The notes below the pieces were generated by a model. The model made no database searches and had not been told where the DNA came from. It saw nothing but the letters and a program-made list of their open reading frames with translations. Source: Escherichia virus TH21. Taken from it: a stretch of 52,087 bases of DNA. The translations under genes were made by a program, and so were the position numbers. Positions 1-52,087 of this stretch are shown one piece after another. The number at the start of each line of letters is the position of its first letter. Within the stretch, counting starts at the first letter, position 1. Where the stretch lies: sequence record MT446395.1. One strand, given 5' to 3'.

Positions 1-1317
1 TATGCGGGTAATTATCACGTACGCGTAAGGAGCATATCAAGCGGTGGAAACACGTCTCCATGGTCTGATGTTGTCAGCGTTGGGTTGACTGGTAAGATTG
101 GGAAGCCAGATAAACCAACAGTAATAACCGCATCTAACGACCAGGTATTTGGGATACGGGTTAAATGGGGATTCCCTGAAGGTTCTGGCGACACTGCCTA
201 CACTGAGTTGCAGCAGATACCAGATAATGGCGCGGGAGGTCACACAGGAGAGGAGAACGCAAGCCTGTTAACAATGATCCCATACCCTCAGTACGAGTAC
301 TGGCACTCGACACTACCGGCAGGATATGTGAACTGGTACAGGGCAAGATTGGTAGACAGGATTGGTAACGCCTCTGACTGGTCTGACATTGTTCGCGGAA
401 TGGCAAGCGATGACGTTGAGTCAATAATTGGAGAAATAAAGGTTGATATCGAGAATTCCGAGGGGTTTAAGTACCTACAGCAGAACGCCATTGAGTCAAA
501 CGGAGCTATTCAGGCGCAGGCGGAATCAATTCTTGAAAACGCACTTGCAAACGACACGGACGTGCGACGAATGACCAAGGAAAACGGCAAGCGTAAGGCT
601 GAATACGTTCAGGCGGTGAATCTTATTGCTGATGAAACTCAGGCGCGCGTAGAGGCTCTCACTCAGCTTAAAGCGCAGATTGATGATGATGTCGTAGCCT
701 CCATAACTGAAGTTCAGACGGCACTAGCCACCGAAACGGAAGCAAGGACCACGGCGGATACAGCTCTGAGTTCTCAGCTTGGAGATACTCAGGCAGCGCT
801 GAATGAAAAACTTGATTCCTGGGTGGATGCAGAATCAGCTGGCGCCCAGTACGGCGTTAAGTTAGGTCTAAAATATAATGGGGTTGAATATAGCGCAGGG
901 ATGAGCATGGAACTTGTTGGCAGCGGTGCTGGTGTTAAGAGTCAGTTCATATTTGACGCTAACAGATTCGCGATCAGTAATGGGGTTGGTTCTGGTTCCG
1001 GCCAATGGTCTCTGCCTTTCGTTGTCGAGAATAGCCAAGTATTCATCCAAAGCGCGGTGATTAAGGACGGTTCAATCACTAACGCCAAGATTGGTGATGC
1101 TATACAATCCAACAACTACGTTTTCAATCAGAATGGATGGAGGATAGCGAAGGATGGTGGTGCCAACTTCAACAACGTTATAGTAAGGGGTGAGTTATAT
1201 GCTGCAGAGGGGAAATTCGCATTTAACGGAAATAATAACACGGTAGTTATTAACGGAAACGGAATTACCGTTAACTTACCTGGCGGAGGAAGGGTTGTAG
1301 TTGGAGTTTGGAGTTAA
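1..1317 (+). CDS. tail tip / host-specificity protein (lambda J-like), 3' part; same gene as 49149..52087 across the wrap-around
   Basis: ORF 85..1317 is in frame with the open frame starting at 49149 (1..872 identical to 51216..52087); beta-rich C-terminal region. Confidence 0.7.
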   Translation, partial: YAGNYHVRVRSISSGGNTSPWSDVVSVGLTGKIGKPDKPTVITASNDQVFGIRVKWGFPEGSGDTAYTELQQIPDNGAGGHTGEENASLLTMIPYPQYEYWHSTLPAGYVNWYRARLVDRIGNASDWSDIVRGMASDDVESIIGEIKVDIENSEGFKYLQQNAIESNGAIQAQAESILENALANDTDVRRMTKENGKRKAEYVQAVNLIADETQARVEALTQLKAQIDDDVVASITEVQTALATETEARTTADTALSSQLGDTQAALNEKLDSWVDAESAGAQYGVKLGLKYNGVEYSAGMSMELVGSGAGVKSQFIFDANRFAISNGVGSGSGQWSLPFVVENSQVFIQSAVIKDGSITNAKIGDAIQSNNYVFNQNGWRIAKDGGANFNNVIVRGELYAAEGKFAFNGNNNTVVINGNGITVNLPGGGRVVVGVWS

Positions 1318-1323
1318 AAATAT

Positions 1324-1346
1324 AGGCCCCTTACGGGGCCTTTTTT
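1324..1346. terminator. bidirectional intrinsic terminator between J (+) and the minus-strand gene ending at 1345
   Basis: hairpin aggcccc-ttac-ggggcct followed by T-run; A-run on other side. Confidence 0.65.
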
Positions 1347-2307
1347 AGTACATATTTGGTATATAAGGTAGCTGCATTGAGATGTTGGTGTTGAATGGGA
1401 ACTGCGCGCCAGACTGCGTTGAGTAGTTACCATAAACACTTCCTTTATGCGCCCTAACCTGACCATTTGACATTGCAACGCCCTTGTATCTAAGATTGTT
1501 GTATCCACCAGTAACCTCAACCATCGCGCCGCACCTTAGTATTGGGAAAAACCCATTACCTATTGATTGGTATGAGTTGGAAAGCTGGAGGAATCCACTT
1601 AGTACAAAAGGTCGCTTGACGCTGGAAAACACTATCTGGCCAGAGGCGTTTGACATTGTTAAACCAGGCCCTGCGGTTGGTGCTGTATTGTTGAATATAA
1701 CAAGATCGATAGTTACTGATGCTGAGACATTATCAATTCCTGTGTAGGTATTGTTTCTACATAGTATTCTTGCCCCGTCAAACTCAAGGGTGACATTTGG
1801 GTTATTCCACCTTCCAAACGGTATTCCAGTCACCGGGAGTGTATAGCTTCCATTCACAGTCACAGTTCCGACATACTGAGCAGTCAGGAGTCTACTGTTT
1901 GATGTTATTGCAGTGAAGTTAGTCGAATCACTGACAAATATCCCCTCACTGCCTAGTGATGCACCAAGAACCTCAAAACCTTGCGCACCAAATCCAATCA
2001 AATGTCCTGATGAGCCGTTAAAGTTACCTATACTTATCCTTCCAGTTGAGTTATTGACCCTGGAAAATCCATTCATGAAATAAACCTCAGGTATGAAGTC
2101 GAAGTCATAAACGTCAATAGCCTTTGTCGGCAATATGAAGGCCTCAGATCCTTGAGTCATTGTTAGTCCGAAGTCTCTAGTGCCATTGGCGGAATCAAAC
2201 GTGGAGTTACTGCTAAGGATTCCTGTTACTGCGGGCGCTCTTAAACCTGCAGTTATCTCCATTCTCGGTCTTCCGTCATTCAAGTCTATCAAGATACCCT
2301 GAGGCAT
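1345..2307 (-). CDS. hypothetical Asn/Ser/Thr/Gly-rich protein, possible receptor-binding / tail-fibre accessory protein
   Basis: ORF track 1345..2316 (GTG); ATG at 2307 has AAGGAG 9 nt upstream; TAATG overlap with upstream lipoprotein gene. Confidence 0.5.
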   Translation of the reverse strand: MPQGILIDLNDGRPRMEITAGLRAPAVTGILSSNSTFDSANGTRDFGLTMTQGSEAFILPTKAIDVYDFDFIPEVYFMNGFSRVNNSTGRISIGNFNGSSGHLIGFGAQGFEVLGASLGSEGIFVSDSTNFTAITSNSRLLTAQYVGTVTVNGSYTLPVTGIPFGRWNNPNVTLEFDGARILCRNNTYTGIDNVSASVTIDLVIFNNTAPTAGPGLTMSNASGQIVFSSVKRPFVLSGFLQLSNSYQSIGNGFFPILRCGAMVEVTGGYNNLRYKGVAMSNGQVRAHKGSVYGNYSTQSGAQFPFNTNISMQLPYIPNMY

Positions 2308-2537
2308 TATTTCCACTCCTTGGTGCCATGATCTTTAACTGATCCAGAGAAGTTTTTGATACCATCCCAGCGGATATCTGTTTCACCTGAAGCTACAACT
2401 ACACCTCCTTTCCATTTAGCAACACATGATCCGTTAACTTCAGTCGCGCACCAACCGTCAGGTCGTGGTCCGGAAGAACAACCTACAGTCATGATTACTG
2501 CTGCCGCGATTATTGCTGATTTGATGAAGTTAGTCAT
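2307..2537 (-). CDS. cor: small outer-membrane lipoprotein, Cor-like superinfection-exclusion candidate
   Basis: 76 aa; N-terminal signal peptide with lipobox (TVGC); sits beside tail genes on opposite strand as in T1/phi80-type phages. Confidence 0.5.
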
Positions 2538-2604
2538 TTTGTATTCCTTAGTGAGTGTGTTTCGTTTCGATGGAGTAACTATAGCAAAGGATGATTACGG
2601 AGTC

Positions 2605-2621
2605 TTTAGCAAATCGTGCCA
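2605..2621 (-). promoter_or_regulatory. palindromic operator-like element (variant TGGCAC-N3-TTGCTAAA) of the repeated cassette, upstream of cor
   Basis: plus strand tttagcaaatcgtgcca; followed on minus strand by TATAGT and leader ATCGAAACGAAAC then AAGGAA-ATG. Confidence 0.5.
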
Positions 2622-2995
2622 TTTGATATACATGTAACCGATGTAACTCGGTGTATACAATCTCGTCCGCGGAAAATGATATACGCGCAGTTACGCCTAG
2701 TTACGCGATAGTTACATTAAAATATCTATATATATCAACCTTCTACTATAATTATTATTATTATATATATTACTGTGTATATCGTGTAACTACTTCTATA
2801 GAGTGTTCCGCTTATAAATTTCTAATATGGTTATTTATACAGTATCTAATCACGCATACACTAATGCACCCTCCGCGAAAAATGATATACACGATATACA
2901 CGCTGTTTACATCAAGCTATGGCTGGGCCGGATAGCCATTTTATGTAACTAATGCCATTACATACACGCTATTACAAATATCTACATGTAACTAC

Positions 2996-3023
2996 TTGAC
3001 TGACGCAACCAAGCGCGTATAGT
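2996..3023 (+). promoter_or_regulatory. sigma70-type promoter (TTGACT-N16-TATAGT) for the recombination operon
   Basis: hexamers read directly at 2996..3001 and 3018..3023; ATG at 3057. Confidence 0.55.
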
Positions 3024-3056
3024 TACCCACATCAACAACGAACGAGGATTAAAGAG

Positions 3057-4097
3057 ATGACCAAGCCAATGTTTCAATACTTCACGTCAGAAGAAATGAG
3101 CAACGACTTTTACCACAGCAAAGATGAGTGGACCGCCGAGTATGTATCAGGCTCATCACTCAGCAAGATCCACAGTACTTGCCCTGCGGCGTGGAAGTTT
3201 GAAATGAACTCGACGACTAAGGCGCTGGTCTTCGGTACGCAGTCGCATACCAATTTCGAGAGTAAGGCTCTTTTTGAACGTCAATATCGCCGCGCACCGA
3301 AAGAAAGCGAGATTGAAAACGTAATCACTAGCCAGGCGACATTGGCAACGAAATTAAAATCATTTGGCCTGACTGGTACAAGCGGCAAGCAATATCCAGA
3401 GCTAATCAAAATGATGGTTGATTGTGGAGAAGATCTCAACGTCATGTGGCTGATTAATATGATCGCACAGTGTCAGGCGTGGGCCGATGGTGTGGAACTG
3501 GTTAAAGCGGAAGACTACGACGCTTGCGTAAGTATGCGACAGGTTCTTGAAATGATTCCTGAACATAATGCTTGCATGAACAGCGAAACGGCATTCCGTG
3601 AGTATTCTTTGTTCGGCGTAATTTGTGGCGTTAAAGTTAAGGTGCGACTTGACCATGTTGATATTGTTAAAGATCCAGAAGCTATCCGACGCATGGGTTA
3701 CGATCCTGAGATTCACCCTGAAATTGTCGTCATCACTGATTACAAAACGACAATGAGCGCCAACCCGACCGAGTTCCCTCGCCTGGCGTTCAACCTTGGC
3801 TATTACCTCAAGATGGCATTGCAGCGTGACCTGTTCGTTAAGTGCTTTGAAGAAACGCGACCTGTGGTTGTGCGATTGCTGGCCCAGGAGAAGAAGGAGC
3901 CTTACTTGCCTATGGCGTACCGGATGAGTAGCGATCAGCTTAAGATTGGTCGAGCGCAGTACATGAGCGTGATTCACACCTTCTCAATGTGCGAAGCCAA
4001 TGACGTATGGCCTTCATACAATAATGGCGAGCCGGAAGTAGAACTGGATACGCCTGATTGGGTAATGAAACAGTTCAATCATATCCTAGAAGCATAG
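3057..4097 (+). CDS. recombination exonuclease, PD-(D/E)xK-type
   Basis: 346 aa; D...(I)TDYK nuclease-like motif; first gene of exo-annealase-SSB triad. Confidence 0.55.
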   Translation: MTKPMFQYFTSEEMSNDFYHSKDEWTAEYVSGSSLSKIHSTCPAAWKFEMNSTTKALVFGTQSHTNFESKALFERQYRRAPKESEIENVITSQATLATKLKSFGLTGTSGKQYPELIKMMVDCGEDLNVMWLINMIAQCQAWADGVELVKAEDYDACVSMRQVLEMIPEHNACMNSETAFREYSLFGVICGVKVKVRLDHVDIVKDPEAIRRMGYDPEIHPEIVVITDYKTTMSANPTEFPRLAFNLGYYLKMALQRDLFVKCFEETRPVVVRLLAQEKKEPYLPMAYRMSSDQLKIGRAQYMSVIHTFSMCEANDVWPSYNNGEPEVELDTPDWVMKQFNHILEA

Positions 4098-4111
4098 CAC
4101 TTTTTGCTAAA
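4095..4111 (+). promoter_or_regulatory. cassette palindrome TAGCAC-TTT-TTGCTAAA overlapping the exonuclease stop codon
   Basis: TAG stop is the first 3 nt; TATAAT in hairpin ggtgat..atcacc at 4131..4136; leader ATCAAACGAAG. Confidence 0.5.
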
Positions 4112-4173
4112 CACGAACGCGGTGATTTGCTATAATCACCGTAAATCAAACGAAGTAAACAAAGGTATATATA

Positions 4174-4830
4174 ATGCGTACATCAGAGAAGTTTTCGAAT
4201 GTTTCAGCCGCTCTAATTGCAGCTAAAAAGCAGTTTGCTATCGCAAAAAAATCAGGCTTTAACACTCACCTGAAAAACCATTACTCAAACCTGACGGACG
4301 TTCTGGAGGCCGTTGAACCAGCGCTAAAAGAGCATGACCTTATGGTTATCCAGTCAAACCTGGACACGTCAACCGAAAAGGTAATGCACATTGAGACGCT
4401 CATCCTTCACAGTTCTGGCGAGTGGCTTGCGTTCCAGTACAATATGCCGATCGAGAAGATTAGCGCCCAGGCTTACGGCTCAACAACCTCATACGGTCGC
4501 CGTTACGCATTGTGCGCAGCGCTTGGAATCACTCAGAGCGATGACGACGCTGAAATCGCGAAGCGCACGGCAGCGGACTACAAAAAACTGATCACCAACT
4601 GTGAAAAACTGGAAGACCTCCAGGTGATCTATAAGAGCGCGAAAGGTTCGCTTGGCGCGGCGGAATGGAAGATTGCAGAAGACCACTTGCAGAAGCGCAA
4701 GGCTGAACTGAGTATCGGTAACGCTCGCGGTTTCCAGCCAGCGAAAAAGGCAGATACTCAAAAGGTTGAAGACAAGGTTGCAAACGCACATTCTGAACCT
4801 GTACAATCTGAATCCATCGAACAATTCTAA
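4174..4830 (+). CDS. single-strand annealing protein, Erf-like
   Basis: 218 aa; N-terminal AAKKQF...HLKNHYSNLTDVLEAV and GRRYAL motif pattern typical of Erf-family proteins. Confidence 0.55.
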   Translation: MRTSEKFSNVSAALIAAKKQFAIAKKSGFNTHLKNHYSNLTDVLEAVEPALKEHDLMVIQSNLDTSTEKVMHIETLILHSSGEWLAFQYNMPIEKISAQAYGSTTSYGRRYALCAALGITQSDDDAEIAKRTAADYKKLITNCEKLEDLQVIYKSAKGSLGAAEWKIAEDHLQKRKAELSIGNARGFQPAKKADTQKVEDKVANAHSEPVQSESIEQF

Positions 4831-4870
4831 TCAACGGGGCTTCTGCCCCAACAAAAAAAAGGAAAACACA

Positions 4871-5314
4871 ATGCCACACGTAATCACTGGTCAGATCCGT
4901 AAATCACCATTCACTAAAGAAGGAAGCAACAACAACGGACGTTGGAAAATGTACGCCGTCGAACTTTCTGAGCGCATGAAGATTCGAAATCAGAATGGCG
5001 AGGATGAGACGGTTTATAGCAACTACCGCGCTACATTCTTCGCAAAAGAAAACGTTATGCAGTGGTATGATGAAGCGTTCCAGGAGGGCAAGGTTGTTTC
5101 AATTTCTGCCGATAACCTTCATCTATCGTCTCGACAGGGTAATGATGGCACTGTTTACGTCACCGCTGAAATGATCCGTCCTCAGTTACAATTCAGCCAG
5201 CGCGATCCAGCACAACAGCATGGTCAAGGTCAGCATCAACAACAGAAACAACAACCGCAGCAACCGCAGCAACCGCAGCAGCAAAGCCAATTCGACGACG
5301 ATATTCCTTTTTGA
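4871..5314 (+). CDS. ssb: single-stranded DNA-binding protein
   Basis: 147 aa from ATG 4871 (ORF track 4766 is an upstream extension); Q/P-rich linker and C-terminal DDDIPF tip. Confidence 0.8.
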   Translation: MPHVITGQIRKSPFTKEGSNNNGRWKMYAVELSERMKIRNQNGEDETVYSNYRATFFAKENVMQWYDEAFQEGKVVSISADNLHLSSRQGNDGTVYVTAEMIRPQLQFSQRDPAQQHGQGQHQQQKQQPQQPQQPQQQSQFDDDIPF

Positions 5315-5324
5315 TAAAAGATAA

Positions 5325-5346
5325 AGCCCCTTTCGGGGCTTTTTTA
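5325..5346. terminator. bidirectional intrinsic terminator (SSB operon / tail-fibre gene)
   Basis: hairpin agcccc-tttc-ggggct with T-run on both strands. Confidence 0.7.
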
Positions 5347-8058
5347 TTGAATCCTACCACCACTATCACCAATCACACCAGTAAATCCAAGCAATGGCGA
5401 CGATAATCCTATTGGTGTTTGACCATTATCAAATGTGCATCCAATCATACTATCCATTATCGTTACGTTTGGTGATACCCCAGTATCCACAAAGCGACAA
5501 CCATTCCACGAAGCCCTTGGCAGGTTGCTAACTGAGCTTGATGCTGAGTTTGGAAGGGGGTAAACCCTTGTTCCGTTGAAGTTAATCCAGCAATTTTCGT
5601 TTCTACCTCCACTCGAATCCCCTAATCCAAGAAGTGTTCCACCATTAACCTCTATTGTGCAAGGTATAGATGCCCTTGCTGCGATTCCAGTGACGTTATC
5701 AAGCTTAAACCTTGGAACTACGCTTGATGAAGGGAAGGCCGCAACCTCAGTTTGAGTGTAAAGCAAATCAAAAGTTAAAGTACCTTCCCCTCCGCTCATT
5801 ATCGCCCTACCTGGTGTAAAGCCGCTGTTTATGTTTGAGATGGAGACCTCGCAGTTAAAGCCCCTGTTCTTGTTCGCTGAAGCAACTAGAGATGTGCTGT
5901 ATGATAGGTTTGTCATAACAACTGGCTCAACTTTGTTATAGCTTGTAGCATGACTAAAATTCAAGTTATCTACATTTACAACTGATGCTGGCATCGTTGA
6001 TGGGGCAACCCATAGCTTTCTGTAGTTTAACCCAGCAAGTGAGATCCAGGATTTCCTTTGTGCCGGATTGTGCAAGTGCAAAGTAACATCTCGAATAGTA
6101 ACGCTATTTGCCCATGGAACAGCAGACGTATACCCAAAGTCTGCATAGCTCTGGTCTAAAGAGCTTCCTTTAGGTATTCCAGAGTTAAAGCTAACAACAC
6201 TAATCACTGCTGGCAAAGCCTCTGTAGCGAGAGAGAATATGTTGTTTGTTGCAAGTTCAATATGTATATTGCTAACAAAAATAACTCCATCAAAGTAGTT
6301 TCCGTAATCGCCTCTGAAGTAAATAACGGAAAGCATATATATCAATGGGTTGGTTCTATCATACTGATAAAAGTCAGATAGGTAAGGTATAATCCTTGAG
6401 CAGTTAGTTACAGAGAGCCTTCCGCCACCAGTGCCCATAGTTACTCCAAATTCACTTAAAATGCAATTATCTATAGATATGTTGTATCCGTGATAGTGAA
6501 CGTCAACCCTGTTTAAAGTTGAGTTTGTAACATTTAAACCCTGTATTACATTAAATGAAATAGAACCCCACCCTTGAACGGAGTTGATGCAATCAAACTT
6601 AACATCACAGTTACCCCTACCTGAGAATACATATGTGCCATTAATAGTCTCCTGTGAGCTATTCGCCTCGGCAAAAATTCTATTGAAGTAAACCTGACTA
6701 ACGCATAAATCAAGGTAATAAACCTGCCTGATGTTAGCTAACCTTTGGTTTTGAAAATCCCTTAATGTGTGATCATTAAATACAACCTGTGACCTTGAGC
6801 ACTTGAATACAACCCCAGTAACAAACCTAGATGTGTCTATAGTTGCGTTACTTACATTTAAAATGAATGACTCGTCATCTCTTACCCTGGTACTGACATA
6901 ATTGTCATTGTTGAATGAGTGCTCAAGTGGGTATCTAAGTTCACCAAACTTCTCAATCCTGTTTATGCTTGTTTTATATTCAGTGCCTGAAGGAACTCCA
7001 CCTGAAGAACCAAGACTTGATCTGTAGCAAAAGTATTGAGATGATCCAACGGTAACTGTTTTTCTTGATAGAGATGAAAGTGAATCTATATATGTAGTCC
7101 CCTTCGTGTAATTAGCCTTATTTATCATGTTAGTAACATCAACAAGTGGATTTCCAGTGATGTTAAATGTAGGTGTGGTTAAGTATCCAGGTTCAGCGGT
7201 TGATACAGGTTTTATTACACATCCATTAAAATCAACAGATGTCTTAACCTCTATGTTTGCGTCAGCTAGCAACTGGACTTCACTAACGTTGTATAAAACA
7301 GATAGCTTGTTATCATTAGCGAATGAGTGTAAAGATCTTACCTTTTCAGTCTCATCGCCGCTACCTGTAATTCCAAAGTGTGATGAAGGAACACGCCCAT
7401 TGTTAATGTAGTTCTCAACCTCTGAAACAACACCAAGATTTTTCCTTGCTAAATCTTTATCTTGCAAGTCAGAGAAATTAAGGTCTTTACGCAGAAGATT
7501 TGATGAATCAAGTGACGCTGCGTAATCTGCTGCTTCCTGTGCTGAAGCCGCTGCTGCGTTTTTGTCTGATGATGCACTGGCTGCGCTTGCCGCTGCCGCA
7601 TTCTTATCAGCAGTTACCTGGGCTGAATCCGCTGACACTTGAGCCCCAATGGTGATAATTTCTCCATGCTGCGTGTTAATTTGGTTAACGTCATTTGAGA
7701 ATTTATCCTGATCAAAATCTTTAAAAATATCAACAGCTGTTGCAACTTCTGTTTCACGCGACTGATAGTAACGCAGAGTTTCGGCAACATCCTGAGCTAA
7801 ACCCTGAACGGTAATCCCATCGTGAGCAAGAATCGCGTAACCAGTTCCGGAAGGAACAGTTTCAGAATTAGGGTTGTAAACATTAATCTGAGTGTCGCTT
7901 ATGATTTCAGAGATGGTGTAAATCTGCACTGGCTCAGTTTTAAATACAATGGTTGCACCTACGCGAATCAGTGTAAGCGGTGCCTTCCACGTTGTCCCTA
8001 CACCAGTAACCTCGCCATTTGCGGCTAGCGACGCCGTTCCTAAGTCATAAATTGCCAT
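5344..8058 (-). CDS. tail fibre / tailspike-like protein with beta-helix-like body
   Basis: 904 aa from ATG 8058 (AGGAG 9 nt upstream); Asn/Ser/Thr/Val-rich repeats; internal DKNAAAASA duplication. Confidence 0.65.
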   Translation of the reverse strand: MAIYDLGTASLAANGEVTGVGTTWKAPLTLIRVGATIVFKTEPVQIYTISEIISDTQINVYNPNSETVPSGTGYAILAHDGITVQGLAQDVAETLRYYQSRETEVATAVDIFKDFDQDKFSNDVNQINTQHGEIITIGAQVSADSAQVTADKNAAAASAASASSDKNAAAASAQEAADYAASLDSSNLLRKDLNFSDLQDKDLARKNLGVVSEVENYINNGRVPSSHFGITGSGDETEKVRSLHSFANDNKLSVLYNVSEVQLLADANIEVKTSVDFNGCVIKPVSTAEPGYLTTPTFNITGNPLVDVTNMINKANYTKGTTYIDSLSSLSRKTVTVGSSQYFCYRSSLGSSGGVPSGTEYKTSINRIEKFGELRYPLEHSFNNDNYVSTRVRDDESFILNVSNATIDTSRFVTGVVFKCSRSQVVFNDHTLRDFQNQRLANIRQVYYLDLCVSQVYFNRIFAEANSSQETINGTYVFSGRGNCDVKFDCINSVQGWGSISFNVIQGLNVTNSTLNRVDVHYHGYNISIDNCILSEFGVTMGTGGGRLSVTNCSRIIPYLSDFYQYDRTNPLIYMLSVIYFRGDYGNYFDGVIFVSNIHIELATNNIFSLATEALPAVISVVSFNSGIPKGSSLDQSYADFGYTSAVPWANSVTIRDVTLHLHNPAQRKSWISLAGLNYRKLWVAPSTMPASVVNVDNLNFSHATSYNKVEPVVMTNLSYSTSLVASANKNRGFNCEVSISNINSGFTPGRAIMSGGEGTLTFDLLYTQTEVAAFPSSSVVPRFKLDNVTGIAARASIPCTIEVNGGTLLGLGDSSGGRNENCWINFNGTRVYPLPNSASSSVSNLPRASWNGCRFVDTGVSPNVTIMDSMIGCTFDNGQTPIGLSSPLLGFTGVIGDSGGRIQ

Positions 8059-8081
8059 AATAATCAACTCCTATATTTTTG

Positions 8082-8100
8082 TTTAGCACGAATTGCTAAA
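8082..8100 (-). promoter_or_regulatory. perfect 19-bp palindrome TTTAGCA-CGAAT-TGCTAAA between a TATAAT box and the tail-fibre RBS
   Basis: on minus strand: TATAAT (8110..8105), palindrome, AGGAG (8072..8068), ATG 8058. Confidence 0.5.
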
Positions 8101-8125
8101 GTGCATTATAGCATTACGTCAGGCA

Positions 8126-8148
8126 TAAAAAAACCCGCCGTAGCGGGT
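8126..8148 (-). terminator. intrinsic terminator after primase gene
   Basis: minus-strand hairpin acccgc-tacg-gcgggt followed by T7. Confidence 0.6.
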
Positions 8149-8153
8149 AATTG

Positions 8154-9095
8154 TTATGAATACTTATCTATCAGATCCTGCGGCGTATATAACTTTCGCT
8201 CAAGGCCCATTTTGAAGTTTCCGCCGTTCGGCACTACAACTTTTAAATCACGTTCATCTGCCATGTAAAGCGTTCGCAAATCATCAGCTGGACACGCTAC
8301 GCGCAATTCACGATCGCCACGATACCGATAAGCAACAATCTCAAGATTCTCAGGGGAGAAAGTCACCCACACTTCCTGACTGGTCGCCATCTTCACACGA
8401 TAACCATCAATCAGATCGCTTGTCATATATATAGCTGCATCATCCTCGCCACTCCCCAGCTTAACCACTGAGCCGCGAGAATAATCACGCGCAAGGAAAG
8501 TGTATTCGCCATTATCATAAGCAAACATGACGTTGCACATATCCTCATCAATTCCGTCAGGGTGGACCATGTAGCACGGAAGTGCGTGTATTAGCTCCTC
8601 AGTGCCATTCTGGCGCATTTTTACGCCAACGTCATATGAATCTTCGGTTAAGCACTCATACACGCTTAAATCGGTGTTCTCGCGCTTTTCTGTGCGCTCC
8701 ATTACCGCTACGCACGACTCATGATCCGCCATCTTGCCAAGTCCTTTTTCCGGTACGCGCGACGCCCTGCGGTAAGCTTTAGCTTTGTAATCCTGAGGAA
8801 CTTTGCCAAGGAATCGACCAAGGATGTTAATCACTTCACTGTAAGGCTCACCAGTCAGCTTCATCATCCAGCCAACGCCCTTGTCGTTACCACAGCCGTT
8901 ACAGATTGCGCCGCCGTCACCAGGGGAATCCAATTCATCAGTCCACCGGAATCGGTCCTTGCCGCCACAGTAAGGGCAAGGCTGGTGCTTCTTATTGAAC
9001 ACGCCGGGCTGCAATCCACAAATGGATTGTAACGCCTCACGCCATAATCCTTTCATATATGGCAGGACTTCTTCTTTCTGGAACATCTCGTTCAC
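8154..9095 (-). CDS. DNA primase (zinc-ribbon type)
   Basis: 313 aa; CPYCGG...CNGCG zinc-binding motif; GTG start with GGAG 8 nt upstream. Confidence 0.6.
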   Translation of the reverse strand: MNEMFQKEEVLPYMKGLWREALQSICGLQPGVFNKKHQPCPYCGGKDRFRWTDELDSPGDGGAICNGCGNDKGVGWMMKLTGEPYSEVINILGRFLGKVPQDYKAKAYRRASRVPEKGLGKMADHESCVAVMERTEKRENTDLSVYECLTEDSYDVGVKMRQNGTEELIHALPCYMVHPDGIDEDMCNVMFAYDNGEYTFLARDYSRGSVVKLGSGEDDAAIYMTSDLIDGYRVKMATSQEVWVTFSPENLEIVAYRYRGDRELRVACPADDLRTLYMADERDLKVVVPNGGNFKMGLERKLYTPQDLIDKYS

Positions 9096-9105
9096 TGTGT
9101 TTACT

Positions 9106-9140
9106 CCAATAAAAAAGGTTGCACCAATTATGGCACAACC
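9106..9140 (-). terminator. possible terminator after HTH gene
   Basis: imperfect hairpin ggttg..caacc then T-run on minus strand. Confidence 0.35.
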
Positions 9141-9147
9141 TTGATTG

Positions 9148-9627
9148 TTATTCTTTAGCTTTCCGTGCTGCTTCGTTTGCTGCTTTAATTTTTCGCCATG
9201 AGCGACATTCAGGCTTAGTGGCTAGTTCAGCCTCGGTGACGACGCGCAACATGTGACGCTTTTTGCAACGCAGCGTTAGCGGCTTACCGTTCCCGTCGAA
9301 TTGCAAGTCTGGTCGGCAGAATGTAGCGCGGAACCCTTCGCCAGTTCGCTTATATCGGTTGTGCGCCAGTTGAGCACCGCGCGCCGACATCATCCCACGC
9401 TTAAACCATTCCTCAACTGCCTGTCGAGTAACTTTTAATTGCTTCGCCATGTTCGCCTTGCTGCCGTAGAACTCAAACACAATATCAAGTCGCGCTCTTA
9501 ATCCGGCCTTTACTTCATCCTTGAGAACATAGTAACCTGACGGTCGTTTGCGCTGCTTCTTATCTTCCGTGCGGATAGTTCCGTTGTTACCGTTAAGAGT
9601 ACGCTTATCATTTGCATTCATTTTCAT
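9148..9627 (-). CDS. helix-turn-helix DNA-binding protein (putative transcriptional regulator)
   Basis: 159 aa, basic; HTH-like segment MAKQLKVTRQAVEEWFKRG. Confidence 0.4.
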   Translation of the reverse strand: MKMNANDKRTLNGNNGTIRTEDKKQRKRPSGYYVLKDEVKAGLRARLDIVFEFYGSKANMAKQLKVTRQAVEEWFKRGMMSARGAQLAHNRYKRTGEGFRATFCRPDLQFDGNGKPLTLRCKKRHMLRVVTEAELATKPECRSWRKIKAANEAARKAKE

Positions 9628-9635
9628 CACCTCAA

Positions 9636-9652
9636 TAGCACTTTTTGTTAAA
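9636..9652 (+). promoter_or_regulatory. cassette palindrome (TAGCAC-TTT-TTGTTAAA) upstream of helicase
   Basis: followed by TATTATAAC and leader ATCGAACGAAC; ATG 9715. Confidence 0.45.
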
Positions 9653-9714
9653 CATTGGTTTCGATGGTTGTTATTATAACGTCAATCGAACGAACATGAA
9701 AGGCATTTAATACT

Positions 9715-11817
9715 ATGGCTATGCGCATTAAATCCATTAAAAAACAGATAGAAGAACTTGGCCCGCAAAAGATTAAAGAGATTCAGGATAAATTCACATT
9801 TGGCGACATGGTTCCTTATGAGTATCAGTGCGTAATGTATGACGAGATCGGCAAGCGCATTGCTCGCTATAAGCATCCATTCATCGTTAAAGCGTCAGTG
9901 TCGGCAGGTAAGACGATCGGCTTTGCCATGATTGCATCGCGCGTAAAAGAAATGGGCTTGTCTATGATGATACTGGCGCGTCAGGGCGATATAGTCGCTC
10001 AGGATAGTGAGGAGATCTCAAACTTCGGCGTTCCTAACTCAGTTTACTGTGCTGGCCTGAACACAAAATCAGCTTACTTCCCAATCGTTGTCGGTTCGGA
10101 AGGATCGGTTGCAAACGGTCTGTTTAAGGCGCTTGGTGATTTTACACCTATGGTGCTGGGTATTGATGAATGTCACCAGGTGGATTGGGAAGACCTTGCC
10201 GCCGCCATCGACAACGAAGAGACGATTGAAATGATGCTCACTGAAAAGGATGAGCGTGTATTCGTTGACTACCCGAAAAACAGCGAAGGTTATGTCAATG
10301 GATACCTTGATGGCGTAGAGGTTGGCGTTCAGGTGATGGATAAGCAATTGCTGATAAGCCGGAAGACTGGCGAGCCTGTTCTTGGAACAAAACGAAGCCA
10401 GTACACGATCATAATCACTGAATTGATGCGCCGCTGCAAAGAGAAGAACGGGAAGGAATTACGCATCTTCGGCATGACTGGTTCGGAGTTCAGAGGAACA
10501 GCGCCAATTGTTGTCGATAACCCTAAGCTGCCAGGATTCTGGCGTGAGCAGGTTACTAACATCGACACCAGCTACCTGATTGAGTTCGGCTCTGTTGTTC
10601 CAACAATCTTCGGAAGTGTCGGTGACGCTGGATATGATCTGGATGAGTTTAAGGCGTCCAGTCAGGATGGAACGGCTGACTTTGGTCAGAAAGAAATGAA
10701 GGCGATGGAGAAGAAAATCCATGATAACGCCAGCATGACCAAGCGAATAATGGGAATGGTAGTCGAAGAGGCGAAGAAGCGAAACGGTGTACTGATTACG
10801 TGTTCAGGCCAGCGCCATTGCAAAGAGGCGGCGAGCTATCTGCCACCTGACGCTACCTATGAGATCATCACGGAGAAGACGAACACCAAAAAACGACAAG
10901 CGATACTGGAGGCGGCGAACCGTGGCGAGATCAAATACATATTCCAGGTGGTAGCGCTAACCACTGGCGTTAACGTTCCGTTTTGGGATTTTTCGGTAAT
11001 CCTGCGCAAGATCGGCTCACTTACCCTGCTAATACAGTTACTTGGTCGAGGTATGCGATTGCTTAAGCCGTGGCAAAAAGCGATGGGAATGGTGAAAGAA
11101 GATCACCTGGTATGGGATTTCGCTGGCACGATGGATGAGCTTGGTCAGCTTTACTTCGATCCGATTCTTGAAGAGGCTCAGTACCAGCGCCGCTTTGATG
11201 GTAAGAAAGAGCCGAAAAAATGTGAACTGTGCGGAACCGAGAACAGCTTTTACGCCCGCCGCTGCATTCACAGAGACGAAAACGGCAATCGTTGTGAGTA
11301 TTTCTGGAAATCTCGAATCTGTGAAGACCAGATTGATGATCGCACTGGTGAGGTGATTGTTAAGGGATGTGGCGCTGAGAATGACGTAGTGGCGAGAATA
11401 TGCCGTTGCTGTGATGTGAGCCTGAAAGATCCCAATGATAATCTGACTGGTAAGGCTTACACCAAAAACGACTGGTGCACAGTGAATAGTTTTGAAGTAA
11501 CGCTGACACGCAATCAGACTGGTATTCTTTATCGTTACGATCTGACAGATTCAGTTGGAGTTAATTTCATCGCGTATGAAAAGTTCTTCCCGCAGTCAAC
11601 GGCACAGGTATGTCACACGATATGGAAACAGAAAGGGGTGCTGCCTCATGTGCATGACAGTAAGATCGCAAAGTTAATGGCAGCTTACAGAAGTGCTAAA
11701 ATGATTTTAAACAACGCTCACCACATAGCGCATCCAGTGCGGGTAACTCACCGCAAGAATGCAAAAGGTGAGGACATCATTTCACGTAAGGATTTTGGAT
11801 TGGACGGTAACTTATGA
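9715..11817 (+). CDS. ATP-dependent helicase, superfamily 2
   Basis: 700 aa; Walker A SAGKT; DECH box (GIDECHQV). Confidence 0.75.
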   Translation: MAMRIKSIKKQIEELGPQKIKEIQDKFTFGDMVPYEYQCVMYDEIGKRIARYKHPFIVKASVSAGKTIGFAMIASRVKEMGLSMMILARQGDIVAQDSEEISNFGVPNSVYCAGLNTKSAYFPIVVGSEGSVANGLFKALGDFTPMVLGIDECHQVDWEDLAAAIDNEETIEMMLTEKDERVFVDYPKNSEGYVNGYLDGVEVGVQVMDKQLLISRKTGEPVLGTKRSQYTIIITELMRRCKEKNGKELRIFGMTGSEFRGTAPIVVDNPKLPGFWREQVTNIDTSYLIEFGSVVPTIFGSVGDAGYDLDEFKASSQDGTADFGQKEMKAMEKKIHDNASMTKRIMGMVVEEAKKRNGVLITCSGQRHCKEAASYLPPDATYEIITEKTNTKKRQAILEAANRGEIKYIFQVVALTTGVNVPFWDFSVILRKIGSLTLLIQLLGRGMRLLKPWQKAMGMVKEDHLVWDFAGTMDELGQLYFDPILEEAQYQRRFDGKKEPKKCELCGTENSFYARRCIHRDENGNRCEYFWKSRICEDQIDDRTGEVIVKGCGAENDVVARICRCCDVSLKDPNDNLTGKAYTKNDWCTVNSFEVTLTRNQTGILYRYDLTDSVGVNFIAYEKFFPQSTAQVCHTIWKQKGVLPHVHDSKIAKLMAAYRSAKMILNNAHHIAHPVRVTHRKNAKGEDIISRKDFGLDGNL

Positions 11818-12242
11818 TTACAGATAAAGGCGACTACCTGGAATATTACACTCCAGACAAATCGGATACATGGACCGAAAGCAAACACCAGATCGATTGC
11901 GTGACCTGGACTAAAGTTAGGCATGGCGACCTATTATTCTGGCACACCGTTAATGAGGGCGAGAAGACGATGCATTCAGCCCTTGTTGACGGTCAGAGCG
12001 GGTTATTGAAGGGGGTTAGTGACTTTGTATTCCTTCTCGGCCTGTTCGGTAAATATCCGTTCGGGGCCATAGAATTGAAGCGAGTAAATAAAAGCGGGAA
12101 AGGCAAGGCATCACCAGTCAGCAAGAAGCAGAAAGATTTCCTCCGGCGTGTCCGTGAGCGTGGAGGATTCGCGGCGGTGGCGTACGGCCAGGAGGAATAC
12201 AAGAAAGCTGTTGCTGATATGCTGAATAGCACGAATTGCTAA
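11814..12242 (+). CDS. VRR-NUC-type nuclease
   Basis: 142 aa; D...ELK PD-(D/E)xK core (GVSDFVF...GAIELKR); ATGA overlap with helicase. Confidence 0.55.
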   Translation: MITDKGDYLEYYTPDKSDTWTESKHQIDCVTWTKVRHGDLLFWHTVNEGEKTMHSALVDGQSGLLKGVSDFVFLLGLFGKYPFGAIELKRVNKSGKGKASPVSKKQKDFLRRVRERGGFAAVAYGQEEYKKAVADMLNSTNC

Positions 12243-12243
12243 A
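12227..12243 (+). promoter_or_regulatory. cassette palindrome TAGCACGAATTGCTAAA overlapping the end of the VRR-NUC gene
   Basis: encodes ..STNC*; hairpin ggtgaggtg..cacctcatc with TATTAT; leader ATCGAAACGAAG. Confidence 0.5.
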
Positions 12244-12308
12244 GACGAATCGGTGAGGTGGTGTATTATCACCTCATCGAAACGAAGTAACCAACCAAGG
12301 AAATTAAA

Positions 12309-12581
12309 ATGAAAAAGTCAATCATCGCTCTACTGGCAGTTGTGGCAATGGCAGGTTGTGCAGAAGATACCAAGTTTTACGATTGTGGCAATGAATCCTT
12401 CACAGTAACCAAGTCGCAGATTGTTTCAGATAAGGGCGTTGTTATTGAGCGTGAAGGCGATCACTACGAAATGCAAACTTTCTTAGGGAAGGCGGTTTAC
12501 AACGTGACTGAAAGTCAGGTTAAAGTTAGCGTCGGCGGGTTCGTCGCTGTGAATAACTGCAAAGTGACTGAGGTTAAGTAA
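12309..12581 (+). CDS. small lipoprotein
   Basis: 90 aa; signal peptide with lipobox MAGC. Confidence 0.55.
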   Translation: MKKSIIALLAVVAMAGCAEDTKFYDCGNESFTVTKSQIVSDKGVVIEREGDHYEMQTFLGKAVYNVTESQVKVSVGGFVAVNNCKVTEVK

Positions 12582-12582
12582 G

Positions 12583-13311
12583 ATGATTGATTCAAACGAT
12601 AAAGACACTCATGACGCTTTCGTTAGCTTTGAGCAGATCGAGCGAGAAAACTTTATTACCAATGCGCTAGTTCCTGGTAACGGTCATTATCAAGCGGTTA
12701 AGCAGGACACCTTCTATCAGGTAACTGGAAACCGATACGCCGGAAGCAAGACTCCTGACGCAGTGCGTGACCTTTGGGCTACTGACAGAGAAGTGATCTC
12801 ATGGATGGAATCGCGTTATGGGAAGTATGACATTGACGCCGCCGCCAGCGATAATAATGCTGTTTGCGAGAAGTTCTACAGCGAGCAAGTGAACTGCCTC
12901 AAAATCTGGTGGGGTAGCAATAAGCACATCTGGCTTAATCCGCCGTACTCTCATCCAGATCCTTTTGTGAAGAAAGCGATTGAGCAAATGGAGCACAACA
13001 ATCAGATTGATATGTTGCTTCCTGGTGATAACTCAACGGCGTGGTTTGCCGAAGCCCGACGCAATTCGGCTGAAATAATCTGGATTGAGGCTGACATCAC
13101 AGAGATTGACAGTCAGGAATATTGCCGGACGGGGAGATTGGCCTTCATATCTGGACTGACCGGAAAGCCTGTCGATGGAAACAATAAAGGCAGCGTGATT
13201 TTTGTCATGCGAAAACTGCAAGAAGGCGAGACGCAGAAAACGACATACGTTAGCGTCTCTGATATTTGCCCTGGCGTAAGCCGTAAGAAACCACGTAAAC
13301 GGAGTGTTTAA
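12583..13311 (+). CDS. dam: DNA N6-adenine methyltransferase (Dam-like)
   Basis: 242 aa; NPPY catalytic motif (IWLNPPYS). Confidence 0.75.
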   Translation: MIDSNDKDTHDAFVSFEQIERENFITNALVPGNGHYQAVKQDTFYQVTGNRYAGSKTPDAVRDLWATDREVISWMESRYGKYDIDAAASDNNAVCEKFYSEQVNCLKIWWGSNKHIWLNPPYSHPDPFVKKAIEQMEHNNQIDMLLPGDNSTAWFAEARRNSAEIIWIEADITEIDSQEYCRTGRLAFISGLTGKPVDGNNKGSVIFVMRKLQEGETQKTTYVSVSDICPGVSRKKPRKRSV

Positions 13312-13312
13312 G

Positions 13313-13543
13313 ATGAGCAATGTACAAATTAATTTAACCGACAAAGGTCAGTATCTTTTATTCCGCGCCATCGTTTGTGAGGTGTTAACGAAAGCAGGAT
13401 TTAAGGGTGACGCTTGGGCGTTCTCGGATCTGGATATGTCATTCGAAGAAGTGCAGGATCAGCCGATTAACACATGGGCTAAAGCAATACGAAAGGATAT
13501 GGAAGACTATAAACGCGATTGCCCCGAAGATTTCGCAGAATAG
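13313..13543 (+). CDS. hypothetical protein
   Basis: 76 aa from ATG 13313 (GGAG 8 nt upstream); ORF track 13304 is a GTG extension. Confidence 0.45.
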   Translation: MSNVQINLTDKGQYLLFRAIVCEVLTKAGFKGDAWAFSDLDMSFEEVQDQPINTWAKAIRKDMEDYKRDCPEDFAE

Positions 13544-13557
13544 CACTAATTGCTAAA
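13541..13557 (+). promoter_or_regulatory. cassette palindrome TAGCACTAATTGCTAAA
   Basis: TAG stop overlaps; GC hairpin tacccgccgccgcgcgggta; leader ACGAGACGAGGAA. Confidence 0.5.
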
Positions 13558-13613
13558 CATACCCGCCGCCGCGCGGGTATACTTCTTTCATACCAACGAG
13601 ACGAGGAATCACC

Positions 13614-13847
13614 ATGAAGAAGCAACCTTTTAGCACTTACAACCAGCAGGCATACCGTAAAAATATTTTACTGCCGCACCTGCTTCGCCTGGCTAATGAG
13701 TGCGCAAGTGAAGCGCTGTCGCTTGGTAAGGACGGTGGGCTTGACGAAGTGATTGCCGTGACGTATCTCAAGGGCGCTTATGGTCATTTGCCAGTGGCTG
13801 ACTATCAAGCCATGTCGGGGAGCTTTGACATTTATGGTAACTGTTGA
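13614..13847 (+). CDS. hypothetical protein
   Basis: 77 aa ORF downstream of cassette leader. Confidence 0.45.
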   Translation: MKKQPFSTYNQQAYRKNILLPHLLRLANECASEALSLGKDGGLDEVIAVTYLKGAYGHLPVADYQAMSGSFDIYGNC

Positions 13848-14079
13848 GGTAGGCCGTCAGGCTGTTTGGAATCACTGCAAGGAGGCTGGAATAAGTGATG
13901 ATATTGCGCTTATAGCCAAGTATTTCGACATTAAAGATATATGCGTCATATTCAACGGAAAGATGACGTATATACACGAAAGGCCGCGTAAGCTGATCAG
14001 AGTTCCGGCAACTCCGGTGAAGATTGACTACAAGGCCTGCATTCAAGCAACGAAAGACGCAGCGAGAAGGTACAAATGA
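13780..14079 (+). CDS. hypothetical protein (start uncertain, possibly 13834)
   Basis: 99 aa ORF overlapping previous gene by 68 nt. Confidence 0.3.
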   Translation: MVICQWLTIKPCRGALTFMVTVEVGRQAVWNHCKEAGISDDIALIAKYFDIKDICVIFNGKMTYIHERPRKLIRVPATPVKIDYKACIQATKDAARRYK

Positions 14080-14213
14080 AACCACATGAATTTAGTGTTT
14101 TGGTTAATGAAATAATGAGAACTGTCAATAAATATGGTGGAACTCAGCAGTTGCGTGAGCAGGTGGTTAAAACTCTTTCAAGAAATGGCATTAAGCCGGA
14201 GCACAAGAAATGA
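14076..14213 (+). CDS. hypothetical small protein (45 aa)
   Basis: not in ORF track; ATGA overlaps at both ends. Confidence 0.35.
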   Translation: MKPHEFSVLVNEIMRTVNKYGGTQQLREQVVKTLSRNGIKPEHKK

Positions 14214-14461
14214 ACTTACCAGGCCTTGATTTTGACGCTGACAAATATCCGACTTGCAGCAATAACAATGAGACGTTCGCAATCATCCCTTTTGCTGACT
14301 GGTTGCCTTCGGATTTCGAAGATGTGCCATGTTCGCGCGGTGGCGGCTATAGCCTGATGTATTTTAGCCCATCAACTGGTATGATGGTTCCCAGCGAATC
14401 AGAGAGTGCAGGCGAAGCGGTTGAGCCAAATACTTTAACAACATGGTTGAAAAAGATTTGA
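14210..14461 (+). CDS. hypothetical acidic protein
   Basis: 83 aa, Asp/Glu-rich. Confidence 0.45.
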   Translation: MNLPGLDFDADKYPTCSNNNETFAIIPFADWLPSDFEDVPCSRGGGYSLMYFSPSTGMMVPSESESAGEAVEPNTLTTWLKKI

Positions 14462-14544
14462 TGCGCTGCTTAATTCCTGTATTATTACCGCCGCTAATTT
14501 GTTTTATTATCATCTACTTACTAACACGATAAGGATTTACAAAA

Positions 14545-15687
14545 ATGGCTATTCAAAAAATCACTGACGAACAATTCATTGCTGAGCGCGAAGCTGGTAA
14601 AACACTGCGCCAAATCGCCCAGGAATACGGGATGAACATTCGAACCGTTGAGCAGCGATCAAGTCGCCTGGCAAAGCGAGGTGAGTTCCACGGCAATAAG
14701 CACGTAAGCGTACACGTACCGGAGGGTTTTCATGTTAAGGGCACATCGACTATGATTCGCGCTGACGGTTCTGAGGTCGTGCGCTGGGTTAAGACCGATC
14801 AGGACAAGGAAAAGTTAGCCGCCATGATGGATGCTGCAATTGAAGCATTCTGTGACGAACTCCCGCGCGCGGCGGCTCAGCCTATCCTTGGTGAGCCTCA
14901 CTATGATGAAAATCTCCTGGCGCTCTACCCTGTATTCGATCTTCACATCGGTGCTATGGCCCACAAGCATGAATGCGGTGAGAACTACAGTACAGACATC
15001 TCAGAGAAAGTGCTGAAAAACTTCTTTGATTATTCCGTAGGCGTATCACCGAAGGCAAAGAAAGCGGTTCTGTTAATCGGCGGTGACTTCCTTCACTCTG
15101 ATGGCCTGGATGCTGTAACGCCTGCAAGCGGTCACGTACTGGATCAGGATAGTAGATACGCTAAGCTCGTTCACGTTGCAATCCGTTCCGTCCGCCGCGC
15201 GGTGGCGCAAATGCTGGATAAGCACGAAGAGGTCGAAATTCAGATCATTGAAGGGAACCATGACCAGGCGGGTATGATTTGGCTCCGCGCTGCAATGGCT
15301 GCATACTTTGAAGATGAGGTGCGCGTAACGGTTGATGTTTCACCTATGATTCTTCACCGTACGAAGTGGGGTAAAACATTGCTGGGATACACTCATGGTC
15401 ACACCATGAAGAAAGCAGATACTCGACTGGCGGCAATGGCTACTGACTTCCGCGAAGAGTTCGGTACGAGCAAATATATTTACACTCACTCAGGTCACTG
15501 GCATCACCAGACGATCACGGAAGGCACGCTGGGTATTGATGAGGTTCACGGTCAGCTTGGCGCGAAAGATGCCTACGCGGCGCGCGGCGGTTGGCGCTCA
15601 TATCGCCAGGCAGCGGTAATTGTCTACTCCAAGGAGTTCGGCGAAGTAGGTCGCTTCGTTTACCGTCCTGAAATGAGCGACATCTAA
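14545..15687 (+). CDS. HTH domain fused to calcineurin-like metallophosphoesterase
   Basis: 380 aa; N-terminal HTH-like KTLRQIAQEYGMNIRTVEQ; GDFLHSDG, GNHD, GHTH, GHWHH metal-binding motifs. Confidence 0.55.
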   Translation: MAIQKITDEQFIAEREAGKTLRQIAQEYGMNIRTVEQRSSRLAKRGEFHGNKHVSVHVPEGFHVKGTSTMIRADGSEVVRWVKTDQDKEKLAAMMDAAIEAFCDELPRAAAQPILGEPHYDENLLALYPVFDLHIGAMAHKHECGENYSTDISEKVLKNFFDYSVGVSPKAKKAVLLIGGDFLHSDGLDAVTPASGHVLDQDSRYAKLVHVAIRSVRRAVAQMLDKHEEVEIQIIEGNHDQAGMIWLRAAMAAYFEDEVRVTVDVSPMILHRTKWGKTLLGYTHGHTMKKADTRLAAMATDFREEFGTSKYIYTHSGHWHHQTITEGTLGIDEVHGQLGAKDAYAARGGWRSYRQAAVIVYSKEFGEVGRFVYRPEMSDI

Positions 15688-15704
15688 TAGCACGAATTGC
15701 CTAA
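15688..15704 (+). promoter_or_regulatory. cassette palindrome (TAGCACGAATTGCCTAA)
   Basis: directly after TAA stop; hairpin tatagcgcc-ggaa-ggcgctata. Confidence 0.45.
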
Positions 15705-15758
15705 CACTATAGCGCCGGAAGGCGCTATATTCATATCTCACTTACAGAGGATTCAATC

Positions 15759-15932
15759 ATGGTTAAATTATTTTGCGTTAAGAACACATCTAAAACCCTG
15801 CCTTTCACTGTTAACAATCCGTACAGCGCCGAGTATCAAGGTGACGGTAACTACAAGATTTACGGCGACGATATGACGTGGATTTTTGCGCCGCTTGATG
15901 GTGCGCTGGTTGAATTTATTATCGCTGACTAG
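15759..15932 (+). CDS. hypothetical small protein (57 aa)
   Basis: not in ORF track; RBS AGAGGA; followed by strong terminator. Confidence 0.4.
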   Translation: MVKLFCVKNTSKTLPFTVNNPYSAEYQGDGNYKIYGDDMTWIFAPLDGALVEFIIAD

Positions 15933-15959
15933 CGCAATAAAAACATAACGTTACGCACG

Positions 15960-15984
15960 GGGAGCCTTTAGGCTCCCTTTTTTT
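15960..15984 (+). terminator. intrinsic terminator ending the plus-strand early block
   Basis: hairpin gggagcc-ttta-ggctccc plus T7. Confidence 0.7.
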
Positions 15985-16052
15985 GTGCTTCTTTTCTATA
16001 CCGTGCTAATGTATTATGTTTTTTACTAACTGAGATATTGACAATTGCATAA

Positions 16053-16280
16053 ATGGTGGATCACATGAAAGAGGTATTAAACACTGTAACGGCTGGCACT
16101 GGCGGGGCATCTTTCGCTGGCGCTGCAACGGGCCAACTGGCGATCGCAGGGGCTACTTTTATCCTGTTCGTTTGTTTTGGCATTTGGGGTGCTTACTGGA
16201 AATACCAGGATAGCAAAGCCATTCGTCAGGCACTTGATTCGGGAGACTTGCCGACGGCGCTTAAACTAAGGGGTAAATAA
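16053..16280 (+). CDS. holin candidate
   Basis: 75 aa with one hydrophobic segment and charged C-terminus; immediately upstream of endolysin; alternative start 16065. Confidence 0.5.
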
Positions 16281-16777
16281 TGATGAGCGTAAACAGGACG
16301 CTTGCAAGCATTTCTTTTGGTGTAGCTTTATCGCTAACGCCTTCACTTGTTGAGAAGATTGAAGGCGTTGAGTACAAGCCGTATAAGGATATTGCCGGAG
16401 TTTGGACGGTGTGCGCTGGCATCACTGGACCTGACGTTATTCTTGGCAAGACCTACACCAAAAGAGAATGCGACGCATTGCTATACAAGCATATTGACAT
16501 CGCCAAGCGTGAGGTTGATAAGCGGATTAATGTTGACGTGCCGGATCACTTCCGTGCGGCAATGTACAGCTTCACTTTCAACGTTGGTACTGGTGCTTAC
16601 CGTAATTCCACTATGCTGAGACTTACTAACCAGGGTAAACTACTTGAAGCTTGTGAACAGCTATGGGCCTGGACTTACTTTAAGAATCCGAAGACCGGAA
16701 AGAAAGAGCGGTCCAAGGGGCTTAAGAATCGTCGGGCATTCGAATATGAATATTGTGTTAAGGAGCTACAGAAATGA
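16280..16777 (+). CDS. endolysin, GH24 lysozyme-like with possible signal-anchor N-terminus
   Basis: 165 aa; E...D...T catalytic spacing ([16 protein letters not shown]); N-terminal hydrophobic stretch. Confidence 0.75.
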
Positions 16778-17184
16778 GTTGTCTAAATTTACAGCGCGCT
16801 TTGGTTATCGGCTTCGTAGTGTGGGCCTTGTTCGTGTTATCAGGTTGTTCGGCAACATCTGCGCTGACTGGTTTAATTGGCAGCAAGCCAGAAATTAGCG
16901 CGCAGGCTGGGGCCGAGAACGTGAAGCAAACGGTAGGCGTTACCGGAAAGGTGGATAAGTCAAACGACAACGACACCACTATCAAAGATTCAAAGGTAGG
17001 AAAGGTTGATACGTCAAACGGGAAGTCTGTCAGTACATCAAGCATCAAGGCTGACACTATCATCGCGGATAAGATTGAGATCAGGAATGACTCAAAAGGT
17101 AATCTGATTTCTGGACTGGTATTCCTGTTCATCGGTATTCTGATGGTGATTTTCTATCTATGGCTGGAACGACGCAAAAAATAA
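16774..17184 (+). CDS. unimolecular spanin-like protein
   Basis: 136 aa; N-terminal lipoprotein signal (LSGC) and C-terminal transmembrane helix, as in T1 gp11-type u-spanin. Confidence 0.65.
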
Positions 17185-17186
17185 AA

Positions 17187-17209
17187 GGAGCCGAAAGGCT
17201 CCTTTTTTT
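17187..17209. terminator. bidirectional terminator between lysis cassette and minus-strand accessory operon
   Basis: hairpin ggagcc-gaaa-ggctcc with T-run on both strands. Confidence 0.7.
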
Positions 17210-17346
17210 ATCCAAATCTTTGCACCAGAAGCAACAATTCGCCTTCATTATTGCATAGAGTATGCTCATCACGTCGTCCGGCGCGCATTGATGAATTTAG
17301 CATTGAAAGAAGGGCTTGGTTAAGCCCGTCCTCGCTAATGCCATTC

Positions 17347-17721
17347 TCAGAACTGCATCTGATTATCGCGTCGATTACGACCTGGCTTTCCGAATAACTC
17401 TTCATCGCTCATCTTCTCTATGTTCATCATCTCCCATGTATAGCGATCGTTCTCACCGCCATAGCACCTGAAATGAAATTCAAACGGCCTTTTTTGCGCC
17501 CCTTTGGACCAGTACCAGTTGTTCACGCCGTCAAGGTATCCTTCGCCCATGCATCTTGCGATGAACTCCTTTGATGCTGATGATGCGAAGTAGCGAGGCG
17601 TAACTCCGGCAGCCTTCGCCAGTCGCTCGCACTCCCTATGCTTGTATATGAATACCGCCAGGTGCTGACGGTTGAATTTTTCATAGCCTTCGCAAAAACG
17701 GTACAGATCCAGAAGAAACAT
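17347..17721 (-). CDS. hypothetical protein
   Basis: 124 aa, Trp/Tyr/Cys-rich; starts 3 nt after the stop of the P-loop gene. Confidence 0.5.
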   Translation of the reverse strand: MFLLDLYRFCEGYEKFNRQHLAVFIYKHRECERLAKAAGVTPRYFASSASKEFIARCMGEGYLDGVNNWYWSKGAQKRPFEFHFRCYGGENDRYTWEMMNIEKMSDEELFGKPGRNRRDNQMQF

Positions 17722-17724
17722 AAT

Positions 17725-19308
17725 TTACCCCAGCAGTCGCGGATTAATGTAAATTTTATCACCAATCAGGCACGTATAGTTTTTCTCATCCAGCATAGGG
17801 ATCAGATGGTCTTTGATGCGAGTCATTACACCAGCCTGGCCCTCGAATGGCTTAACCTTACGCGCCGCTTCATATAGGGATCGGACACCTACAACGCCTT
17901 TCCCGTTCTTGCCTTGCTTGATCAGGATGTCAATAAGCTTGTTCATCTCCGCATGGTCGCCAGCGTGACCAGCAGCGTTTGCAGATGACAGATAAGTTTT
18001 ACTCAGTTCCTGGAACATAATTACAGCTTCTTGCATTGTATCAAGCTCAATCTCTCTGGACTTCTGCGGACTTCCGCCATTGGGATTGAACCAGTTACGC
18101 ACAGTGTGAAGAACCGCCGCGATCCTGATGGCCTGCTTATCAAACTTACCAAGCGCGCCGCGAAGCATTGTGTGTGAATACTTCCCGCCGTCCGCAAGGT
18201 GAGGTTCCATATCCTGACGCGCACGGTTGAGATATTTCATCGCCGACGTGCTCACTGTCAGGTTGACTTCGTGTTCGCTCATGATCTCATGGACCAGACG
18301 GAAGTAGTCCGCCTTGAGTCCGCCATCAATCGGCTCATATGTTGATTCGCCTTTTTCGTCAACGAATACACGCTCGCCAAGGAATGACTTCTCACGCACA
18401 AGCAAGAAACGTTCTGACACACCGATACCACGCGCACCAGCATTCATGATCGCGTTGATTGTTTCATCCTGTGCAATTACAGAGATGCAACCCATAGCGA
18501 TAAAGCTCATGTTATTGTCTGCGTTCGCACGCGCGATAGATACGTTACCAGCATCCCATGCCTTAAGCACAAGTTCGCTGTTCGTTTTCTTTGAGCCGTC
18601 ACCATAGGTCATGCCTAACAGTGAGTTTACGCTCGTTGCTTCATCCGAGATCACAGAGAAGTTCCCCTGGCGGTTGTTGATTCGCGCCAGACCTTCCGGC
18701 GTGGTGTCGGATACGGGGAATACGATGTCACAAAGGCGTTCCAGTTTTTCTTCCAGTTCTTCTTTTTCCTCAAACAGTGCCGCCATGTCGGACGGTGATT
18801 TTTCCTGCTTCATCTCCTTGGATAGAGCAGATAGTTTAGCCATAATCTTCTTGCGGTCGCGCTTTCGGATCTCGTTGAGTCGTTCAGTCTCTGCGATCAT
18901 CGGGGCCAGCGAAAGTGAGTTAATGGCTGATTTACCTGTCGATGGTGGCTGACTGGTTACGACGTAAAGCGCGGTCGGCTGTTGTGTTCCGTGATACTCA
19001 ACCGTAAAGCGGCCCAGCATGGCGGCTGATATGCATCCGAGGAAATGCATGTAAGCGGACGACTCGGGGAACTGAACTGAACGAGCGGCATTGCTTGACA
19101 GCTTACCAACGACATCATAATCGTTACCAAGTGAGATAACCGGATATTTGTCACCGCCCGAGTCGATTTCTGTTGGTGCTTTCCAGAACGACTGGCTTTG
19201 CCTGTACCCGTTCGCATTGATGGCAACGCGCAGGGGCGGCAGGTTATCGGCGGCGGCCACAGCCATAACCTGATCGATAGACAATTTATCTTCGTTAAAA
19301 TCAAACAT
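17725..19308 (-). CDS. P-loop NTPase, possibly VirE/DUF3987-like primase-associated helicase
   Basis: 527 aa from ATG 19308 (AAGGAG 7 nt upstream); Walker A-like SQPPSTGKS; N- and C-terminal segments recur in 24573..25127. Confidence 0.45.
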   Translation of the reverse strand: MFDFNEDKLSIDQVMAVAAADNLPPLRVAINANGYRQSQSFWKAPTEIDSGGDKYPVISLGNDYDVVGKLSSNAARSVQFPESSAYMHFLGCISAAMLGRFTVEYHGTQQPTALYVVTSQPPSTGKSAINSLSLAPMIAETERLNEIRKRDRKKIMAKLSALSKEMKQEKSPSDMAALFEEKEELEEKLERLCDIVFPVSDTTPEGLARINNRQGNFSVISDEATSVNSLLGMTYGDGSKKTNSELVLKAWDAGNVSIARANADNNMSFIAMGCISVIAQDETINAIMNAGARGIGVSERFLLVREKSFLGERVFVDEKGESTYEPIDGGLKADYFRLVHEIMSEHEVNLTVSTSAMKYLNRARQDMEPHLADGGKYSHTMLRGALGKFDKQAIRIAAVLHTVRNWFNPNGGSPQKSREIELDTMQEAVIMFQELSKTYLSSANAAGHAGDHAEMNKLIDILIKQGKNGKGVVGVRSLYEAARKVKPFEGQAGVMTRIKDHLIPMLDEKNYTCLIGDKIYINPRLLG

Positions 19309-19378
19309 TAAAAAACTCCTTAGTTGGTGCGCTAATGTTAACGCACCTATGGTAAAACCGCTTGCCAAAAAATGCTAC

Positions 19379-19732
19379 TTATTTATACGCCGACTCAAAT
19401 CTGTAAGTGCCGCATACTGTTTCGAATCCGACATCATCCGAGCGGTACAATTGCCAGGCTACGCCGTCGTTGTCGAAGATGTAACCAGCGTTACTACCGA
19501 GTCCTGCGTGCATGTCAACCTGGTAACGTTTGCCTTGAGTGAAGTCTTTTTTAACGGCAGATTTATGATTTACCTTAGTAACGTAAATGGTTTTAGTCTT
19601 GATGTAACGGCCCTTGATATCAAGGTTAACCCACTTGCCATCAACCTTGATTTGCTCTACCTCATCTTTTACGCGAGCTTTCAGAAGGCGGTTGTCGGAG
19701 GTAACGAAGTTTTTGGTGATTGTGGTAGCCAT
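19379..19732 (-). CDS. hypothetical protein
   Basis: 117 aa from ATG 19732 preceded by AAGGAAA and the conserved leader. Confidence 0.45.
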   Translation of the reverse strand: MATTITKNFVTSDNRLLKARVKDEVEQIKVDGKWVNLDIKGRYIKTKTIYVTKVNHKSAVKKDFTQGKRYQVDMHAGLGSNAGYIFDNDGVAWQLYRSDDVGFETVCGTYRFESAYK

Positions 19733-19796
19733 GATTATTTTCCTTTGGTGTGTTTCGTTTCGATGAGATGAATATACAGGAAAAGCCCCGAAGGGC

Positions 19797-19813
19797 TTTA
19801 GCAATTCGTGCTA
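19797..19813 (-). promoter_or_regulatory. cassette palindrome TAGCACGAATTGCTAAA overlapping the stop of the methyltransferase-like gene
   Basis: followed on minus strand by hairpin agccc-ttcg-gggct plus T-run, TATATT, leader ATCGAAACGAAAC. Confidence 0.5.
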
Positions 19814-20494
19814 TTTGGTTAAATGATTTGCCAGGTATACGGCGCGCGCAAATCCACGAGGAGTCAGTGAGCGCAACTGCTTGGTTTTTGCAGACTTCCC
19901 GCCGAGGTACTTCCATCCCCAAAAGAATCCAATGTTAATCGGGCCAGGCTTCTTCACTGGCTCAACGAATCCGTTACCATGCCAGATGCAAGTTTTCTTC
20001 GTGTAGCCGTCGTATTTCGGCATTTTTTCGTGGTACGGAAGATCGTGAGCTTTCATGAGTCCGCCGTATTCATACGGATTGAAGTAGAAGTCAGGCTTAC
20101 GCCACAGGCTTGACAGCTTGCCTACCGGATTCTCGACCATCCAGGGTGCCTGGAAGTGATTTCCGACTTCCTCGACGAGCTTCGCATTAGCCAGGGCGTA
20201 CGCCAGTTCATCATCACTGCGCTCATGCTGTGATCCAGACTGAGAGAACAGCGTGCAATCAGGGAATCCGATAACCATCTGCGCCGGAGGAAGGCCGAGC
20301 AATTCACACTTGGTAATGAAATCCTTGTCAATCCACATGTTGACGTAGTGAATGTTCTCATGCTTCATCTTGATGTGATATTCGCCATGATTGCCGGAGT
20401 CCGCGTTGAAGCAGTAGACGGTGTGACCATCTTCCGCCCATGGGAGGCCAGCGATACCAGAACCGTCGAACAAGCAGTAAATTACCTTTTTCAT
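19811..20494 (-). CDS. C5-cytosine methyltransferase-like protein (short, orphan)
   Basis: 227 aa; motif I-like CLFDGSGIAG, motif IV-like GFPDCTLFSQSG, motif VI-like VENP, in canonical order. Confidence 0.4.
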   Translation of the reverse strand: MKKVIYCLFDGSGIAGLPWAEDGHTVYCFNADSGNHGEYHIKMKHENIHYVNMWIDKDFITKCELLGLPPAQMVIGFPDCTLFSQSGSQHERSDDELAYALANAKLVEEVGNHFQAPWMVENPVGKLSSLWRKPDFYFNPYEYGGLMKAHDLPYHEKMPKYDGYTKKTCIWHGNGFVEPVKKPGPINIGFFWGWKYLGGKSAKTKQLRSLTPRGFARAVYLANHLTK

Positions 20495-20649
20495 TTCTTC
20501 TTAGCCTTCTCAATTGCTTTCTGTGTGATTTCGTAACTGCTTTGCAAGTCTTCAACCTGAGCGCTGGTGCTCCATGGATGCCATCCTTGACCTGAGAGCT
20601 TCGCGATCGTGTCGTTGTCGTAGTAGTTCAAATCGGATGGCTTGAGCAT
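20491..20649 (-). CDS. hypothetical small protein (52 aa)
   Basis: not in ORF track; ATGA overlap with downstream gene and TAATG overlap with upstream gene. Confidence 0.35.
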   Translation of the reverse strand: MLKPSDLNYYDNDTIAKLSGQGWHPWSTSAQVEDLQSSYEITQKAIEKAKKK

Positions 20650-20888
20650 TATTTCACCTCATCAAACGTTGCGATACCAGGGATAAACATTCCGACCTTC
20701 CAGCCTGCGATAGCAATCCATCCAGAATCGTGCTTGTGCGGTCGCTCAGCGCCATTAATAACCCATTCGTTCGGGATTGTCTTACCGTTAATGATTAGCG
20801 CCTCAGCGTCGTATACAGAACCTTTTACGAACGGTGTCAAAACTTTCTTGTCGGTGCTGGTGATTACGTTAGTGCATTTTACTTTCAT
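20649..20888 (-). CDS. hypothetical protein
   Basis: 79 aa. Confidence 0.45.
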   Translation of the reverse strand: MKVKCTNVITSTDKKVLTPFVKGSVYDAEALIINGKTIPNEWVINGAERPHKHDSGWIAIAGWKVGMFIPGIATFDEVK

Positions 20889-20897
20889 GATCTCACC

Positions 20898-21113
20898 TTA
20901 GAACGGGATTCCGTCATCAAATTTTAAGCGGTAGTCGAAATCATCCCCGATTCCGTCTACTGACTGGTTGCTTTCGCTTTCCAGATCCATATCCATAACG
21001 CCCAATGCGTCATCGAGTTCGATGCATCCGTAAGCAACCTTGAGCGCCCACTCTTCATTGAGTCCGGCCTCAAGTGCCGCGCGGTGGCGGCTCCAGAAAT
21101 TATCTTGATGCAC
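20898..21113 (-). CDS. small acidic protein ending in an SSB-like C-terminal tip (KFDDGIPF)
   Basis: 71 aa; GTG start with GGAG 6 nt upstream; C-terminus resembles the DDDIPF tip of SSB. Confidence 0.5.
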   Translation of the reverse strand: MHQDNFWSRHRAALEAGLNEEWALKVAYGCIELDDALGVMDMDLESESNQSVDGIGDDFDYRLKFDDGIPF

Positions 21114-21115
21114 TG

Positions 21116-21340
21116 TTAGCTCCAGGAATTGATGTAAAGTGAGTTATCATTTAACAGGTTGACCATCTCAGCACGGGTAAGGCTACGGATGATTGATCCT
21201 GGATGAGTGCCAACAACGTAGCGGTCGAACTCACGGCGCGTAATAGTGATTTGGCTTACGCCTGCGGCGCGGTCCAGCTTGACGATTGCACGGCCTTTTG
21301 CTTCGATGTGTGCTACTACGTTCTGAGCTTTAACTGACAT
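21116..21340 (-). CDS. hypothetical protein
   Basis: 74 aa; RBS AGAGGAAG; downstream of cassette copy. Confidence 0.45.
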   Translation of the reverse strand: MSVKAQNVVAHIEAKGRAIVKLDRAAGVSQITITRREFDRYVVGTHPGSIIRSLTRAEMVNLLNDNSLYINSWS

Positions 21341-21404
21341 TTTTACTTCCTCTTTGTGTACTTCGTTTCGATGAAATGATTATGCCTCATTCCGTGAGGC
21401 TTCG

Positions 21405-21421
21405 TTTAGCAATTCGTGCTA
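21405..21421 (-). promoter_or_regulatory. cassette palindrome TAGCACGAATTGCTAAA
   Basis: preceded by TAA stop; hairpin gcctca..tgaggc, CATAAT, leader ATCGAAACGAAG. Confidence 0.5.
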
Positions 21422-21422
21422 T

Positions 21423-21854
21423 TTACGGTTTTTTCGGTGGGCGCTGCTTGTGCACGTAAAACGGCGTCGGCGTAATGCAAGGCTGATAACCAGTCAGGAT
21501 ACGATTGCTTGCTTCCGTAGCGTGCGCAACTGCCTCAACCTGTTGAGATGTCGCCACCTGGCTACGGCGCAACAACCGACTTTTGCTCATCCGCTGGTTA
21601 GTGCCGCTTAACTTCATATACTGATAATCCAACGGCTCGAACGCGACACGCTTCTCCATGAACACCTTGCGGCTACTGGCAACGAATACCTTACTGCCTT
21701 TGCGTCCAGCAATGCTGCGAATGGAAGTGTACATTGACTCATGAATTTGAGCCTTGAAGCGCCAGGCTCCGTACGCCCAAATATACATCCGGCCTGATGG
21801 CGTGATGAATCGCGTGGTGCCATCCGTCGCCTTAAAGATGATGCCGTGTCTCAT
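21423..21854 (-). CDS. hypothetical basic protein
   Basis: 143 aa, Arg/Lys-rich. Confidence 0.45.
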   Translation of the reverse strand: MRHGIIFKATDGTTRFITPSGRMYIWAYGAWRFKAQIHESMYTSIRSIAGRKGSKVFVASSRKVFMEKRVAFEPLDYQYMKLSGTNQRMSKSRLLRRSQVATSQQVEAVAHATEASNRILTGYQPCITPTPFYVHKQRPPKKP

Positions 21855-21864
21855 TTGCCTTTCC

Positions 21865-22074
21865 TCAGATTAGTGAAATTTCGACGGTGACTTTCGCCTG
21901 ACCAATTACCCGCGCACCGCCATACAACAACGCGCATTCAATGATGTGCTCATCCATCGCGGCTGTTTGTGATGGCAGACCATCCAACAGGCGGAAGATT
22001 TCGGACCGTGAGTTGTCGCAACTGATCAGATACTCGTTGCCGCTACCGATAAACTGCACAATGTCAAACATCAT
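21865..22074 (-). CDS. hypothetical protein
   Basis: 69 aa from ATG 22074 (GGAG 8 nt upstream); ORF track start 22140 is TTG. Confidence 0.4.
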   Translation of the reverse strand: MMFDIVQFIGSGNEYLISCDNSRSEIFRLLDGLPSQTAAMDEHIIECALLYGGARVIGQAKVTVEISLI

Positions 22075-22250
22075 TTCTGTAGCTCCGTTTCGTAGTAGTC
22101 GTAGGTATTGAACTGATCTCTTGCGTTCATCTTCTCGCAAACCTGCTTTGCCATCTGCTCACTTAGGCACACGCAGTGCACTTGAGTGTCATATTCCGGT
22201 TCGCGTGGCTCAGCCATCACAACGTAGCAATGCATTTTAACAGTGGTCAT
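22071..22250 (-). CDS. hypothetical Cys/His-rich small protein (59 aa), possible zinc binder
   Basis: not in ORF track; HC..HCVC..C pattern; ATGA overlap downstream. Confidence 0.35.
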   Translation of the reverse strand: MTTVKMHCYVVMAEPREPEYDTQVHCVCLSEQMAKQVCEKMNARDQFNTYDYYETELQK

Positions 22251-22252
22251 AA

Positions 22253-22537
22253 TTATTTCTTCCCGTCGAATGTTAAATAGTTCACATGGAATGCAACGAT
22301 TCCATCGTGAGCGATTGTCGTGTGCGGACGAACGATGATGATCACCTTATCCGTTTTCTTGTCACGAAGCACCGCGTCGCCGTGCTCAAACATGTAAACA
22401 GTGCGATCAGCCATCTGCCTCACGCTCTCATTTCTGCAACCGTAGAATCGCTGAACCGCACGAATTACCGCATCATTCTCTTTGGCCTGAACCTCGACCT
22501 GCATACGGTAGGCCATTTGCTGAATATCGTTTTTCAT
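22253..22537 (-). CDS. hypothetical protein
   Basis: 94 aa; preceded by cassette leader. Confidence 0.45.
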   Translation of the reverse strand: MKNDIQQMAYRMQVEVQAKENDAVIRAVQRFYGCRNESVRQMADRTVYMFEHGDAVLRDKKTDKVIIIVRPHTTIAHDGIVAFHVNYLTFDGKK

Positions 22538-22592
22538 CTCTATATCCTTCGTTTCGATGGAGTGAATCTTAGCAAATCACTCCTGATTGGTA

Positions 22593-22609
22593 ATTAGCAA
22601 ATCGTGCTA
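22593..22609 (-). promoter_or_regulatory. cassette palindrome TAGCACGATTTGCTAAT
   Basis: followed by 7-bp-stem hairpin ggagtga..tcactcc and leader ATCGAAACGAAGG. Confidence 0.45.
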
Positions 22610-22610
22610 T

Positions 22611-22937
22611 TTATGCGATGTCGAACTCCGCTGCGTACGCTTCTTTGATACCCGCTTCACGCATGGTGCGCTTGCTGATTTTTCGCGGGTGACGGTACTG
22701 AGCGTTAGGCTTAATCCACCAGAAGCAAGCAGTTTCACGAACGATTTCATAAGCGCTGTAACGAGTGAAAATATCGCGTTCTGCGTCCGGCTGGGATACA
22801 CAGGTCAGGCTCTTAACTTCCGGCTTGATTTCTTCCCAAACGAATGAATCCATACCGTTAACCTTGCAAGCTACCATCACATATTCAACACCGTTTTCGA
22901 TTTTGATGATGTGGTTACCGCGATTTTCGTATTTCAT
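22611..22937 (-). CDS. hypothetical protein
   Basis: 108 aa. Confidence 0.45.
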   Translation of the reverse strand: MKYENRGNHIIKIENGVEYVMVACKVNGMDSFVWEEIKPEVKSLTCVSQPDAERDIFTRYSAYEIVRETACFWWIKPNAQYRHPRKISKRTMREAGIKEAYAAEFDIA

Positions 22938-22997
22938 TTGCTTGCTCTCTGTGTCTCGTTTCGATGAAGTAATAATACCCCATCGTGAGATCTGGCG

Positions 22998-23014
22998 TTT
23001 AGCAATTCGTGCTA
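22998..23014 (-). promoter_or_regulatory. cassette palindrome TAGCACGAATTGCTAAA
   Basis: followed by TATTAT and leader ATCGAAACGAGAC. Confidence 0.5.
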
Positions 23015-23016
23015 TT

Positions 23017-23214
23017 TCAGAATTTAACTTCCTCGACTACCTGGACCATCTCGTATCCAAGGCGGTAACTGTCACCAAGGATTAATCGGCCCATGAACTG
23101 ATCGTTCGTGAAGCTCTCCTTACCCATGGTCCGAAGCGATCCGTGATGGATGATAGTGTCGCCAACCTTCACGTCGTTCTTGTGCGTCAAAACAATTTTG
23201 TTATCCATTATCAA
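23017..23214 (-). CDS. hypothetical protein
   Basis: 65 aa. Confidence 0.4.
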   Translation of the reverse strand: MIMDNKIVLTHKNDVKVGDTIIHHGSLRTMGKESFTNDQFMGRLILGDSYRLGYEMVQVVEEVKF

Positions 23215-23221
23215 GTGCTCC

Positions 23222-23404
23222 TTACATGTGTTTCAGGTAGAAAGCGATTTCACGGATGTTGTCTTCTGGATGAGCCTTCACGACTACCGCGAACATCTTC
23301 TCAACCAGCGCCTTGGTGCTCTCAGGGTTATAACCTTCCTGGACCAGCAGGGCAATAGTGTTTTCGATGGTAACTGGTGAGTTCTTGTTGATGCGCTTAG
23401 CCAT
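23222..23404 (-). CDS. hypothetical protein, first gene of minus-strand accessory operon
   Basis: 60 aa; RBS AAAGGAA; leader ATCGAAACGACAC. Confidence 0.4.
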   Translation of the reverse strand: MAKRINKNSPVTIENTIALLVQEGYNPESTKALVEKMFAVVVKAHPEDNIREIAFYLKHM

Positions 23405-23468
23405 GATGATTTCCTTTAGTGCGTGTCGTTTCGATTAGGTAATAATAGCGAATCACTCCTGATCGGTC

Positions 23469-23485
23469 ATTAGCAAAAAGTGCTA
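23469..23485 (-). promoter_or_regulatory. cassette palindrome TAGCACTTTTTGCTAAT at the head of the minus-strand operon
   Basis: followed by TATTAT and the conserved leader. Confidence 0.45.
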
Positions 23486-23499
23486 TTCGTTCGATTTAT

Positions 23500-23625
23500 G
23501 GATTGTTGCAGCTATTGCAATGATTCACTTCACTATTGCACATATAGCAATATTGCATCGTTTGCAATGATGTTTTCGATTGTTGCGAATTGAGCAATGA
23601 TTCATTGATGGGTGGAATGATGGGG
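23500..23625. repeat. iteron-like cluster of TTGCAATGAT / TTGCA repeats
   Basis: TTGCAATGAT at 23515 and 23562, GCAATGAT at 23594, GGAATGATG at 23614; inverted repeat TATTGC-N7-GCAATA near 23535. Confidence 0.45.
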
Positions 23626-23681
23626 TGAGATCTGATCCCCGATCGCCTGGTAGGATTTTCCCGCCACACGTTTCATCTATT

Positions 23682-23830
23682 TACACGTAACCGAAGTAGC
23701 ACGGTGTAAGCCACACCCATATCGTTACGCGGGTTACGCGCAGCTACGCCCTGACTTACGCCATAAGTCCTTAATATATATATATATCTTCTTTCTATTA
23801 TTATTATTATTATTAATATTATTGTATGTA
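23682..23830. repeat. AT-rich repeat segment paralogous to 2629..2790, with (AT)7 and (TTA)6 microsatellites
   Basis: tacacgtaaccgaagtagcacggtgta vs tacatgtaaccgatgtaactcggtgta; cgcgcagYtacgcc shared; microsatellites in both copies. Confidence 0.55.
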
Positions 23831-24033
23831 AGTCGTGTAACTGGGGTGCTGGAGTTATCTATATGTTTTTTCCTATCAGGGTATATATTTGCTATTTATG
23901 GACGCATTTCGCCAGTACGGGGCCATGACATCAATTTGCCTCGTTACAGCCACGACACCAAACTACATTGAGCTATAGCTGGGCTGTGATACCTTTTCGC
24001 GTAACCACCCCCGAAAGTTACCAAAAATTACAC

Positions 24034-24062
24034 TTGACTACATGTGTAAGTCGGGATACGAT
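24034..24062 (+). promoter_or_regulatory. sigma70-type promoter (TTGACT-N17-TACGAT) for the plus-strand accessory operon
   Basis: hexamers read directly; ATG at 24094 after GAGAGGAG. Confidence 0.5.
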
Positions 24063-24093
24063 TAGCTCAACTTAAACGAGAGGAGTTATAAAG

Positions 24094-24573
24094 ATGAAAG
24101 AGCAAGTAACACTAGGGCAGGTGATTCGTGAGATGGCAAAGGCAGCACTCAAGTCCGAGGATAAGCAATTCAGCGTGCCACTAAGTAAGATTGCAAGCAT
24201 TATCGGAGTCGATGGCGATAACATTCCAAAGCTAAAGAGTTCATACATCTACAACACGACAGCCCGCATGACTGAGCTAAGGGATGTTGGATTGAAAGCG
24301 ACTCACTCCTATGACGACGACGAGGGTGATAGCGAGTTCGGTGAATCAACCCTGGCAGGTGATAGAAGACTGGTTATCAAGCTGGTACCTGGCACGGCGA
24401 ACATTGGAATCAGAAAGAAGACCAATAACGCGATAAAGGAAGAGGCAATCACCGAGTTCAAGGCGAGAATTTCAAAGGTTATGCCAGACATTTCAGAGTA
24501 TGAAGGAGAGGCGCTTGCCGCTGCAATGAAGGCAATTAAAGATTACCGCTCAATCATTGAGGAGATTAAATAA
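24094..24573 (+). CDS. hypothetical protein, first gene of plus-strand accessory operon
   Basis: 159 aa; strong RBS. Confidence 0.5.
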   Translation: MKEQVTLGQVIREMAKAALKSEDKQFSVPLSKIASIIGVDGDNIPKLKSSYIYNTTARMTELRDVGLKATHSYDDDEGDSEFGESTLAGDRRLVIKLVPGTANIGIRKKTNNAIKEEAITEFKARISKVMPDISEYEGEALAAAMKAIKDYRSIIEEIK

Positions 24574-25127
24574 TGTTTGATTTCAACGAAGATAAGTTAA
24601 CTGATGACCAAGTGATGGAAGTCGCCAGGCAAGATAACCTTCTGCCATTGCGCGTGGCAATCAACGCAAACGGATACCGTCAAGCTTTCAAGTTCTGGTG
24701 CAGCGCAGAAGAGATGCTGCGCGTCAAACTGAGCCACAAACAAAGCGTCGTGGTTAAAAGGATTAGCCACCAGGGCCGCAACGGAAAGGGAGTGGTTGGC
24801 ATTAGATCTCTATACGAGGCAATCCGAAAGGTCCAGCCATTCGTCGGGCGCGAAGGGATTATGCATGACCTGACAAATAACATCATCCCAGCACTACAGG
24901 AGGCAGGAATTGTTTGCCTCATTGGCGATAAGATTTATGTGCATCCGGCCCTGGTGGGAATGGATGAACGAGACGTGTACACCTGGTGCAGTCAGCACCG
25001 ATCCGACGCGCGACGTTCTCACTACGTGCCACCGCAGACAACAATCCATGGCTATGATGCCGATGAGGTGGAGAAGGCCATCCAGTTCTACCGGAAAGCG
25101 AAATCTCTCCTGAACGGTGAATGCTAA
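24573..25127 (+). CDS. domain-deleted paralogue of the 17725..19308 P-loop protein (N- and C-terminal segments only)
   Basis: 184 aa; MFDFNEDKL..PLRVAINANGYRQ and GKGVVG.RSLYEA..K..PF...CLIGDKIY match both ends of the 527-aa protein; no Walker A. Confidence 0.5.
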   Translation: MFDFNEDKLTDDQVMEVARQDNLLPLRVAINANGYRQAFKFWCSAEEMLRVKLSHKQSVVVKRISHQGRNGKGVVGIRSLYEAIRKVQPFVGREGIMHDLTNNIIPALQEAGIVCLIGDKIYVHPALVGMDERDVYTWCSQHRSDARRSHYVPPQTTIHGYDADEVEKAIQFYRKAKSLLNGEC

Positions 25128-25342
25128 TGCTTATAAAATGTGTGTATGTAAGGCAAGCCAATCACCACAACCTTTCAGTTGTAAATGGCGGGATATACGT
25201 GGCTAAGCCAATACCTTGTTTTAATGGCTCATACTACATCAAGGTTGATGGCAATGAGTACATAGTGAAGACGATAGGTGAAGCTCTTATGATAAAGAGC
25301 CTTGGTGTTATAATGGCTAAATTCGAAATCGTTCGTGAATAG
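25127..25342 (+). CDS. hypothetical protein
   Basis: 71 aa from ATG 25127 (ORF track 25121). Confidence 0.4.
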   Translation: MLIKCVYVRQANHHNLSVVNGGIYVAKPIPCFNGSYYIKVDGNEYIVKTIGEALMIKSLGVIMAKFEIVRE

Positions 25343-25356
25343 CACAAATTGCTAAA
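25340..25356 (+). promoter_or_regulatory. cassette palindrome TAGCACAAATTGCTAAA
   Basis: TAG stop overlaps; hairpin gggtagtcagctatgattaccc; leader ACGAAGAGGAA. Confidence 0.5.
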
Positions 25357-25412
25357 CAACAAATCGGGTAGTCAGCTATGATTACCCTATCAACAACGAA
25401 GAGGAAATGATC

Positions 25413-25619
25413 ATGGAAACTGTACGTATTGACGATGTTCACTTTGACCAAGCTGAGGTCAGTGTCACGATGAGATCAGTTCGCGGCAATGTTGTCAACC
25501 TGGACTTCGATCCTGACGGTTACGCAGATTGCCAAACACTGATGCATTACTCACCTGACGCGGCTCGCAAATTAGCGGCGGCACTTATTCTGGCAGCGGA
25601 AGAGGCAGAAAAGCAATGA
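25413..25619 (+). CDS. small acidic protein, paralogue family member 1
   Basis: 68 aa; shares V.I.D..AEV....Y.PD.ARKLAAAL..AAEEAE pattern with 25616, 26394 and (more distantly) 26621. Confidence 0.5.
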   Translation: METVRIDDVHFDQAEVSVTMRSVRGNVVNLDFDPDGYADCQTLMHYSPDAARKLAAALILAAEEAEKQ

Positions 25620-25834
25620 TTGATATTCGAGTTAATTCAGCCTGGGATCAGGAGACGGAAATCTCAGTAATCAATGTTCCGTTTGGAAAGATGCGTAAGC
25701 GCGTGCACCTGGACCTTTCGCCGGATTCGCAAGTGGATGGCGCTGGCATGACATACACCGCAGAGCAGGCGCGCGAACTTGCTGCGGCGCTAATTAAGGC
25801 AGCTGAGGAAGTGGAGGCGGAAGTCGATGAGTAA
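25616..25834 (+). CDS. small acidic protein, paralogue family member 2
   Basis: 72 aa; ATGA overlap with member 1. Confidence 0.5.
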   Translation: MIDIRVNSAWDQETEISVINVPFGKMRKRVHLDLSPDSQVDGAGMTYTAEQARELAAALIKAAEEVEAEVDE

Positions 25835-26027
25835 ATTCAGGATCGCATTGATTGAAACAACAACCGCCTTCGGTCATCCGGTCAAGTGGTATGCCGTCCA
25901 AAAACGGGTGGCTTTGTTCTGGTGGGCTACAGTGGCCCATGCAAGCCAGCTTTCCCAGGCTCGCTACTGGCTGCATAAGTCCGGCGCACCGCATCGCAAA
26001 GAGAAAGTAGTGAGGATTATCGAATGA
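25827..26027 (+). CDS. hypothetical protein
   Basis: 66 aa, Trp-rich basic. Confidence 0.4.
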   Translation: MSKFRIALIETTTAFGHPVKWYAVQKRVALFWWATVAHASQLSQARYWLHKSGAPHRKEKVVRIIE

Positions 26028-26314
26028 AGAAACTAATTTTATTAGCAGCACTGGCTCTGGCTGGATGTGATTTCGGAAGCACCCGTGTAGATTCAGAGGC
26101 TCGGCAGAAGATGCCAGTGAATGTCAACGATCGCGTCCAGGTTGTGAAGATTCAGGAGTTCAGGGATGAACTGGCATATGAGAACGTCAGAGCGATATAC
26201 GTCATCACCGATAAGGACACTGGTCAGGAATACATCGGATTAAGCGGTGTCGGGATCGTGGAAGTTGGTCGCCATGGTTGCGGCAAGGGATGCTCCAGAG
26301 AAGATGAACGATAG
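26024..26314 (+). CDS. small lipoprotein
   Basis: 96 aa; signal peptide with lipobox LAGC. Confidence 0.55.
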   Translation: MKKLILLAALALAGCDFGSTRVDSEARQKMPVNVNDRVQVVKIQEFRDELAYENVRAIYVITDKDTGQEYIGLSGVGIVEVGRHGCGKGCSREDER

Positions 26315-26328
26315 CACTTTTTGTTAAA
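26312..26328 (+). promoter_or_regulatory. cassette palindrome TAGCACTTTTTGTTAAA
   Basis: TAG stop overlaps; hairpin gtgcatttgctatagtgcac. Confidence 0.45.
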
Positions 26329-26393
26329 ACTTCCGTGGGTGCATTTGCTATAGTGCACTCATTGAAGTGAAACAATCAACTAAGGGGTAATTT

Positions 26394-26624
26394 ATGAGCA
26401 CAACCGCCGTACGCATCGCTGACGACTCAGGCGAACAGGCCGAGGTAATGGTAAAGAAACTGCATAGCAGCGCCCAGGGCTTTGCATTCAAGGTGTGCGT
26501 TGACTTCAATCCTGAAGAGTATGTTGACGCATCAAGTTACATGGTGTACACACCAGACCAGGCGCGCAAACTGGCATGTCACCTGATGGAAGCGGCCTAC
26601 CGCGCTGAGAAGGGGGTTTTATGA
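26394..26624 (+). CDS. small acidic protein, paralogue family member 3
   Basis: 76 aa; YTPDQARKLACHLMEAAYRAEK tail. Confidence 0.5.
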   Translation: MSTTAVRIADDSGEQAEVMVKKLHSSAQGFAFKVCVDFNPEEYVDASSYMVYTPDQARKLACHLMEAAYRAEKGVL

Positions 26625-26827
26625 TTACAGATCGCAAGCGCTTCCAGGATATGGACGATGATGATTGCTGGATTGACACGATGACCAATAGCGATAACGT
26701 CACTGTAGAAATCGTTATTGACGACGACTCGGGCGCATTCCCGATGCAAGATCCGGCTACCGTACGCGCAATGGGTGAACACCTTATCAAAATGGCTGAC
26801 TACATGGAGCGCCACAATGAACAATGA
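26621..26827 (+). CDS. small acidic protein, probable paralogue family member 4
   Basis: 68 aa; ATGA overlap with member 3; DPATVRAMGEHLIKMADYME resembles family tail. Confidence 0.4.
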   Translation: MITDRKRFQDMDDDDCWIDTMTNSDNVTVEIVIDDDSGAFPMQDPATVRAMGEHLIKMADYMERHNEQ

Positions 26828-27035
26828 AGAAATGGTTAAGATCCGCATTATCAAGTCACCTTATGGCGGCGTAGATAAAAGCAAGCTGCCAGTGGTGGCG
26901 ATGGCCTGGAAATGGGAGGGCGATAACGGAGAGCCATTTTACATGGTTGACGCCGACTTCCTTCCGGCGCTCAGCAAAAAAGGTATGCTTCCTGGCGACT
27001 GGCCCTTTGCAGAAGATGAGGTTGAAGTGCTATGA
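26817..27035 (+). CDS. hypothetical protein
   Basis: 72 aa from ATG 26817 (GGAG 7 nt upstream). Confidence 0.4.
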   Translation: MNNEEMVKIRIIKSPYGGVDKSKLPVVAMAWKWEGDNGEPFYMVDADFLPALSKKGMLPGDWPFAEDEVEVL

Positions 27036-27130
27036 AGTTCAAATTAGTTGACGTGCTGCAATTGCTGTGTATCGGTTTATCGTGGGTGATGCTGTTCCTG
27101 GTGGTAATCTTCCTGGCTGTGGTGAAATAG
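27032..27130 (+). CDS. 32-aa hydrophobic membrane peptide
   Basis: not in ORF track; single predicted TM helix; ATGA overlap; stop TAG is part of the next cassette. Confidence 0.35.
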   Translation: MKFKLVDVLQLLCIGLSWVMLFLVVIFLAVVK

Positions 27131-27144
27131 CACGAATTGGTAAA
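27128..27144 (+). promoter_or_regulatory. cassette palindrome (TAGCACGAATTGGTAAA)
   Basis: followed by ctgactggTATACT. Confidence 0.45.
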
Positions 27145-27198
27145 ACGATATTCTCCCTGACTGGTATACTTCTTTCATACCAACAAGGGAGAAATGAA

Positions 27199-27387
27199 AT
27201 GACCACTTACACCACGATTTACACTCACTGCGGCAAGGCGTTCACGGCACTGGCTGAGGATATGGAATATCTGCCTTGGCACCAGGTGTGGAAGATGCAC
27301 AAAATCACTTCCACCGGAACGCAGGAGTGGTTCTTGAGAAAGATTTACGTGGCTGAGGTTATTCACCACAACGAAAAATTCGAATAG
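27199..27387 (+). CDS. hypothetical protein
   Basis: 62 aa from ATG 27199 (RBS AAGGGAGA). Confidence 0.4.
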   Translation: MTTYTTIYTHCGKAFTALAEDMEYLPWHQVWKMHKITSTGTQEWFLRKIYVAEVIHHNEKFE

Positions 27388-27401
27388 CACTTTTTGTTAA
27401 A
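27385..27401 (+). promoter_or_regulatory. cassette palindrome TAGCACTTTTTGTTAAA
   Basis: hairpin aaggccatttgatatagtggcctt. Confidence 0.45.
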
Positions 27402-27467
27402 CCTTCCGCAAGGCCATTTGATATAGTGGCCTTATTGAAGCAAAACAACCAATCAGAGGATTTGCAG

Positions 27468-27670
27468 ATGTTTACTGAAAAAGAGTTTGAGCAGTTTTCC
27501 GCCTGGTCAATATGTCAGGCAGCGCTGACCAGATGGATCGCATAAACAGCCGTCTTGAGATGCCAAAGTTCATCGAAGCGGTAGGCCGCAAGGCCTGCGA
27601 TCGCATGTGGCACTTAATCGAGCATTACGGCGTAACACCAGCAACACTTAAATCGGAGCACATGAAATGA
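27468..27670 (+). other. two overlapping small ORFs in different frames (27468..27545 and 27512..27670): possible frameshifted gene or overlapping micro-genes
   Basis: first ORF has RBS AGAGGA; second lacks an RBS and ends in ATGA overlap with the next gene. Confidence 0.3.
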
Positions 27671-28050
27671 AAGTACGTTTACTTAACCCTAGCATCTATG
27701 CCGATCCGAGCTATCGCAAGATTCATCCGAAAGAGACAAACCCGCGCGATCCTGGTTCTTACCCAATCGTTGTAGAGGGGTTCTTTGATGAGTGCAGCCT
27801 GATTATGAAGAAATATGGCTCTGAAATGAACTCAATCAAGGTTGGTGGTGATGAACTGGATCGCGTATTCAAAAGCTATTTCAGCGACGGTCGCCCGATG
27901 GACTCATGCTACGGCAGTGCGGAAGTTCTCGGTTGGTGGAATGAGCCAGGTAAACCGAAAGCATGGGAGCCAGTAGGACCGTTCGATTTCTGGAACAAAT
28001 TAAAGGCATCACGCGAAGTTGGCGAAACTGTAGGGAAGGGTTATTTATGA
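27667..28050 (+). CDS. hypothetical protein
   Basis: 127 aa. Confidence 0.45.
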   Translation: MKVRLLNPSIYADPSYRKIHPKETNPRDPGSYPIVVEGFFDECSLIMKKYGSEMNSIKVGGDELDRVFKSYFSDGRPMDSCYGSAEVLGWWNEPGKPKAWEPVGPFDFWNKLKASREVGETVGKGYL

Positions 28051-28226
28051 TTATTTTATGCATCGTGCTTTACATCCTGGGCGCACTTCCGGTTTATGCA
28101 ATTGCAAAAGACGTTAGAAATATCGATAACAAATGGTACGACATGGTAATCGTTGCTGCTATCTGGCCCCTACCCATTGCTCTAGGAGTGGTTAAGGGCG
28201 TCTACAAAAAGCTGAAGGAGCAATGA
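28047..28226 (+). CDS. small membrane protein (two predicted TM helices)
   Basis: 59 aa from ATG 28047 (ATGA overlap). Confidence 0.4.
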   Translation: MIILCIVLYILGALPVYAIAKDVRNIDNKWYDMVIVAAIWPLPIALGVVKGVYKKLKEQ

Positions 28227-28228
28227 TT

Positions 28229-28432
28229 ATGATTCCGTTGAAGCCAATAGTTTTTATGCGTAATGGGATATGGTTTGCCGTAGTTTGCGGTACTGGATAC
28301 ATCTATTCAAAAACCGCAGGTCGATGGTTTAAGGCTTTAAGCCAGGCGGCGTTATTTACTAATTTGGTTACAGCAGTTCGCACAAGAACGGCATATCAGG
28401 TTAAGGGGTTAAAAAATGCAAGTATACACTAA
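28229..28432 (+). CDS. hypothetical protein
   Basis: 67 aa from ATG 28229 (AAGGAG 8 nt upstream). Confidence 0.4.
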   Translation: MIPLKPIVFMRNGIWFAVVCGTGYIYSKTAGRWFKALSQAALFTNLVTAVRTRTAYQVKGLKNASIH

Positions 28433-28634
28433 CAGTAAAGGTATTGAATTTTGCGCGGTCGGAGGTGTGGTCCTGCGCACTGGTGGCGGGTACGGGATTA
28501 TTAACACCTCAGGCATCACACAGGATCAGTTGGTAAAGGGCATCCAGGCTGGAATCTTTACCTATCACTCATCGTTGACGGCTGATGATTACATCACACT
28601 TGATGCTGCGGTTCGCGTTGGGTTCATCGAATAG
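28416..28634 (+). CDS. hypothetical protein
   Basis: 72 aa. Confidence 0.4.
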   Translation: MQVYTNSKGIEFCAVGGVVLRTGGGYGIINTSGITQDQLVKGIQAGIFTYHSSLTADDYITLDAAVRVGFIE

Positions 28635-28648
28635 CACCTTTTGTTAAA
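28632..28648 (+). promoter_or_regulatory. cassette palindrome TAGCACCTTTTGTTAAA
   Basis: followed by hairpin with ctgactggTATAAT. Confidence 0.5.
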
Positions 28649-28706
28649 AGGGGATTCATCCTGACTGGTATAATCCCCACATCAACCACACGAAAGGAAG
28701 TTAAAA

Positions 28707-29246
28707 ATGAATCAGATGTACACCATGATTAAGCACGAATTGAATACCGCGGAAATCAATGCGCCAGTCTACGTGTTTGATTACGACGGTACGCTGTCGG
28801 ACGGATCGCATCGTTTGCATAAGTTGCCTACAAAGGATTTGCACCTTACTGAGTCATGGTCTGAGTTCAATCGATTGTCAGAGCGTGATGAGCCTATCGA
28901 ATCAACCATTCAGGTAATGAATAGCCTGTACTACTCCGGCGCGTTCATCATCATACTAACCGGGCGCTCAGATGAGGTGTGCGAGATTTCAACTAAATGG
29001 CTTCACGATGCTGGCGCTAAATACAACGTTCTGGTCATGCGCCAGGATGATGACAACCGCAAGGATACGATCATCAAGGAAGAATTTTTACGATACATTG
29101 GCTTGCACCGCATCACCGCAGCGTGGGATGATAGCGTGAGTGTTATAAAGCACTTCCGCAGCTTAGGTATTACCACCTATCAGGTTTGTGATTACGCCGA
29201 TAACAATCGAGAGGATTTAAAATCTCATGGGGTGCATAAGAAGTGA
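28707..29246 (+). CDS. HAD-superfamily phosphatase/nucleotidase-like protein
   Basis: 179 aa; motif I FDYDGTLSDG (DxDGT). Confidence 0.5.
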   Translation: MNQMYTMIKHELNTAEINAPVYVFDYDGTLSDGSHRLHKLPTKDLHLTESWSEFNRLSERDEPIESTIQVMNSLYYSGAFIIILTGRSDEVCEISTKWLHDAGAKYNVLVMRQDDDNRKDTIIKEEFLRYIGLHRITAAWDDSVSVIKHFRSLGITTYQVCDYADNNREDLKSHGVHKK

Positions 29247-29730
29247 TTCAGAGTACCTAAAATTCCTATTCAGTTACAATGACGGGGTGATAACTTGGCG
29301 AAACAAGTCATCACCTCAAAGTAGGATTGTTTTAGGTGAGCGAGCAGGAAGTTTTGATAAGGATGGATACCTGATCGTAAGGGTTAGAAATCAAACATCG
29401 TCGATACATAGGATCGTGTGGGTTTATCATAACGGAGAAATACCAGCCGGATTTGAAATTGACCATGTTGACGGCGATAAACTAAATAACAGGATTGAAA
29501 ACTTAAGACTCACAACAAGATCTGTTAATTGCAGTAATCAGAGAAAGAGAATTGATAACACCAGCGGTGTTTGTGGTGTAACATTCATGAAAGATAGGCT
29601 AAAATACAGGGCGCAAGTCAGAGGTGTAAGGCTTGGTCAATTCGATACTAAAGAAGAAGCCGCCGAGGCTGTTGCTAAGTACAGATCATATTCTGGCGGA
29701 TTCACTGAAAGACACGGTAAGGAGATTTAA
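29227..29730 (+). CDS. HNH homing endonuclease (HNH + AP2-like DNA-binding domain)
   Basis: 167 aa; HNH core IDHVDGDKLNNRIENLR; paralogous to 36891..37373. Confidence 0.65.
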   Translation: MGCIRSDSEYLKFLFSYNDGVITWRNKSSPQSRIVLGERAGSFDKDGYLIVRVRNQTSSIHRIVWVYHNGEIPAGFEIDHVDGDKLNNRIENLRLTTRSVNCSNQRKRIDNTSGVCGVTFMKDRLKYRAQVRGVRLGQFDTKEEAAEAVAKYRSYSGGFTERHGKEI

Positions 29731-29733
29731 AAA

Positions 29734-30354
29734 ATGTCAAAGATTATCATTCTCAACGGTCCAGCTTCGGTTGGTAAAGACACGATTGGCAACGCCCTAG
29801 CAGCAGATTACAACTGCATCCCGACCAGCTTCAAGCGTCCGATGTTTGAGATTGCAGCATCCATCCTTGGGGCCAGGGCTTTTTCAAAGTTCATCACAGC
29901 ATACGACGACCGCGATCAGAAAGAGATGCCTCAGAGCTTCCTTGGTGGCAAGACATGCCGCGAGTTCATGATCTGGATTAGCGAGTCTGTGGTAAAGCCG
30001 CTATTTGGCAACCAGCAATTCGGAAAGCTGATGAGCGAACATATCAAGCTGTGTGACGAAGGATTCTGTTTTGTGTGTACTGATGGCGGCTTCCCTGATG
30101 AAGTGATCAGGCTCGTTGAAGATGGTCACGATGTTACCCTGGTCCGCTTGTTCATGGATGGCAAGACTTTCGCGGGAGATAGCCGTGATTACATCCGCAT
30201 CAAGCAATCGCACTTCCCTGATTACAAGAAATATAACGAGCATGATGTGCATCTGGTAAATGGTGATGTTGATGATGGCGTCCTTAAAGTAGTTCGCGCT
30301 TGCTTGGTTAGTCCTTCAATGGATGATGATTGGGCAGACGATATTCCTTGGTAA
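29734..30354 (+). CDS. deoxynucleoside monophosphate kinase with acidic SSB-tip-like C-terminus
   Basis: 206 aa; P-loop GPASVGKDT; C-terminus DDDWADDIPW. Confidence 0.6.
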   Translation: MSKIIILNGPASVGKDTIGNALAADYNCIPTSFKRPMFEIAASILGARAFSKFITAYDDRDQKEMPQSFLGGKTCREFMIWISESVVKPLFGNQQFGKLMSEHIKLCDEGFCFVCTDGGFPDEVIRLVEDGHDVTLVRLFMDGKTFAGDSRDYIRIKQSHFPDYKKYNEHDVHLVNGDVDDGVLKVVRACLVSPSMDDDWADDIPW

Positions 30355-30355
30355 A

Positions 30356-30372
30356 TAGCACGAATTGCTAAA
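30356..30372 (+). promoter_or_regulatory. cassette palindrome TAGCACGAATTGCTAAA
   Basis: followed by terminator-like hairpin cccgc-tacg-gcggg plus TTTTGTT and TATAGT. Confidence 0.5.
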
Positions 30373-30427
30373 CCCGCTACGGCGGGTTTTGTTATAGTTA
30401 GTTCACACCAAACGAGAGGAAAGCAAA

Positions 30428-30586
30428 ATGATTACTATCAACCTGTCAGACAAGCAAGCTATCATCCTTAAGCAACTACTGGCGACTCAGACTATGCAGT
30501 GCACAGCCGATGAGTTCTCTGAGATGGTCAAAGAGGTCCGAACTCAGATCAATAATCAACAATTCGACGAAAACGAAGGGGAATAA
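30428..30586 (+). CDS. hypothetical small protein (52 aa)
   Basis: not in ORF track; RBS GAGAGGAAAG. Confidence 0.4.
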   Translation: MITINLSDKQAIILKQLLATQTMQCTADEFSEMVKEVRTQINNQQFDENEGE

Positions 30587-30588
30587 CC

Positions 30589-30987
30589 ATGAAATTACGT
30601 TGTGTTAAAATACATCCAGGGTTAGCGCTGCTGTTTAATGATTACTTTCACGTCGGTCAAGTATATGAGGCTAAGCGCCGACCGAACCGTTTCCTCAACG
30701 TGGCTGATGTCACTGATGGCTATAACGGTCTTTCATGGTACGCCGTCCAGAAAGGGAGCAAGTTCAACCTTAATCTGGCAAGCGGCCCAGCAGTCACTTT
30801 CGTGGTAGTAAAAGGTCCGCGCCGCCTTGTTGTAACTGAGAGGCGCGTAACTGGAGTCCTTAATGATAAGCGTAAGTTCCGCCGCATGTGCCGCCAGTAT
30901 GGAAAACTTCGATTCACCGAACCTGGAATGTTCTGCTTTATCGCCTTCGCGGCAATGAAAAAGAATGCACGAAATCACCAGCGATAG
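30589..30987 (+). CDS. hypothetical basic protein
   Basis: 132 aa, Arg/Lys-rich. Confidence 0.45.
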   Translation: MKLRCVKIHPGLALLFNDYFHVGQVYEAKRRPNRFLNVADVTDGYNGLSWYAVQKGSKFNLNLASGPAVTFVVVKGPRRLVVTERRVTGVLNDKRKFRRMCRQYGKLRFTEPGMFCFIAFAAMKKNARNHQR

Positions 30988-31001
30988 CACTTTTTGTTAA
31001 A
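30985..31001 (+). promoter_or_regulatory. cassette palindrome TAGCACTTTTTGTTAAA
   Basis: hairpin ggggtagctgtatagttacccc; leader ATCGAAACGAACGAGGAA. Confidence 0.5.
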
Positions 31002-31057
31002 ACTCATAATCGGGGTAGCTGTATAGTTACCCCATCGAAACGAACGAGGAAGCAGAA

Positions 31058-31270
31058 ATGAAAATTGAAATTATCGACGTTAACTATGTGACAGATGACG
31101 ATGCGCTCACCCTGGAAGAATGCGGCTTTAAAGTCGGTGACGTGGTAGAGACGTCCGGTCATTACATTGATGGCGACCTTTCAATCAGGACCATCCGTGA
31201 AACCGAGTTTGTCATCGTTGGCGATGAGATCAGCATTAGCGAAAATGAATATAAGGTGATCGAAGAATGA
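31058..31270 (+). CDS. hypothetical acidic protein
   Basis: 70 aa. Confidence 0.4.
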   Translation: MKIEIIDVNYVTDDDALTLEECGFKVGDVVETSGHYIDGDLSIRTIRETEFVIVGDEISISENEYKVIEE

Positions 31271-31593
31271 TTTACATTCACACATACGGAGTCGGCAAGT
31301 TCGGCAAAGAGATTCGCCGGACCGTTCACGAAACGAAGGAATCAGCCGAATCTGCACAAAAAGTTCTCGGCGGTGAGTTCAAGGCTTACCGCGACGCAGA
31401 AGACTCGGTTGAATGCTGGCAGATTGGGCACATGCGCAATGTGCTGGAAAGCGAAGTGTCGGAACTTATCGACAACATGACGTGTCACGGCCCTGGCGGA
31501 CCATGGGAAGAACCAGGCTCACCGGAATGGGATTGCGCCAAGGTTGACACCATGAACAAGATCAGCGAAATCATTGATGAGGTTTACGAATAA
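31267..31593 (+). CDS. hypothetical protein
   Basis: 108 aa. Confidence 0.45.
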   Translation: MIYIHTYGVGKFGKEIRRTVHETKESAESAQKVLGGEFKAYRDAEDSVECWQIGHMRNVLESEVSELIDNMTCHGPGGPWEEPGSPEWDCAKVDTMNKISEIIDEVYE

Positions 31594-31832
31594 TGTTTGG
31601 ATTAACCGATCCGCAGATGAACGCAGTAAAGGCCAAGGCCAAGCAATTAAACGCAGCGTATGCCACCCTAAGCAAGAAAGATCGCAAAGATGATAAGCTG
31701 GTTGCCTCAATTATTACCAAGCACCATGAGGCCGTAGCGACCATTATATCGCGTGACAGATTTGTGTGGATTGCTGGTTATCTTAAGGGTCTGGTTGGCA
31801 AACGTGAAAACGGAGAAAGTATCTATGAGTAA
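31593..31832 (+). CDS. hypothetical protein
   Basis: 79 aa. Confidence 0.4.
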   Translation: MFGLTDPQMNAVKAKAKQLNAAYATLSKKDRKDDKLVASIITKHHEAVATIISRDRFVWIAGYLKGLVGKRENGESIYE

Positions 31833-32019
31833 GATCAAGAAAGGTGACGTGATCAAGTGCATCGGCGCGCGCGGTTATGAGTTCTTTACTGGCTGCGAGT
31901 ACACAGTGGAAAAAGTTGATTCCCAGGGATTCGTTTACGTCTACAGTGACGAGGGGAACAAGGTAGCGATCGACTACCCTGCTTGCCCGACGTATGGAAC
32001 TTTTAAAAAAGTTGATTGA
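31825..32019 (+). CDS. hypothetical protein
   Basis: 64 aa from ATG 31825 (RBS GGAGAAAG). Confidence 0.4.
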   Translation: MSKIKKGDVIKCIGARGYEFFTGCEYTVEKVDSQGFVYVYSDEGNKVAIDYPACPTYGTFKKVD

Positions 32020-32023
32020 CAGC

Positions 32024-32052
32024 CATCTCACTGACTGGTATCTTTAATCTCG
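32024..32052 (+). promoter_or_regulatory. sigma70-type promoter (TTGACA-N17-TATCTT)
   Basis: consensus -35 read directly at 32024..32029. Confidence 0.45.
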
Positions 32053-32204
32053 TAAACAGACGAGGCCACCAAGTGGCAACGAGCGGTTCGTAAGCCGCAA
32101 ATTGAAATAGCGCATCGCCAAAAGCAAAGTGTAAGTCGCAAAAAAATCGGGGCATTGTGAAAGCCCGCCGGACTCCGTAACCGGACCTAACAATGAGGTT
32201 TGAT
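32053..32204 (+). ncRNA. long structured 5' leader or candidate small RNA
   Basis: about 150 nt without ORF; stem-loops gccac-caa-gtggc, gcgg-ttcgtaag-ccgc, cggggc..gcccg. Confidence 0.25.
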
Positions 32205-32390
32205 ATGTTTGAAGTCAAGCTAACTATTTTGCTAATGGGGCGCACATGCGCATCTTGTAAGCAAAACTTTGAAGCAAAGGTTGAGGCCAGTAGCGCCGAG
32301 GAAGCCGTTTCAAAGGTGAAGGAAATGAGCGGAGTCGATACAACGACTCATAAATTTTTAGTTAATTATGTAAGGGGTATTTCATGCTGA
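32205..32390 (+). CDS. hypothetical protein
   Basis: 61 aa from ATG 32205 (GAGG 6 nt upstream). Confidence 0.4.
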   Translation: MFEVKLTILLMGRTCASCKQNFEAKVEASSAEEAVSKVKEMSGVDTTTHKFLVNYVRGISC

Positions 32391-32605
32391 CGTTTATTTA
32401 TGGTTTTATTTTAGCTTCCGTCCTGATCATTTCGCTTTCCTGCGCATGGGTTACTAAGCTAATCAAGCGCGGACAATTCGCTCAAGCGCGATATGATGAG
32501 AAGAAAAAGCAATGGCGCGTATCCGGCAAGTTCATGGTTGTTGCTAATGAGCTTTGCGATATTCGATCGGGGCGGAAGCCTGGGGCCATCAAATACGTTG
32601 ATTGA
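32384..32605 (+). CDS. small membrane protein (N-terminal TM helix)
   Basis: 73 aa. Confidence 0.4.
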   Translation: MLTFIYGFILASVLIISLSCAWVTKLIKRGQFAQARYDEKKKQWRVSGKFMVVANELCDIRSGRKPGAIKYVD

Positions 32606-32613
32606 TTCATTTA

Positions 32614-32637
32614 AGCATCCTTCGGGGTGCTTTTTTT
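32614..32637 (+). terminator. intrinsic terminator ending the accessory operon
   Basis: hairpin agcatcc-ttcg-gggtgct plus T7. Confidence 0.65.
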
Positions 32638-32649
32638 ATGCCTGCAATC

Positions 32650-32658
32650 TGGTATAAT
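32650..32658 (+). promoter_or_regulatory. extended -10 promoter (TGGTATAAT) for the packaging/structural operon
   Basis: TGnTATAAT read directly about 30 nt upstream of the TerS start. Confidence 0.4.
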
Positions 32659-32687
32659 TCATTCCTATTCAACAAGGGGAAACAACT

Positions 32688-33224
32688 ATGAAAGACGAAA
32701 ACTTCACCAGTCACGCAAACGAGAAGGTTCGAATCGGTAACTTCAAAGAGCTATACAATAAAAAGTATGGCGACATTGCCAACCTGAACCATCGTCACCC
32801 AATGACGCCTGAGACTGTATTCAACCTTGCTGTTAAATATTTCTCATGGGCCGAGGACCAGGCAATTAAGGCAATCGAAACGGCGAGCTTCCAGGGCGTT
32901 GTCACTGAGAACCTAGTGCACAAGCCGCGAGTGTTCACGCTCAACGGCTTCCAGCTTTATTGCGGAGTTACCTCCGGTGCTATCCAAAGCTGGCGCGCGT
33001 CGCCTGGATTCTCTGAGGTAATGGAGTTCATCGACTCAGTAATCATTGAACAGAAATATCAGTTAGCTGCGTCCAACCTTATCAACGCCGGATTCGTAGG
33101 CAAAGACATTGGTATCGACAAGGCGGCAGAAGTGAACGTGCAGAACAACGTATCTGCTGGCGCGGTGTCCGTGACTACGGATGAATTTAAAGAAGCCGTT
33201 AAGGATATTTTGGGGGAATTATGA
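32688..33224 (+). CDS. terminase small subunit
   Basis: 178 aa; position immediately upstream of large terminase; ATGA overlap. Confidence 0.6.
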   Translation: MKDENFTSHANEKVRIGNFKELYNKKYGDIANLNHRHPMTPETVFNLAVKYFSWAEDQAIKAIETASFQGVVTENLVHKPRVFTLNGFQLYCGVTSGAIQSWRASPGFSEVMEFIDSVIIEQKYQLAASNLINAGFVGKDIGIDKAAEVNVQNNVSAGAVSVTTDEFKEAVKDILGEL

Positions 33225-34807
33225 TCCAGTGGGAAGATCTCGACCTTGCAAGAAAGCAGGCAATAAAGGCGCTCTCTGAGCAGTCATTCGAAAAGATGTT
33301 ACGAATCTGGTTCCAGATCGGGCAGGCTCAGAAGTTCCAAAGCAACTGGCACTTCACTTACCTTTGCTGGAAGGTTGAGCAGATCATCAAAGGCGAGGCG
33401 CAGAACGTGATATTCAACATCACGCCAGGCTCCGGCAAAACTGAGATCTTCTCCATCCACATGCCAGTGTACGGGATGTTAAAGAGTCCGAAGGTTCGAA
33501 ATTTGAACCTTTCGTTCTCTGACAGTCTGGTAAAGGATAACGGGATCAGGACGCGTGAGATTATCGGTTGCGATGAGTTCCAGGAGCTATGGCCTACCAA
33601 ACTGGCTAAGGCGTCCGGTGGCGATATTACCGCACTGAACGATAACGATAAGGCGTGGCTGACGTTAACATCACGTGCGATCGGCGGCCAGGTAACTGGT
33701 AAGCGTGGCGGGTACATGGAAGACCCCAGTAAACCCTGGAGATTTACCGGAATGTTAACGCTTGATGACCCCGACAAACCGAAAGACATGTATTCGTCCA
33801 TTAAGCGAAAGGCGGCTCATACACTGCTAAAAAACACCGTGCGATCACGTCGTATGACTGACAGAACGCCATGCGTTGTTGTGCAGCAGCGACTGCACGT
33901 TAACGACTCGACGTGGTTCCTGATGAATGGCGGTATGGGTGGCATGAAGTTTGAGCAGGTAATCATTCCGGCGCTGGTAACTGAGGAATACAGAGACACG
34001 CTTCCTGACTGGTTGAAAGAGGAATTTGATAAAGACGTGCTATCGTCCACGTCGGTAATGATTGACGGTGTTGAGCACTTCTCTTTCTGGCCTGCGAAGG
34101 AAAGCGCAGAAAGCCTACTGGCATTGCGCGAAGCTGACCTGTATACGTTTGAATCTCAGTATCAGCAGAAGCCCATCGCGCTTGGCGGCAACGCGTTTAA
34201 ATCGGACTGGTTCCAGTATTACGGAGACGGCGAAAAAGCCGACATGCCAAAACCGGATCGCTTCGAATACCTGTTCACCACTGCGGATACAGCGCAGAAA
34301 GCAGAGGAAATACACGACTACAGCGTCTTTGTTTTGTGGGGTAAGTATAAGGATCGCGTATATTTCATAGACGGCATTCGCGGTAAGTGGGAAGCGCCGG
34401 ACCTTGAAACGATGGCTCTCAACTTCTACGGCAACTGCTTTAAATGGGCGAAGGAGAACAAGACGTCACTACGCAAGGTTTATATTGAAGATAAGGCGAG
34501 CGGTACAGGACTGATTCAGTCAATCAACAAGAAGCTCCCGATTGACATCACGCCAGTACAGCGAGATACCGACAAGGTTACGCGCGCAATGGACGCAGCA
34601 CCAATCATGAAATCAGGGCGAATCGTGTTTCCTGAATCACACCCAATGCTTACTGAGATGGAGGCTGAACTGGTCGGCTTCACATTTGACGATAGCCATC
34701 CTCACGATGACATCGTGGATAACGTGGTTGATGCTGGTAACTTCGAGATGAACTTGCTTGATGATCCTGTAGCTCGAATGAAACGATTAGCGGGAATGCG
34801 CAAATAA
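33221..34807 (+). CDS. terminase large subunit
   Basis: 528 aa; Walker A (TPGSGKT); C-terminal nuclease-like acidic motifs. Confidence 0.8.
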   Translation: MIQWEDLDLARKQAIKALSEQSFEKMLRIWFQIGQAQKFQSNWHFTYLCWKVEQIIKGEAQNVIFNITPGSGKTEIFSIHMPVYGMLKSPKVRNLNLSFSDSLVKDNGIRTREIIGCDEFQELWPTKLAKASGGDITALNDNDKAWLTLTSRAIGGQVTGKRGGYMEDPSKPWRFTGMLTLDDPDKPKDMYSSIKRKAAHTLLKNTVRSRRMTDRTPCVVVQQRLHVNDSTWFLMNGGMGGMKFEQVIIPALVTEEYRDTLPDWLKEEFDKDVLSSTSVMIDGVEHFSFWPAKESAESLLALREADLYTFESQYQQKPIALGGNAFKSDWFQYYGDGEKADMPKPDRFEYLFTTADTAQKAEEIHDYSVFVLWGKYKDRVYFIDGIRGKWEAPDLETMALNFYGNCFKWAKENKTSLRKVYIEDKASGTGLIQSINKKLPIDITPVQRDTDKVTRAMDAAPIMKSGRIVFPESHPMLTEMEAELVGFTFDDSHPHDDIVDNVVDAGNFEMNLLDDPVARMKRLAGMRK

Positions 34808-34815
34808 TGTATAAT

Positions 34816-34842
34816 GGCTAGGCTAACAACCTAGCCTTTTTT
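34816..34842 (+). terminator. intrinsic terminator/attenuator after large terminase
   Basis: hairpin ggctagg..cctagcc plus T6. Confidence 0.55.
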
Positions 34843-34858
34843 ATTGGGAGAAAAACAG

Positions 34859-36121
34859 ATGAGTAAAAAAAGCGTTAAGACCGACTCTTACAACAAAACG
34901 TTTAAGGGTGAAGGTACGGCAGGCGGCGAGCTTGTATCGCTATATGATCAGATGTATGTGACTCAGTTTTACATTGATGATCCTATGGCTAAGAAAATTG
35001 TCGATGTGATTCCAGAAGAAATGGTTTTCCCTGGATTCGGCCTTGACGGCGTGAAGGATGAGAAGGCGTTCAAATCATTGTGGGATGGCATGAAGCTGAA
35101 TAAGCAGATCGTTGAGGCGTTCTCATGGGAGCGGCTTTATGGTGGCTCAGCCATCGTCGCCGTCGTACGCGATAACCGACTACTGACATCACCAATCAAG
35201 GAAGGTGCGCAGCTTGAATCAATCCGCGTCTACGAGAAAGAGCAGATCCGCATCAAGGACCGAGAGAAGAACGCGCGAAATCCTCGTTATGGTATGCCGA
35301 AGATTTACACCATTAACCCTGGCGGCAGCGTACCGGAATACGACGTTCACTACACGCGAATCTATGTTAACGGAGGCGAGCGTGTCCCTGGCTCACTTCG
35401 CGCGCAGAATAACGATTGGGGAGCATCTGTACTGAGCAAGGGCTTGATTGATGCCATTCTGGACTACAACTACTGTGAGGAACTGGCGACTCAGCTATTG
35501 CGCCGTAAGCAGCAAGGCGTATGGAAAGCTAAAGGTCTGGCGGATTTGTGCGACGATGACGAAGGTCGTTACGCGGCGCGACTGCGATTAGCGCAGGTTG
35601 ATGACAATGGCGGCGTAGGCCGGACGATCGGCATTGATGCAACCGACGAAGAATACGACGTTCTTAACTCTGACATTGACGGCGTTGATGCTTTCCTTGA
35701 TAAGAAGATGGACCGCATCGTGAACTACTCACAGATTCATGAGATTATCCTCAAGAATAAGAACGTAGGCGGCGTGTCAGCGAGCCAGAATACGGCGCTT
35801 GAGACTTTCTATAAGATGATTGATCGCAAGCGTAACGAGTATTACAGGCCTCTTCTGGAGTGGCTGGTTCCTATGATTATTCAGGAGGATGAATGGTCAA
35901 TCCGCTTTGAGCCGCTATCAATGCCAAGCGAGAAAGAACAATCCGAGACTTTGAAGAATAACGTTGAGTCGCTTTCGAAGCTGCTGGCTGAGCAGGTCAT
36001 TGACCGTGACGAAGCGCGTGATACACTTGAGGCAATCGCAGACTTTATCAAGATTCAAGGCCCAGCGCCGGAGATTGAAGAGATCGAGCCAACTAACCCG
36101 CAGGTGAACAACGAGGAATAA
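34859..36121 (+). CDS. portal protein
   Basis: 420 aa from ATG 34859; position after terminase. Confidence 0.7.
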   Translation: MSKKSVKTDSYNKTFKGEGTAGGELVSLYDQMYVTQFYIDDPMAKKIVDVIPEEMVFPGFGLDGVKDEKAFKSLWDGMKLNKQIVEAFSWERLYGGSAIVAVVRDNRLLTSPIKEGAQLESIRVYEKEQIRIKDREKNARNPRYGMPKIYTINPGGSVPEYDVHYTRIYVNGGERVPGSLRAQNNDWGASVLSKGLIDAILDYNYCEELATQLLRRKQQGVWKAKGLADLCDDDEGRYAARLRLAQVDDNGGVGRTIGIDATDEEYDVLNSDIDGVDAFLDKKMDRIVNYSQIHEIILKNKNVGGVSASQNTALETFYKMIDRKRNEYYRPLLEWLVPMIIQEDEWSIRFEPLSMPSEKEQSETLKNNVESLSKLLAEQVIDRDEARDTLEAIADFIKIQGPAPEIEEIEPTNPQVNNEE

Positions 36122-36123
36122 TC

Positions 36124-36888
36124 ATGAAGGTTAACGGCATTGTAAACCAATGGAGTTACCCCGAAGCAAGCGAGCGGCAGCTTAGCCGCTCATTGTCAAC
36201 ATTCGCAGGCGAGATGGCAAAGAAAGCCAGATCGCTTACTGGCGGAATGAGGTTTGACGCTTCGGACGAAGAAATCAATGATGCAGAAAGTGAGCTTGAG
36301 GAATACGCAGCAGGACTTATCGCGGCGATTGTTGCCACACTTCCGGCGCTGGCTCTGACTATCTACAAGTTTAACTCAAGGCAATTCCTCAACGTGGCGA
36401 AAAAGGCTGGTGGCGGAAAGAATCAATCTGTGATATTGCTTGGCGCACTTGGGGCGAATGCCAATGAGTCATGGTATCGCGAGAAGTCATCGCAATGGCG
36501 CGGTTCGGCTGAGGCGAGTATTCTAAAGCTATCGAACGACATCATCTCTGACTGGTCGCAAAACCTACGCGTCGAAAACGTGCGCAATAAAACCAGTCAG
36601 CAGATTGATGAAGTTTTAAAGCAGCGCTACAAGGTGTATACTGGCTGGACCGTGAATCGCTCCCGTGGAATTGTGTCCACCTGGAACAGCGTACTGATGC
36701 GCCAGCGCTTGGACGATGCTGGAGTAACTCACTATTTCTGGCATGGTAAACTGGACGAGCGCGAGCGATTGCAGCACGTAAAATGGGAAGGTAAACGTAT
36801 TGAGATCTCAAGTGACCATCCTTTCCCTGGAGAGCCTTACGGTTGCCGTTGTTGGGCAATTCCATCATTCGATAGCAATGGGAATTAA
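36124..36888 (+). CDS. head morphogenesis protein (Mu F / SPP1 gp7-like)
   Basis: 254 aa; position after portal. Confidence 0.55.
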   Translation: MKVNGIVNQWSYPEASERQLSRSLSTFAGEMAKKARSLTGGMRFDASDEEINDAESELEEYAAGLIAAIVATLPALALTIYKFNSRQFLNVAKKAGGGKNQSVILLGALGANANESWYREKSSQWRGSAEASILKLSNDIISDWSQNLRVENVRNKTSQQIDEVLKQRYKVYTGWTVNRSRGIVSTWNSVLMRQRLDDAGVTHYFWHGKLDERERLQHVKWEGKRIEISSDHPFPGEPYGCRCWAIPSFDSNGN

Positions 36889-36890
36889 CT

Positions 36891-37373
36891 ATGAATTTCA
36901 ATGATTATTTTTATCACACAGAGAAGGATCTCATCTGGAAAAATCCGACATCGAGAAGGGTTAAGGCTGGCGACGTTGCTGGTTGGATGGATGAAGATGG
37001 ATATATTTACGTTAGGATCATGGGGAGGCTAACTCCGGCACATAGGGTAATATGGGAGATGCATAACGGTGAAATACCCAAAGGAATTGAAATTAACCAT
37101 ATAAATCATATCAGAGATGATAACAGGATAGAGAACCTAAGACTCGTAACCAGGCAAGAGAATTGCAAAAGCGTATCCATAAGCAAGTCAAACAAGAGCG
37201 GAGTTGTCGGGGTTAGCTGGTGTAAGAGAACGGGGAAATGGTTTGCTTCAATAAGGGTGAACAAAAAGGAGAAATTCCTTGGTAGATACGATAGAAAAGA
37301 TGACGCAATATCTGCAAGAAAGGCTGCAGAGTCTGTATATGAATTTCATAAAAATCACGGGAGTAAAAAATGA
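36891..37373 (+). CDS. HNH homing endonuclease (HNH + AP2-like domain)
   Basis: 160 aa; INHINHIRDDNRIENLR; paralogous to 29227..29730. Confidence 0.65.
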   Translation: MNFNDYFYHTEKDLIWKNPTSRRVKAGDVAGWMDEDGYIYVRIMGRLTPAHRVIWEMHNGEIPKGIEINHINHIRDDNRIENLRLVTRQENCKSVSISKSNKSGVVGVSWCKRTGKWFASIRVNKKEKFLGRYDRKDDAISARKAAESVYEFHKNHGSKK

Positions 37374-38500
37374 CAACCAAGCAAAGATACGATAGCGTGC
37401 AACTGAAAGCGCGCTTTGACTCGAACGGATTCATGCATGATGAGCCAATCATTGCACGAATCGGCATTCAGGAATATATGCGTGCCGATGGAACAATGCA
37501 GCGTGAGTTCCGACCAGCCAACGAAGTGTTCAAGGCCGAGGCGATGGAACTGTTTCGCGGTATGCCGATCGTAGAGGGCCACCAGGAAGTAAGCACAAGC
37601 AACGCGCGAAAGATTGTTGTTGGCTCACTATCCGGTGCTGGTCGCCGTGACGGAATCGGCTTGAAGTGTCCGATCGTAATCCACGACAAGGAATCAATCG
37701 AATCAGCCAAGCGTGGCGACGCCGCAGAATTGTCGGTTGGTTACAAGACAAATGACATTCACCGCGAAGGGTGGGGAAACATCAATACTGGCGAGTATGT
37801 TTTCAAGGATGACGTGGAAGGGATGGAGGCGCAATTCCCTAAAGGAACTGCCATGACTGATGAATGGGAGGAGTTCGACGTTCTGCAAACGAACATCATC
37901 CCAAACCACGTTGCCAAGGTAAAGCACGGGCGCGCAGGTATTGCCAGATTAAACCTTGACGGCTCAGAAGAAATTAAATATGATGAGCATGTTCAATTAA
38001 ACAATGAGGAAAGTAACATGACCGTAAAAATCAAAATTGATTCCGCAGAAGTGGAAGTGACCAAAGACGTAGCTGATCACATCGGCAAACTACAAACCGC
38101 AGCAGAGCAAGCTGGTGCTAAAGCTGACGGCCTGCAAGCTGAGCGCGATGCGCTGAAAGAAAAGGTTGACGGCATTCCTGCTCAGATCGAAGCGGCTCTG
38201 GCGGAAGCAAAAGAAAAAGCTGACGCGCTGGGAGCTGTTCTCACTTTCGCTTCCGGCCTTGGTATCAAGTGCGACGGCCTGGATGAGAAGGCTATCAAAC
38301 TGGCAGTAATTGACGAAGTTCTCGGCATTGACGCGAAAGAAAAATCCGACGCATACATCAATCAGTCTTATGAAATCGCTCGCGATTCTGATAAGATGGC
38401 TGCTCAACGCATCAAAGTGCACGGCGATAAAGCTGACGGCGCTCAAGGCGACAAAGCTGATGACGCGATTCCTGATCCTCAGGCGCGCTTCCGTAAGTAA
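37370..38500 (+). CDS. scaffolding protein, possibly with prohead protease domain
   Basis: 376 aa; C-terminal Ala/Lys/Asp-rich coiled-coil-like region. Confidence 0.5.
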   Translation: MTTKQRYDSVQLKARFDSNGFMHDEPIIARIGIQEYMRADGTMQREFRPANEVFKAEAMELFRGMPIVEGHQEVSTSNARKIVVGSLSGAGRRDGIGLKCPIVIHDKESIESAKRGDAAELSVGYKTNDIHREGWGNINTGEYVFKDDVEGMEAQFPKGTAMTDEWEEFDVLQTNIIPNHVAKVKHGRAGIARLNLDGSEEIKYDEHVQLNNEESNMTVKIKIDSAEVEVTKDVADHIGKLQTAAEQAGAKADGLQAERDALKEKVDGIPAQIEAALAEAKEKADALGAVLTFASGLGIKCDGLDEKAIKLAVIDEVLGIDAKEKSDAYINQSYEIARDSDKMAAQRIKVHGDKADGAQGDKADDAIPDPQARFRK

Positions 38501-38553
38501 TAAAATGGCGGTCGAAAGGCCGCTTAATCTCTAAGTGAAAAAGGAAAAATATC

Positions 38554-39165
38554 ATGGCACTAATCAAAGCTTCTTACACCGTACATCGCGCTAAAGCGTA
38601 TGCTGGTCAAATCGCAGACACCTCCCTTTACAATGTTGACGGGGCTTGCGCGGCTGATGGTTCAATCCCTGTCGGGCGACTTCTCGCAGTGAGTGAAGTA
38701 CAAGCCGTTGACGGGCACAAAGTAGTCAAGGTTGCTACTGACAGTTCTCTACCATTGATTGGCGTTTCAGTTATGAGCCACGCATACTCTGCAAGTGGTG
38801 AATATGAAGACGGAATTGCTGTAAACGTTCTTACACATGGTCGCGTATGGGTTCCTGTCGTTAAGGCTGGTTTACTTGATGACGATTACTCTTACGGCAA
38901 GCAGGTATTGTTTAACTCAGATGGCGTAGTTGCTCGAGATGGCGGTATTGCAACTGGTTATAAATTTACTGGTCAGAAGTTATCATCTGATAATGCTACA
39001 TATGATCTCGTTCAGATTCAGTTGCTTCAATCTGCTGGTGCTCCCGTTGTTGGTCCTCAAGGTGCGAAAGGTGACACTGGTCCGCAAGGTCCGAAAGGCG
39101 ATAAAGGTGATACTGGTCCGCAAGGTCCAAAAGGTGACAAGGGCGACCCTGGCGCGGCGGCTTAA
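38554..39165 (+). CDS. head-associated structural protein with C-terminal collagen-like Gly-X-Y repeats (decoration/fibre candidate)
   Basis: 203 aa; GPQGAKGDTGPQGPKGDKGDTGPQGPKGDKGDPG. Confidence 0.45.
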   Translation: MALIKASYTVHRAKAYAGQIADTSLYNVDGACAADGSIPVGRLLAVSEVQAVDGHKVVKVATDSSLPLIGVSVMSHAYSASGEYEDGIAVNVLTHGRVWVPVVKAGLLDDDYSYGKQVLFNSDGVVARDGGIATGYKFTGQKLSSDNATYDLVQIQLLQSAGAPVVGPQGAKGDTGPQGPKGDKGDTGPQGPKGDKGDPGAAA

Positions 39166-39174
39166 TTAAAATAC

Positions 39175-39194
39175 GGGGCTTCGGCCCCTTTTTT
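39175..39194 (+). terminator. intrinsic terminator
   Basis: hairpin ggggc-ttcg-gcccc plus T6. Confidence 0.65.
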
Positions 39195-39288
39195 AATGCA
39201 TAAAAATCTGTTGCGCGCTTAACAGAAAGTGCTATTATAGAGCCGTGAACTTAATCACGGCTTTCTAACAAACAAAGGAAAACAAATT

Positions 39289-40242
39289 ATGACTATGAAA
39301 CTCGACGCTTTCGAACAGAACATGATCACTAATGGTATGCGCCAGCTTGGCGTAAGCGGCAACAAAGCCGACCAGCTTGGCATCTGGACTGTCAAACAGA
39401 TGACTCAGTTGCTTAAGCGCCAGTATGAAGCGGCTTACCCTGAAACCTCCGCGCTGGCTCTGTTCCCTGTCACTACTGAGATTAGCCCGACCGCTAACCT
39501 GTTCGAATATCTCAAGTTTGACGGCGTGACCATGGCGAATATTATCGCTGACTACACCGACGACCTGCCAACTGTTGACGCTACTCACAGCCTGGAATCT
39601 GGTCGAGTTCACCGCCTCGGTAACGCGTGGCTGATCTCTATCGACGAGATTAAAACTGGTGCGGCGCTTGGTTCAAGCTTGTCTGATCGTAAAGCGACTC
39701 TGGCACGCGAAGGTCACGAAACTCTTGTTAACCAGTTGGTTTTCAAAGGCTCCAAGCCTCACAAAATCATCTCTGTTTTCGACCATCCGAACATCACCCG
39801 CGTAACCTCCGCTACTGGCGCATGGGCTGACGCAGAGAAAGCAAGCGAAGAACTGACCGACCTGATCGAGAAGATGGAAACCCTGACCAATGGTCAGCAC
39901 AAGATCACCGACATCGTCATCCCGCCGTCCCAGCGTAAATTGCTCGCTAAGCGTATGCCGGAAACCACGATGAGTTATCTGGACTGGTTCAAGTCTCAGA
40001 ATGGTGGCATCACCATCTCTTCCATCTCCGAACTGGAAGACATCGACGGCGCAGGCACGAAAGCTGTACTGGCGTATGAGAAAGACCCGATGAACATGAG
40101 CATTGAGATTCCTGAGCCTTTCAACATGCTGCCGATGCAGGCGAAGGATTTGCACTTTAAAGTACCGTGCACTTCCAAGACAACTGGCCTGATCGTCTAC
40201 CGTCCTCTGACCATCATCATGCTGGTTGGCGTAGGTAAGTAA
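39289..40242 (+). CDS. major capsid protein
   Basis: 317 aa; position between scaffold/decoration and connector genes. Confidence 0.65.
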   Translation: MTMKLDAFEQNMITNGMRQLGVSGNKADQLGIWTVKQMTQLLKRQYEAAYPETSALALFPVTTEISPTANLFEYLKFDGVTMANIIADYTDDLPTVDATHSLESGRVHRLGNAWLISIDEIKTGAALGSSLSDRKATLAREGHETLVNQLVFKGSKPHKIISVFDHPNITRVTSATGAWADAEKASEELTDLIEKMETLTNGQHKITDIVIPPSQRKLLAKRMPETTMSYLDWFKSQNGGITISSISELEDIDGAGTKAVLAYEKDPMNMSIEIPEPFNMLPMQAKDLHFKVPCTSKTTGLIVYRPLTIIMLVGVGK

Positions 40243-40248
40243 GACAAA

Positions 40249-40277
40249 GCTCCTGATTAACGTCAGGGGCTTTTTTT
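40249..40277 (+). terminator. intrinsic terminator after capsid gene
   Basis: hairpin gctcctga..tcaggggc plus T7. Confidence 0.65.
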
Positions 40278-40354
40278 ATTGACATGCAACATCAAAACAA
40301 TTACATTGAACACCTAGGCAATACACTCGTTAAACTAATCAAAAGGAAATAAAC

Positions 40355-40627
40355 ATGGCTAAGAAAAACGTCATTAAGAACATCGGCGCTTGTCTGGTTC
40401 GTATCGAAAAGCAAGATATAAAACCTGATGACACTCTGGAAGTTACAGAGGAACAAATCAAATCCCAGGCGTTGAAATACCTGTTCTTGCGTAAAGACAT
40501 TGAATTTGAAGACGATCCGAAGCGCACGCGTGAATACATCGCCGAAATCAAAAAGGCCGCGAAGGTTAAGCCGGAAAAAGAAGTGAAAGACATCGAAGAT
40601 CTTGAAACTGGCAAGGAATACAAATAA
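40355..40627 (+). CDS. hypothetical Lys/Glu-rich protein
   Basis: 90 aa, flanked by terminators. Confidence 0.45.
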   Translation: MAKKNVIKNIGACLVRIEKQDIKPDDTLEVTEEQIKSQALKYLFLRKDIEFEDDPKRTREYIAEIKKAAKVKPEKEVKDIEDLETGKEYK

Positions 40628-40633
40628 CCTATA

Positions 40634-40659
40634 GGGGCGCTGATGCGTCCCTTTTTTTT
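40634..40659 (+). terminator. intrinsic terminator
   Basis: hairpin ggggcgc-tgat-gcgtccc plus T8. Confidence 0.6.
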
Positions 40660-40676
40660 AACAGGAGGAAGCTACT

Positions 40677-41090
40677 ATGAATGAAGATCAGATTAAGGCG
40701 TTCGAGTTTATGTGCCAGTTGGCACCAGCATTACGAAAGGTTGATAGCGTCACCTTCCTGGCTTGGGTGGTGCTGGCTGAATCGTTCGTGTGCAAGAATA
40801 AATTCGGTGCTGATTATTACAAAGCGCTGGCCCTGTACACCATGCACTTGATGTTTTTGGATGGTGCAATGAAGGGCGAGAACGAAAGCCTGGAGAACTA
40901 CTCACGGCGAGTAACGTCATTCTCCCTGAGCGGTGAATTTTCCACTGGCTACGGCTCTGTAACGCAGAATACTGACGGGCGTCAGATTACTCAAACACCA
41001 TGGGGTAAAATGTTCGACGTTCTCAACAAGAAGAAAGGCGGTGGCTTCGGCCTCATCTCTGGCATTCGGGCGCGGGGTTGTGTGCGATGA
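40677..41090 (+). CDS. head-tail connector/adaptor protein
   Basis: 137 aa; gene order. Confidence 0.45.
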   Translation: MNEDQIKAFEFMCQLAPALRKVDSVTFLAWVVLAESFVCKNKFGADYYKALALYTMHLMFLDGAMKGENESLENYSRRVTSFSLSGEFSTGYGSVTQNTDGRQITQTPWGKMFDVLNKKKGGGFGLISGIRARGCVR

Positions 41091-41467
41091 TTGATTATAA
41101 TGAAATCCAAAGGCTTACCAATCAGGGGATTAATGCTTTTTCTGGTAACGATGAGGTCGGATTCGACATTATCATCACTGGCGGCGGCGTCCAAATGGTT
41201 GACGGTGAAGAGGTGAAAGTACCGGAGGTTCGCGGAAAAGTTTTCGGCGCTGTACGAGCGATCAGCTATCACATGATTGATGGCGAATCTATCAAGCTGG
41301 GCGACAAACGTGCGTTCTTTTCTAACGTTACACCGATTGAGAATGGGATGATTATCATCCTTGAGGGCCAGCACTGGCGCGTCGTTGATAATCGACCAGT
41401 TAACCCGACTCAATCTCACGTTATCGCATACCGTCCGATCTTGCGTAAGGTGGCGGCGCATGGCTAA
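41087..41467 (+). CDS. head-tail joining protein
   Basis: 126 aa from ATG 41087 (ATGA overlap). Confidence 0.4.
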   Translation: MIDYNEIQRLTNQGINAFSGNDEVGFDIIITGGGVQMVDGEEVKVPEVRGKVFGAVRAISYHMIDGESIKLGDKRAFFSNVTPIENGMIIILEGQHWRVVDNRPVNPTQSHVIAYRPILRKVAAHG

Positions 41468-41903
41468 CTATATCGTCAGGAAGTTCCAGTGCGATATAGA
41501 GAAGTGGATTAAACAGGTAAAATCTGGCCTTGATGACGTTATTCGTGAGTTCGTCAAGGCTGTACACGCCGATTTAGTTAAAGGCTCACCAGTTGATACA
41601 GGTCGATTTAGAGCTAACTGGCAGATAACCTATAATCACATCCCAATGTACGCGCTGAATGAGTATGACAAATCCGGTAACGCCACCATCGCAGCAGGTA
41701 TACGAACAGCTAACGCATTGCCGTTAGGTCGTGGCGGGGCGGTAACTACCATCTATTTTTCTAACATGCTGATCTATGCAAATGCTCTGGAGTACGGACA
41801 TTCACAGCAAGCTCCCGCTGGCGTGCTTGGCCTGGTGGCTATCCGGTTGAGATCTTACATGGCAGAAGCAATTATTGAATCAAGGAATAAAAATGGTTTA
41901 TGA
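41461..41903 (+). CDS. HK97 gp10-like tail component
   Basis: 147 aa from ATG 41461; DTGRFRANW motif. Confidence 0.5.
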
Positions 41904-42294
41904 CGATTATGACCTGGCGGTCGCGGCGCGTAAGGCGCTTTATGGTGAGTTCGGGAATCGCTTTCCGATCATGAGTGAGAACGTGACATTCACTGAGCCT
42001 GACGATGGCTCTACGTGGTTGAAGTTCGATTACATTCCGGCAGAGAAGACGTATAAATCTTTGAGCAGGAAGTGTATCAGGATTCGTGGACTCGTACAGA
42101 TTGGCATTGTGTTCTCTCCTGATACTGGCATGGACGACGCGCGCAAACTGGCAAAAGAAATTGCTAATTTCTTCGAAGATGGTAAAATCCTTTCTGTAGG
42201 TTTTATTTTTGAAGGCGCGAGCCAAAAGCCCGTGCAGAAATCACAACGAGGCTGGTTAATTCCAATCCGCTTCACAGTACAATACGACGAATAA
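41893..42294 (+). CDS. tail terminator/neck protein candidate
   Basis: 133 aa from ATG 41893 (RBS AGGAA). Confidence 0.4.
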   Translation: MVYDDYDLAVAARKALYGEFGNRFPIMSENVTFTEPDDGSTWLKFDYIPAEKTYKSLSRKCIRIRGLVQIGIVFSPDTGMDDARKLAKEIANFFEDGKILSVGFIFEGASQKPVQKSQRGWLIPIRFTVQYDE

Positions 42295-42307
42295 AGGAGC
42301 ATTAATT

Positions 42308-42979
42308 ATGGCACTTCCTAACGGTTCCCAAATCTTTATTGAGCAGACCCGATCAGCGACCGAAATCGAAGCAACCGGAGTGAGCAACGCGGAGAATCCG
42401 GTGGCGACTGTTGCGTCAACCACTGGCATTGTGAAAGGCGATTACGTCCTGGTGCTGGAAAGCGTATGGGCTGCATTTAAAAATCGCGTAATGCGAGTGA
42501 AAGAAGTAACCCTGGACGCATCAATCACGCTTGAAGGCGACAAGAACACTTCCACGGCTGACCTTAACAAGTTCCCCGCTGGCGGCGCTTCCACCTTCGT
42601 TAAGATCGAAAGCTGGATTGAGATTCCATGCGTGAGCGACATTGCAAAATCTGGCGGCGAGCAGCAGTTCTATACCAAGCAGTGTCTTTCAGATGACCGA
42701 GAGAAGCAGATCCCGACCTTTAAATCTGCGACGTCCATCGCGTATACGTTCGACTTCGACTACTCCAACCCAATCACCCAGCTTCTGATTGGTTACGACG
42801 AAGACGGCAAGACGCGCGCCATGCGAATGTTCGTACCGAAGGCAAGCTATCCGATTCGCACCTTCTCTGGTACGCCATCTTTCGATGACATCCCTAACAC
42901 GGTGATGAACGAAGATGAAACGACCATCCTGACCATCTCACTTGATGGAAAATACACGCACATGAAAGAATCTGCGTAA
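42308..42979 (+). CDS. major tail protein
   Basis: 223 aa; position before chaperone and tape-measure genes. Confidence 0.6.
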   Translation: MALPNGSQIFIEQTRSATEIEATGVSNAENPVATVASTTGIVKGDYVLVLESVWAAFKNRVMRVKEVTLDASITLEGDKNTSTADLNKFPAGGASTFVKIESWIEIPCVSDIAKSGGEQQFYTKQCLSDDREKQIPTFKSATSIAYTFDFDYSNPITQLLIGYDEDGKTRAMRMFVPKASYPIRTFSGTPSFDDIPNTVMNEDETTILTISLDGKYTHMKESA

Positions 42980-42984
42980 TACAA

Positions 42985-43005
42985 GGGGGCTATTGCCCCC
43001 TTTTT
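42985..43005 (+). terminator. intrinsic terminator
   Basis: hairpin gggggc-tatt-gccccc plus T5. Confidence 0.6.
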
Positions 43006-43051
43006 CTATTTATGATTTAATATCACCAATTCAAACAAAGAGGAAAACAAC

Positions 43052-43369
43052 ATGAGCTTTAAAGTAACCCTATCTGAACGCCTGCCAGACTTCCAGCTTC
43101 CGGTTAAATTCGTATTGCCTAACGGAGTTGAAGCTACATTTGCATTCACTGTCAAGGCGCTGACGTCATCTGAGCTTAACGCCACGCTGAAAGAAGCCAG
43201 CAATCAGACTGGTGCTCAGTTTGTAAAATCCCTGGCTAGCGGGTGGGAGCTTGAGGATGAGTTCAACGATGAAAACATTAACAAGCTGGTTGATAGTTAC
43301 CCCGCCGTTGTTGGTGGCCTGATCTCAACCTACACTCAAGCGCTGGCTGGCTACCGAGTAAAAAACTAA
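43052..43369 (+). CDS. tail assembly chaperone (lambda G-like)
   Basis: 105 aa; precedes tape-measure gene; ends at slippery site. Confidence 0.6.
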   Translation: MSFKVTLSERLPDFQLPVKFVLPNGVEATFAFTVKALTSSELNATLKEASNQTGAQFVKSLASGWELEDEFNDENINKLVDSYPAVVGGLISTYTQALAGYRVKN

Positions 43370-43680
43370 AACGGGCGGTCGAGCTACTATTTAGACGAAC
43401 GCCCACAGATGCAGAATTAGAGGCATACGGATTAACCCGTGAAGACTACGAAAACGAAGATCCAGAGATATTGCAGTTCGACGAGGAAACTTACCAGTCA
43501 TGGGAAGTATTCACCGCAATGCAAACTCAATGGAGGTCTGCCGGAGCAGGTGCTTACGGGCTTGATTATAATGTCTTGCCTATGCTATTTCGAATCTATA
43601 AAATAGATTGTGAAGAAATGGCCTTAAATGATGTGCGCGTGATGGAAGCGGAAGCGCTTAAGCAAATGCACAAAAAATAA
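43360..43680 (+). CDS. -1 frameshift extension of the tail chaperone (lambda GT-like)
   Basis: slippery heptamer A-AAA-AAC at 43360..43366; the -1 frame is open from there to 43680. Confidence 0.55.
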   Translation, partial: KKLKRAVELLFRRTPTDAELEAYGLTREDYENEDPEILQFDEETYQSWEVFTAMQTQWRSAGAGAYGLDYNVLPMLFRIYKIDCEEMALNDVRVMEAEALKQMHKK

Positions 43681-43681
43681 T

Positions 43682-43703
43682 AGCGCCTACGGGCGCTTTT
43701 TTC
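43682..43703 (+). terminator. intrinsic terminator
   Basis: hairpin agcgcc-tac-gggcgct plus T6. Confidence 0.6.
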
Positions 43704-43716
43704 GTATGGGGGTTTT

Positions 43717-46623
43717 ATGACAGATAAATTTGCAGGGCTATCGCTTGGGGTTGACGTATCCCAGGTTGACGCGGCGGTTAAATCTCTGGATGACTTATCC
43801 AGGGCGAACGGCACAGCCGGAAAGAGCTTTGACAATTTCATTGATGCCGAGCAAGTCGCAAAGCAGAAGATGAAAGAGTTCAACAACGAGGTGAAGCGCC
43901 AGAAGAAGGAGTTCTCTGATGTAGAAAAGGTCATAGACCCTACAGCGAACAAGATGCGACAGTTGCAGCAAGCAAGTGTGGATCTGGATAAACTCTGGAG
44001 TAAGGGCATGGTCCCAGACAAGGAGTTTTTTAACCTTTCAAGCATGATTGAGACTCAGATTAACGCGCTTAATCGTTCGAAACTTGCCATGACAGAAGAA
44101 GGTCGGGCGGCGCTGGAGAACTCAAAGGCAAAGGCCGCAGCAAAGAACAGCGCTGATTCATTCCTTAAATCACTAAGGGATCAGGCGAACGCAGCTACCA
44201 TGACAAAGCAGGAGCTATTGGAGCTGAGAGCCGCAGAGCTTGGAGTGACAGCTCAGGCCGCTCCATTTATCGCCGCAATGAATAAGCAGGCAAAGGCTAC
44301 AAACGTCGCTGGGCTTTCTGTTGGTGAGTACAAAAACGCAATGCGTATGCTACCAGCTCAAATAACTGATGTGGTTACTTCCCTTGCGTCAGGGATGCCT
44401 GTGTGGTTGGTGGCTGTTCAGCAGGGCGGACAGATCAAGGACTCATTCGGCGGCGTAGGCAATACATTCAAGGTTCTGCTTTCATACCTGAATCCAGTGA
44501 CAGTTGGGATGACTGCGATGGGTATTGCGCTTGCTGGCCTGGCTAAAGCTGGTTACGACTCCTACCGCTCAATTACAGATATGAAAAATGCCTTGATTGA
44601 AACTGGCGGATTTGCAGCGGCGAGCGCGGCGGACCTTGATCAGATCGCAAACAAGATTGCAGATACCAGCAACGCGACTATCGGATCTGTTCGAGATATT
44701 GCAACTGAACTAGCAAAAAGCGGTAAGTACACTCAGGACCAAATCAGGAATATCACCCGCGCCACCGCTGAATGGTCAGCCGCAACGGGCCGAGCTACGA
44801 GCGACATTATAAGTGACTTTGGCAAGATTGCAGATGATCCGGTGAAAGGGCTTGCGAAGCTGAATGAGCAATACAACTTCCTGGAGAAAGGCCAACTGAC
44901 ATATATCAACGGGATTGTTAAAACCAAGGGCGAAACCGAAGCTGCGACGGAGGCGACCAAGCTGTTTGCTGACACCATGGAAGAACGCATGAGCAAGATT
45001 GCAGGCACTGCAACGCCGCTTGAAAAAATGTGGACTGACATTAAGAAATGGTCATCCGACGCTTGGGGTTGGGTTGGCGATCATACACTCGGCGCTCTAA
45101 ACCTCATCATTGATGTGGTTAGCGGTACGGTGATTCAGGTAAAAATGATTCTCGCCAAGGGTGACGAATACATTTCTAACTTTATCGCATCGGCAATAAA
45201 GGCAACGCAAAGCCTGCCTGGTATGAGTGATTTCGGTAAGGATATTCTCAACGAACAGCAGACTATCGTTAAGAACTCCAAAGACACCTATGACAGCCTC
45301 GCAAAAGATCTGGACGTGATTAACGCGCGAGTAGAAAAGGGCGAGATGGGTTACATCAATGCTCTAAAAGGACGTCGTGATCTGGAGAAGCAGTACAGCA
45401 AGGAGACTAAGGAGGCCGTAGAGAAGGAAGCTAAAGCGATTGAGGAGCAAAACAGGAAGAAAGCAAAAAGCAGCAGCGGAGTCACCAAGGGCGCTACAGA
45501 GCAGCTTGACAAAGAACTTTACATTCTCAAAGCTCAGCTAAAAGTACTCCAGGAACATAGCTCTATAAACGACAAGATCTCAAGTCAAAGGAAAGCTCTG
45601 TGGGCTACTGAGGCTCAGATTGCAATCCTCCAGGACGCGCAGAGTAAGCGCAAACTTACCAACGAGGAAAAGGCATTGCTCGCCAGTCAGCAAAAGGTGT
45701 TATCGCTATCGAAGGAGAAGGCCGAGTTAGGGGATCAGATTGTCCAGCAGGAGCGAATTAACAAGCTGAATGATGAGTCAATGAAGTTCATCATGCAGAT
45801 TGACGCAGCGAGTAAAAGCCTTAACGCCACGCGAGCTATGGGTACTCGCGAAGCTGAGCGGCAGATTCAGCTAGAGAAGATTAGGGCTGACTATATGTCA
45901 AAAGGTGGCGGCGCTGATGACTCTGCACTGTCGAACATGATTGATAAGCAGAAGGAGTATTACGCGGAAGAGGATCAGCTTCGTGGTGATTGGTTAGCTG
46001 GGGCGCAGCGTGCATTCGCCGATTACGGAGAGAGTGCAAACGACATGAATGCAAATGTATATGACGTCACAATGGCATCCCTTAACGGAATGAGCGATAT
46101 GATGACCGAGTTCTTGATGACTGGCCAGGCAAACTTTGCCGACTTTGCAAAGAGCATTATCAGCCAGATCATTAAGATGATCACGCAGATGGTAATCTTC
46201 AACTCACTATCTGGAATGGGAATAGGCAGCGGCAAGGGATTCTCTTTCGCTAACTCAGGGTGGTTCGCCACTGGCGGTTACACCGGAGATGGCGGCAAGT
46301 ATGAGCCAGCAGGCACGGTTCATAAAGGTGAGTTTGTCATGACCAAGGAAGCTACCAAGCGAATTGGCGTCGATAACCTTTATCGAATGATGCGCGGTTA
46401 TGCTAATGGCGGCGTGGTTGGTGGAACAACAATCGGTGGCGGCGGTAGTGCAATCATGGCTGGCGGCGTGACAATCGGAAGCATCCCTGTTAGCATAAAT
46501 AACGGTAGCGATCCGAAGGGCATGGAGCAGGGCGTGAAAATGATTTTCAAGCAAATGATTCAGGAATCATGTGCCCAGGGTGGCGAAGTTTACAATTACA
46601 TCAACGGAAAAGCAGGAGCGTAA
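43717..46623 (+). CDS. tape measure protein
   Basis: 968 aa; coiled-coil-rich; hydrophobic segments; follows chaperone. Confidence 0.8.
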
Positions 46624-46626
46624 TAA

Positions 46627-46974
46627 ATGGCACTAGACGTATTCAATTGGTGCGTACAGGTTCAGGATGGTGGCGGTGTGATGACCGTCACCAACAATGA
46701 CAGACAGGTGCAGTTTGGTAATGGATTCCGCCAGGTTGCATCGTCTGGCTACAACACTGAGCGACGAGAGTACGCAATCAGTTACGTTGGCAAGGACTGG
46801 AAAGAGGTGCGCGAATTTTTGCGATCGCACAGACTGAAAGCCTTTGCCTTTACCCCACCGGAGGACAAGATCGGCGTCTTCCTATTGAAGCCTGACACGC
46901 TTAATACTCAGCCAATCGGTCGAGGTCTTCTTGTCGTAAAATGCACCATTGTAGAAGCCTTCACAGCGGTGTAG
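46627..46974 (+). CDS. minor tail protein (lambda M-like)
   Basis: 115 aa; position after tape measure. Confidence 0.55.
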   Translation: MALDVFNWCVQVQDGGGVMTVTNNDRQVQFGNGFRQVASSGYNTERREYAISYVGKDWKEVREFLRSHRLKAFAFTPPEDKIGVFLLKPDTLNTQPIGRGLLVVKCTIVEAFTAV

Positions 46975-46980
46975 AATAAA

Positions 46981-47001
46981 GCCTCCTAACGGGGCTTTTT
47001 T
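46981..47001 (+). terminator. intrinsic terminator
   Basis: hairpin gcctc-ctaac-ggggc plus T6. Confidence 0.5.
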
Positions 47002-47016
47002 ATTGGAGGTAATCCC

Positions 47017-47763
47017 ATGACACCTAAGTTTGAAAACGTATTGCAGGGGCTATTCCCTGGTGAGATCATGACGCTAATCGACGTTGACGGAACTAAATTC
47101 GGAGCGCAGGTCTACCGATTCCACAACGAGAACATCCAGTTTACGCCGGAAGAGATTCTTGCAGCAACACAGCCAGGCGGGAGCCTTAAGCCAAAAACAA
47201 TCACCTTTCAGGGAAATGAATATGGCGCACGCCCCTTCGGCATCTCTGGCATTGACTTAAATGGTAATGGCAAGGCCGGAAAGCCTCAGCTATCACTATC
47301 TAACCTTGATAGCCGCGTGTCGGCGCTTATCCGGTCCTACAACGGCATGATGCAGGCCAAGGTGACTATCTGGATAACCTCACGCGAAATGCTAGGCAGT
47401 ACAGGCAACGTTGCGGCTGGCGACTTCCGAAAATACGTTTACTACGTTGAGCGACCGAACTTTGTGGATCAGAACCTTGCGCGATTCGACCTGACTTCAC
47501 CATATGATATGGACGGAATCATGATCCCGCCGCGAGTGACTCAGAGTGTTTGCTTTTGGGCGCAGCGTGGATGGTATCGAAGCGGACGCGGTTGCGGTTA
47601 CAATGGAAGCCGGATGTTTGACAAAGACAACAATCCAGTAACTGATCAGTCACAGGACGTATGCGCAGGAACTGTAACTGCCTGCAAATTACGATTTGGC
47701 GACAAAAACGAATTAGATTTCGGCGGCTGTGCGGTCGCATCACTTGACAGGAAAAACCAATGA
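47017..47763 (+). CDS. minor tail protein (lambda L-like), Cys-rich C-terminus
   Basis: 248 aa; C-terminal Cys cluster. Confidence 0.6.
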   Translation: MTPKFENVLQGLFPGEIMTLIDVDGTKFGAQVYRFHNENIQFTPEEILAATQPGGSLKPKTITFQGNEYGARPFGISGIDLNGNGKAGKPQLSLSNLDSRVSALIRSYNGMMQAKVTIWITSREMLGSTGNVAAGDFRKYVYYVERPNFVDQNLARFDLTSPYDMDGIMIPPRVTQSVCFWAQRGWYRSGRGCGYNGSRMFDKDNNPVTDQSQDVCAGTVTACKLRFGDKNELDFGGCAVASLDRKNQ

Positions 47764-48485
47764 TTAACGGCAAAATTAAGATGGCAATCTTCGAGCATGC
47801 AAAATCAGTTTACCCCAATGAATGCTGCGGTGTGGTTACTCAAAAAGGCCGAGTTCAAAAATACTGGCCTATTGACAACGTTCACTCGGAACCGGAAAAG
47901 GGTTTTCAGTTTCATTCTGTTCAGTACGCTTGCATTGAGGATGACGCCGAACTAACCACGATCGCGATCGTACATAGCCATACTGGCGACGGGGCAACCA
48001 CTTTACCAAGTGCTCACGACCTGTGCGTGTTGAATGAGATGGAATTGCCATGGGTGATTGTAAGTCTGCCGGAAGGTGACATGAGAATCGTTCATCCAGA
48101 ATCTATGCCGCTGATTGGTCGGCCCTGGTCGCTTGGCTCATTCGATTGTTGGGGGCTGGTTATGGCGTGGCACAAAGAGCAAGGTGTGATCCTGAATGAC
48201 TTCCGCAAACCTTACGAGTGGTGGAAGCCTGAGCATGGAGAGAATCTATACCAGGAAAACTACATAAAAGAGGGATTCGTTGAAACAGGAAGAAATCCTG
48301 AGCCTGGTGACATGGTAATCATGAAACTACAGGCCGAAGTGTGGAATCACGCGGGGATTTACCTTGGAAACAATCAACTTCTTCACCACGCCTTCGGTAA
48401 GCTGTCAAAAACGGATATTTACTCAGGCTGGTTACAGGAACATACAGTAATGGTTTGCAGACATAAGGACTTAGACAAATGTTAA
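47760..48485 (+). CDS. tail assembly protein (lambda K-like; JAB/MPN plus NlpC/P60-like)
   Basis: 241 aa; HSHTGDG..D JAMM-like motif; Cys/His C-terminal domain. Confidence 0.6.
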   Translation: MINGKIKMAIFEHAKSVYPNECCGVVTQKGRVQKYWPIDNVHSEPEKGFQFHSVQYACIEDDAELTTIAIVHSHTGDGATTLPSAHDLCVLNEMELPWVIVSLPEGDMRIVHPESMPLIGRPWSLGSFDCWGLVMAWHKEQGVILNDFRKPYEWWKPEHGENLYQENYIKEGFVETGRNPEPGDMVIMKLQAEVWNHAGIYLGNNQLLHHAFGKLSKTDIYSGWLQEHTVMVCRHKDLDKC

Positions 48486-49072
48486 AAACGATCAAGCTAT
48501 CCGGCTCGCTGGGCCGTCGATTCGGTGTTTTCCATAAGTTCGACGTTGACTCATACCCCGAAGCAATTCGGGCGTTATCATCCCAGGTGGAAGGGTTCAA
48601 GGAGTTCATGCAGAGTGAGATAGGATCACGTATGCACTTCGCAGTATTCGTTGACGGAAAGAATGTAGGCCAGCATGACGAGGCCGCATTCGTTTGTGCT
48701 AAAGAGGTTCGAATTATCCCGATCCCTACAGGCTCAAAGAACGGCGGCATGTTCCAGATTGTTGTTGGTGCTGTGATGATGGTCGCAGCATTCTACACTG
48801 GCGGCGCATCACTGGCGCTAATGGGTACGTTCGCAACGTCAGCATTTATGATGGGCGGCGCAATGGTGCTAGGTGGGGTAATGCAGATGATTTCACCGCA
48901 GCAGGGAGGCTCAAAGATGGAAGTTCAAAGCAGCAAGAACAAACCATCATACGCCTTCGGCGGCGCAGTAAACACGACAGCAGCAGGAAGCCCGATCCCC
49001 GTGCCATACGGGTATCGAACGGTAGGCGGAGCAACGTTCTCAGCCTACAGCGTTGCGGAAGATATGGCATAA
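48479..49072 (+). CDS. tail assembly protein (lambda I-like)
   Basis: 197 aa; hydrophobic Gly/Ala-rich C-terminal half. Confidence 0.55.
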   Translation: MLKTIKLSGSLGRRFGVFHKFDVDSYPEAIRALSSQVEGFKEFMQSEIGSRMHFAVFVDGKNVGQHDEAAFVCAKEVRIIPIPTGSKNGGMFQIVVGAVMMVAAFYTGGASLALMGTFATSAFMMGGAMVLGGVMQMISPQQGGSKMEVQSSKNKPSYAFGGAVNTTAAGSPIPVPYGYRTVGGATFSAYSVAEDMA

Positions 49073-49076
49073 GTCA

Positions 49077-49100
49077 AACCCGCCTTGCGCGGGTTTTTTT
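49077..49100 (+). terminator. intrinsic terminator/attenuator before J
   Basis: hairpin acccgc-cttgc-gcgggt plus T7. Confidence 0.6.
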
Positions 49101-49148
49101 GTGCCTGTATAATGAAACTTCGATAAATCGCACGAAAGGCTAAACATC

Positions 49149-52087
49149 ATGATTAAAAATAGTGTAGTGACGGGCCGAAAGGGTGGCAGCAGCAAGCCGC
49201 ATACCCCACAGGAGATGGAAGATAACCTGATCTCAATCAACAAGATTAAGGTTTTGCTCGCTGTTAGTGATGGCGAGGTTGACGCGAACTTCTCATTAAA
49301 GGACTTATATCTTAATGATGTTCCTGTAATTGCACCATCCGGCGAGGTTAACTATGAAGGCGTAACGGCTGAGTTTCGCCCTGGAACGCAGACTCAGGAT
49401 TACATCAAAGGCTTCAACGACACGGCGGCTGAGTTCACTGTAGGCCGTGAATTGAAAACAACGACGCCTTACGTGATCTCGGTAACGAATAAACAGCTAT
49501 CAGCCGTCCGCGTAAAAATCCTGATGCCTCGCGGCGTTACAACGAAAGAAAACGGCGATATGGTCGGCGTGGTCGTGAAGTGGGCAGTAGATATGGCGGT
49601 AGATGGCGGGAACTACCAGGAAGTTTTATCAGACGTCATCGACGGAAAGACCATTAGCGGATATGACAAAACAAAGCGAATCGACCTCCCAGCGTTCAAT
49701 AGTCAGGTTCTATTGCGTGTTCGACGCGTTACGGCTGATTCAACTGATGCGCGCATCGTTGATACGATAAACATCCAGTCTTATGCCGAAGTGGTTGATG
49801 CTAAATTCCGTTACCCTCTGACTGGTCTTGTTTACGTCGAGTTTAACAGCGAGCTATTCCCGCAGATCCCAAGTATTAGCACGAAAAAGAAATGGAAGCT
49901 CATTAACGTTCCGAGCAACTATAATCCAGAGCTTCGCGAGTATAACGGCACATGGGATGGCAGCTTCAAAAAAGCGTGGTCAAATAATCCGGCGTGGGTG
50001 CTTTATGATTTGATTACCAATCAGCGCTACGGACTCGACCAGCGGGAATTGGGAATCGCGGTTGATAAGTGGTCACTCTATGACGCTGGTCAATACTGCG
50101 ACCAAAAAGTGCCAGACGGTCACGGAGGAACGGAGCCTCGCTATCTTTGCGATGTGGTGATTCAGTCTCAGGTTGAAGCGTACAATCTTGTGCGAGACAT
50201 TTGCTCAATATTCCGAGGAATGAGCTTCTGGAACGGTGAGAGCCTTTCAATTGTCATCGACCGACCGAGAGAGGCGTCTTATATTTTCACTAACGATAAC
50301 GTCGTTGATGGCTCATTTGCCTATACGTTCGCAAGTGAAAAAAGCATGTACACAACCTGCAACGTCACGTTCGACGACGAGCAGAACATGTACAGCCAGG
50401 ACATTGAGGGCGTGTTCGACCTTAACGCTTCATTGCGCTTCGGCCATAACCCGACAAGCATCACGGCGATCGGATGCACTCGACGCAGTGAAGCGAATCG
50501 ACGGGGCCGCTGGGTTCTCAAAACAAACCTTCGCAGCACAACGGTGAGTTTTGCAACTGGCCTTGAGGGTATGATTCCGATGATTGGCGACGTGGTAGCA
50601 ATCGCTGATAACTTCTGGTCAAGCAATCTGACGCTTTCGTTATCAGGTCGTGTGATGGAAGTGTCAGGCCTGCAAGTGTTCACTCACTTCAAGGTTGATG
50701 CGCGCGCTGGTGATTTCATTATCGTGAACAAGGCTGACGGAAATCCGGTGCGCCGGACGATTTCAAAAGTGTCTGCGGACGGGAAAACCATTGAGCTTAA
50801 CGTTGGATTCGGCTTTGATGTTCAACCCAACACAGTGTTCGCAATCGACCGCACTGATGTGGCCTTGCAGCAATACGTTGTAACCGGAATCACGAAGGGA
50901 GACGGCGACGATGAGTTCACGTACAGCATTACGGCAGTTGAATACGATCCGAACAAATACGACGAGATTGACTACGGCGTAAATATTGATGACCGACCAA
51001 CCAGTATTGTAGATCCTGACAACATGCAGCCACCAAAAAACATTGTTGTTTCATCATACTCTCGAATTGTGCAGGGGATGAGCGTTGAGACAATGGTGAT
51101 AGGGTGGGATAAAGTTCAGTACGCGAGCAAGTACGACGTGCAGTGGAGAAAGGATAACGGTAACTGGATGAACGTACCGCGTACAGCAAGCTCAGAGGTT
51201 GAGGTTGAAGGGATTTATGCGGGTAATTATCACGTACGCGTAAGGAGCATATCAAGCGGTGGAAACACGTCTCCATGGTCTGATGTTGTCAGCGTTGGGT
51301 TGACTGGTAAGATTGGGAAGCCAGATAAACCAACAGTAATAACCGCATCTAACGACCAGGTATTTGGGATACGGGTTAAATGGGGATTCCCTGAAGGTTC
51401 TGGCGACACTGCCTACACTGAGTTGCAGCAGATACCAGATAATGGCGCGGGAGGTCACACAGGAGAGGAGAACGCAAGCCTGTTAACAATGATCCCATAC
51501 CCTCAGTACGAGTACTGGCACTCGACACTACCGGCAGGATATGTGAACTGGTACAGGGCAAGATTGGTAGACAGGATTGGTAACGCCTCTGACTGGTCTG
51601 ACATTGTTCGCGGAATGGCAAGCGATGACGTTGAGTCAATAATTGGAGAAATAAAGGTTGATATCGAGAATTCCGAGGGGTTTAAGTACCTACAGCAGAA
51701 CGCCATTGAGTCAAACGGAGCTATTCAGGCGCAGGCGGAATCAATTCTTGAAAACGCACTTGCAAACGACACGGACGTGCGACGAATGACCAAGGAAAAC
51801 GGCAAGCGTAAGGCTGAATACGTTCAGGCGGTGAATCTTATTGCTGATGAAACTCAGGCGCGCGTAGAGGCTCTCACTCAGCTTAAAGCGCAGATTGATG
51901 ATGATGTCGTAGCCTCCATAACTGAAGTTCAGACGGCACTAGCCACCGAAACGGAAGCAAGGACCACGGCGGATACAGCTCTGAGTTCTCAGCTTGGAGA
52001 TACTCAGGCAGCGCTGAATGAAAAACTTGATTCCTGGGTGGATGCAGAATCAGCTGGCGCCCAGTACGGCGTTAAGTTAGGTCTAAA
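49149..52087 (+). CDS. tail tip / host-specificity protein (lambda J-like), 5' part; runs off the window end and continues at 873..1317
   Basis: open frame from ATG 49149 with no stop to 52087; in frame with ORF 85..1317 through the 872-bp repeat; full length about 1127 aa. Confidence 0.75.
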   Translation, partial: MIKNSVVTGRKGGSSKPHTPQEMEDNLISINKIKVLLAVSDGEVDANFSLKDLYLNDVPVIAPSGEVNYEGVTAEFRPGTQTQDYIKGFNDTAAEFTVGRELKTTTPYVISVTNKQLSAVRVKILMPRGVTTKENGDMVGVVVKWAVDMAVDGGNYQEVLSDVIDGKTISGYDKTKRIDLPAFNSQVLLRVRRVTADSTDARIVDTINIQSYAEVVDAKFRYPLTGLVYVEFNSELFPQIPSISTKKKWKLINVPSNYNPELREYNGTWDGSFKKAWSNNPAWVLYDLITNQRYGLDQRELGIAVDKWSLYDAGQYCDQKVPDGHGGTEPRYLCDVVIQSQVEAYNLVRDICSIFRGMSFWNGESLSIVIDRPREASYIFTNDNVVDGSFAYTFASEKSMYTTCNVTFDDEQNMYSQDIEGVFDLNASLRFGHNPTSITAIGCTRRSEANRRGRWVLKTNLRSTTVSFATGLEGMIPMIGDVVAIADNFWSSNLTLSLSGRVMEVSGLQVFTHFKVDARAGDFIIVNKADGNPVRRTISKVSADGKTIELNVGFGFDVQPNTVFAIDRTDVALQQYVVTGITKGDGDDEFTYSITAVEYDPNKYDEIDYGVNIDDRPTSIVDPDNMQPPKNIVVSSYSRIVQGMSVETMVIGWDKVQYASKYDVQWRKDNGNWMNVPRTASSEVEVEGIYAGNYHVRVRSISSGGNTSPWSDVVSVGLTGKIGKPDKPTVITASNDQVFGIRVKWGFPEGSGDTAYTELQQIPDNGAGGHTGEENASLLTMIPYPQYEYWHSTLPAGYVNWYRARLVDRIGNASDWSDIVRGMASDDVESIIGEIKVDIENSEGFKYLQQNAIESNGAIQAQAESILENALANDTDVRRMTKENGKRKAEYVQAVNLIADETQARVEALTQLKAQIDDDVVASITEVQTALATETEARTTADTALSSQLGDTQAALNEKLDSWVDAESAGAQYGVKLGL

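Follow-up and report, generated by a model that had tools for sequence, protein, structure and literature searches.

The minus-strand gene pair lying beside the end of the central tail fibre gene J of Escherichia virus TH21 is most probably (probability roughly 0.88) the terminal-receptor cassette by which a T1/Rtp-like siphovirus recognises LptDE, the LPS translocon, as its receptor. On its sequence, the 76-aa product of the first gene is an ordinary member of a known family, the superinfection-exclusion lipoproteins of the Rtp45 type (PF24052), while the 320-aa product of the second is, by sequence and modelled fold, a DUF6453 receptor-binding protein (RBP) of the LptD-targeting type (Rtp44/Oekolampad family). 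The receptor of TH21 would accordingly be LptD(E) and not FhuA. The stretch of DNA that was analysed (the window; 52,087 nucleotides, sequence record MT446395.1) comes from a Nouzillyvirus-like Drexlerviridae coliphage with 91% nucleotide identity to phage CJ19, and the hosts of the close relatives of TH21 are E. coli. The features of the locus are listed in Table 1.

Table 1. Features of the receptor-binding and exclusion locus of TH21 (positions in the window)
Feature	Position	Strand	Assignment or evidence
J-like central tail fibre gene, 3' part	1..1317	+	PF09327, E=1.2e-40; PHROG 31
J tip, last ~40 residues, ending LYAAEGKFAFNGNNNTVVINGNGITVNLPGGGRVVVGVWS	1195..1317	+	probable RBP docking site
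Bidirectional intrinsic terminator	1324..1341	both	AGGCCCC-TTAC-GGGGCCT flanked by A and T runs
Partner gene, 320 aa	1345..2307	-	DUF6453 receptor-binding protein (RBP), PF20051
Lipoprotein gene, 76 aa	2307..2537	-	Rtp45 family, PF24052
Conserved non-coding control region	2601..2893	no strand	clustered GTAAC/GTTAC repeats and 22-nt direct repeat
Candidate sigma-70 promoter, lipoprotein-RBP operon	2754..2781	-	TATACA-16-AATAAT, weak 9/12 match
Divergent promoter-like site, exonuclease/Erf/SSB operon	2996..3023	+	TTGACT-16-TATAGT, 10/12 match
Exonuclease VIII gene	3057-4097	+	profile search
Erf gene	4174-4830	+	profile search

Both minus-strand ORFs described in an earlier sequence-only reading of this DNA are present, and they are situated as it had said, between the end of J (at 1317) and a recombination operon in which the genes of exonuclease VIII and Erf are followed, likewise on the plus strand, by an SSB-like gene. 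The whole J gene, which starts near 49149 and spans an 872-bp assembly overlap, encodes 1127 aa (ORF reconstruction). The lipoprotein gene is preceded by the Shine-Dalgarno sequence AAGGA, 7 nt 5' of its ATG; the RBP gene runs from an ATG at 2307, with AAGGAG 8 nt upstream, to a stop at 1345 (an alternative GTG start at 2316 would give 323 aa). The stop codon of the former and the start codon of the latter share one base (TAATG), which suggests translational coupling of the two genes. The stop codons of J and the RBP gene are 27 nt apart with the terminator in between, and a terminator scan detected this hairpin on both strands, where it serves the two convergent transcripts. Terminators are annotated at the matching position in phages ETEP102 and AHP42. 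The Pfam matches of the two proteins place their coding status beyond doubt: the lipoprotein matches PF24052 with E=1.3e-35 (121.7 bits where the cut-off is 27, with residues 1-75 covering positions 1-80 of the 80-position profile) and the RBP matches PF20051 (DUF6453) with E=1.3e-139 (464.9 bits).

The lipoprotein possesses a 19-residue signal peptide ending in the lipobox MTVG/C. The lipobox TVGC named in the sequence-only reading was thus confirmed by reading the sequence, the lipidated Cys being predicted at position 20, and the Ser at +2 (a non-Asp residue) predicts sorting to the outer membrane. A PDB sequence search identified Rtp45 bound to LptDE (9rps_D, E=2.1e-35). Like Rtp45 of phage Rtp (Q333D9; LptDE(M) complex, 9RPS), the TH21 protein is 76 aa long with its lipobox at the same position; the two align without gaps over 75 residues at 73% identity, share Cys20, Cys30 and Cys38, and are encoded at the same position, each gene overlapping the RBP gene downstream in the same way. 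Cys30 and Cys38 match the disulfide pair of Rtp45, and the mature residues C1, C11 and C19 are invariant in all seven of seven diverse family members, the Dhillonvirus protein included. The 18-20 substitutions relative to Rtp45 cluster at residues 33-37, 49-50 and 61-72; at 33-37, in or beside the strand pairing with LptD 318-323, TH21 has EVNGS where Rtp45 has QASGV. The partner of the TH21 lipoprotein is only 43% identical to Rtp44. The lipoprotein of phage IME542 is 100% identical to that of TH21. The functional class put forward in the sequence-only reading, an exclusion lipoprotein acting on the phage receptor, therefore appears right by homology to Rtp45. In the paper describing the structure of Rtp45, exclusion is a structural inference, no in vivo exclusion assay having been found there, and its authors state that AlphaFold3 mispredicts both Rtp45 and the Rtp45 complex (PMC12685063).

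The 320-aa protein was correctly described as rich in Asn, Ser, Thr and Gly (G 11.9%, S 10.0%, N 9.1% and T 8.1%, together 39.1%), with charged residues making up only 11.2%. PDB sequence comparison showed homology to the RBP of phage Oekolampad over residues 2-320 (9rpt_C, E=1.5e-69). The AF2 model is an all-beta sandwich (pLDDT 84.7, pTM 0.85), and Foldseek analysis of this model against the PDB returned 9rpt_C (E=4.2e-22, target-normalised TM 0.91, rmsd 2.7 Å) and nothing else below E=0.01. Of the two roles that had been offered for this protein, receptor-binding or exclusion factor, it is the first that these matches to DUF6453 and 9rpt_C bear out. Homology extends over the full length of the Oekolampad/Bas18 RBP (9RPT, 9RPW, 9RQI) and of the Rtp44/AugustePiccard RBP, the genes of which likewise stand beside J. 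Between these proteins and that of TH21, conservation is seen in the first 25 residues and in LPxxPNMY at the C terminus, and the Oekolampad residue that bonds LptD Ser350, Gln299, is matched in the alignment by a Gln of TH21, whereas the TH21 protein is only ~45% identical to the Oekolampad RBP overall and strongly diverged over residues 26-120, its most variable part. Identity to Rtp44 is 43% over 320/320 residues, within the bounds (>30% identity at >99% coverage) by which a 2026 preprint delimits the LptD RBP family. The closest sequenced relatives, in CJ19 (98.8% identity) and IME542 (96%), are both uncharacterised, and IME542 is listed only as ‘predicted’ to be LptD-dependent; the Rogue1/AHP42-type RBPs, near-identical to one another, are 67% identical to that of TH21.

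The tip of J co-varies with the RBP family. Every J adjoining a DUF6453 gene carries a common tip, including those of the Dhillonvirus and prophage type, in which identity over the 325 residues before the tip is only 27-31%, while the FhuA/Cor-type phages Bas03 and T1 possess a different one, though the preceding part of the Bas03 J is 72% identical. This tip is probably the docking site of a separate RBP. It has been described by Maffei et al. (2021) that RBP loci downstream of gpJ can be matched to receptors, with Rtp-type loci corresponding to LptD (PMC8594841).

Binding to LptDE and the manner of blocking proposed here are modelled on the published homologues. Cryo-EM shows the Oekolampad RBP on the extracellular face of LptDE, inserted into its open form, while Rtp45 sits on the periplasmic face of LptD and displaces loop EL4 by up to 20 Å (Dunbar et al., PNAS 2025; PMC12685063). 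By analogy, the TH21 RBP would be a monomeric, all-beta protein attached non-covalently to the J tip through its conserved N-terminal/base region, and its distal loops would enter the lumen of open LptD from outside, whereupon the phage would commit to DNA injection. After its export and lipidation at Cys20, the lipoprotein would be placed in the inner leaflet of the outer membrane, where it may bind LptD from the periplasmic side, at a site flanked by LptE and LptM. Its beta-hairpin would then push up through the barrel and displace EL4, blocking the docking of the RBP, so that superinfecting LptD-dependent phages would be excluded in vivo; a further benefit may be that progeny are not lost to receptor present in cell debris. 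Both genes would be transcribed as one translationally coupled operon from a backbone control region that also serves, divergently, the recombination genes; the operon would converge on J and stop at the bidirectional terminator common to both.

It is unlikely, but the best surviving of the alternatives, that the pair belongs to the Rtp44/Rtp45 family while the diverged RBP allele has switched to another receptor, or to another surface or state of LptD. Identity to Rtp44 and the Oekolampad RBP is only 43-45%, and it falls to 20-26% in residues 26-75 when compared with the RBPs of Rtp, P818 and a Dhillonvirus. Black et al. place the conserved residues of these RBPs in the base and not in the receptor-binding tip, and they suggest three groups, which may differ in how they bind. 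The lipoprotein, however, argues for LptD: its mature part retains the cysteines and is 72-79% identical to those of Rtp and P818, and Rtp45 contacts LptD, LptE and LptM in the solved complex (PMC12685063); a switch of receptor would make such an LptD-contacting exclusion lipoprotein useless. Furthermore, every tested member of the RBP family uses LptD, and the Rogue1-type RBP groups with that of OzMSK, a phage whose LptD dependence was shown experimentally despite an RBP only 39% identical to that of Rtp (its model is closest to that of Rogue1). Use of LptD by the TH21 allele is thus the likelier outcome.

Several database labels would instead make the 320-aa protein a non-virion, host-directed membrane protein or moron forming a two-part exclusion system with the lipoprotein: PHROG 1265 is labelled ‘membrane protein; moron, auxiliary metabolic gene and host takeover’, RefSeq homologues are named ‘membrane protein’, and the gene is co-transcribed with an exclusion gene against the tail operon. 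This is very improbable. Neither a signal peptide nor a hydrophobic segment was found in the sequence, the model is an all-beta sandwich, and the Oekolampad homologue could be purified in soluble form and was located by cryo-EM on the outer face of its receptor (PMC12685063). The covariation of the J tip with the DUF6453 protein speaks for a virion role, as do 72 prophage-type loci and Klebsiella Webervirus, in which the DUF6453 gene is co-directional with J and follows it immediately, inside the tail operon.

Least probable of all, and close to dismissed, is the proposal of the sequence-only reading that the lipoprotein is Cor-type, blocking FhuA as in T1, phi80, N15 and HK022: the family was wrongly assigned. 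The resemblance that it drew on is real, as Cor is also a small outer-membrane lipoprotein (75-76 aa) with a similar signal peptide and lipobox, and in T1 and Bas03 its gene occupies the same slot, on the strand opposite J, between the J-linked genes and recE/erf; T1 Cor even reaches PF24052 below threshold (17.7 bits against a cut-off of 27). The profile search that the reading itself had named as a check, with lack of homology to Cor as the outcome against it, nevertheless gave no match of the TH21 lipoprotein to the curated NCBIfam model of Cor, NF047972, at E<=0.1, where T1 Cor scores 55.8 bits (cut-off 31). Pairwise BLAST of the two proteins found similarity only in residues 9-25, that is, in the signal peptide and lipobox, hhalign of the mature sequences gave a probability of 0.9%, and Pfam searches at E<=10 likewise led to rejection of Cor membership. 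The genes ST32/ST31, co-directional with cor in T1, have no counterpart in TH21, no T1 blastn match falls inside 1345-2537, and DUF6453, which fills that stretch in TH21, is absent from ST31/ST32 by Pfam. The J tip is also of the DUF6453 and not the FhuA type.

Cor is an analogue of the TH21 lipoprotein in that it blocks the phage's own receptor, but it acts on FhuA, its fold is predicted to be that of Llp, and its gene comes with two co-directional genes instead of a coupled DUF6453 gene; in the mature protein no homology is detectable. Rtp45, which displaces EL4 sterically, blocks its receptor in another way than Llp and Cor do with FhuA (PMC12685063). The Llp/pb5 pair of phage T5 (FhuA; 8A60, 8A8C) follows the same logic as the TH21 pair, with a monomeric RBP on a straight central fibre, a lipoprotein blocking from the periplasmic side and adjacent genes; in contrast to Rtp45, which physically pushes on a loop, Llp acts by long-range allostery through the plug and loops of FhuA. 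Homology to Llp itself was rejected, the PDB sequence search at E<=1 giving only 9rps_D and chance matches. The llp and pb5 genes of T5 are not known to be translationally coupled.

The order J-terminator-RBP-lipoprotein, with overlapping stop and start codons, recurs in Rtp, ETEP102, AHP42, CJ19, 50EP, P818, eight IMG/VR loci and a Dhillonvirus. The lipoprotein gene lies upstream of, and coupled to, the DUF6453 gene beside J in 11/11 type-A loci as well as in CJ19, 50EP, P818 and a Dhillonvirus. At loci with co-directional J and RBP genes, no lipoprotein was found by tblastn at E<=1e-3, a scan for lipobox ORFs within 1.5 kb gave one unrelated short ORF (locus L039) taken as chance, and the ORF listings of two such loci contained none. 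Since many DUF6453 loci (the 72 of prophage type and those of Webervirus) have no detectable lipoprotein, the RBP does not need it. Across DUF6453 loci, gene orientation is linked with the presence of the lipoprotein. The TH21 cassette itself looks mosaic, combining an Rtp/P818-type lipoprotein with a Rogue1/ETEP102-type RBP.

The cassette has already been characterised in T1/Rtp-like coliphages, and the pair adds no biology beyond the Rtp, BASEL and Oekolampad work of 2021-2025. What follows for TH21 is that the LPS exporter LptD, which is essential and conserved, can be named as its predicted terminal receptor, a prediction relevant to host-range prediction, phage steering and resistant production strains; deletion of LptD loop 11 has already been used to make production strains resistant. 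The labels ‘membrane protein’, ‘hypothetical protein’ and ‘Cor-like’ in databases are corrected. Fresher leads are confined to the conserved control region, the link between orientation and lipoprotein, and the mosaic origin of the cassette.

The intergenic region between the lipoprotein and exonuclease VIII genes (2538-3056; 519 bp) has a GC content of 36%, against 47% for the window, and contains imperfect palindromes (2708-2755 and 2975-2998) and a 22-nt direct repeat. The sequence-only reading had the pair driven by a ‘palindrome cassette’; the palindromes stand, while the minus-strand promoter that was found is a weak candidate. This candidate would give a leader of about 210 nt, and ETEP102 carries an annotated minus-strand promoter at the equivalent position, 217-244 nt 5' of the lipoprotein start, and another at the position equivalent to the divergent site. 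Both the promoter and its timing in TH21 are putative. A search of the leader and intergenic region for riboswitches and other structured RNAs gave no Rfam family above noise (best E=0.075, 24 bits against a gathering score of 50), and the fold of the 221-nt putative leader gave z=-0.25. Seven of the 15 copies of GTAACTA in the window fall within 2538-3056, an enrichment that is local only. When a genome-wide operator set was looked for, the 22-nt repeat, TGTAACTA and the short palindromes had no copies outside this region. The Rtp genome paper is said to propose 10 conserved inverted repeats as sites of a regulator, Rtp52.

The control region proper (~290 bp, with phased GTAAC repeats) is better conserved than any neighbouring gene: positions 2601-2800 share 84-93% nucleotide identity with Rtp, against 58-71% for the flanking genes. 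It was found in 134 phage records and precedes Cor-type and Rtp45-type exclusion genes alike, as in Bas03, where the same region lies upstream of a Cor-type gene; it is phage backbone and not part of the cassette. A tentative and rather doubtful extension is that the control region, J tip and terminator are the constant flanks of a slot at which RBP/exclusion cassettes are swapped by recombination, every incoming exclusion gene coming under one dedicated phage regulator. The mosaic TH21 cassette looks like an outcome of such swapping, which would imply that one lipoprotein cross-excludes phages with very different LptD RBP alleles. A point against the main reading is that the one coupled operon would join an exclusion gene, expected to be expressed early, with the gene of a virion protein that is needed late.

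Two coupled minus-strand ORFs, encoding a lipoprotein and a receptor-binding protein (RBP) partner, were confirmed between the end of the J-like central tail fibre gene (J) and a plus-strand recombination operon (exonuclease VIII, Erf and an SSB-like gene, beyond a 519-bp AT-rich gap), as an earlier sequence-only reading had placed them. The TAA of the lipoprotein gene and the ATG of its partner share one base (TAATG), and both genes possess a good Shine-Dalgarno sequence (AAGGA 7 nt upstream of the lipoprotein gene and AAGGAG 8 nt upstream of the partner). The Asn/Ser/Thr/Gly richness claimed for the partner was borne out by counting: these residues make up 39.1% of the protein, and charged residues just 11.2%. 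The first and last 872 bases of the window (1-872 and 51216-52087) are identical; the window thus writes out a circular assembly, 51,215 bp long, together with an overlap.

Features of the lipoprotein-RBP locus and its surroundings
Feature	Position	Strand	Remarks
Lipoprotein gene	2537..2307	-	76 aa; signal peptide, then CSSG after the cleavage site
Partner (RBP) gene	ATG at 2307, end at 1345	-	320 aa
J C-terminus	ends at 1317	+	PF09327 match; J encodes 1127 aa, starting near 49149 and running across the junction
Terminator hairpin, perfect, bidirectional	1324-1341	both	between the convergent J and RBP stop codons
Phased GTAAC/GTTAC repeats	2634, 2643 / 2690, 2700, 2711; also 2575, 2786, 2945, 2988, 3020		
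22-nt direct repeat	2666-2687 and 2872-2893		206 bp apart

The genome is that of a T1/Rtp-like siphovirus, with the region being 91% identical at the nucleotide level to Escherichia phage CJ19 (Drexlerviridae, Nouzillyvirus), whose counterpart of the 320-aa protein is 98.8% identical, and also alignable with rtp43-rtp46 of phage Rtp. The lipoprotein belongs to Pfam PF24052 ('Phage lipoprotein family', E=1.3e-35) and its partner to DUF6453 (E=1.3e-139). Sequence searches of the PDB matched the lipoprotein to 9rps_D (E=2.1e-35) and the partner over its whole length to 9rpt_C (E=1.5e-69), as well as to 9rpw and 9rqi. The lipoprotein aligns without gaps to Rtp45, the lipoprotein of phage Rtp (73% identity), retaining Cys20, Cys30 and Cys38; these cysteines do not vary among seven diverse members of the family, one of them a Dhillonvirus protein with 36-39% identity. 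AlphaFold2 modelling of the 320-aa protein from a 36-sequence alignment gave a confident all-beta fold (pLDDT 84.7, pTM 0.85), with 9rpt_C as its sole significant PDB match (E=4.2e-22, target-normalised TM 0.91, rmsd 2.7 A). Homologues of the RBP are widely labelled 'membrane protein' or 'moron, auxiliary metabolic gene and host takeover' (PHROG 1265, RefSeq), labels that are at odds with the solved structure of a soluble tail-tip receptor-binding protein.

It has been shown that allelic 'RBP loci' beside gpJ predict the terminal receptor in Drexlerviridae, Dhillonvirus and Queuovirinae, and the receptor identified for the Rtp-type allele was LptD (Maffei et al. 2021, PMC8594841). A 2026 preprint confirmed that RBPs of four unrelated families, whose receptors are FhuA, BtuB, LptD and YncD, occur at this locus, each family being defined by >30% identity at >99% coverage; the RBP of the window, being 43% identical to Rtp44 (the RBP of Rtp) over its full length, falls within the LptD family. 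LptD dependence of phage OzMSK was shown experimentally, its RBP being just 39% identical to that of Rtp and its model nearly superimposable on that of Rogue1; IME542 is listed as a predicted LptD phage in the same study (Black et al. 2025, PMC13035648). The lipoprotein of IME542 is identical to that of the window and its RBP 96% identical. Structure 9RPT shows the RBP of phage Oekolampad (Bas18) inserted from outside into open-state LptDE, the outer-membrane LPS translocon (Dunbar et al., PNAS 2025, PMC12685063). In 9RPS, Rtp45 is bound to LptD on its periplasmic face, between LptE and LptM. A disulfide joins its Cys30 and Cys38, and its hairpin, reaching up inside the lumen of the barrel, moves the extracellular loop EL4 up to 20 A out of place, preventing RBP binding (PMC12685063). 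An in-vivo exclusion assay of Rtp45 was looked for in that paper and not found.

What our analysis shows is the structure and coupling of the two genes, their family membership and fold and the conservation of their synteny, together with a covariation argument for docking. Going by the homologues, the RBP would bind LptDE and the lipoprotein would block this receptor sterically. We infer that LptD is the receptor of this RBP allele and that the lipoprotein may exclude phages in vivo; the promoter and expression timing of the pair are likewise putative. In its mature part the lipoprotein shares 72-79% identity with those of Rtp and P818, and as this lipoprotein type touches LptD, LptE and LptM directly, it is an independent marker of receptor identity, favouring LptD.

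The lipoprotein had previously been proposed to be of the Cor type. The class of function suggested, a receptor-blocking exclusion lipoprotein with a receptor-binding partner, agrees with the homologues found (Rtp45 and the Oekolampad RBP); the Cor family assignment failed in every comparison run, and Cor homology was rejected. The curated NCBIfam Cor model NF047972 did not match the lipoprotein (T1 Cor, 55.8 bits; cut-off 31), BLAST alignment with T1 Cor was limited to residues 9-25 (signal peptide and lipobox), T1 Cor scored just 17.7 bits on PF24052 (cut-off 27), and hhalign of the mature proteins gave 0.9% probability. No Llp chain was among the PDB sequence matches of the lipoprotein. Because these sequence and profile tests were all negative, the likeness to Cor and Llp is functional and positional: each is a small outer-membrane lipoprotein, encoded beside the RBP, that acts (or, in the window, is predicted to act) from the periplasm to disable the receptor used by the phage itself. 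They differ in target (LptD for the Rtp45 type, FhuA for Cor/Llp) and in action (loop displacement as opposed to allostery).

The pair is an ordinary case of a system whose genetics were characterised in 2021 and whose structures followed in 2025, and near-identical genes are in GenBank already; what interest remains lies with a conserved control region and with the exchange of cassettes. The cassette is a mosaic. Its lipoprotein is nearest to the short Rtp/P818 form that lacks a GGGYG insertion, but the Rtp and P818 RBPs are just 43% identical to that of the window. The latter is nearest to the ETEP102/Rogue1 form (67-74% identity to the AHP42 and ETEP102 RBPs; 67% to the Rogue1/AHP42 type), and the AHP42 and ETEP102 lipoproteins carry a 4-5-residue GGGYG-type insertion missing here. 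This suggests recombination within the cassette near the gene junction.

Wherever an Rtp45-type lipoprotein is present, it forms a coupled operon with the RBP convergent on J (the window, Rtp, ETEP102, AHP42, CJ19, 50EP, P818, eight IMG/VR loci and one Dhillonvirus). In 72 prophage-like IMG/VR loci (L011 and L014-L084 of our comparison; e.g. Salmonella phage Oslo) and Klebsiella Webervirus TAH8 (L086), the RBP gene directly follows J on the same strand, its start abutting the J stop. As no lipoprotein was detectable in these co-directional loci, transcription against the tail genes is a trait of the lipoprotein-bearing cassette form. DUF6453 proteins 43-50% identical to the RBP were also identified on chromosomal contigs of Citrobacter, Salmonella and E. 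coli and in one E. coli plasmid record, an indication that this family has temperate carriers across several genera of enterobacteria.

All J proteins whose gene adjoins a DUF6453 gene have the final ~40 residues in common (…FAFNG.NNTV.INGNGITVNLPGGGRVVVG…; window 1195-1317), even those of a Dhillonvirus and a prophage-type phage, which are just 27-31% identical over the 325 residues before this tip. In Bas03 (JulesPiccard), with a T1-type FhuA/Cor module, the preceding part of J is 72% identical, yet the tip is T1-type. The tip therefore co-varies with the RBP family and not with the remainder of J. The N-terminus is the most conserved section of the RBP, residues 1-25 (window 2233-2307) being 84-92% identical in most relatives, including RBPs of 45-74% overall identity, and 64-72% in Rtp and P818. 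This looks like a conserved contact between J tip and RBP base, a candidate docking interface.

The most conserved sequence of the neighbourhood is non-coding (2601-2893, within intergenic 2538-3056): nucleotide identity to Rtp is 84-93% over 2601-2800, compared with 71% for the lipoprotein gene, 58% for the RBP gene and 70% for the J 3' end. Within this clade, 134 phage records contain it; T1 does not. The gene that follows it in Bas03 is of the Cor type, and it is thus part of the phage backbone and not of the cassette. Seven of the 15 GTAACTA copies in the window lie in the intergenic region 2538-3056 (3.5 expected over the whole window), and three GTTAC at 10-11-bp spacing face two GTAAC. 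An Rfam search gave no match, RNA folding nothing unusual, and its 22-nt repeat and short palindromes do not recur elsewhere in the genome. Possible roles for it are those of an operator array, an origin or a recombination arm.

The minus strand also encodes, at 5344-8067, a lateral tail fibre or tailspike of 907 aa. T1-like fibre anchors (PHROG 24092 and others) match its N-terminus over ~180 residues; the remaining ~700 residues, in which no Pfam family was found, are probably a module directed at the primary receptor and specific for a glycan (O-antigen or capsule).

Follow-up and report, generated by a model that had tools for sequence, protein, structure and literature searches.

The early genes of Escherichia virus TH21 (MT446395.1) are separated again and again by one short repeat. 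The window, that is, the whole analysed stretch of 52,087 nucleotides, contains 20 matches to TAGCACNNNTTGCTAAA with no more than two mismatches. These fall at exactly the 19 sites of the original prediction, against a mean of 0.48 (about 0.5; maximum 3) in shuffled sequence. Every site is intergenic or overlaps a stop codon, and the repeat marks transcription-unit boundaries. As had been proposed, it supplies or abuts the upstream stop: its TAG is the stop codon at eight sites (4095, 13541, 19797, 25340, 26312, 27385, 28632, and 30985) and its TAA at one (12227), and at five more a stop lies immediately ahead of the repeat or one base upstream. Its orientation does not always follow the genes, however, because the site at 8082/8084 is a perfect plus-strand match opposed to both neighbors. 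Nor is the structural module free of it, as a degenerate, inverted 20th copy (39218-39234, minus strand) comes shortly before the major capsid gene. The symmetric arms span only 5 bp (TAGCA/TGCTA) instead of the 7 bp claimed. The repeat itself is already known: in phage TLS it was published in 2024 as a 21-nt intergenic element with 18 copies, consensus aaATAGCACnnnTTGnTAAAA, and no assigned function (PMC11447400), and in phage Stevie it is annotated as a repeat_region. Its functional assignment comes from the present analysis.

Judged by its sequence, the repeat reproduces the marbox almost perfectly; this is the DNA site recognized by MarA, SoxS, and Rob, host regulators of stress responses and antibiotic resistance. 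Its 15-bp core, GCAC-N3-TTG(C/T)TAAA, is the binding consensus of MarA/SoxS/Rob/RamA. The published marbox consensus 5'-GCAHWWWWTGYYAAA-3' is matched perfectly at 54 of 104 sites and with one mismatch at another 40, with 0.02 perfect matches expected per genome, and the repeat varies only at the degenerate marbox positions H, W, and Y. A position weight matrix (PWM) derived solely from 87 chromosomal Salmonella MarA/SoxS/Rob/RamA ChIP-seq sites (PMC10268841) has the consensus GCACTAATTGCTAAA, which is the phage repeat. In the TH21 window its top 15 hits are all repeat sites (scores 15.5-18.6 of a possible 18.6), and 16 hits reach at least 14.4 vs 0.6 in shuffles. The ChIP sites have a median score of only 11.5, and the phage repeats outscore almost all chromosomal targets. 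The marbox reader is a monomer with two HTH motifs. The repeat is tighter than the marbox consensus demands, with ATA before GCAC, T almost fixed at both position 8 and position 12, and an additional, fourth A after the core; a more specific or additional reader may also be involved. All hosts of the T1-like relatives are Enterobacterales.

The repeat is tied to a downstream promoter element at a fixed distance. Across six T1-like genomes, a -10-like hexamer lies 20±1 nt past the core in 104 of 116 sites, mostly with a G at -14 (82/104). TAnnnT occurs exactly 22 bp past TTGCTA in 72 of the 116 and at 21-23 bp in 88, with 0-7 sites at each other spacing tested. The half-site was thus rightly linked to a hexamer, although the range given, 19-23 bp to a TATAAT box, narrows to 21-23 bp, mostly 22, and the hexamer is of the TAnnnT type. 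It was also correct that TTGCTA is not a standard -35 element, as the 22-bp spacer is 5 bp too long to place it under sigma region 4. With phage +1 positions deduced from the location of the -10 hexamer, an A stands at +1 in 86 of 104 sites, preceded by C and 7 nt beyond the hexamer. In promoter cassettes the core is always forward relative to its -10 hexamer, and there is no -35. Published class II marbox promoters follow the same rules: a forward box that overlaps the -35 position, clusters near -41, and comes without a -35 match. Escherichia coli micF has the same 20-nt distance between core and -10, with the core centered at -41 from its known 5' end. The predicted cassettes share this geometry (forward, center about -41, no -35), and the proposal that the repeat is a protein-recognition element tied to a -10 box is supported. 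The predicted class II marbox promoters of TH21, with inferred +1 positions, are as follows.

2571..2622, minus strand: cassette upstream of a phage lipoprotein gene (ATG 2537); marbox 20-mer 2622-2603, ATGGCACGATTTGCTAAAGA; TGnTATAGT, -10 at 2583-2578; +1 A2571 (CATCGAAACGAA)
4094..4143, plus strand: cassette driving the Erf gene (ATG 4174); TAG is the stop of an exonuclease VIII-like gene; marbox 4094-4113; extended -10 TATAAT 4131-4136 within hairpin CGGTGAT...ATCACCG (-12.7 kcal/mol); +1 4143
9635..9684, plus strand: promoter of the helicase operon (ATG 9715); marbox 9635-9654; TATTAT 9672-9677; +1 9684
12226..12276, plus strand: cassette driving a 90-aa gene and Dam (ATG 12309); marbox 12226-12245, its TAA the VRR-NUC gene stop; TATTAT 12264-12269 in a hairpin (-17.6 kcal/mol); +1 A12276
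13540..13590, plus strand: cassette with terminator-type hairpin (ATG 13614); core GCACTAATTGCTAAA, PWM score 18.6 of a possible 18.6; hairpin ACCCGC...GCGGGT ends ahead of TATACT 13578-13583; +1 13590
15687..15738, plus strand: cassette ahead of the lysis cluster (ATG 15759); weaker marbox 15687-15706 (GCCTAA); hairpin TATAGCGCC...GGCGCTATA; TATATT 15726-15731
19764..19814, minus strand: cassette (ATG 19732); TAG is the stop of a methyltransferase-like gene; marbox 19814-19795; terminator GCCCttcgGGGCtttt; TATATT 19776-19771; +1 A19764
21372..21422, minus strand: cassette (ATG 21340); marbox 21422-21403; CATAAT 21384-21379, G-14; +1 A21372
22558..22610, minus strand: cassette (ATG 22537); marbox 22610-22591; TGnTAAGAT, -10 at 22571-22566; CATCGAAACGA at 22559
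22965..23015, minus strand: cassette (ATG 22937); marbox 23015-22996; TATTAT 22977-22972; +1 A22965
23435..23486, minus strand: cassette, first of the leftward early arm (ATG 23404); marbox 23486-23467; TATTAT 23447-23442; +1 A23435
25339..25389, plus strand: cassette (ATG 25407); core GCACAAATTGCTAAA, identical to a SoxS ChIP site on Salmonella pSLT; PWM score 18.5; TATGAT 25377-25382
26311..26361, plus strand: cassette (ATG 26394); marbox 26311-26330; TGcTATAGT, -10 at 26349-26354 in a hairpin (-14.5 kcal/mol); +1 A26361
27127..27177, plus strand: cassette (ATG 27194); marbox 27127-27146 (GGTAAA); TGgTATACT, -10 at 27165-27170
27384..27434, plus strand: cassette (ATG 27468); marbox 27384-27403; TGaTATAGT, -10 at 27422-27427 in a hairpin (-12.9 kcal/mol)
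28631..28681, plus strand: cassette ahead of PNK/HNH genes (ATG 28707); marbox 28631-28650; TGgTATAAT, -10 at 28669-28674; +1 A28681
30355..30405, plus strand: cassette whose spacer holds an intrinsic terminator (ATG 30428); marbox 30355-30374; CCCGCtacGGCGGGTTTTG continues into TGtTATAGT, -10 at 30393-30398
30984..31034, plus strand: cassette, last before the packaging genes (ATG 31058); marbox 30984-31003; TATAGT 31022-31027 in hairpin GGGGTAGCT...; +1 A31034

The hairpin proposed to follow the repeat is real, with a mean z of -2.8 vs shuffles and a minimum free energy of -5 kcal/mol or lower at 84 of 104 sites. Some hairpins are indeed terminators, such as those in cassettes 19764..19814 and 30355..30405. 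Each unit thus reads as a compact terminator-promoter cassette with a nested hairpin and, as its upstream element, a consensus marbox at the class II position. The conserved leader opens with the same A that marks the inferred +1. It is exact (ATCGAAACGA) at nine sites and degenerate elsewhere. It is not an obligatory partner of the repeat, as unrelated leaders take its place in phages IME_EC2 and PSKM. The simplest view is of an A/C-rich 5' UTR specific to the lineage, which may or may not also act at the RNA level.

Phages T1, Rtp, TLS, Stevie, and KpCol1 carry 14-21 repeat sites per genome. Beyond this family, the podovirus IME_EC2 has six perfect sites with the same geometry between core and -10. 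Its homologous genes have a marbox-20-TATAGT arrangement where its relative Sortsne has TTGCAT-17-TATATT, with an identical leader downstream; here predicted marbox promoters replace canonical -35 promoters. No protein is common to IME_EC2 and the T1-like phages yet absent from the marbox-less Sortsne. Pantoea phage PSKM has at least eight predicted marbox promoters and lacks the T1-type HTH regulator. It also encodes a MarA homologue with best PDB matches to MarA and RamA; in this protein, gp47, the residues aligned with the first recognition helix of MarA differ, so that it is only a candidate marbox reader. T4-like phages of ~178 kb have the same promoter type without a T1-type HTH protein, complete cassettes having moved in.

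Two sites of TH21 depart from the class II arrangement, and a phage regulator gene adjoins the helicase promoter.

8083..8113, unstranded: perfect plus-strand marbox over the inferred start of the minus-strand tail-fibre promoter; in minus-strand order, terminator 8150-8128, TGcTATAAT 8113-8105, reversed core 8100-8086 at about -2 to +13, RBS, ATG 8058
39211..39238, plus strand: promoter of the major capsid gene, its spacer holding a degenerate marbox in reverse; TTGCGC 39211-16, 16 bp, TGcTATTAT 39230-38; reversed repeat 39218-39234 (-) at about -27 to -11
9148..9630, minus strand: gene for a Cro/YdaS-like HTH regulator, homologous to T1 gp23, probable start ATG 9621 (phrog_2856, E = 1.7e-82; AF2 pLDDT 86; HTH core like those of Xfaso-1 and N15 Cro)

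The tail-fibre arrangement, which also occurs in T1 (34903+) and Rtp (33763+), would have a repressing geometry. The capsid promoter and its reversed repeat are conserved in T1 (TTGACG-16-TATTAT), TLS, and Stevie; in TH21 the final A of the box is changed to G. Marbox-mediated repression is known at the rob promoter. It has also been published for pbpG, where a marbox in the promoter spacer or core represses, and the capsid promoter matches this geometry, with the tail-fibre box over +1; at the phage sites, however, repression is argued by analogy, and the capsid box is degenerate. The regulator's own predicted minus-strand promoter has TATAAT at 9678-9673 and +1 near 9665 (ATCGAAACCA). Its -10 overlaps that of the divergent helicase promoter, whose marbox also lies at about +14 to +28 of the regulator promoter. 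Of the two HTH proteins originally proposed as readers, 9148-9630 is confirmed as an HTH protein, whereas 14545-15687 is a DNA-repair exonuclease (phrog_704).

Class II MarA/SoxS/Rob/RamA promoters such as micF share with the predicted phage promoters the forward 15-bp core over the -35 position, the center at about -41, the missing -35, and the 20 nt to the -10. The phage versions differ in occurring 14-21 times per genome in a virulent phage, in being near consensus where chromosomal sites are degenerate, and in having a terminator or hairpin nested in the spacer and a box fused to the upstream stop codon. In T4 middle promoters, the MotA box TTTGCTTTA replaces the -35 and the activator bridges to sigma70, and TH21 likewise has a phage promoter class with a conserved box in the -35's place (TTTGCTAAA). 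The MotA box is centered near -30 and needs phage MotA and AsiA, whereas the TH21 box is centered near -41 and its candidate activators are host proteins. The promoter-early stem-loops (PeSLs) of T4-like phages (Arbiol 2010; Comeau 2014) are also repeated intergenic cassettes of stop codons, promoter, stem-loop between promoter elements or over the -10 (often GGGG...CCCC), SD, and ATG, enriched beside small accessory genes and at mosaic junctions. Unlike the TH21 cassettes, which have a marbox for a -35, PeSLs have canonical sigma70 -35/-10 elements and an AT-rich upstream region, and the two have no sequence homology. The TLS authors suggested a likeness to the stoperators of mycobacteriophage L5 (PMC11447400), which are also many copies of one asymmetric, transcription-oriented site in short intergenic regions. 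Stoperators, however, belong to a temperate phage, where a repressor acts through them to block elongation, while the TH21 site stands at a fixed distance from a downstream -10 and +1 in a virulent one.

The original prediction took the repeat for a palindromic operator of one dimeric phage regulator. The Cro-like protein would then be an activator at about -42 and a repressor of both the late promoters and its own gene, which we consider unlikely. Its gene is a core one, syntenic across all T1-like genomes examined, with a TTT-type marbox directly upstream, at the regulator/helicase position, in 55 of 58 loci. The repeat is better conserved than chromosomal marboxes, its 5-bp arms are symmetric, and it is centered near -42, where lambda cI sits at OR2. 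Only three TLS promoters have a sigma70 consensus, among them P57 of the regulator gene, which has the repeat in its 5' UTR (PMC11447400). Yet the repeat as a whole is asymmetric, strictly oriented, and variable only where the marbox is degenerate, and its place ahead of the regulator gene is equally explained by the helicase promoter. Covariation between protein and site was not found, because both are invariant across the family. The promoter units of PSKM and the ~178-kb T4-like phages come without the regulator, and it is not required for the predicted marbox promoters, because IME_EC2 carries six of them and no homologue (E = 1.7). Very unlikely is a main role as decoys, in which the ~19 consensus marboxes of each genome, their number raised by replication, would titrate MarA/SoxS/Rob and dampen the host stress and efflux response, with activation secondary. 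The number and high scores of the sites would suit this role, as would the fact that MarA-like factors govern genes for the envelope, efflux, and porins that bear on phage receptors, e.g., TolC. A decoy, however, could work in either orientation, at any distance from a -10 instead of exactly 20 nt, and without an intergenic place before an RBS, and in IME_EC2 the box stands in for a -35 at homologous promoters.

The TLS authors also suggested an UP element or enhancer site (PMC11447400). A reading by RNA polymerase itself, through an UP-like or displaced -35-like element, or by another host protein, with the marbox match coincidental, has similarly poor odds. The repeat does lie at -49 to -33, where alpha-CTD binds, TTGCTA is similar to TTGACA, and the module is portable among unrelated phages of the same hosts. 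Its core, however, contains GC and is not A-tract-like, TTGCTA is misplaced for sigma region 4, and a maximal match to an independent ChIP-seq PWM with micF spacing is hard to call chance. A sigma54-type promoter is disfavored, as the repeat reads AG-N8-GC and the sigma54 consensus spacing is GG-N10-GC. Least probable is selection of the unit chiefly as a PeSL-like recombination linker or a 3'-end RNA element of upstream messages. Homology breakpoints against four related phages fall inside cassettes in 26 of 99 cases, although these cover 5.6% of the region (random trials: mean 5.5, maximum 15); gene boundaries are expected breakpoint places anyway, and the four comparisons are not independent. 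Whole cassettes were transferred into T4-like phages, PeSLs set a precedent, and the repeat could fold into a 5-bp stem topped by a loop of 5 nt, with G3:Y13 variation that fits G:C and G:U pairs. A conserved stem with a free loop is nevertheless unusual for an RNA ligand, the conserved unit has no Rfam match, and the exact distance to the -10 hexamer and +1 is left unexplained. Such a role can coexist with promoter function.

The preferred reading, to which we give a probability of about 0.7, is that the phage borrows host stress regulators for about 18 of its own promoters, with the cassettes as terminator-promoter units bearing a class II marbox. A monomer of a host marbox-binding activator would sit at about -50 to -31. 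This could be the constitutive Rob, the stress-induced MarA or SoxS, or, in Klebsiella, Salmonella, and Enterobacter, RamA. Like RamA in its complex with micF, it would contact alpha-CTD and region 4 of sigma70, and it would bring host RNA polymerase to an extended -10 promoter otherwise without a -35. A point against is the good growth of T1-like phages in laboratory cells free of stress, which have little MarA and SoxS and in which Rob is reportedly largely sequestered; near-consensus extended -10 elements may work unaided. Transcription would start at the A of CATCGAAACGA and give an A/C-rich 5' UTR of 17-34 nt. The variable hairpin, between or around marbox and -10, would work on transcripts arriving from upstream, as an intrinsic terminator when followed by a T-run and otherwise as an attenuator or 3' stabilizer. 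The units may also act as recombination linkers in gene shuffling, because they are conserved over about 75 bp. By analogy, the same host factor may keep late genes low while early genes are on, because three boxes (in the capsid promoter spacer, over the tail-fibre promoter start, and in the Cro-like regulator 5' UTR) sit where a bound protein should hinder RNA polymerase.

The repeat is an intergenic element of Escherichia virus TH21, a T1-like coliphage of the genus Nouzillyvirus in the family Drexlerviridae. A search of the window with TAGCACNNNTTGCTAAA, allowing up to two mismatches, returns 20 matches at 19 sites, which are exactly the sites and coordinates of the original prediction, and dinucleotide-preserving shuffles return 0.48 matches with a maximum of 3. 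Every site lies between genes or overlaps a stop codon, as had been described. The proposed link with translation stops is borne out, as the motif's TAG or TAA ends the upstream open reading frame at nine sites and at five others a stop codon is found immediately ahead of the motif or one base farther upstream. The conserved leader that was said to follow is present in exact form, as ATCGAAACGA, at nine sites in the window. Orientation had been described as always following the flanking genes, and the site at 8082/8084 breaks this rule with a perfect match on the plus strand, opposite to both neighbors. Nor is the structural module free of the motif, since the major capsid gene has a 20th, degenerate and inverted copy close upstream, at 39218-39234.

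The repeat itself is already known, and its reading as a marbox appears to be the new part. The Stevie record labels copies as repeat_region. The TLS paper is the only one in the literature searched that prints the repeat sequence; only three sigma70-like promoters were found in TLS, its authors suggest stoperators, enhancer sites or UP elements for the repeat, and they count its function among the field's open questions for T1-like phages (PMC11447400). No link between marboxes and phage promoters was found in a search of the literature outside subscription journals, and an earlier statement, for example in the T1 or Rtp genome papers, is possible. The same literature yielded no transcript mapping of T1-like phages.

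By sequence, the repeat is a marbox, the site of MarA, SoxS and Rob that is published as 5'-GCAHWWWWTGYYAAA-3' and is asymmetric because it is bound by a monomer (PMC6900184). Pooling the window with T1, Rtp, TLS, Stevie and Klebsiella phage KpCol1 gives 116 copies, or 17-21 per genome at up to two mismatches. Among the 104 that have a -10 hexamer at the usual spacing, 54 match the marbox consensus perfectly and 40 have one mismatch, most commonly G at the first W (the GAA subtype); perfect matches are expected by chance about 0.02 times per genome. The variable positions of the repeat are exactly the degenerate ones of the consensus, namely C/T at H, the central W run, and C/T at the first Y. 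A matrix built from 87 chromosomal ChIP-seq sites of Salmonella MarA, SoxS, Rob and RamA (PMC10268841) was scanned over the whole window, where its best 15 matches are all repeat sites and score 15.5-18.6 of a possible 18.6. For reference, the scores are 14.9 for E. coli micF and 12.9 for the mar promoter, and the real ChIP sites have a median of 11.5. At a score of at least 14.4, the window has 16 matches versus 0.6 in shuffles, and some phage copies, such as GCACAAATTGCTAAA and GCATTTTTTGCTAAA, are found unchanged among the Salmonella target 15-mers.

The repeat is not palindromic: its left part is invariably GCAC, its right part is TGYTAAA, and its orientation relative to the -10 is fixed in 104 of the 116 copies. 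The earlier idea of a palindromic operator for a dimeric regulator is not supported, as the arms are only 5 bp long, the asymmetry is consistent, and the element occurs without the T1-type regulator in phage IME_EC2, Pantoea phage PSKM, and T4-like phages.

Downstream of the repeat, a TAnnnT hexamer lies exactly 22 bp past TTGCTA in 72 of the 116 copies and 21 or 23 bp past it in 16 more, while any other spacing tested accounts for 0-7 copies. Measured from the core, the gap to the -10 is 20 nt at 88, 19 nt at 9, and 21 nt at 7 of the 104 sites. Aligned on the hexamer, these sites carry the TG of an extended -10 element (G at -14 in 82, T at -15 in 52), with C at the sixth position after the hexamer in 69 and A at the seventh in 86. 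This is where transcription canonically begins, and the leader CATCGAAACGA would accordingly start at +1. Relative to the +1 predicted from the -10, the repeat spans -49 to -33 and its core -47 to -33, and the -35 position reads AAAnnn. A standard scan of the window for sigma70 promoters and terminators does not detect the units and gives no enrichment over shuffles; the sigma70 scan misses them because there is no -35 element at 16-18 bp.

This layout matches that of class II marbox promoters. By the published rules, class I promoters have a reversed marbox upstream of the -35; in class II the box points forward, overlaps the -35 and tends to be centered near -41, with centers from about -36 to -55 accepted. 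A class II promoter agrees, on average, with just 1.9 of the 6 positions of the -35 consensus, and in the cryo-EM complex of RamA at micF the activator contacts sigma region 4 and the alpha-CTD. With its start taken as the annotated 5' end of the sRNA, E. coli micF reads GCACTGAATGTCAAA, 20 nt, TAGAAT, which centers its core at -41; in the phage units, too, 20 nt separate the core from the hexamer. By this sequence layout the window has 18 predicted class II-type units, and their binder would be Rob, MarA, SoxS or RamA, acting as an activator.

Several other readers of the repeat were considered. The sigma54 (-24/-12) consensus is TGGCAC-N5-TTGCW with a GG-N10-GC spacing; the repeat, TAGCAC-N3-TTGCT, is AG-N8-GC and was rejected as a sigma54 promoter. 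TTGCTA as a true -35 element with its spacer shortened by a cruciform was also rejected, because the placement of the inverted repeats, flanking the -10 or preceding it, is inconsistent. No UP element, Fis, IHF, CRP, FNR, AraC I1 or MotA box is known to fit both halves and the spacing.

The strongest competitor, and the first working model, is that the class II-type activator is the phage's own Cro-like regulator. Of the two proteins originally predicted to carry HTH domains, the product of 9148-9630 does have a Cro/YdaS-like HTH, and that of 14545-15687 is instead a DNA-repair exonuclease. The regulator is a core, syntenic protein with tblastn matches in 824 phage records, the repeat lies directly upstream of its gene in 55 of 58 loci, and a repeat at -49 to -33 has the geometry near -42 of a class II-like position. 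In the regulator's own transcript, as predicted from its promoter, the repeat falls within the 5' UTR, and the -10 of that promoter overlaps the one of the divergent helicase promoter. This model was demoted because IME_EC2 has six perfect copies and no regulator homolog (best tblastn E = 1.7), and because an exact-motif scan of IMG/VR, which also led to the IME_EC2 copies, finds complete cassettes in ~178 kb T4-like phages of Klebsiella and Enterobacter. Nor does IME_EC2 share with the window any protein that is missing from its repeat-less relative Sortsne. Regulator and site are both invariant across the family and so show no covariation. One point against the marbox reading is that the repeat is under tighter constraint than the consensus requires, and a further reader, for example the Cro-like protein, may be involved.

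The predicted structure of the regulator (pLDDT 86) has an all-alpha Cro-like core with novel flanking parts, and a fold search of solved structures gives matches in the core only, with none for the N- and C-terminal parts. The N-terminal segment is conserved and basic (DKRTLNGNNGTxRGxDKKxRKRP); the C-terminal domain is conserved as well, with C122 invariant and C105 present in at least 90% of homologs. Three IMG/VR contigs (L065, L066, L067) lack one base in the repeat's T-run and also have a frameshifted regulator gene, and these 'short' variants are most simply explained as homopolymer sequencing errors. The promoter region of the regulator gene is arranged as follows.

Predicted divergent promoters at the regulator gene
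Window 9619-9684, both strands: -10 boxes of the regulator gene and the helicase operon, TATAAT at 9678-9673 (minus strand) and TATTAT at 9672-9677 (plus strand), overlapping

Because the boxes overlap, RNA polymerase probably holds one at a time, and the pair could act as a switch. TLS has the same divergent layout between P57 and the helicase promoter.

A host activator of the MarA family remains the preferred reader, and other phages carry evidence for it. IME_EC2 is a 41.5-kb podovirus whose six perfect copies are all followed, at the usual spacing, by a -10 hexamer. Homologous genes with the same leaders are preceded in Sortsne by TTGCAT-17 bp-TATATT or TTGCGG-17 bp-TATATT, and in IME_EC2 by repeat-22 bp-TATAGT or repeat-23 bp-TATTAT. 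In the same host, and with no T1 regulator present, the repeat thus stands in for a -35 element; this suggests a host factor. One such natural promoter swap is seen between IME_EC2 36140-36230 (L189) and Sortsne 39257-39350 (L190). A different recurrent motif, ATCACGAAAGCG, is common to Sortsne and IME_EC2, lies inside promoter spacers, and may be the operator of their XRE-type regulator.

PSKM is a Pantoea myovirus with T1-like head and replication modules and at least eight identically designed units (for example ATAGCACTTTTTGCTAAA-20 nt-TATTAT). Its gp47 (L193 36886-37296) is a 136-aa AraC-family protein that over its whole length is 28% identical to MarA. Of all solved structures it matches MarA and RamA best, and one box overlaps the stop codon of its gene. 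The first recognition helix of gp47 differs from that of MarA in the alignment, so the boxes are only its candidate target. Homologs of gp47 are found only in Dibbivirus (Pantoea phages PSKM and AAM37 and 'Xanthomonas' phage DIBBI). Pfam searches of 30 proteins and tblastn detect no AraC-family protein in the window, T1, Rtp, TLS, Stevie or KpCol1. An AraC-like hit in IME_EC2 (E = 0.001) is an out-of-frame low-complexity artifact.

All detectable relatives of the T1-like phages infect Enterobacterales, and MarA-like factors are reportedly conserved among enteric bacteria. About 20 'Campylobacter phage' records with C. jejuni as host (including MG065643, MG065663, MG065665 and MG065680) have T1-like portal and regulator genes 62-69% identical to those of the window phage. 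Judged from these genes, the records may be T1-like enterobacterial phages with a wrong host label.

Complete cassettes also occur outside the usual settings.

Cassettes in T4-like phages and in the structural module of Rtp
L101, L104, L136 and L144, contigs of ~176-180 kb: complete T1-type cassette consisting of marbox, 20 nt, TATTGT, CATCGAAACGAAGGAGG, ATG
Rtp (L005) 6317, 8426, 16304 and 21394: cassettes in the structural module, before the inserted HNH genes rtp20 and rtp40 and the small genes rtp22 and rtp34

The presence of the T1-type cassette in T4-like phages is evidence that the unit and its gene move together from one phage family to another. The T4-like phages that bear it have Klebsiella, Enterobacter and Cronobacter hosts and include Enterobacter phage Taquito and Klebsiella phage phi1_146002. 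The Rtp cassettes resemble moron-like insertions, which come with a promoter of their own.

The sequence between repeat and hexamer is unconserved yet folds, with a mean MFE of -10.5 kcal/mol, a mean z of -2.8, and an MFE of -5 kcal/mol or lower at 84 of the 104 sites. One type of stem ends near -12, with a T-run that merges into the -10 in twelve cases, and several of these are annotated terminators in T1; the other type encloses the hexamer and ends at -1 to +3. An Rfam scan of the window gives no matches at the gathering threshold. The cassette is similar to the PeSLs of T4-like phages, which likewise combine a stop codon, a promoter box, a stem-loop between or over the promoter elements (often GGGG...CCCC), a Shine-Dalgarno sequence and an ATG, and differs from them in that the canonical sigma70 -35 is missing and a marbox stands in its place. 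PeSLs have been shown experimentally to have promoter and terminator activities and to undergo recombination-mediated gene shuffling. The hairpins that enclose the -10 in the phage units may act as attenuators or 3' stabilizers. In comparisons with four related Nouzillyviruses, the cassettes, which make up 5.6% of the early region, hold 26 of 99 homology breakpoints; random placement, tried 2000 times, puts 5.5 there on average and never more than 15. This excess is only suggestive of modular exchange at the cassettes, since gene boundaries are favored anyway and the four comparisons are not independent.

Three copies depart from the canonical layout, and one early intergenic gap has no box.

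Non-canonical copies and the gap between the early arms in the window
39211-39238: box in the spacer of the capsid promoter, reversed; TTGCGC-16 bp-TGcTATTAT, sigma70-like; conserved in T1, TLS and Stevie
8083-8113: box over the start of the tail-fiber promoter; conserved in T1 and Rtp
Regulator gene: box in the 5' UTR
23670-24093: gap of ~420 bp between the divergent early arms; no marbox; best canonical sigma70-like match of the early region

MarA, SoxS and Rob repress where the box overlaps the promoter spacer, as at pbpG, and judging by position a bound protein should hinder RNA polymerase at the three non-canonical copies. The TG and TA of the capsid promoter's extended -10 come from the reversed marbox. 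In this region (39166-39288) the promoter directly follows a strong terminator at 39175-39197, and past the promoter the capsid-gene 5' UTR has an inverted repeat, AGCCGTGA...TCACGGCT. The sigma70-like match in the gap between the early arms is TTGACT-17 bp-TACGAT at 24034-24062, and this gap probably carries activator-independent immediate-early promoters. In the proposed mechanism, one host factor would turn the early units on and hold the late promoters down, and titration driven by replication would then flip the balance.

The full reading is tentative, and we assign it a probability of roughly 30%. It holds that T1-like phages, including the Klebsiella Webervirus phages used in therapy, have ceded the whole of early and middle promoter recognition to Rob, MarA, SoxS and RamA; that the capsid and tail-fiber promoters carry the box in repressing positions; that titration by replicating DNA, with about 20 consensus sites per copy, times the early-to-late switch; and that expression would rise in stressed hosts or in multidrug-resistant hosts that overproduce MarA or RamA. 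One argument against activation through the marbox is that T1-like phages grow well without stress, when cells contain little MarA or SoxS and Rob is reportedly largely sequestered. Extended -10 elements may also have basal activity unaided, which counts against it as well.

The class II marbox promoter is a concrete hypothesis that is cheap to test. If true, the annotation of about a thousand Drexlerviridae records would gain some 15-20 promoters per genome. The swap between IME_EC2 and Sortsne and the MarA-like gene of the Pantoea phages bear on how promoter modules move across phage families. A link is suggested between phage gene expression and antibiotic or bile stress, or resistant strains that overproduce MarA or RamA, with relevance to phage-antibiotic combinations. 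The Drexlerviridae would then be a virulent phage family that uses host stress-response activators rather than a sigma factor, activator or polymerase of its own.

What the first reader, a model, noticed from the sequence alone, without database searches (positions are those of the whole stretch)
2622..3056. Two paralogous AT-rich control regions at both strand-switch points
The 435-bp region between cor (minus) and the exonuclease operon (plus) and the region 23640..24093 share clear homology (tacaYgtaaccgaWgta..cggtgta, cgcgcagYtacgcc, agctatRgctgggc). Both contain (AT)n and (TTA)n microsatellites and many GTAAC/GTTAC repeats, and both end in a sigma70-type promoter (TTGACT at 2996 and 24034) driving a plus-strand operon, with a palindrome cassette driving the divergent minus-strand gene. 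Duplicated bidirectional control regions suggest shared regulation or origin-like function, and the microsatellites could vary in length.
Basis: seen in the sequence. Interest (0 to 1): 0.55.

Follow-up and report, generated by a model that had tools for sequence, protein, structure and literature searches.

The report
Paired origin-like control modules, T1-like phage
A T1-family coliphage carries two old, strongly conserved copies of a non-coding module (short phased repeats, an extremely AT-rich block, an early promoter) that look like the family's long-sought replication origins built into its early control regions, though this has not been tested experimentally.

Summary
Window 2615-2989 and 23669-24045 align collinearly (62% over 390 columns). 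The score lies 29 SD above dinucleotide shuffles, and three sub-blocks are each significant on their own.

The window is a complete T1-like (Drexlerviridae) genome. Both copies occur in every relative examined. A-type copies cluster together, B-type copies cluster together, and A-B identity stays near 60-65%, so the duplication is ancient.

Each copy has 3-4 TTACGC repeats about 10 bp apart. These abut the two most AT-rich 60-mers of the genome, which holds in all seven genomes tested. Each copy also has a cluster of GTAAC boxes and a TTGACT promoter. In Klebsiella phage RAD2 both copies carry a different box (GTAAGAT), so one sequence-specific factor probably reads both.

The (TA)n and (TTA)n tracts are almost length-invariant, so they are not hypervariable. 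Copy A is 80-83% identical across subfamilies, while its flanking genes are 57-77% identical.

My best reading (about 0.45) is paired iteron plus unwinding-element origin modules, comparable to P4 ori/crr. They sit inside the early promoter regions. The likeliest reader is the winged-helix C-terminus of the phage helicase. The main rival is a purely transcriptional operator array.

The B-only repeats at 23496-23625 mark the packaging end. The "palindrome cassette" is the known dispersed 21-nt promoter-like element.

The parts
2578..2626 (-). Leftward dispersed promoter-type element in A. It consists of the 21-nt T1-family box (ATGGCACGATTTGCTAA, 2606-2622) and a TATAGT -10 hexamer 17 nt after the TAAAGA end of the box. 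It is not part of the A/B-specific core.
   Evidence: Matches the consensus aaATAGCACnnnTTGnTAAAA reported for TLS, T1 and Rtp. There are 17 co-oriented copies in the window, each with a -10-like hexamer at a fixed distance. blastn finds about 12 dispersed copies.
2629..2655 (+). Box cluster 1 of A: TACATGTAACCGATGTAACTCGGTGTA. Two direct GTAAC boxes sit inside a TACA(Y)/GTGTA inverted repeat.
   Evidence: Aligned with B 23682-23708 and conserved in all A and B copies.
2666..2687 (+). 22-nt direct repeat, left copy (TCCGCGGAAAATGATATACGCG). The right copy is at 2872-2893. Together they bracket the iterons and the AT block.
   Evidence: the repeat finder family D3, 91% identity, 206-bp spacing. 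Also present in CJ19-type and Rtp-type B copies.
2689..2716 (+). Iteron array of A: AGTTACGC, AGTTACGC and AGTTACAT, spaced 10 and 11 bp apart.
   Evidence: Tandem Repeats Finder gives period 10 and 2.5 copies. The RYGTAACY scan places them on the minus strand. Conserved in all A copies.
2713..2775 (.). AT-rich block of A (88% AT) with (TA)4-5 and (ATT)4. This is the candidate DNA unwinding element.
   Evidence: Second most AT-rich 60-mer of the window. Nearly invariant in sequence and length across genera.
2776..2790 (+). TGTATATCGTGTAAC box directly right of the AT block. It is also the 5' arm (2775-2788) of a perfect 14-bp inverted repeat whose other arm is at 2888-2901.
   Evidence: The same box lies at 23827-23841 in B. 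T1 has it in both regions (GTTGTATATCGTGTAAC and GTTGTATAGCGTGTC). Inverted repeat I4.
2872..2902 (+). Right copy of the 22-nt direct repeat, GATATACAC x2, and the 3' arm of the 14-bp inverted repeat.
2906..2950 (+). Most conserved shared block: TTTACATCAAGCTATGGCTGGGC...GCCATTTTATGTAAC. It contains an AGCTATRGCT near-palindrome and a short GC hairpin, bracketed by inverted GTAAC-type boxes.
   Evidence: AGCTAT[AG]GCT occurs only twice in 52 kb, once in A and once in B. Conserved in all 19 aligned copies. Hairpin hit. Folds are not consistent across copies.
2996..3023 (+). Rightward sigma70-type promoter of A (TTGACT-16-TATAGT) ahead of exonuclease VIII (3057-4097), Erf and SSB.
   Evidence: 10 of 12 consensus matches. 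Gene identities come from PHROGs. A GTAAC box abuts the -35 hexamer.
23442..23488 (-). Leftward dispersed promoter-type element in B: the 21-nt box ATAGCACTTTTTGCTAA (23470-23486) plus a TATTAT -10 hexamer.
23496..23625 (.). B-specific repeat cluster (GATTGTTGCA, TTGCAATGATT). It is the likely pac / terminase recognition region and is absent from A.
   Evidence: Family D1. It appears as a 130-bp insertion relative to A. The ESCO41 and XT34 records begin or end at about 23505/6. T1 record base 1 (GATT|GTTGCA) aligns to the same GATTGTTGC repeat cluster.
23682..23708 (+). Box cluster 1 of B: TACACGTAACCGAAGTAGCACGGTGTA.
23724..23761 (+). Iteron array of B: GTTACGC, GTTACGC, GCTACGC and CTTACGC, spaced 9, 10 and 12 bp apart.
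23770..23832 (.). AT-rich block of B (92% AT) with (TA)6 and (TAT)9. This is the candidate DNA unwinding element.
   Evidence: Most AT-rich 60-mer of the window. Tandem Repeats Finder reports (TAT)9.3. Nearly invariant among B copies.
23827..23841 (+). TGTAAGTCGTGTAAC box right of the AT block.
23962..24006 (+). Conserved shared block in B: ACATTGAGCTATAGCTGGGC...GCGTAACC.
24034..24062 (+). Rightward sigma70-type promoter of B (TTGACT-17-TACGAT). The conserved CTACATGTGTAAG box lies inside its spacer.
   Evidence: and the alignment.
24094..24573 (+). First gene of the B operon, a 159-aa DUF7174 protein. It travels with the B-core type as a swappable cassette. It is a candidate winged-helix DNA binder (inferred).
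24573..25127 (+). Second gene of the B operon, a 184-aa "mini-helicase". It keeps the N- and C-terminal domains of the 547-aa helicase and lacks the ATPase core. It is a candidate competitor or regulator at the same DNA sites (inferred).
17725..19368 (-). 547-aa helicase of the DUF3987 family (T1 gp9 homologue). Its C-terminal domain of about 100 aa is the best candidate reader of the boxes (inferred).
   Evidence: Pfam and PHROGs. Against RAD2, where the box differs, the C-terminal domain is 46% identical and the core 73%. Against phages with the same boxes the figures are 92-100% and 94-100%.

Best explanation
Regions A (core 2626-2990) and B (core 23669-24045) are two ancient paralogous copies of a composite cis-acting module. 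They are not just AT-rich spacers.

Each copy holds 3-4 direct TTACGC/GTAAC-type iterons spaced about one helical turn apart. These abut a block of about 60 bp that is 88-92% AT. Further GTAAC boxes in inverted orientation flank that block. An outward sigma70 early promoter lies 230-250 bp further on.

The most likely function is replication-origin-type DNA. A phage-encoded sequence-specific protein would bind the boxes in both copies, and the adjacent AT block would melt. The best candidate binder is the winged-helix C-terminal domain of the DUF3987 helicase. The helicase-derived 184-aa protein and/or the DUF7174 protein could act as modulators. The two copies would act either as two origins or as an origin plus a distant cis enhancer. 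The same boxes next to or inside the early promoters would couple early transcription to this binding.

Shown here: the homology, the anatomy, the conservation, the co-evolution of boxes in both copies, and the predicted winged-helix folds of the candidate proteins (the helicase C-terminal fold is inferred from its paralogue). Inferred: who binds, DNA melting, and replication initiation.
For: 1. Real, ordered homology.

2. Both copies exist in CJ19, BEK3, EC3a, Rtp, DTL and ZL19. Bit scores are 300-680 for A-A, 190-770 for most B-B pairs and only 60-150 for A-B. The duplication therefore predates these genera and both copies have been kept.

3. Strong constraint. Between subfamilies the A core is 80-83% identical, while exo and erf are 57-60% and the lipoprotein gene 71-77%. 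The A core matches the best-conserved gene, the helicase, at 82-83%. It is found at 80% identity or more in most of 135 phage records.

4. Iterons are in helical phase. RYGTAACY occurs 8 times in A and 4 times in B, and at most once in any other 450-bp window.

5. The two AT blocks are the two most AT-rich 60-mers in the window and in CJ19, BEK3, EC3a, Rtp, T1 and RAD2. Their tract lengths are conserved.

6. In Webervirus RAD2 the two regions are again paralogous (85% over 131 nt), but both carry a different box, GTAAGAT (12 of 16 genomic copies). The boxes therefore co-evolve in both copies. The helicase C-terminal domain is disproportionately diverged there, at 46% against 73% for the core.

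8. Design precedents. E. coli PICI origins have two iteron sets flanking an AT-rich region (PMC6092414). P4 alpha has a winged helix C-terminal to its helicase (PMC2777425).

9. No origin has been identified for T1-like phages (PMC11447400, PMC7718038).
Against: - There is no experimental link to replication.
- A box lies inside the spacer of the B promoter and next to the -35 of the A promoter. This is typical of operators, so a purely transcriptional role fits much of the anatomy.
- GTAAC-box clustering is strong in A but weaker in B. B does not rank in the top four GTAAC clusters of Rtp or T1.
- The winged-helix fold is generic. Foldseek gave no significant PDB hit, and the P4 alpha origin-binding domain was not recovered.
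- The mini-helicase is missing in T1 and decayed in Rtp, so it cannot be essential.
- There are no DnaA boxes. The IHF consensus is present only in A copies of relatives.
- The co-variation argument rests on very few lineages.
Confidence: 0.45

Rival explanations
1. The regions are purely transcriptional control regions. The repeated boxes would be operators for a phage regulator, for example the Cro-like HTH protein at 9148-9630 or DUF7174. That regulator would switch the two host-RNAP early promoter regions on or off together. The AT block would be a bending, UP-like or nucleoid-protein site.
For: - Both regions carry a rightward TTGACT promoter and a leftward 21-nt-type promoter.
- A conserved box lies in the spacer of the B promoter and abuts the -35 of the A promoter.
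- TLS has only three intergenic sigma70 promoters, so such regions are probably the early start points.
- The HTH regulator is as conserved as the A core, at 89-93%.
- One source annotates a DUF7174 homologue as a "predicted transcriptional regulator".
- A perfect IHF core sits in the AT block of 8 of 10 A copies.
Against: - The iterons and AT block lie 230-280 bp upstream of the rightward promoters, and 130-320 bp from the leftward ones. That is too far for UP-element or classical operator action.
- The other 15 promoters of the 21-nt class have no such block.
- In RAD2 the A-equivalent is not a divergent region.
- Promoter-like hits are not enriched over shuffles.
- The extreme, length-invariant conservation of a 60-bp AT tract is unusual for a promoter accessory.
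- This explanation is not exclusive of the origin model.
Confidence: 0.3
2. The shared core is a packaging signal. It would be a second pac or terminase-binding site, or an enhancer of packaging initiation.
For: Region B holds the conventional genome end. T1 base 1 and the ESCO41 and XT34 record ends map to about 23505. The SU57 paper places pac in this untranslated region.
Against: The repeats at the ends (23496-23625) are confined to B and are an insertion relative to A. The shared core begins about 45 bp further right. No record end convention maps to the core of A other than in arbitrarily opened assemblies. The small terminase genes lie kilobases away.
Confidence: 0.05
3. The conserved core encodes something: a small protein (ORF 2827-2952) or a structured non-coding RNA.
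For: An ATG-initiated ORF of 32-43 codons is retained in most A copies. A 14-bp perfect inverted repeat and a hairpin followed by a T-run are present. The alifold energy on the minus strand lies 8.7 SD below column shuffles.
Against: - Variable columns are 12, 15 and 17 of about 31 at codon positions 1, 2 and 3, so there is no third-position bias.
- ZL19 has a frameshift, the stop position moves, there is no Shine-Dalgarno sequence, and B has no equivalent ORF.
- Rfam has no hit in the whole window.
- There are no compensatory changes, and the alifold signal comes from the one inverted repeat.
- The T-run becomes an A-run in Braunvirinae.
Confidence: 0.05
4. The similarity is only compositional, or the tracts are hypervariable microsatellites (contingency loci).
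For: Both regions are AT-rich and contain (TA)n and (TTA)n.
Against: Dinucleotide-preserving shuffles are exceeded by 29 SD, and GC-containing sub-blocks are significant on their own. Tract lengths are almost invariant across genera.
Confidence: 0.01

Closest known systems
Satellite phage P4 ori / crr with the alpha primase-helicase
   Same: - Two separated cis regions carry the same short iterons.
- The phage encodes a P4-family-type primase. T1 gp24 is annotated as similar to the CP-933 alpha protein and the phiR73 primase, and the window primase has the Zn-ribbon "primase-helicase" domain.
- It also encodes a helicase whose C-terminus is predicted to be a winged helix.
[quoted passage not shown]
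- That alpha binds type I iterons in both ori and crr is my recollection of Ziegelin et al. 1993/1995. I did not check it here.
   Different: - Primase and helicase are separate genes here.
- The helicase is DUF3987, not shown to be the P4 alpha family.
- The P4 origin-binding domain (1KA8) was not recovered by fold search.
- The two modules are whole-region paralogues of about 375 bp, each with its own AT block and promoter, lying 21 kb apart.
- No functional data exist.
Iteron origins of PICIs / SaPIs and iteron plasmids (RepE, Pi, RepA)
   Same: Short repeats flank an AT-rich putative melting site (PMC6092414). A box overlaps the promoter of the adjacent gene, as in Rep autoregulation. DUF7174, encoded next to B, gives weak structural hits to RepE, Pi and RepA winged-helix domains.
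Bacillus phage SPP1 oriL / oriR (two related origins in a pac-type siphovirus)
   Same: A headful-packaging siphovirus with two similar initiator-binding regions, each with an AT-rich segment, tens of kilobases apart. This is from memory (Pedre et al. 1994; Missich et al. 1997) and was not checked here.
   Different: The replication proteins are unrelated (G38P with a DnaB-type helicase). There is no sequence similarity. In SPP1 oriL lies inside the initiator gene.
T1-family dispersed 21-nt repeat (aaATAGCACnnnTTGnTAAAA)
   Same: One copy forms the left edge of each region and drives or marks leftward transcription.
   Different: It is a 17-copy dispersed element and is unrelated to the A/B-specific core. 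It explains only the similarity between 2554-2624 and 23418-23487.

Membership tests
Iteron-type replication origin (iterons + DNA unwinding element) | Three or more direct repeats of a short motif spaced about one helical turn apart | tested here: met
   A has 3 repeats at 10 and 11 bp. B has 4 repeats at 9, 10 and 12 bp.
Iteron-type replication origin (iterons + DNA unwinding element) | An adjacent, exceptionally AT-rich segment | tested here: met
   The blocks are the two most AT-rich 60-mers in the window and in six related genomes.
Iteron-type replication origin (iterons + DNA unwinding element) | Specific binding of the repeats by a cognate initiator | not testable with these tools
   Support is indirect only. 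The boxes co-evolve in both copies (RAD2), the helicase C-terminus is disproportionately diverged there, and winged-helix folds are predicted.
Iteron-type replication origin (iterons + DNA unwinding element) | Replication initiates there, or the fragment confers replication | not testable with these tools
   No experimental origin mapping for T1-like phages was found in the held literature.
Iteron-type replication origin (iterons + DNA unwinding element) | Host-factor sites (DnaA boxes, IHF) common in plasmid iteron origins | tested here: not met
   No TTWTNCACA in any copy. The IHF core is present in 8 of 10 A copies but not in the window's A, and at the equivalent AT-block position in no B copy.
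P4-type ori/crr two-site system | The same iteron in two separated cis regions | tested here: met
   GTAAC/TTACGC boxes occur in both regions. The lineage-specific GTAAGAT box occurs in both regions of RAD2.
P4-type ori/crr two-site system | Initiator helicase with a C-terminal winged-helix origin-binding domain homologous to P4 alpha | tested here: inconclusive
Sigma70 bidirectional promoter / operator region | -35 and -10 hexamers with correct spacing, facing the flanking genes | tested here: met
   TTGACT-16-TATAGT at 2996 and TTGACT-17-TACGAT at 24034. Leftward elements have TATAGT and TATTAT. The counts are not above shuffles.
Sigma70 bidirectional promoter / operator region | Mapped transcription starts and regulator binding | not testable with these tools
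   No transcriptome data for this phage group were found.
pac site / terminase recognition region | Coincidence with virion DNA ends and terminase-type repeats | tested here: not met
   This holds for the B-only segment 23496-23625. It does not hold for the A/B shared core, and A lacks those repeats.
Hypervariable microsatellite (contingency locus) | Repeat number varies among close relatives | tested here: not met
   (TA)n and (TTA)n lengths are the same in nearly all of 19 copies from seven or more genera. There is one single-unit loss, in CJ19 A.
Structured RNA family (Rfam) or small coding gene | A covariance-model hit or compensatory pairs; codon-position bias | tested here: not met
   No Rfam hit. 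No compensatory changes. Variable columns are 12/15/17 by codon position, with a frameshift in ZL19.
T1-family 21-nt dispersed repeat | Match to aaATAGCACnnnTTGnTAAAA, about 76 nt upstream of a start codon, co-oriented with the gene | tested here: met
   2606-2622 (-) and 23470-23486 (-) are 2 of 17 copies. This applies only to the left edges of the regions.

The most novel reading that the evidence does not exclude
These two modules are the long-missing replication origins of the T1 family (Drexlerviridae). They would form a two-site system in which a split primase/helicase pair reads lineage-specific pentamer-to-heptamer boxes on both sides of a melt-prone AT block, at two loci about 21 kb apart. 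A helicase-derived protein that keeps only the winged-helix and N-terminal domains, encoded next to one site, would tune initiation. Initiation would be hard-wired to the only strong host-RNAP early promoters.
Probability: 0.35. Interest if true: 0.65.

Novelty: new member of a known kind. Interest (0 to 1): 0.5.

Why it matters
T1 is one of the seven classical T phages and a notorious laboratory and fermenter contaminant. The genome papers I could read state that no origin or iterons could be found, or guess one from GC skew.

This work gives a conserved, duplicated, precisely delimited non-coding module with defined boxes. It also gives a natural specificity variant (GTAAC in coliphages, GTAAGAT in Klebsiella Webervirus) and three candidate binding proteins. 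Together these turn the question [quoted passage not shown] into a small set of direct experiments.

The work also shows that the eye-catching microsatellites are constrained sequence and not variable tracts.

If the modules prove to be operators only, the result is still useful. It defines the shared early regulatory sites of a large phage family that is used in therapy collections.

Tried and rejected
- **Chance or compositional similarity.** Rejected by shuffles.
- **Recent duplication or gene conversion.** Rejected. A-B similarity within a genome is no higher than between genomes.
- **Microsatellite variability.** Rejected.
- **Small ORF 2827-2952.** Rejected.
- **Structured RNA.** No Rfam hit. 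alifold shows only a DNA-type inverted repeat without covariation (the first attempt, timed out). The hairpin near 2919-2939 is not consistently foldable across copies.
- **pac function for the shared core.** Rejected; it applies only to the B-specific repeats.
- **DnaA boxes.** None found. IHF is not shared between A and B.
- **GC skew.** Uninformative, because it follows transcription.
- **Relatives outside phages.** No match in plasmids or E. coli genomes.
- **IMG/VR pattern scans.** The 14-mer returned mostly chance hits. The 18-mer returned only 6 loci, including the public isolates ESCO41, EC3a and DTL.
- **Sequence searches of the PDB.** Nothing for the helicase or the mini-protein. NCBIfam gave nothing useful. 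Foldseek against the PDB was not significant.
- **Literature.** The Rtp genome paper could not be retrieved. The T1 genome paper (Roberts et al. 2004) was not looked for in the library, so an earlier description of these regions there cannot be excluded. Two searches failed on term length. The transcriptome searches were unproductive.
Full report
**What the window is.** The 52,087-bp window is a complete, circularly permuted genome of a T1-like siphovirus (Drexlerviridae). It is closest to the Nouzillyvirus phages CJ19, 50EP and P817.

Region A (2538-3056) lies between a 76-aa phage lipoprotein gene on the minus strand and the exonuclease VIII - Erf - SSB operon on the plus strand. The lipoprotein gene occupies the position of T1 cor.

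Region B (23405-24093) lies between the leftward block of small early genes and a rightward operon. That operon begins with a DUF7174 protein and a 184-aa protein, and leads on to the terminase and structural genes.

A third -/+ strand switch exists at 9631-9714, between the HTH regulator and a large helicase. It is only 84 bp long and holds nothing but a copy of the dispersed 21-nt element.

**Checking the observation.** blastn with permissive scoring gives a single collinear alignment of 2615-2989 with 23669-24045. It shows 62% identity over 390 columns with E about 1e-23, and no third copy exists in the window.

The local alignment score is 64, against 12.8 +/- 1.8 for 500 dinucleotide-preserving shuffles (z = 29). 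The left part, the AT block and the right part each stand out on their own (z = 11.1, 10.3, 8.7).

The two AT blocks are the two most AT-rich 60-mers in the genome, at 92% and 88% against 77% for the next. The two regions are also the densest GTAAC/GTTAC clusters. The octamer RYGTAACY occurs 8 times in A and 4 times in B, and never more than once in any other 450-bp window. That motif was defined after looking at A, so the Poisson values are only indicative.

**Three separate things are superimposed.** First, the left edge of each region (2578-2626 and 23442-23488, minus strand) is a copy of a dispersed unit of about 70 bp that blastn finds at a dozen other places. It contains the 21-nt repeat aaATAGCACnnnTTGnTAAAA that Kropinski and colleagues described for TLS, T1, Rtp and Rogue1 and listed as an open question (PMC11447400). 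The window has 17 copies, all co-oriented with local transcription.

Second, B alone carries a 130-bp cluster of GATTGTTGCA / TTGCAATGATT repeats (23496-23625). Base 1 of the T1 record lies in the equivalent repeat cluster, at GATT|GTTGCA. The ESCO41 and XT34 records begin or end at window position about 23505/6, and several other records open nearby. This is the conventional genome end and pac region (see also PMC7718038). It is not part of the A/B homology.

Third, the shared core itself is present only at these two loci.

**Anatomy of the shared core.** From left to right:
- Two GTAAC boxes inside a TACAC/GTGTA inverted repeat (2629-2655; 23682-23708).
- An array of TTACGC-type direct repeats about one helical turn apart. 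A has three (2689-2716) and B has four (23724-23761).
- The AT block with (TA)n and (TTA)n (2713-2775; 23770-23832).
- A TGTAnnTCGTGTAAC box (2776-2790; 23827-23841).
- About 100 bp that differ between A and B.
- The best-conserved block, ACATYRAGCTATRGCTGGGC...GTAAC (2906-2950; 23962-24006).
- A TTGACT promoter (2996-3023; 24034-24062).

The boxes left of the AT block read on the minus strand, and the box to its right reads on the plus strand. They are therefore arranged divergently around the AT block.

In A the core is also bracketed by a 22-nt direct repeat (2666 and 2872), and it contains a perfect 14-bp inverted repeat (2775-2788 / 2888-2901).

The two TTGACT hexamers are not in aligned columns. 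In B the conserved CTACATGTGTAAG box lies inside the promoter spacer. In A the equivalent box lies just upstream of the -35 hexamer.

**Comparative evidence.** The A core matches 135 phage records, most at 80% identity or more. The B-type core of the window is found in about 20 records.

I examined the whole genomes of CJ19, BEK3, CEB_EC3a and Rtp, and paired loci from DTL and ZL19. All of them contain both copies. In an all-against-all comparison the A copies cluster (300-680 bits) and the B copies cluster (mostly 190-770 bits). A-B scores are uniformly low (60-150 bits), both within and between genomes. The duplication therefore predates the split of Nouzillyvirus, Braunvirinae and Rogunavirinae, and there is no sign of concerted evolution.

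Between the window and the Braunvirinae the A core is 80-83% identical. By comparison, exo and erf are 57-60%, the membrane-protein gene 59-65% and the lipoprotein gene 71-77%. Only the helicase gene matches it, at 82-83%.

The AT blocks, including the "microsatellites", are almost identical in sequence and length across all these genera. This rules out slippage-driven variability and points to strong constraint.

T1 itself (Tunavirinae) has no alignable core, but it shows a similar architecture at the same two places. These are cor/exo (29851-30377) and the genome ends. Both have a TA-rich block (76% identity over 91 nt between the two) followed by TGTATAkCGTGT(AAC). TTACGC repeats 10 bp apart precede the block at the genome ends, and GTAAC boxes precede it at cor/exo. 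In T1 too, these blocks are the two most AT-rich 60-mers.

**The Webervirus test.** Klebsiella phage RAD2 has a 495-bp region upstream of exo, here downstream of the primase gene on the same strand, so it is not a strand switch. It also has a 664-bp region at the early divergence point. These two regions are paralogous to each other (85.5% over 131 nt, E = 2e-33) and again hold the two most AT-rich 60-mers of the genome.

Their repeated box is GTAAGAT rather than GTAAC. Of 16 genomic copies, 9 lie in the A-equivalent and 3 in the B-equivalent. The box has therefore changed in both copies together, which is what one expects if a single sequence-specific protein reads both.

**Candidate readers.** The phage encodes the following:
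- a primase (8154-9095);
- a Cro-like HTH regulator (9148-9630);
- a large SNF2-type helicase (9715-11817);
- a 547-aa helicase of the DUF3987 family (17725-19368).

The second gene to the right of B (24573-25127, 184 aa) turned out to be an internal-deletion paralogue of the 547-aa helicase. Its residues 1-48 match helicase 21-68 at 71% identity, and residues 67-129 match helicase 485-547 at 60%. The family is widespread, with 329 homologues. It is present in CJ19, BEK3 and EC3a, decayed in Rtp and absent in T1.

Compared with the window, the helicase C-terminal domain is 92-100% identical in phages that share the GTAAC boxes. It is only 46% identical in RAD2, where the ATPase core is 73% identical. 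For T1 the figures are 53% and 61%. The HTH regulator is 62% (RAD2) and 53% (T1). This favours the helicase C-terminus as the specificity determinant, but it rests on very few lineages.

The window's B core and DUF7174 gene are BEK3-like (86% and 79% identity), whereas the rest of the genome is CJ19-like. The junction lies near 23674. The core and its first gene therefore move as a cassette.

**Interpretation.** The combination of phased iterons, an adjacent extreme AT block and inverted boxes around it is the standard design of initiator-dependent origins. The E. coli PICI origins are described in just these terms (PMC6092414). A helicase carrying a C-terminal winged helix is the P4 alpha arrangement (PMC2777425). 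From memory, P4 also needs two separated iteron regions, ori and crr, and SPP1 has two related origins, oriL and oriR.

I therefore rank an origin-type function first (about 0.45). The two copies would act as two origins or as an origin plus a cis enhancer. Box occupancy would also affect the adjacent early promoters.

A purely transcriptional operator function is the main rival (about 0.3) and is not mutually exclusive. Arguments for it are the position of a box in the B promoter spacer and the fact that these are probably the few strong host-RNAP promoters of the phage. Arguments against it are the 230-280 bp distance of the iterons and AT block from the rightward promoters, and the absence of such blocks at the other 15 promoters of the 21-nt class.

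Packaging, RNA and coding explanations were tested and found weak.

**Prior knowledge and novelty.** I found no description of the paralogy in the accessible literature. The TLS paper states that no iterons were found anywhere in that genome. The SU57 paper reports that no origin was found. Sfin-1 relies on a GC-skew guess. The Rtp genome paper could not be retrieved and the T1 genome paper was not looked for in the library, so prior mention there cannot be excluded.

If the favoured reading holds, this is a new member of a known kind (iteron/DUE origins, in a two-site arrangement). It is not a new mechanism. Its value is that it makes an old open question about a classical phage family directly testable.

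Noticed in passing
17 sites, e.g. 4094+, 9635+, 12226+, 13540+, 19814-, 21422-, 22610-, 23015-, 25339+, 26311+, 27127+, 27384+, 28631+, 30355+, 30984+ (plus 2622- and 23486-): The "unexplained" T1-family 21-nt repeat looks like a promoter class. In all 17 copies the 3' end of the box (TAAACA/TAAAGA) sits 17 nt upstream of a good -10 hexamer (TATAAT, TATAGT or TATTAT), often preceded by TGn. A conserved leader (CATCGAAACGAA) and an RBS follow. The invariant ATAGCAC lies at about -50, where an UP element or activator would bind (literature).
   Followed up: partly
24573-25127 (+) versus 17725-19368 (-): A 184-aa protein is an internal-deletion paralogue of the 547-aa DUF3987 helicase. It keeps the N-terminal roughly 48 aa and the C-terminal winged-helix region and has no ATPase. 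The family is widespread (329 homologues) but is lost in Rtp and absent in T1.
   Followed up: partly
about 23674 to about 24573: There is a mosaic junction. The window's B core and DUF7174 gene are Braunvirinae-like (86% and 79% identity to BEK3). The flanking pac repeats and most of the genome are CJ19-like (90-98%). CJ19 and Rtp carry a different B-core type with a DUF7174 only 33-35% identical. The two therefore behave as a swappable core-plus-gene cassette.
   Followed up: partly
23496-23625: B-specific GATTGTTGCA / TTGCAATGATT repeats coincide with base 1 of the T1 record and with the ends of the ESCO41 and XT34 records. This is the probable pac cleavage and terminase recognition region.
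   Followed up: partly
2626-2990 versus its flanks: The conservation pattern is inverted. Against other subfamilies the A core (80-83%) is far better conserved than its neighbouring genes (57-77%). Against the closest relative, CJ19, it is less conserved (87%) than its neighbours (94-98%). This suggests that the core has its own recombination history.
   Followed up: no
2731-2743 and the equivalent position in relatives: A perfect IHF core consensus (TATCAACCTTTTA) sits in the AT block of 8 of 10 A copies. In the window and in 50EP it is broken by a single T-to-C change (TATCAACCTTCTA). It is absent at this position from all B copies.
   Followed up: partly
L003 (BEK3) 21742-23148; L004 (EC3a) 25604-26251: In BEK3 and EC3a (Braunvirinae), extra leftward genes are inserted between the lipoprotein gene and the A core; one of them is a Roi/anti-repressor-like DNA-binding protein. 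In several Braunvirinae (Rtp, BEK3, EC3a) an annotated ORF (rtp46-like) starts inside the conserved right part of the A core. That start is probably mis-annotated.
   Followed up: no
39059-39152: Tandem 9-nt and 36-nt repeats encode a collagen-like G-X-Y stretch (AAAGGTGACACTGGTCCGCAAGGTCCAAAAGGCGAC) within the structural gene block.
   Followed up: no
5231-5284: [quoted passage not shown]
   Followed up: no
L137 (phage tonn) 690-1191: The Tempevirinae phage tonn also has a region of about 500 bp upstream of exo, with an 88% AT block and a TTGACT promoter. Its boxes differ again (CTGAGAAC-like). It shares a CGTAAATTTnGCGCAAAATTTA motif with Webervirus RAD2 just before the AT block.
   Followed up: no

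Follow-up and report, generated by a model that had tools for sequence, protein, structure and literature searches.

An inverted marbox-like repeat over the predicted start of the tail-fiber promoter in a T1-like coliphage: a candidate operator for host MarA/SoxS/Rob-type proteins

The window analyzed here is the whole 52,087-nucleotide stretch of sequence record MT446395.1 (Escherichia virus TH21). Its ends overlap by 872 bp (1-872 = 51216-52087), and the unit genome is therefore 51,215 bp. Judged by its sequence, this is the genome of a T1-like siphophage of the Drexlerviridae, near Nouzillyvirus; the nearest named relative is the Nouzillyvirus ESCO41, and several unclassified coliphages are about 90% identical. 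On the minus strand, a gene for a Cro-like regulator (9148-9630; 160 aa; phrog_2856; AlphaFold pLDDT 86) is followed by the DNA primase gene (8154-9095; PF08273; phrog_510, E 1.3e-95) and, directly downstream, by the lateral tail-fiber gene (5344-8058; 904 aa from the ATG at 8058; phrog_24092 tail fiber protein, E 1.6e-62). The helicase gene diverges from this block on the plus strand. Gene order around the tail-fiber promoter is the same in T1, Rtp, TLS, and KP36, and the N-terminal module of the tail fiber, together with its upstream region, is common to several genera, with BLAST matches ending at about 8135.

The intergenic region between the primase and tail-fiber genes, read along the minus strand, opens with an intrinsic terminator hairpin found by a terminator scan (ACCCGC-TACG-GCGGGT, 8148-8133) and its run of seven T residues (8133-8127). 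The stem of this primase terminator shows compensatory pair changes in aligned relatives (ACCTCC/GGAGGT, ACCCTC/GAGGGT, and ACCGCC/GGCGGT). It is followed by ATGCCTG in the −35 region of the promoter (8126-8120), an extended −10 element, TGcTATAAT (8113-8105; TG at 8113-8112, TATAAT at 8110-8105), a gcac gap (8104-8101), a 7-5-7 inverted repeat, TTTAGCAATTCGTGCTAAA (8100-8082), and a ribosome-binding site, AGGAG (8068-8072), 9 nt ahead of the ATG at 8058. The tail-fiber promoter has no −35 hexamer. From the position of the −10 we infer a transcription start near 8098/8097, so that the repeat, which begins 4 nt past the −10 and ends 24 nt before the ATG, would span about −2 to +17. A preliminary description of this region had the order of TATAAT, repeat, AGGAG, and ATG and all of its coordinates right; what it called a perfect 19-bp palindrome is instead a pair of 7-nt arms around an asymmetric 5-nt spacer, ATTCG, and in most relatives the flanks are asymmetric as well (cTTAGCA...TGCTATT).

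The predicted promoter itself belongs to a late-type class that consists of a terminator T-run, ATGCCTG, 8 to 9 nt, and TGnTATAAT, found at the tail-fiber and terS genes and recurring in T1, Rtp, and KP36. The terS promoter (phrog_606; T7-ATGCCTG-N8-TGgTATAAT, 32632-32658, plus strand) has no repeat downstream. TTTTTT(A/G)TGCCTG follows a terminator both at 32632 (terS) and at 49095, ahead of the central tail fiber J gene, and in the J promoter the T-run and TGCCTG block are continuous with its TATAAT.

An inverted repeat with 7-nt arms and a 5-nt spacer is expected about three times by chance in 52 kb (52,000 × 4^−7), and the significance of the 19-mer thus rests on its membership in a repeat family. 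That family is amply represented: TTTAGCANNNNNTGCTAAA, allowing at most two mismatches, has 9 matches in the window against 0.31 expected, and a 22-nt weight matrix built from early phage copies finds 21 matches scoring at least 14, against 0.26 expected. The same sequence family has been described in phage TLS, where a 2024 re-annotation reported a 21-nt direct repeat, aaATAGCACnnnTTGnTAAAA, at 21 intergenic places; its copies run along the direction of transcription about 76 nt ahead of start codons and occur also in T1, Rtp, and Rogue1 (PMC11447400). The authors left the function of the TLS repeat open, suggesting stoperators, enhancer-binding sites, or UP elements (PMC11447400). The tail-fiber 19-mer fits the TLS consensus, reading gTTTAGCACGAATTGCTAAAg on the plus strand, but it is not placed like the listed repeats: it is inverted with respect to the tail-fiber gene, lies downstream of the −10, and ends 24 nt, not about 76 nt, before the ATG. 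TLS has no copy at its own tail-fiber gene. We found no mention in the literature of an inverted copy on the tail-fiber promoter, and literature searches with sequence strings of the repeat returned unrelated matches only.

Eighteen copies in the window sit at early and middle promoters, all of them forward and upstream of the −10, with GCAC 30 to 32 nt from the −10 and with an orientation that follows the direction of transcription in every case (18/18). They form cassettes of constant layout: the repeat, 19 to 21 nt, a −10 hexamer (often after TGn), the conserved leader CATCGAAACGAAG, a ribosome-binding site, and the ATG. The plus-strand copy at 12225-12243, with GCAC 31 nt upstream of TATTAT, is an example. 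Other early copies lie on the plus strand at 4093-4111, 13539-13557, 15686-15704, 25338-25356, 26310-26328, 27126-27144, 27383-27401, 28630-28648, 30354-30372, and 30983-31001 and on the minus strand at 2605-2623, 19797-19815, 21405-21423, 22593-22611, 22998-23016, and 23469-23487. The forward copy of the helicase promoter (9634-9652, plus strand), which completes the 18, is at the same time an inverted copy 20 nt after the minus-strand TATAAT that precedes the regulator gene, a layout shared with T1 (36445/36459). The spacing of GCAC to the −10 is exactly 31 nt for 12 of the 18 copies in the window, for 15 copies in T1, and for 17 in Rtp; the same cassettes are present in Klebsiella phage KP36.

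The marbox is the asymmetric 20-bp site of the monomeric AraC-type activators MarA, SoxS, and Rob, to which RamA is added in Klebsiella. It shares with the phage repeat a GCAC A site, a (T)GYYAAA B site, and 7 nt between CACG and AAA. Fifteen copies fit the marbox consensus AYnGCACnnWnnRYYAAA exactly, against 0.14 expected; this consensus reportedly goes back to Martin et al. 1999. The ChIP-derived MarA consensus GCAHWWWWTGYYAAA (PMC6900184) has 7 exact matches in the window and 16 with at most one mismatch, where 0.05 and 1.2 are expected, and the tail-fiber copy (GCACGAATTGCTAAA, 8086-8100, plus strand) departs from it at one position. When a matrix made from phage copies only was run on host sequence, its top match in the 351 bp upstream of marR was the authentic mar marbox, ATGCCACGTTTTGCTAAATC, and its top match upstream of micF was the Rob box, AGCACTGAATGTCAAAAC.

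Information content per position shows that C8, T12, and A17-19 are essentially invariant across the copies, while position 15 carries either C or T. C8 does not complement T12, and A17-19 do not mirror positions 1 to 3. Such asymmetric conservation points to a monomer-type site, as predicted for a marbox, rather than to a dyad; the apparent palindrome GCA...TGC is already contained in the marbox consensus. From this agreement of sequence, we consider it fairly likely that the Drexlerviridae repeat is a site for host MarA/SoxS/Rob-type proteins. The phage sites differ from host marboxes in lying on a virulent genome at about 20 copies per 51 kb and in being coupled both to a conserved leader and to a hairpin that surrounds the −10. 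They are also far more uniform than host marboxes, which counts against a host factor; a more specific phage-encoded binder, or concerted evolution of the cassettes, could also account for this uniformity. We found no paper joining the marbox, MarA, SoxS, or Rob with T1-like phages.

Class II promoters carry a forward marbox that overlaps the −35 region, with its center between −36 and −55 (PMC12052159), and the micF marbox is centered at about −41 (PMC8811837). The early phage copies resemble this micF arrangement: they are asymmetric and forward, overlap the −35 region, and place GCAC 31 nt from the −10, exactly as in the host promoter (GCAC-N31-TAGAAT, with the RefSeq 5′ end of micF as the reference). 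Base contacts of Rob are given by the cryo-EM structure of the micF activation complex (PMC9178005); with the −10 set at −12 to −7, the phage bases G-47, A-45, G-38, C/T-37, and A-35/-34 are those that Rob contacts in micF. The center at about −41, the forward orientation, and the micF register together make the early promoters, by sequence, candidate class II marbox promoters. The TTGCTA of the repeat, at 22 nt, is too distant from the −10 to serve as a plain −35, and this role was rejected; at the canonical 17 nt stands TAAACA, the tail of the marbox, which matches the −35 hexamer at only 4 of 6 positions. Sigma-54 promoters have the form GG-N10-GC, with fixed spacing of their −24 and −12 elements. 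A promoter of this type (TGGCAC-N5-TTGC) was likewise rejected, the repeat (TAGCAC-N3-TTGC) being 2 bp short.

A phage-encoded MarA-like protein was considered and rejected: tblastn with approximate MarA and SoxS sequences found nothing in the window (best E, 0.25), and when all 419 stop-to-stop frames were searched with a small HMM of MarA, SoxS, and Rob, likewise from approximate sequences, the sole match covered 32 aa of a 51-aa open reading frame at 9 bits. The phage does encode the Cro-like regulator upstream of the primase gene, and this protein could itself be the binder, acting as a dimer on the partly palindromic TAGCA-N5-TGCTA with the same positional logic: bound at about −41.5 it would activate early promoters, and bound at about +8 it would occlude the tail-fiber promoter. 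Its gene is conserved beside the primase and tail-fiber genes in T1, Rtp, TLS, KP36, and ESCO41. The protein is predicted to have an all-alpha, Cro-type core with a single helix-turn-helix (pLDDT 86; structure search matches 3bd1 and N15 Cro), and proteins of this kind bind inverted repeats as dimers. The half-sites lie 10 bp apart, center to center; the greater uniformity of the repeat compared with host marboxes would suit such a binder, and the tail-fiber copy in the window is the most symmetric copy of all. Several features of the repeat argue against a dimer: the invariant C8 and T12 are noncomplementary, the flanks read AA...AAA, and T15 breaks the palindrome in about 40% of the copies. 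A symmetric dimer would also have no need of the strict link between orientation and direction of transcription. Positions 69, 71, and 73 of the recognition helix differ widely across 28 homologs, and they differ as well among the window phage, T1, KP36, and TLS, which share an identical repeat. The repeat also agrees base for base, and in the right register, with a consensus established independently in the host. We regard the regulator as an unlikely binder. Whatever protein binds the asymmetric copies, it probably does not read a palindrome as a dimer, and the copies fit the marbox of the monomeric host proteins MarA, SoxS, and Rob.

Scored as a member of this marbox-type family, the tail-fiber copy is inverted with respect to its gene: the matrix gives 18.7 backward and 7.6 forward. 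Read on the plus strand (8082-8100), it is TTTAGCACGAATTGCTAAA, with the GCAC A site at 8086-8089 and the TAAA B site at 8097-8100. It is off consensus at marbox position 1, and its score of 18.7 compares with 27 to 33 for the early copies. Being inverted and lying at about −2 to +17, it is not a class II site. Among 21 relatives examined, 17 keep the extended −10, a short gap, and the inverted repeat; they include T1, members of the Braunvirinae and Rogunavirinae, and ESCO41, and the gap is 4 nt (5 nt in T1) while its bases vary. Nineteen of the relatives are in the alignment, 16 of them repeat bearing. TGnTAnAAT is kept in 18 of the 19, TLS being the exception, and none of the 16 repeat-bearing sequences departs from GTGC, the complement of GCAC. 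Such variants as do occur, TTAACA in phage MM01 for one, obey the marbox Y rule and disrupt the palindrome. The repeat is absent at the tail-fiber gene of four relatives, TLS and three IMG/VR phages (L015, L016, and L020), all of which carry early cassettes elsewhere; the three IMG/VR phages keep the extended −10. The candidate operator is thus dispensable and would act as an optional modulator.

These data also bear on three readings in which the tail-fiber copy is not a protein-bound operator. According to the first, the repeat is a scar or anchor of cassette shuffling at the boundary of an exchangeable module of N terminus and promoter, with no regulatory role. The stretch from the N terminus to the terminator is indeed a module common to genera, with BLAST matches ending near 8135; repeats lie at many gene junctions, those in late regions vary between phages, and four relatives lack the tail-fiber copy, L015, L016, and L020 among them with the extended −10 retained. 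Mere shuffling fits poorly with a gap to the −10 that stays at 4 to 5 nt though its sequence varies, with GTGC in 16 of 16 copies, with permitted variants that obey marbox rules, and with the persistence of the copy between T1 and the window phage across intergenic sequence that otherwise can barely be aligned. We judge a scar without function to be quite unlikely.

A second possibility is that the inverted repeat forms a 5′-terminal hairpin on the tail-fiber mRNA that stabilizes the message or tunes its translation, since the first bases of the leader can be paired into a 7-bp stem. At −7.0 kcal/mol (z = −0.22), the fold is no more stable than those of shuffled sequences; a start at the predicted 8098/8097 would cut off some of the 5′ arm; in the MM01 variant (TTAACA...TGCTA), the sense RNA has an A-C mismatch; and orientation differs among the copies of T1, J, and the head gene. 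We hold an RNA element to be highly improbable. Scarcely credible is a third reading, that the copy is the forward marbox of a plus-strand promoter whose RNA would be antisense to the primase gene. The plus-strand orientation is that of the early cassettes, but there is no −10 at 30 to 32 nt, the best hexamer being CATAAA at 34 nt within the A-run of the terminator; neither an open reading frame nor the conserved leader lies downstream, and T1 and Rtp likewise have no −10 there.

The tail-fiber copy is not alone in its departure from the early pattern. A weaker forward copy, AATCGCACGAAAGGCTAAA (49126-49144, plus strand; score 18.6), lies 12 nt after the TATAAT at 49108-49113 and directly against the start codon of the central tail fiber J gene (ATG at 49149; phrog_31), with an equivalent in T1 at 25022. 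A weaker inverted copy (39218-39236, minus strand; score 16.9) lies after a −10-like box and is flanked by a terminator and the major head gene (ATG at 39289; phrog_264); its equivalents are at 15085 in T1 (score 26.6) and at 15384 in KP36. A forward copy overlaps the terS −10 in T1. These late-region copies differ in orientation, those of the tail-fiber and head genes being inverted and that of J forward, and they vary between phages. The tail-fiber gene had been described as unlike every other copy in having the repeat after its TATAAT; this does not hold, as the copies at 49126-49144, 39218-39236, and 9634-9652 also break the pattern. The accompanying statement that the repeat elsewhere lies upstream of TATAAT is borne out for 18 copies, which precede a −10, and fails for 49126-49144 and, read on the minus strand, for 9634-9652, which are downstream of a TATAAT.

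Together, these positions suggest a mechanism. At an early promoter, a marbox-bound protein would contact sigma-70 region 4 and the alpha C-terminal domain and thereby activate transcription. At the tail-fiber promoter, the same protein would sit on DNA that has to enter the polymerase cleft; a site over −2 to +17 lies inside the polymerase footprint, and a factor bound there should repress, making the site a negative operator. We see it as a real possibility, nearly in balance though leaning slightly against, that a host factor acts through the repeat as a class II activator at early promoters and through an occluding operator at the late tail-fiber promoter. The suggestion in the preliminary description that one protein could activate early genes and block this late gene thus keeps its positional logic as far as sequence goes: early copies lie at about −41 in fixed orientation, and the tail-fiber copy lies at about −2 to +17, conserved and within the footprint. 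The tail-fiber copy is not the only one at a late gene.

Activators of this family are known as repressors. Repression of purA, hdeA, and rob from marboxes was reportedly described by Schneiders 2004 and McMurry & Levy 2010. MarA, SoxS, and Rob repress where the marbox overlaps the core promoter, as at pbpG in a study that also cites purA and hdeA (PMC12052159). In these cases an activator becomes a repressor purely by the position of its site, as proposed for the tail-fiber copy; the pbpG, purA, hdeA, and rob sites overlap the −35 or the spacer, whereas the tail-fiber site would cover the start point and the early transcribed region. At flgB P2, MarA activates through base-pair distortion beside the −10, from a site in the spacer at −16 to −30 (PMC12781870); activation of this kind by the tail-fiber copy was judged unlikely, as a protein over +1 to +17 would clash with polymerase.

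On the proposed mechanism, the tail-fiber promoter would be held down early, while the marbox factor is plentiful, and released on loss or dilution of the factor. Short-lived MarA and SoxS might be lost once host synthesis stops after infection, and each replicated phage genome would add about 20 competing, stronger sites. This timing is speculation, and it is not obvious how repression by a constitutive host factor would be lifted late in infection. MarA and SoxS are scarce and Rob is largely inactive in unstressed cells, yet T1-like phages grow well on laboratory strains. Our literature search found no transcript-start or RNA-seq data for Drexlerviridae or other T1-like phages.

Two other repeat systems of phages offer partial parallels. 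The promoter-early stem-loop cassettes (PeSLs) of the T4-like phages RB49 and phi1, reportedly described by Arbiol et al. in 2010, are short repeated cassettes of promoter and stem-loop between small early genes and likely substrates of modular shuffling, like the window cassettes; they are plain strong sigma-70 promoters with terminators and, unlike the window cassettes, have no activator site in class II register. The stoperators of mycobacteriophage L5 are many asymmetric copies of one protein-binding site in short intergenic spaces, as is the window repeat, but they are sites for the phage repressor, function in lysogeny, and stop elongation, whereas the family of the window phage is virulent and most window copies stand at an activating distance from a −10. 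An L5-type stoperator, a repressor site of a temperate phage with a single orientation relative to transcription, does not fit the window repeat: the late copies differ in orientation, and the relatives are virulent T1-like phages.

The repeat has been published, and marboxes, activation at class II promoters, and repression that depends on site position are textbook matter; we found no paper that joins them or that mentions the inverted copy on the tail-fiber promoter. If the repeat is a marbox, this would name a testable host factor for a large, therapeutically used phage family, give a positional rule for early and late promoters (activate from −41, block at about +8), and link phage expression to regulators of multidrug resistance, so that antibiotics, bile, and salicylate could alter phage performance. 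The tail-fiber copy is the cleanest natural case, an operator candidate on a conserved extended −10 with natural variants that lack the repeat. A broader proposal, which we hold to be doubtful, is that the Drexlerviridae tie their expression program as a whole to host MarA/SoxS/Rob, with about 20 marboxes in each genome, close to consensus, that would switch on early promoters as in class II activation, with marboxes over the starts of late structural genes (lateral tail fiber, J, and head, and terS in T1) that would keep those promoters silent, and with decay or titration of the host factor timing the switch. Were this true, the early-to-late switch would be timed by a host factor and not by a phage-encoded regulator, and bile salts, salicylate, oxidants, and antibiotics would affect how the phage grows.

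Most early cassettes of the window contain a hairpin between the 19-mer repeat, a candidate site for MarA/SoxS/Rob-type regulators, and the leader (e.g., 4112-4149, 12244-12281, 25357-25394, and 27402-27439). The loop includes the TGn motif and the start of the -10 hexamer, and the 3' arm takes up the region from the -10 to +1. Stem sequences vary from cassette to cassette (CGGTGAT/ATCACCG, AAGGCCA/TGGCCTT, GGGGATT/AATCCCC, and GGGTAG/TACCC, among others). Across 52 cassettes from the window and the T1-like phages T1 and Rtp, the hairpins have a mean z-score of -2.6, with z < -1.5 in 65%; some are true terminators, and most lack a T-run. Many early cassettes also share a conserved leader, (C)ATCGAAACGAAG, which starts at approximately +1, directly 3' of the -10 (e.g., 12277-12287, 21361-21371 [minus strand], and 22547-22557 [minus strand]), and is found in T1, Rtp, and the related phage KP36 as well.

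The helicase and regulator genes are transcribed divergently from either side of an 84-bp spacer (9631-9714), where the plus-strand -10 (TATTAT) overlaps a minus-strand TATAAT. The single repeat in this spacer is positioned for activation of the helicase gene and, on the regulator side, falls within that gene's leader. The arrangement recurs in T1, and the spacer may act as a switch between the two genes. When we searched the window with a MarA/SoxS/Rob profile, only a 51-amino-acid open reading frame at 27512-27667 on the plus strand (MSGSADQMDRINSRLEMPKFIEAVGRKACDRMWHLIEHYGVTPATLKSEHMK) matched, very weakly (9 bits) and probably by chance.

A late-type promoter layout is common to the tail-fibre and terS genes (at 8120-8133, minus strand, and 32632-32658, plus strand, respectively), in the order terminator, T6-7, (A/G)TGCCTG, 8 to 9 nucleotides, and extended -10. 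At 49095-49113 on the plus strand, the promoter of J, the central tail fibre gene, carries the same T-run and TGCCTG block, joined directly to its TATAAT. This architecture is kept in T1, Rtp, and KP36, and ATGCCTG could be the site of a late regulator. The J gene itself (49149 to 1317) spans the contig junction; the window ends, 1-872 and 51216-52087, form an exact 872-bp direct overlap, and the unit genome is therefore 51,215 bp.

The tail-fibre promoter also belongs to a shared module: positions 7493-8135, comprising the N-terminal region of the tail-fibre gene, its promoter, and the putative operator, are 79 to 91% identical to otherwise different phages (Braunvirinae, Rogunavirinae, and others). 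Similarity in this module ends at the primase terminator, and the C-terminal, receptor-binding part of the tail fibre is swapped between phages.

In Rtp, complete forward cassettes (the repeat, with the -10 at 31 nucleotides) also occur within the late structural region, at positions 6314, 8423, 16301, and 21391, where they precede small inserted genes and genes for HNH endonucleases. Such placement suggests that the cassette moves along with mobile or accessory genes.

Follow-up and report, generated by a model that had tools for sequence, protein, structure and literature searches.

The locus at 14545-15687 of Escherichia virus TH21 raises the question of which activity is carried by a phage protein that joins a helix-turn-helix (HTH) domain to a calcineurin-like metallophosphoesterase (MPE). 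The window that we analyzed, meaning the whole stretch of 52,087 nt deposited as MT446395.1, begins and ends with the same sequence. Its first 872 bases (1-872) are 100% identical to its last 872 bases (51216-52087). The assembly is therefore either circularly closed or terminally redundant, and it represents the complete genome, of approximately 51.2 kb, of a T1-like siphophage (Drexlerviridae). Over the 10 kb from 10000 to 20000, the sequence shares 94% nucleotide identity with Escherichia phage BUCT-XGG-1, and approximately 89% nucleotide identity was found with Nouzillyvirus ESCO41, a member of the Drexlerviridae. The gene order around the MPE gene is that of phage T1.

The gene is a real ORF on the + strand, with an ATG start codon, 380 amino acids and a TAA stop codon. 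An earlier note on this DNA, made from its letters alone, had proposed a 380-aa ORF at these coordinates, and the start, the stop and an AAGGA ribosome-binding site bear it out. The gene and the parts of its product are as follows:

14531-14535, + strand: Shine-Dalgarno sequence AAGGA, 9 nt 5' of the ATG, read from the sequence
14545-15687, + strand: complete coding sequence, T1 gp16 ortholog and PHROG 704 member
14545-14712, + strand: predicted N-terminal HTH DNA-binding domain (aa 1-56), from the AlphaFold2 (AF2) model and profile matches
14713-14859, + strand: conserved beta-hairpin (aa 62-71 and 77-86) and helix (aa 88-105), from the AF2 model and conservation
14860-14904, + strand: variable linker (aa 106-120), from conservation and the AF2 model
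14905-15684, + strand: MPE catalytic core (aa 121-380) with five motifs

The protein matched the PHROG 704 profile, labeled 'DNA repair exonuclease', over practically its full length (E 2.9e-152; aa 4-378 aligned to positions 2-389 of the 390 in the profile) and showed 66% identity over 379 aa, again full length, to gp16 of phage T1 (ST16, YP_003929.1). With this full-length profile match and a genomic position as in T1 and ESCO41, the TH21 protein is, on sequence grounds, without doubt the ortholog of T1 gp16 (ST16). The two proteins have the same HTH-hairpin-MPE architecture, and the T1 gene likewise has the Dam region on one side and the lysis cassette on the other and is followed by a terminator hairpin; no difference of substance separates them. 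A deposited protein of Escherichia phage BUCT-XGG-1 shows 98.9% identity. The gene was already catalogued, as T1 gp16 and in PHROG 704, and in TH21 it is an ordinary member of its family. Phages with PHROG 704 proteins include Drexlerviridae, Guernseyvirinae and many other siphophages, and the gene was found in more than 2000 phage records. It is a core gene of the Drexlerviridae, being carried by 508 of 522 of them (PMC13164509). A library of 1.84 billion representative proteins yielded relatives in 4615 clusters (50% identity) at E ≤ 1e-3 and in 966 clusters at E ≤ 1e-30; HTH plus MPE is the usual domain arrangement in this very large family of phage proteins.

The family name 'DNA repair exonuclease / phosphoesterase' derives from automated annotation alone, and our literature search found no biochemical or genetic work on T1 gp16 or its family. 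Two publications were considered and set aside. The PUA-Cal-HAD paper deals with a calcineurin-like enzyme of host defence and has no bearing on the T1 gp16 family. Phage PTXU04 of the CRISPRi-ART paper appears to be of a non-T1 type (92 CDS, one of which encodes a polyvalent protein of 2,198 aa), and a phosphoesterase is nowhere mentioned in that paper.

We aligned the TH21 protein with 128 diverse relatives (30-81% identity to the query) for conservation analysis, and a 128-sequence alignment was also the input of the AF2 model (mean pLDDT 94, pTM 0.83). The catalytic core contains the following motifs:

14938-14952, + strand: motif I, DLHIG (aa 132-136)
15082-15105, + strand: motif II, GDFLHSDG (aa 180-187)
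15253-15264, + strand: motif III, GNHD (aa 237-240)
15391-15405, + strand: motif IV, THGHT (aa 283-287)
15493-15507, + strand: motif V, GHWHH (aa 317-321)

These are the five motifs of the MPE superfamily (DxH, GDxxD/H, GNH[DE], H and GHxH), and the core also has the four-layer alpha/beta sandwich fold of that superfamily. Residues D132, H134, G180, D181, N238, H239, H284 and H320 were invariant in the 128 relatives, while H184, H318 and D240 were at least 90% conserved. Such conservation of metal ligands is far beyond chance and, with the full binuclear ligand set kept, it indicates an intact catalytic site on which selection is strong. A loss of ligands upon careful alignment, which the earlier note had raised against its own reading, was looked for in this way and the ligands were all retained. 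That note was also right that a complete set of phosphoesterase motifs exists, and three of the strings that it quoted (GDFLHSDG, GNHD, GHWHH) are present at the positions given above, but its 'GHTH' does not occur in the sequence, in which motif IV reads THGHT, and motif I had been overlooked.

The TH21 protein had no match to Pfam Metallophos (PF00149) or Metallophos_2, even at E ≤ 1. At E < 0.01, 10 of 50 relatives matched PF00149 and 8 of 50 matched PF12850, with one relative (P0169) passing the Pfam cut-off (25.1 vs 21.5 bits). By these profile results, the family is a divergent MPE clade that the Pfam model misses. Searches of Pfam, NCBIfam and PDB sequences with the single protein gave no significant match for the catalytic domain, and the family was therefore approached through profiles and structure. 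PADLOC gave no match.

Foldseek placed the protein in an undifferentiated cluster (Rv0805, Vps29, DP1, Mre11) with near-equal E values of approximately 4e-7 to 1e-6, and Rv0805, like CpdA a class III cNMP phosphodiesterase, ranked first within this cluster, which we counted against a nuclease. The family profile, either full-length or core, reached only nuclease MPEs in PDB, all of them below significance. With Mre11 from T. maritima (E 0.05-0.18), motifs I and II aligned, including the GDxxH histidine, and the nuclease MPE from P. putida was reached at E 0.3-0.8. In the viral structure library, more distant relatives carried the automatic name 'DNA polymerase II small subunit'. These comparisons point consistently towards nucleases, with modest margins. 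The HTH plus MPE architecture given in the earlier note was correct, and among the three activities that it had offered (a site-directed nuclease, a phosphatase acting on host regulatory proteins and a cyclic-nucleotide phosphodiesterase), the nuclease fits best.

The TH21 protein could be placed neither in Mre11/SbcD nor with DP1. Members of Mre11/SbcD, including T4 gp47 and the SbcD-like protein of T5, have a C-terminal capping domain and Rad50-binding helices. The TH21 protein is without both and has instead an added N-terminal HTH and hairpin; in the AF2 model the last core strands (aa 356-373) are followed by a 5-residue helix and no further C-terminal residues. No SbcC/Rad50 was found in three of the four largest TH21 ORFs (the 907-aa tail fibre and the helicases of 700 and 547 aa), and none is listed in the full T1 annotation; the fourth large ORF (968 aa, 43717-46623) is at the position that the tape-measure protein has in T1. 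Since the capping domain and the SbcC/Rad50 partner are missing and the similarity is below threshold, we ruled out membership of Mre11/SbcD. DP1, the small subunit of archaeal PolD and a proofreading 3'-5' exonuclease, has 13% identity to the TH21 protein, and membership of this group was ruled out as well because no OB fold was identified, there is no DP2 and the phage has no polymerase.

P. putida MPE/PdeM is a small stand-alone nuclease from a DNA-repair context, with weak motif III matches to the TH21 protein. The NCBIfam match to the ligase-associated endonuclease PdeM (TIGR04123) was weak, at 19.6 bits against a cut-off of 150, and this ssDNA endonuclease differs from the TH21 protein in having no HTH and in its operon partnership. 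The MPEs of cluster A mycobacteriophages (Bxb1 gp47, L5 gp54, A10ZJ24 gp48) are approximately 255 aa long, with neither HTH nor hairpin. Bxb1 gp47 is a recombination directionality factor that is needed for DNA replication and has weak exonuclease activity, while A10ZJ24 gp48 degrades host DNA (PMC11795197, PMC12287305). A DNA polymerase gene is present in Bxb1 and absent from T1-like phages. When the 50-sequence family profile was compared by hhalign, the probability was 7.7% with gp47 alone and 4.8% with a 21-sequence gp47 profile, and motifs III to V alone aligned, at approximately 30% identity. Specific homology to the Bxb1 gp47 family was rejected as undemonstrated at these profile-profile probabilities (approximately 5-8%), and we regard Bxb1 gp47 and A10ZJ24 gp48 as analogues rather than demonstrated close homologues. 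The two families have the same structural neighbours.

The N-terminal segment is basic (pI 9.8) and was modeled by AF2 as three helices (aa 8-16, 21-27 and 32-44) with a pLDDT of approximately 95 (95-96 over aa 11-40). Pfam HTH matches of the single sequence were weak (E 0.015-0.15, aa 13-46). A profile of approximately 58 residues made from 38 family members matched solved HTHs of the LuxR/FixJ/GerE type, sigma-70 region 4, LysR and Fis in PDB, with E values from 5e-5 to 2e-3. The best matches were RhlR (E 5.3e-5) and DesR (8.5e-5), then VraR, NarL, GerE and CnrH. Many relatives individually match HTH families of Pfam, and the close homologue P0060 has a precomputed PF08281 call. The HTH, of the LuxR/FixJ/GerE and sigma-70 region 4 type, is thus recognisable both by profile and by predicted structure; the helices, the profile matches and the pI uphold the N-terminal HTH first proposed from the letters. 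It is kept in nearly all relatives (7% gaps), the Campylobacter homologues being without it, and it evolves fast, with 15% identity among distant members vs 38% for the catalytic core. The hairpin-helix segment that follows (aa 62-105) matched no known domain. Its identity among distant members (34%) is similar to that of the catalytic core, and its residues G75 and W81 are at least 90% conserved. The linker is the least conserved part of the protein (38% identity among close relatives and 13% among distant ones) and has no regular secondary structure in the AF2 model.

The gene stands among genes of DNA metabolism and close to those of lysis. The features around it, and others that bear on its role, are as follows:

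9148-9630, - strand: 160-aa 'transcriptional regulator' (phrog_2856) with weak Cro/YdaS-like HTH matches
9715-11817: helicase
11814-12242: VRR-NUC
12309-12581, + strand: 90-aa ORF with a lipoprotein signal (LPAM_1, E 0.002; ...LLAVVAMAGC)
12583-13311, + strand: Dam-type N6-adenine methylase, followed by several small ORFs before the MPE gene
15759-15932, + strand: 57-aa DUF7244/standalone SH3-like protein (PF23896, E 3e-30; phrog_4788)
19811-20494, - strand: phrog_757 DNA methyltransferase, a second methylase gene on the strand opposite to Dam
28707-29246, + strand: 'polynucleotide kinase' (PHROGs label)
29227-29730, + strand: HNH endonuclease
29734-30354, + strand: dNMP kinase

In Drexlerviridae, the MPE gene closes the rightward replication-module operon. 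The phrog_2856 gene and the helicase operon, whose last member is the MPE gene, are transcribed in divergent directions, and the phrog_2856 protein is a candidate regulator of that operon. The 90-aa ORF between VRR-NUC and Dam starts with the lipoprotein signal, and its product may be exported as a small lipoprotein, for example one that acts in superinfection exclusion. The phage also encodes RecE/Erf, two helicases and a primase, and no polymerase. As a separate observation on one of these helicases, the 184-aa ORF at 24573-25127 (+ strand; phrog_7327) has a module of approximately 70-90 aa in common with the C-terminus of the 547-aa helicase (17725-19368, - strand) and looks like a duplicated or free-standing copy of its C-terminal domain.

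Downstream of the MPE gene, the 57-aa SH3-like ORF lies between that gene and the holin gene. A 2026 paper proposed that the SH3-like protein is an accessory to the lysis module of Drexlerviridae and reported that, in Drexlerviridae without the SH3 gene, a polynucleotide kinase and a dNMP kinase usually follow the MPE gene (PMC13164509). We confirmed the latter arrangement in the Webervirus Klebsiella phage SmellyBerry; in Webervirus the MPE gene overlaps the 'polynucleotide kinase' gene immediately 3' of it. The TH21 ORF with the same label matched only positions 152-290 of 295 of a T4-type Pnkp profile, which correspond to the HAD 3'-phosphatase half and not to the kinase. Unlike in Webervirus, the 3'-phosphatase and dNMP kinase genes of TH21 are distant from the MPE gene. 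More distant phages gave further contexts. In Vibrio phage K121, the MPE gene has SSB and endonuclease genes as neighbours and the lysis cassette directly 3', and in Campylobacter phage F360 the HTH-less homologue follows genes for a Holliday-junction resolvase and a DNA ligase, the ligase gene being directly 5'. The gene is near MazG and HD hydrolase genes in a Rhizobium phage. In Guernseyvirinae it belongs to a small cassette surrounded by tail genes, a setting that gives little indication of its function. Neighbours of DNA or nucleotide metabolism were thus found in four of five distant phage lineages.

The intergenic region contains a palindrome to which, according to the earlier note, the HTH might bind. 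This region and the lysis cassette beyond it include three hairpins:

15708-15729, + strand: hairpin TATAGCGCC-GGAA-GGCGCTATA, 21 nt past the stop codon
15959-15978, + strand: strong terminator hairpin GGGGAGCC..GGCTCCCT, then a T-run
17183-17206, - strand: convergent strong terminator-like hairpin after the spanin gene

The first of these is a single 9-bp stem, a perfect inverted repeat with a GNRA loop (GGAA), and its RNA fold has a free energy of -17.8 kcal/mol (z -3.1). ESCO41 has the same stem with the loop GAAA. The T1 annotation gives a rho-independent terminator at the equivalent position; its stem is unrelated in sequence, although the recognition helices of the T1 and TH21 HTHs are similar. 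The sole other site in the TH21 genome that resembles the palindrome differs from it at three positions. We therefore rejected the palindrome as an operator for the HTH, and the hairpin is most likely a transcription terminator or attenuator, or an mRNA 3' stabiliser. The order downstream of the MPE gene is this hairpin, the SH3 protein gene, the strong terminator and then the genes for holin, endolysin and spanin. With strong hairpins bracketing it, the lysis cassette would form a transcription unit separate from the MPE gene.

Taken together, the conserved active site, the nuclease MPEs among the profile neighbours, the HTH, the DNA-metabolism context and the core-gene distribution suggest that the protein is probably a DNA nuclease acting in phage DNA metabolism. 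That the substrate would be DNA, as well as the kind of cleavage and the biological role, we infer from these lines of evidence. The protein would be a Mn2+/Mg2+-dependent DNA phosphodiesterase and, within the calcineurin-like MPE superfamily, a stand-alone nuclease on the DP1/Mre11-like branch. Its basic HTH of the LuxR/sigma-r4 type, probably together with the conserved hairpin, would hold DNA near the binuclear site and so stand in for the OB fold and DP2 that serve DP1 and for the capping domain and Rad50 that serve Mre11. The gene would be transcribed at the end of the rightward helicase/VRR-NUC/Dam replication-module operon, 5' of the lysis cassette. Its placement and neighbours suggest two roles, which could be combined. 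The enzyme may trim or cleave DNA ends during phage replication and recombination-dependent replication, and it may break down host DNA, the products of which would feed salvage by the phage 3'-phosphatase and dNMP kinase. Besides the rank of Rv0805, we counted against a nuclease that the matches to Mre11 and other nuclease MPEs are below significance, that the MPE fold alone leaves the substrate unfixed, that the gene is among tail genes in Guernseyvirinae and that the profile probability with the Bxb1 gp47 family is approximately 5%.

Several other readings of the same gene were weighed. A rather unlikely one, yet the best placed among them, is an end-healing phosphoesterase. It would clear broken DNA or RNA of 3'-phosphate or 2',3'-cyclic phosphate ends and would act with the phage Pnkp-like 3'-phosphatase or kinase and a ligase to repair what host nucleases have damaged. 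End healing of this kind is known from the MPE domain of Clostridium thermocellum Pnkp. The overlap with the 'polynucleotide kinase' gene in Webervirus, the position directly 3' of the DNA ligase gene in Campylobacter phage F360 and the weak NCBIfam match to PdeM all favour such an enzyme, and end-healing enzymes of the MPE type exist (PMC2190708). It seems quite improbable that the protein is an anti-defence phosphodiesterase that degrades the cyclic nucleotide or oligonucleotide signals of CBASS, Pycsar, Thoeris or type III CRISPR systems. The lowest probability was given to a Ser/Thr/Tyr protein phosphatase acting on host regulators in the manner of lambda NinI, a reading that we consider very improbable. 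NinI is a member of the same superfamily and lambda encodes such a phosphatase 5' of its late genes; the PPP-type signatures found in NinI (GDxHG, GDxVDRG, GNHE) are lacking in the TH21 protein.

To a primary role as transcription factor we gave as little credit as to the anti-defence enzyme. The HTH would then control late or lysis genes from the place that Q has in lambdoid phages, and the MPE would be a module for regulation or sensing. Both in Drexlerviridae and in Vibrio phage K121 the lysis cassette comes directly 3' of the gene, the HTH is of the LuxR/GerE/sigma-r4 activator type and no late regulator is annotated in T1-like phages. However, the active site is complete and invariant, which points to enzymatic activity as what selection maintains, and in TH21 both the hairpin and the strong terminator at 15959-15978 stand between the gene and the lysis cassette. 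Furthermore, the gene is away from the lysis genes in the Guernseyvirinae, Campylobacter and Rhizobium phages, and the Campylobacter homologues have no HTH at all.

The DNA nuclease that we favour also has a more specific form, which we put forward tentatively and with a small chance of being correct. The HTH-MPE protein could supply the phage-specific nuclease that is missing from a replication system without its own polymerase, either as a DP1-like exonuclease or as the function that degrades the host chromosome. As a DP1-like enzyme, it would use its HTH and hairpin to place the exonuclease at particular DNA sites or at the host Pol III replisome. If it degrades the host chromosome, the fast-evolving HTH might discriminate host from phage DNA. 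T1-like phages were described in the older literature as degrading the host chromosome, and in the older T1 genetics literature this function is called 'gene 2.5'. To our knowledge, the classical T1 function was never mapped to a sequence.

T1-like phages are often present in phage therapy collections and often contaminate laboratories. The gene studied here is among their most conserved non-structural genes, with relatives in the thousands. A defined activity for gp16 would show what cuts DNA in these polymerase-less phages, with a bearing on how they spare their own DNA. It would also test whether Bxb1 gp47, A10ZJ24 gp48 and other stand-alone phage MPEs belong to one general class of nucleases for replication or host takeover.
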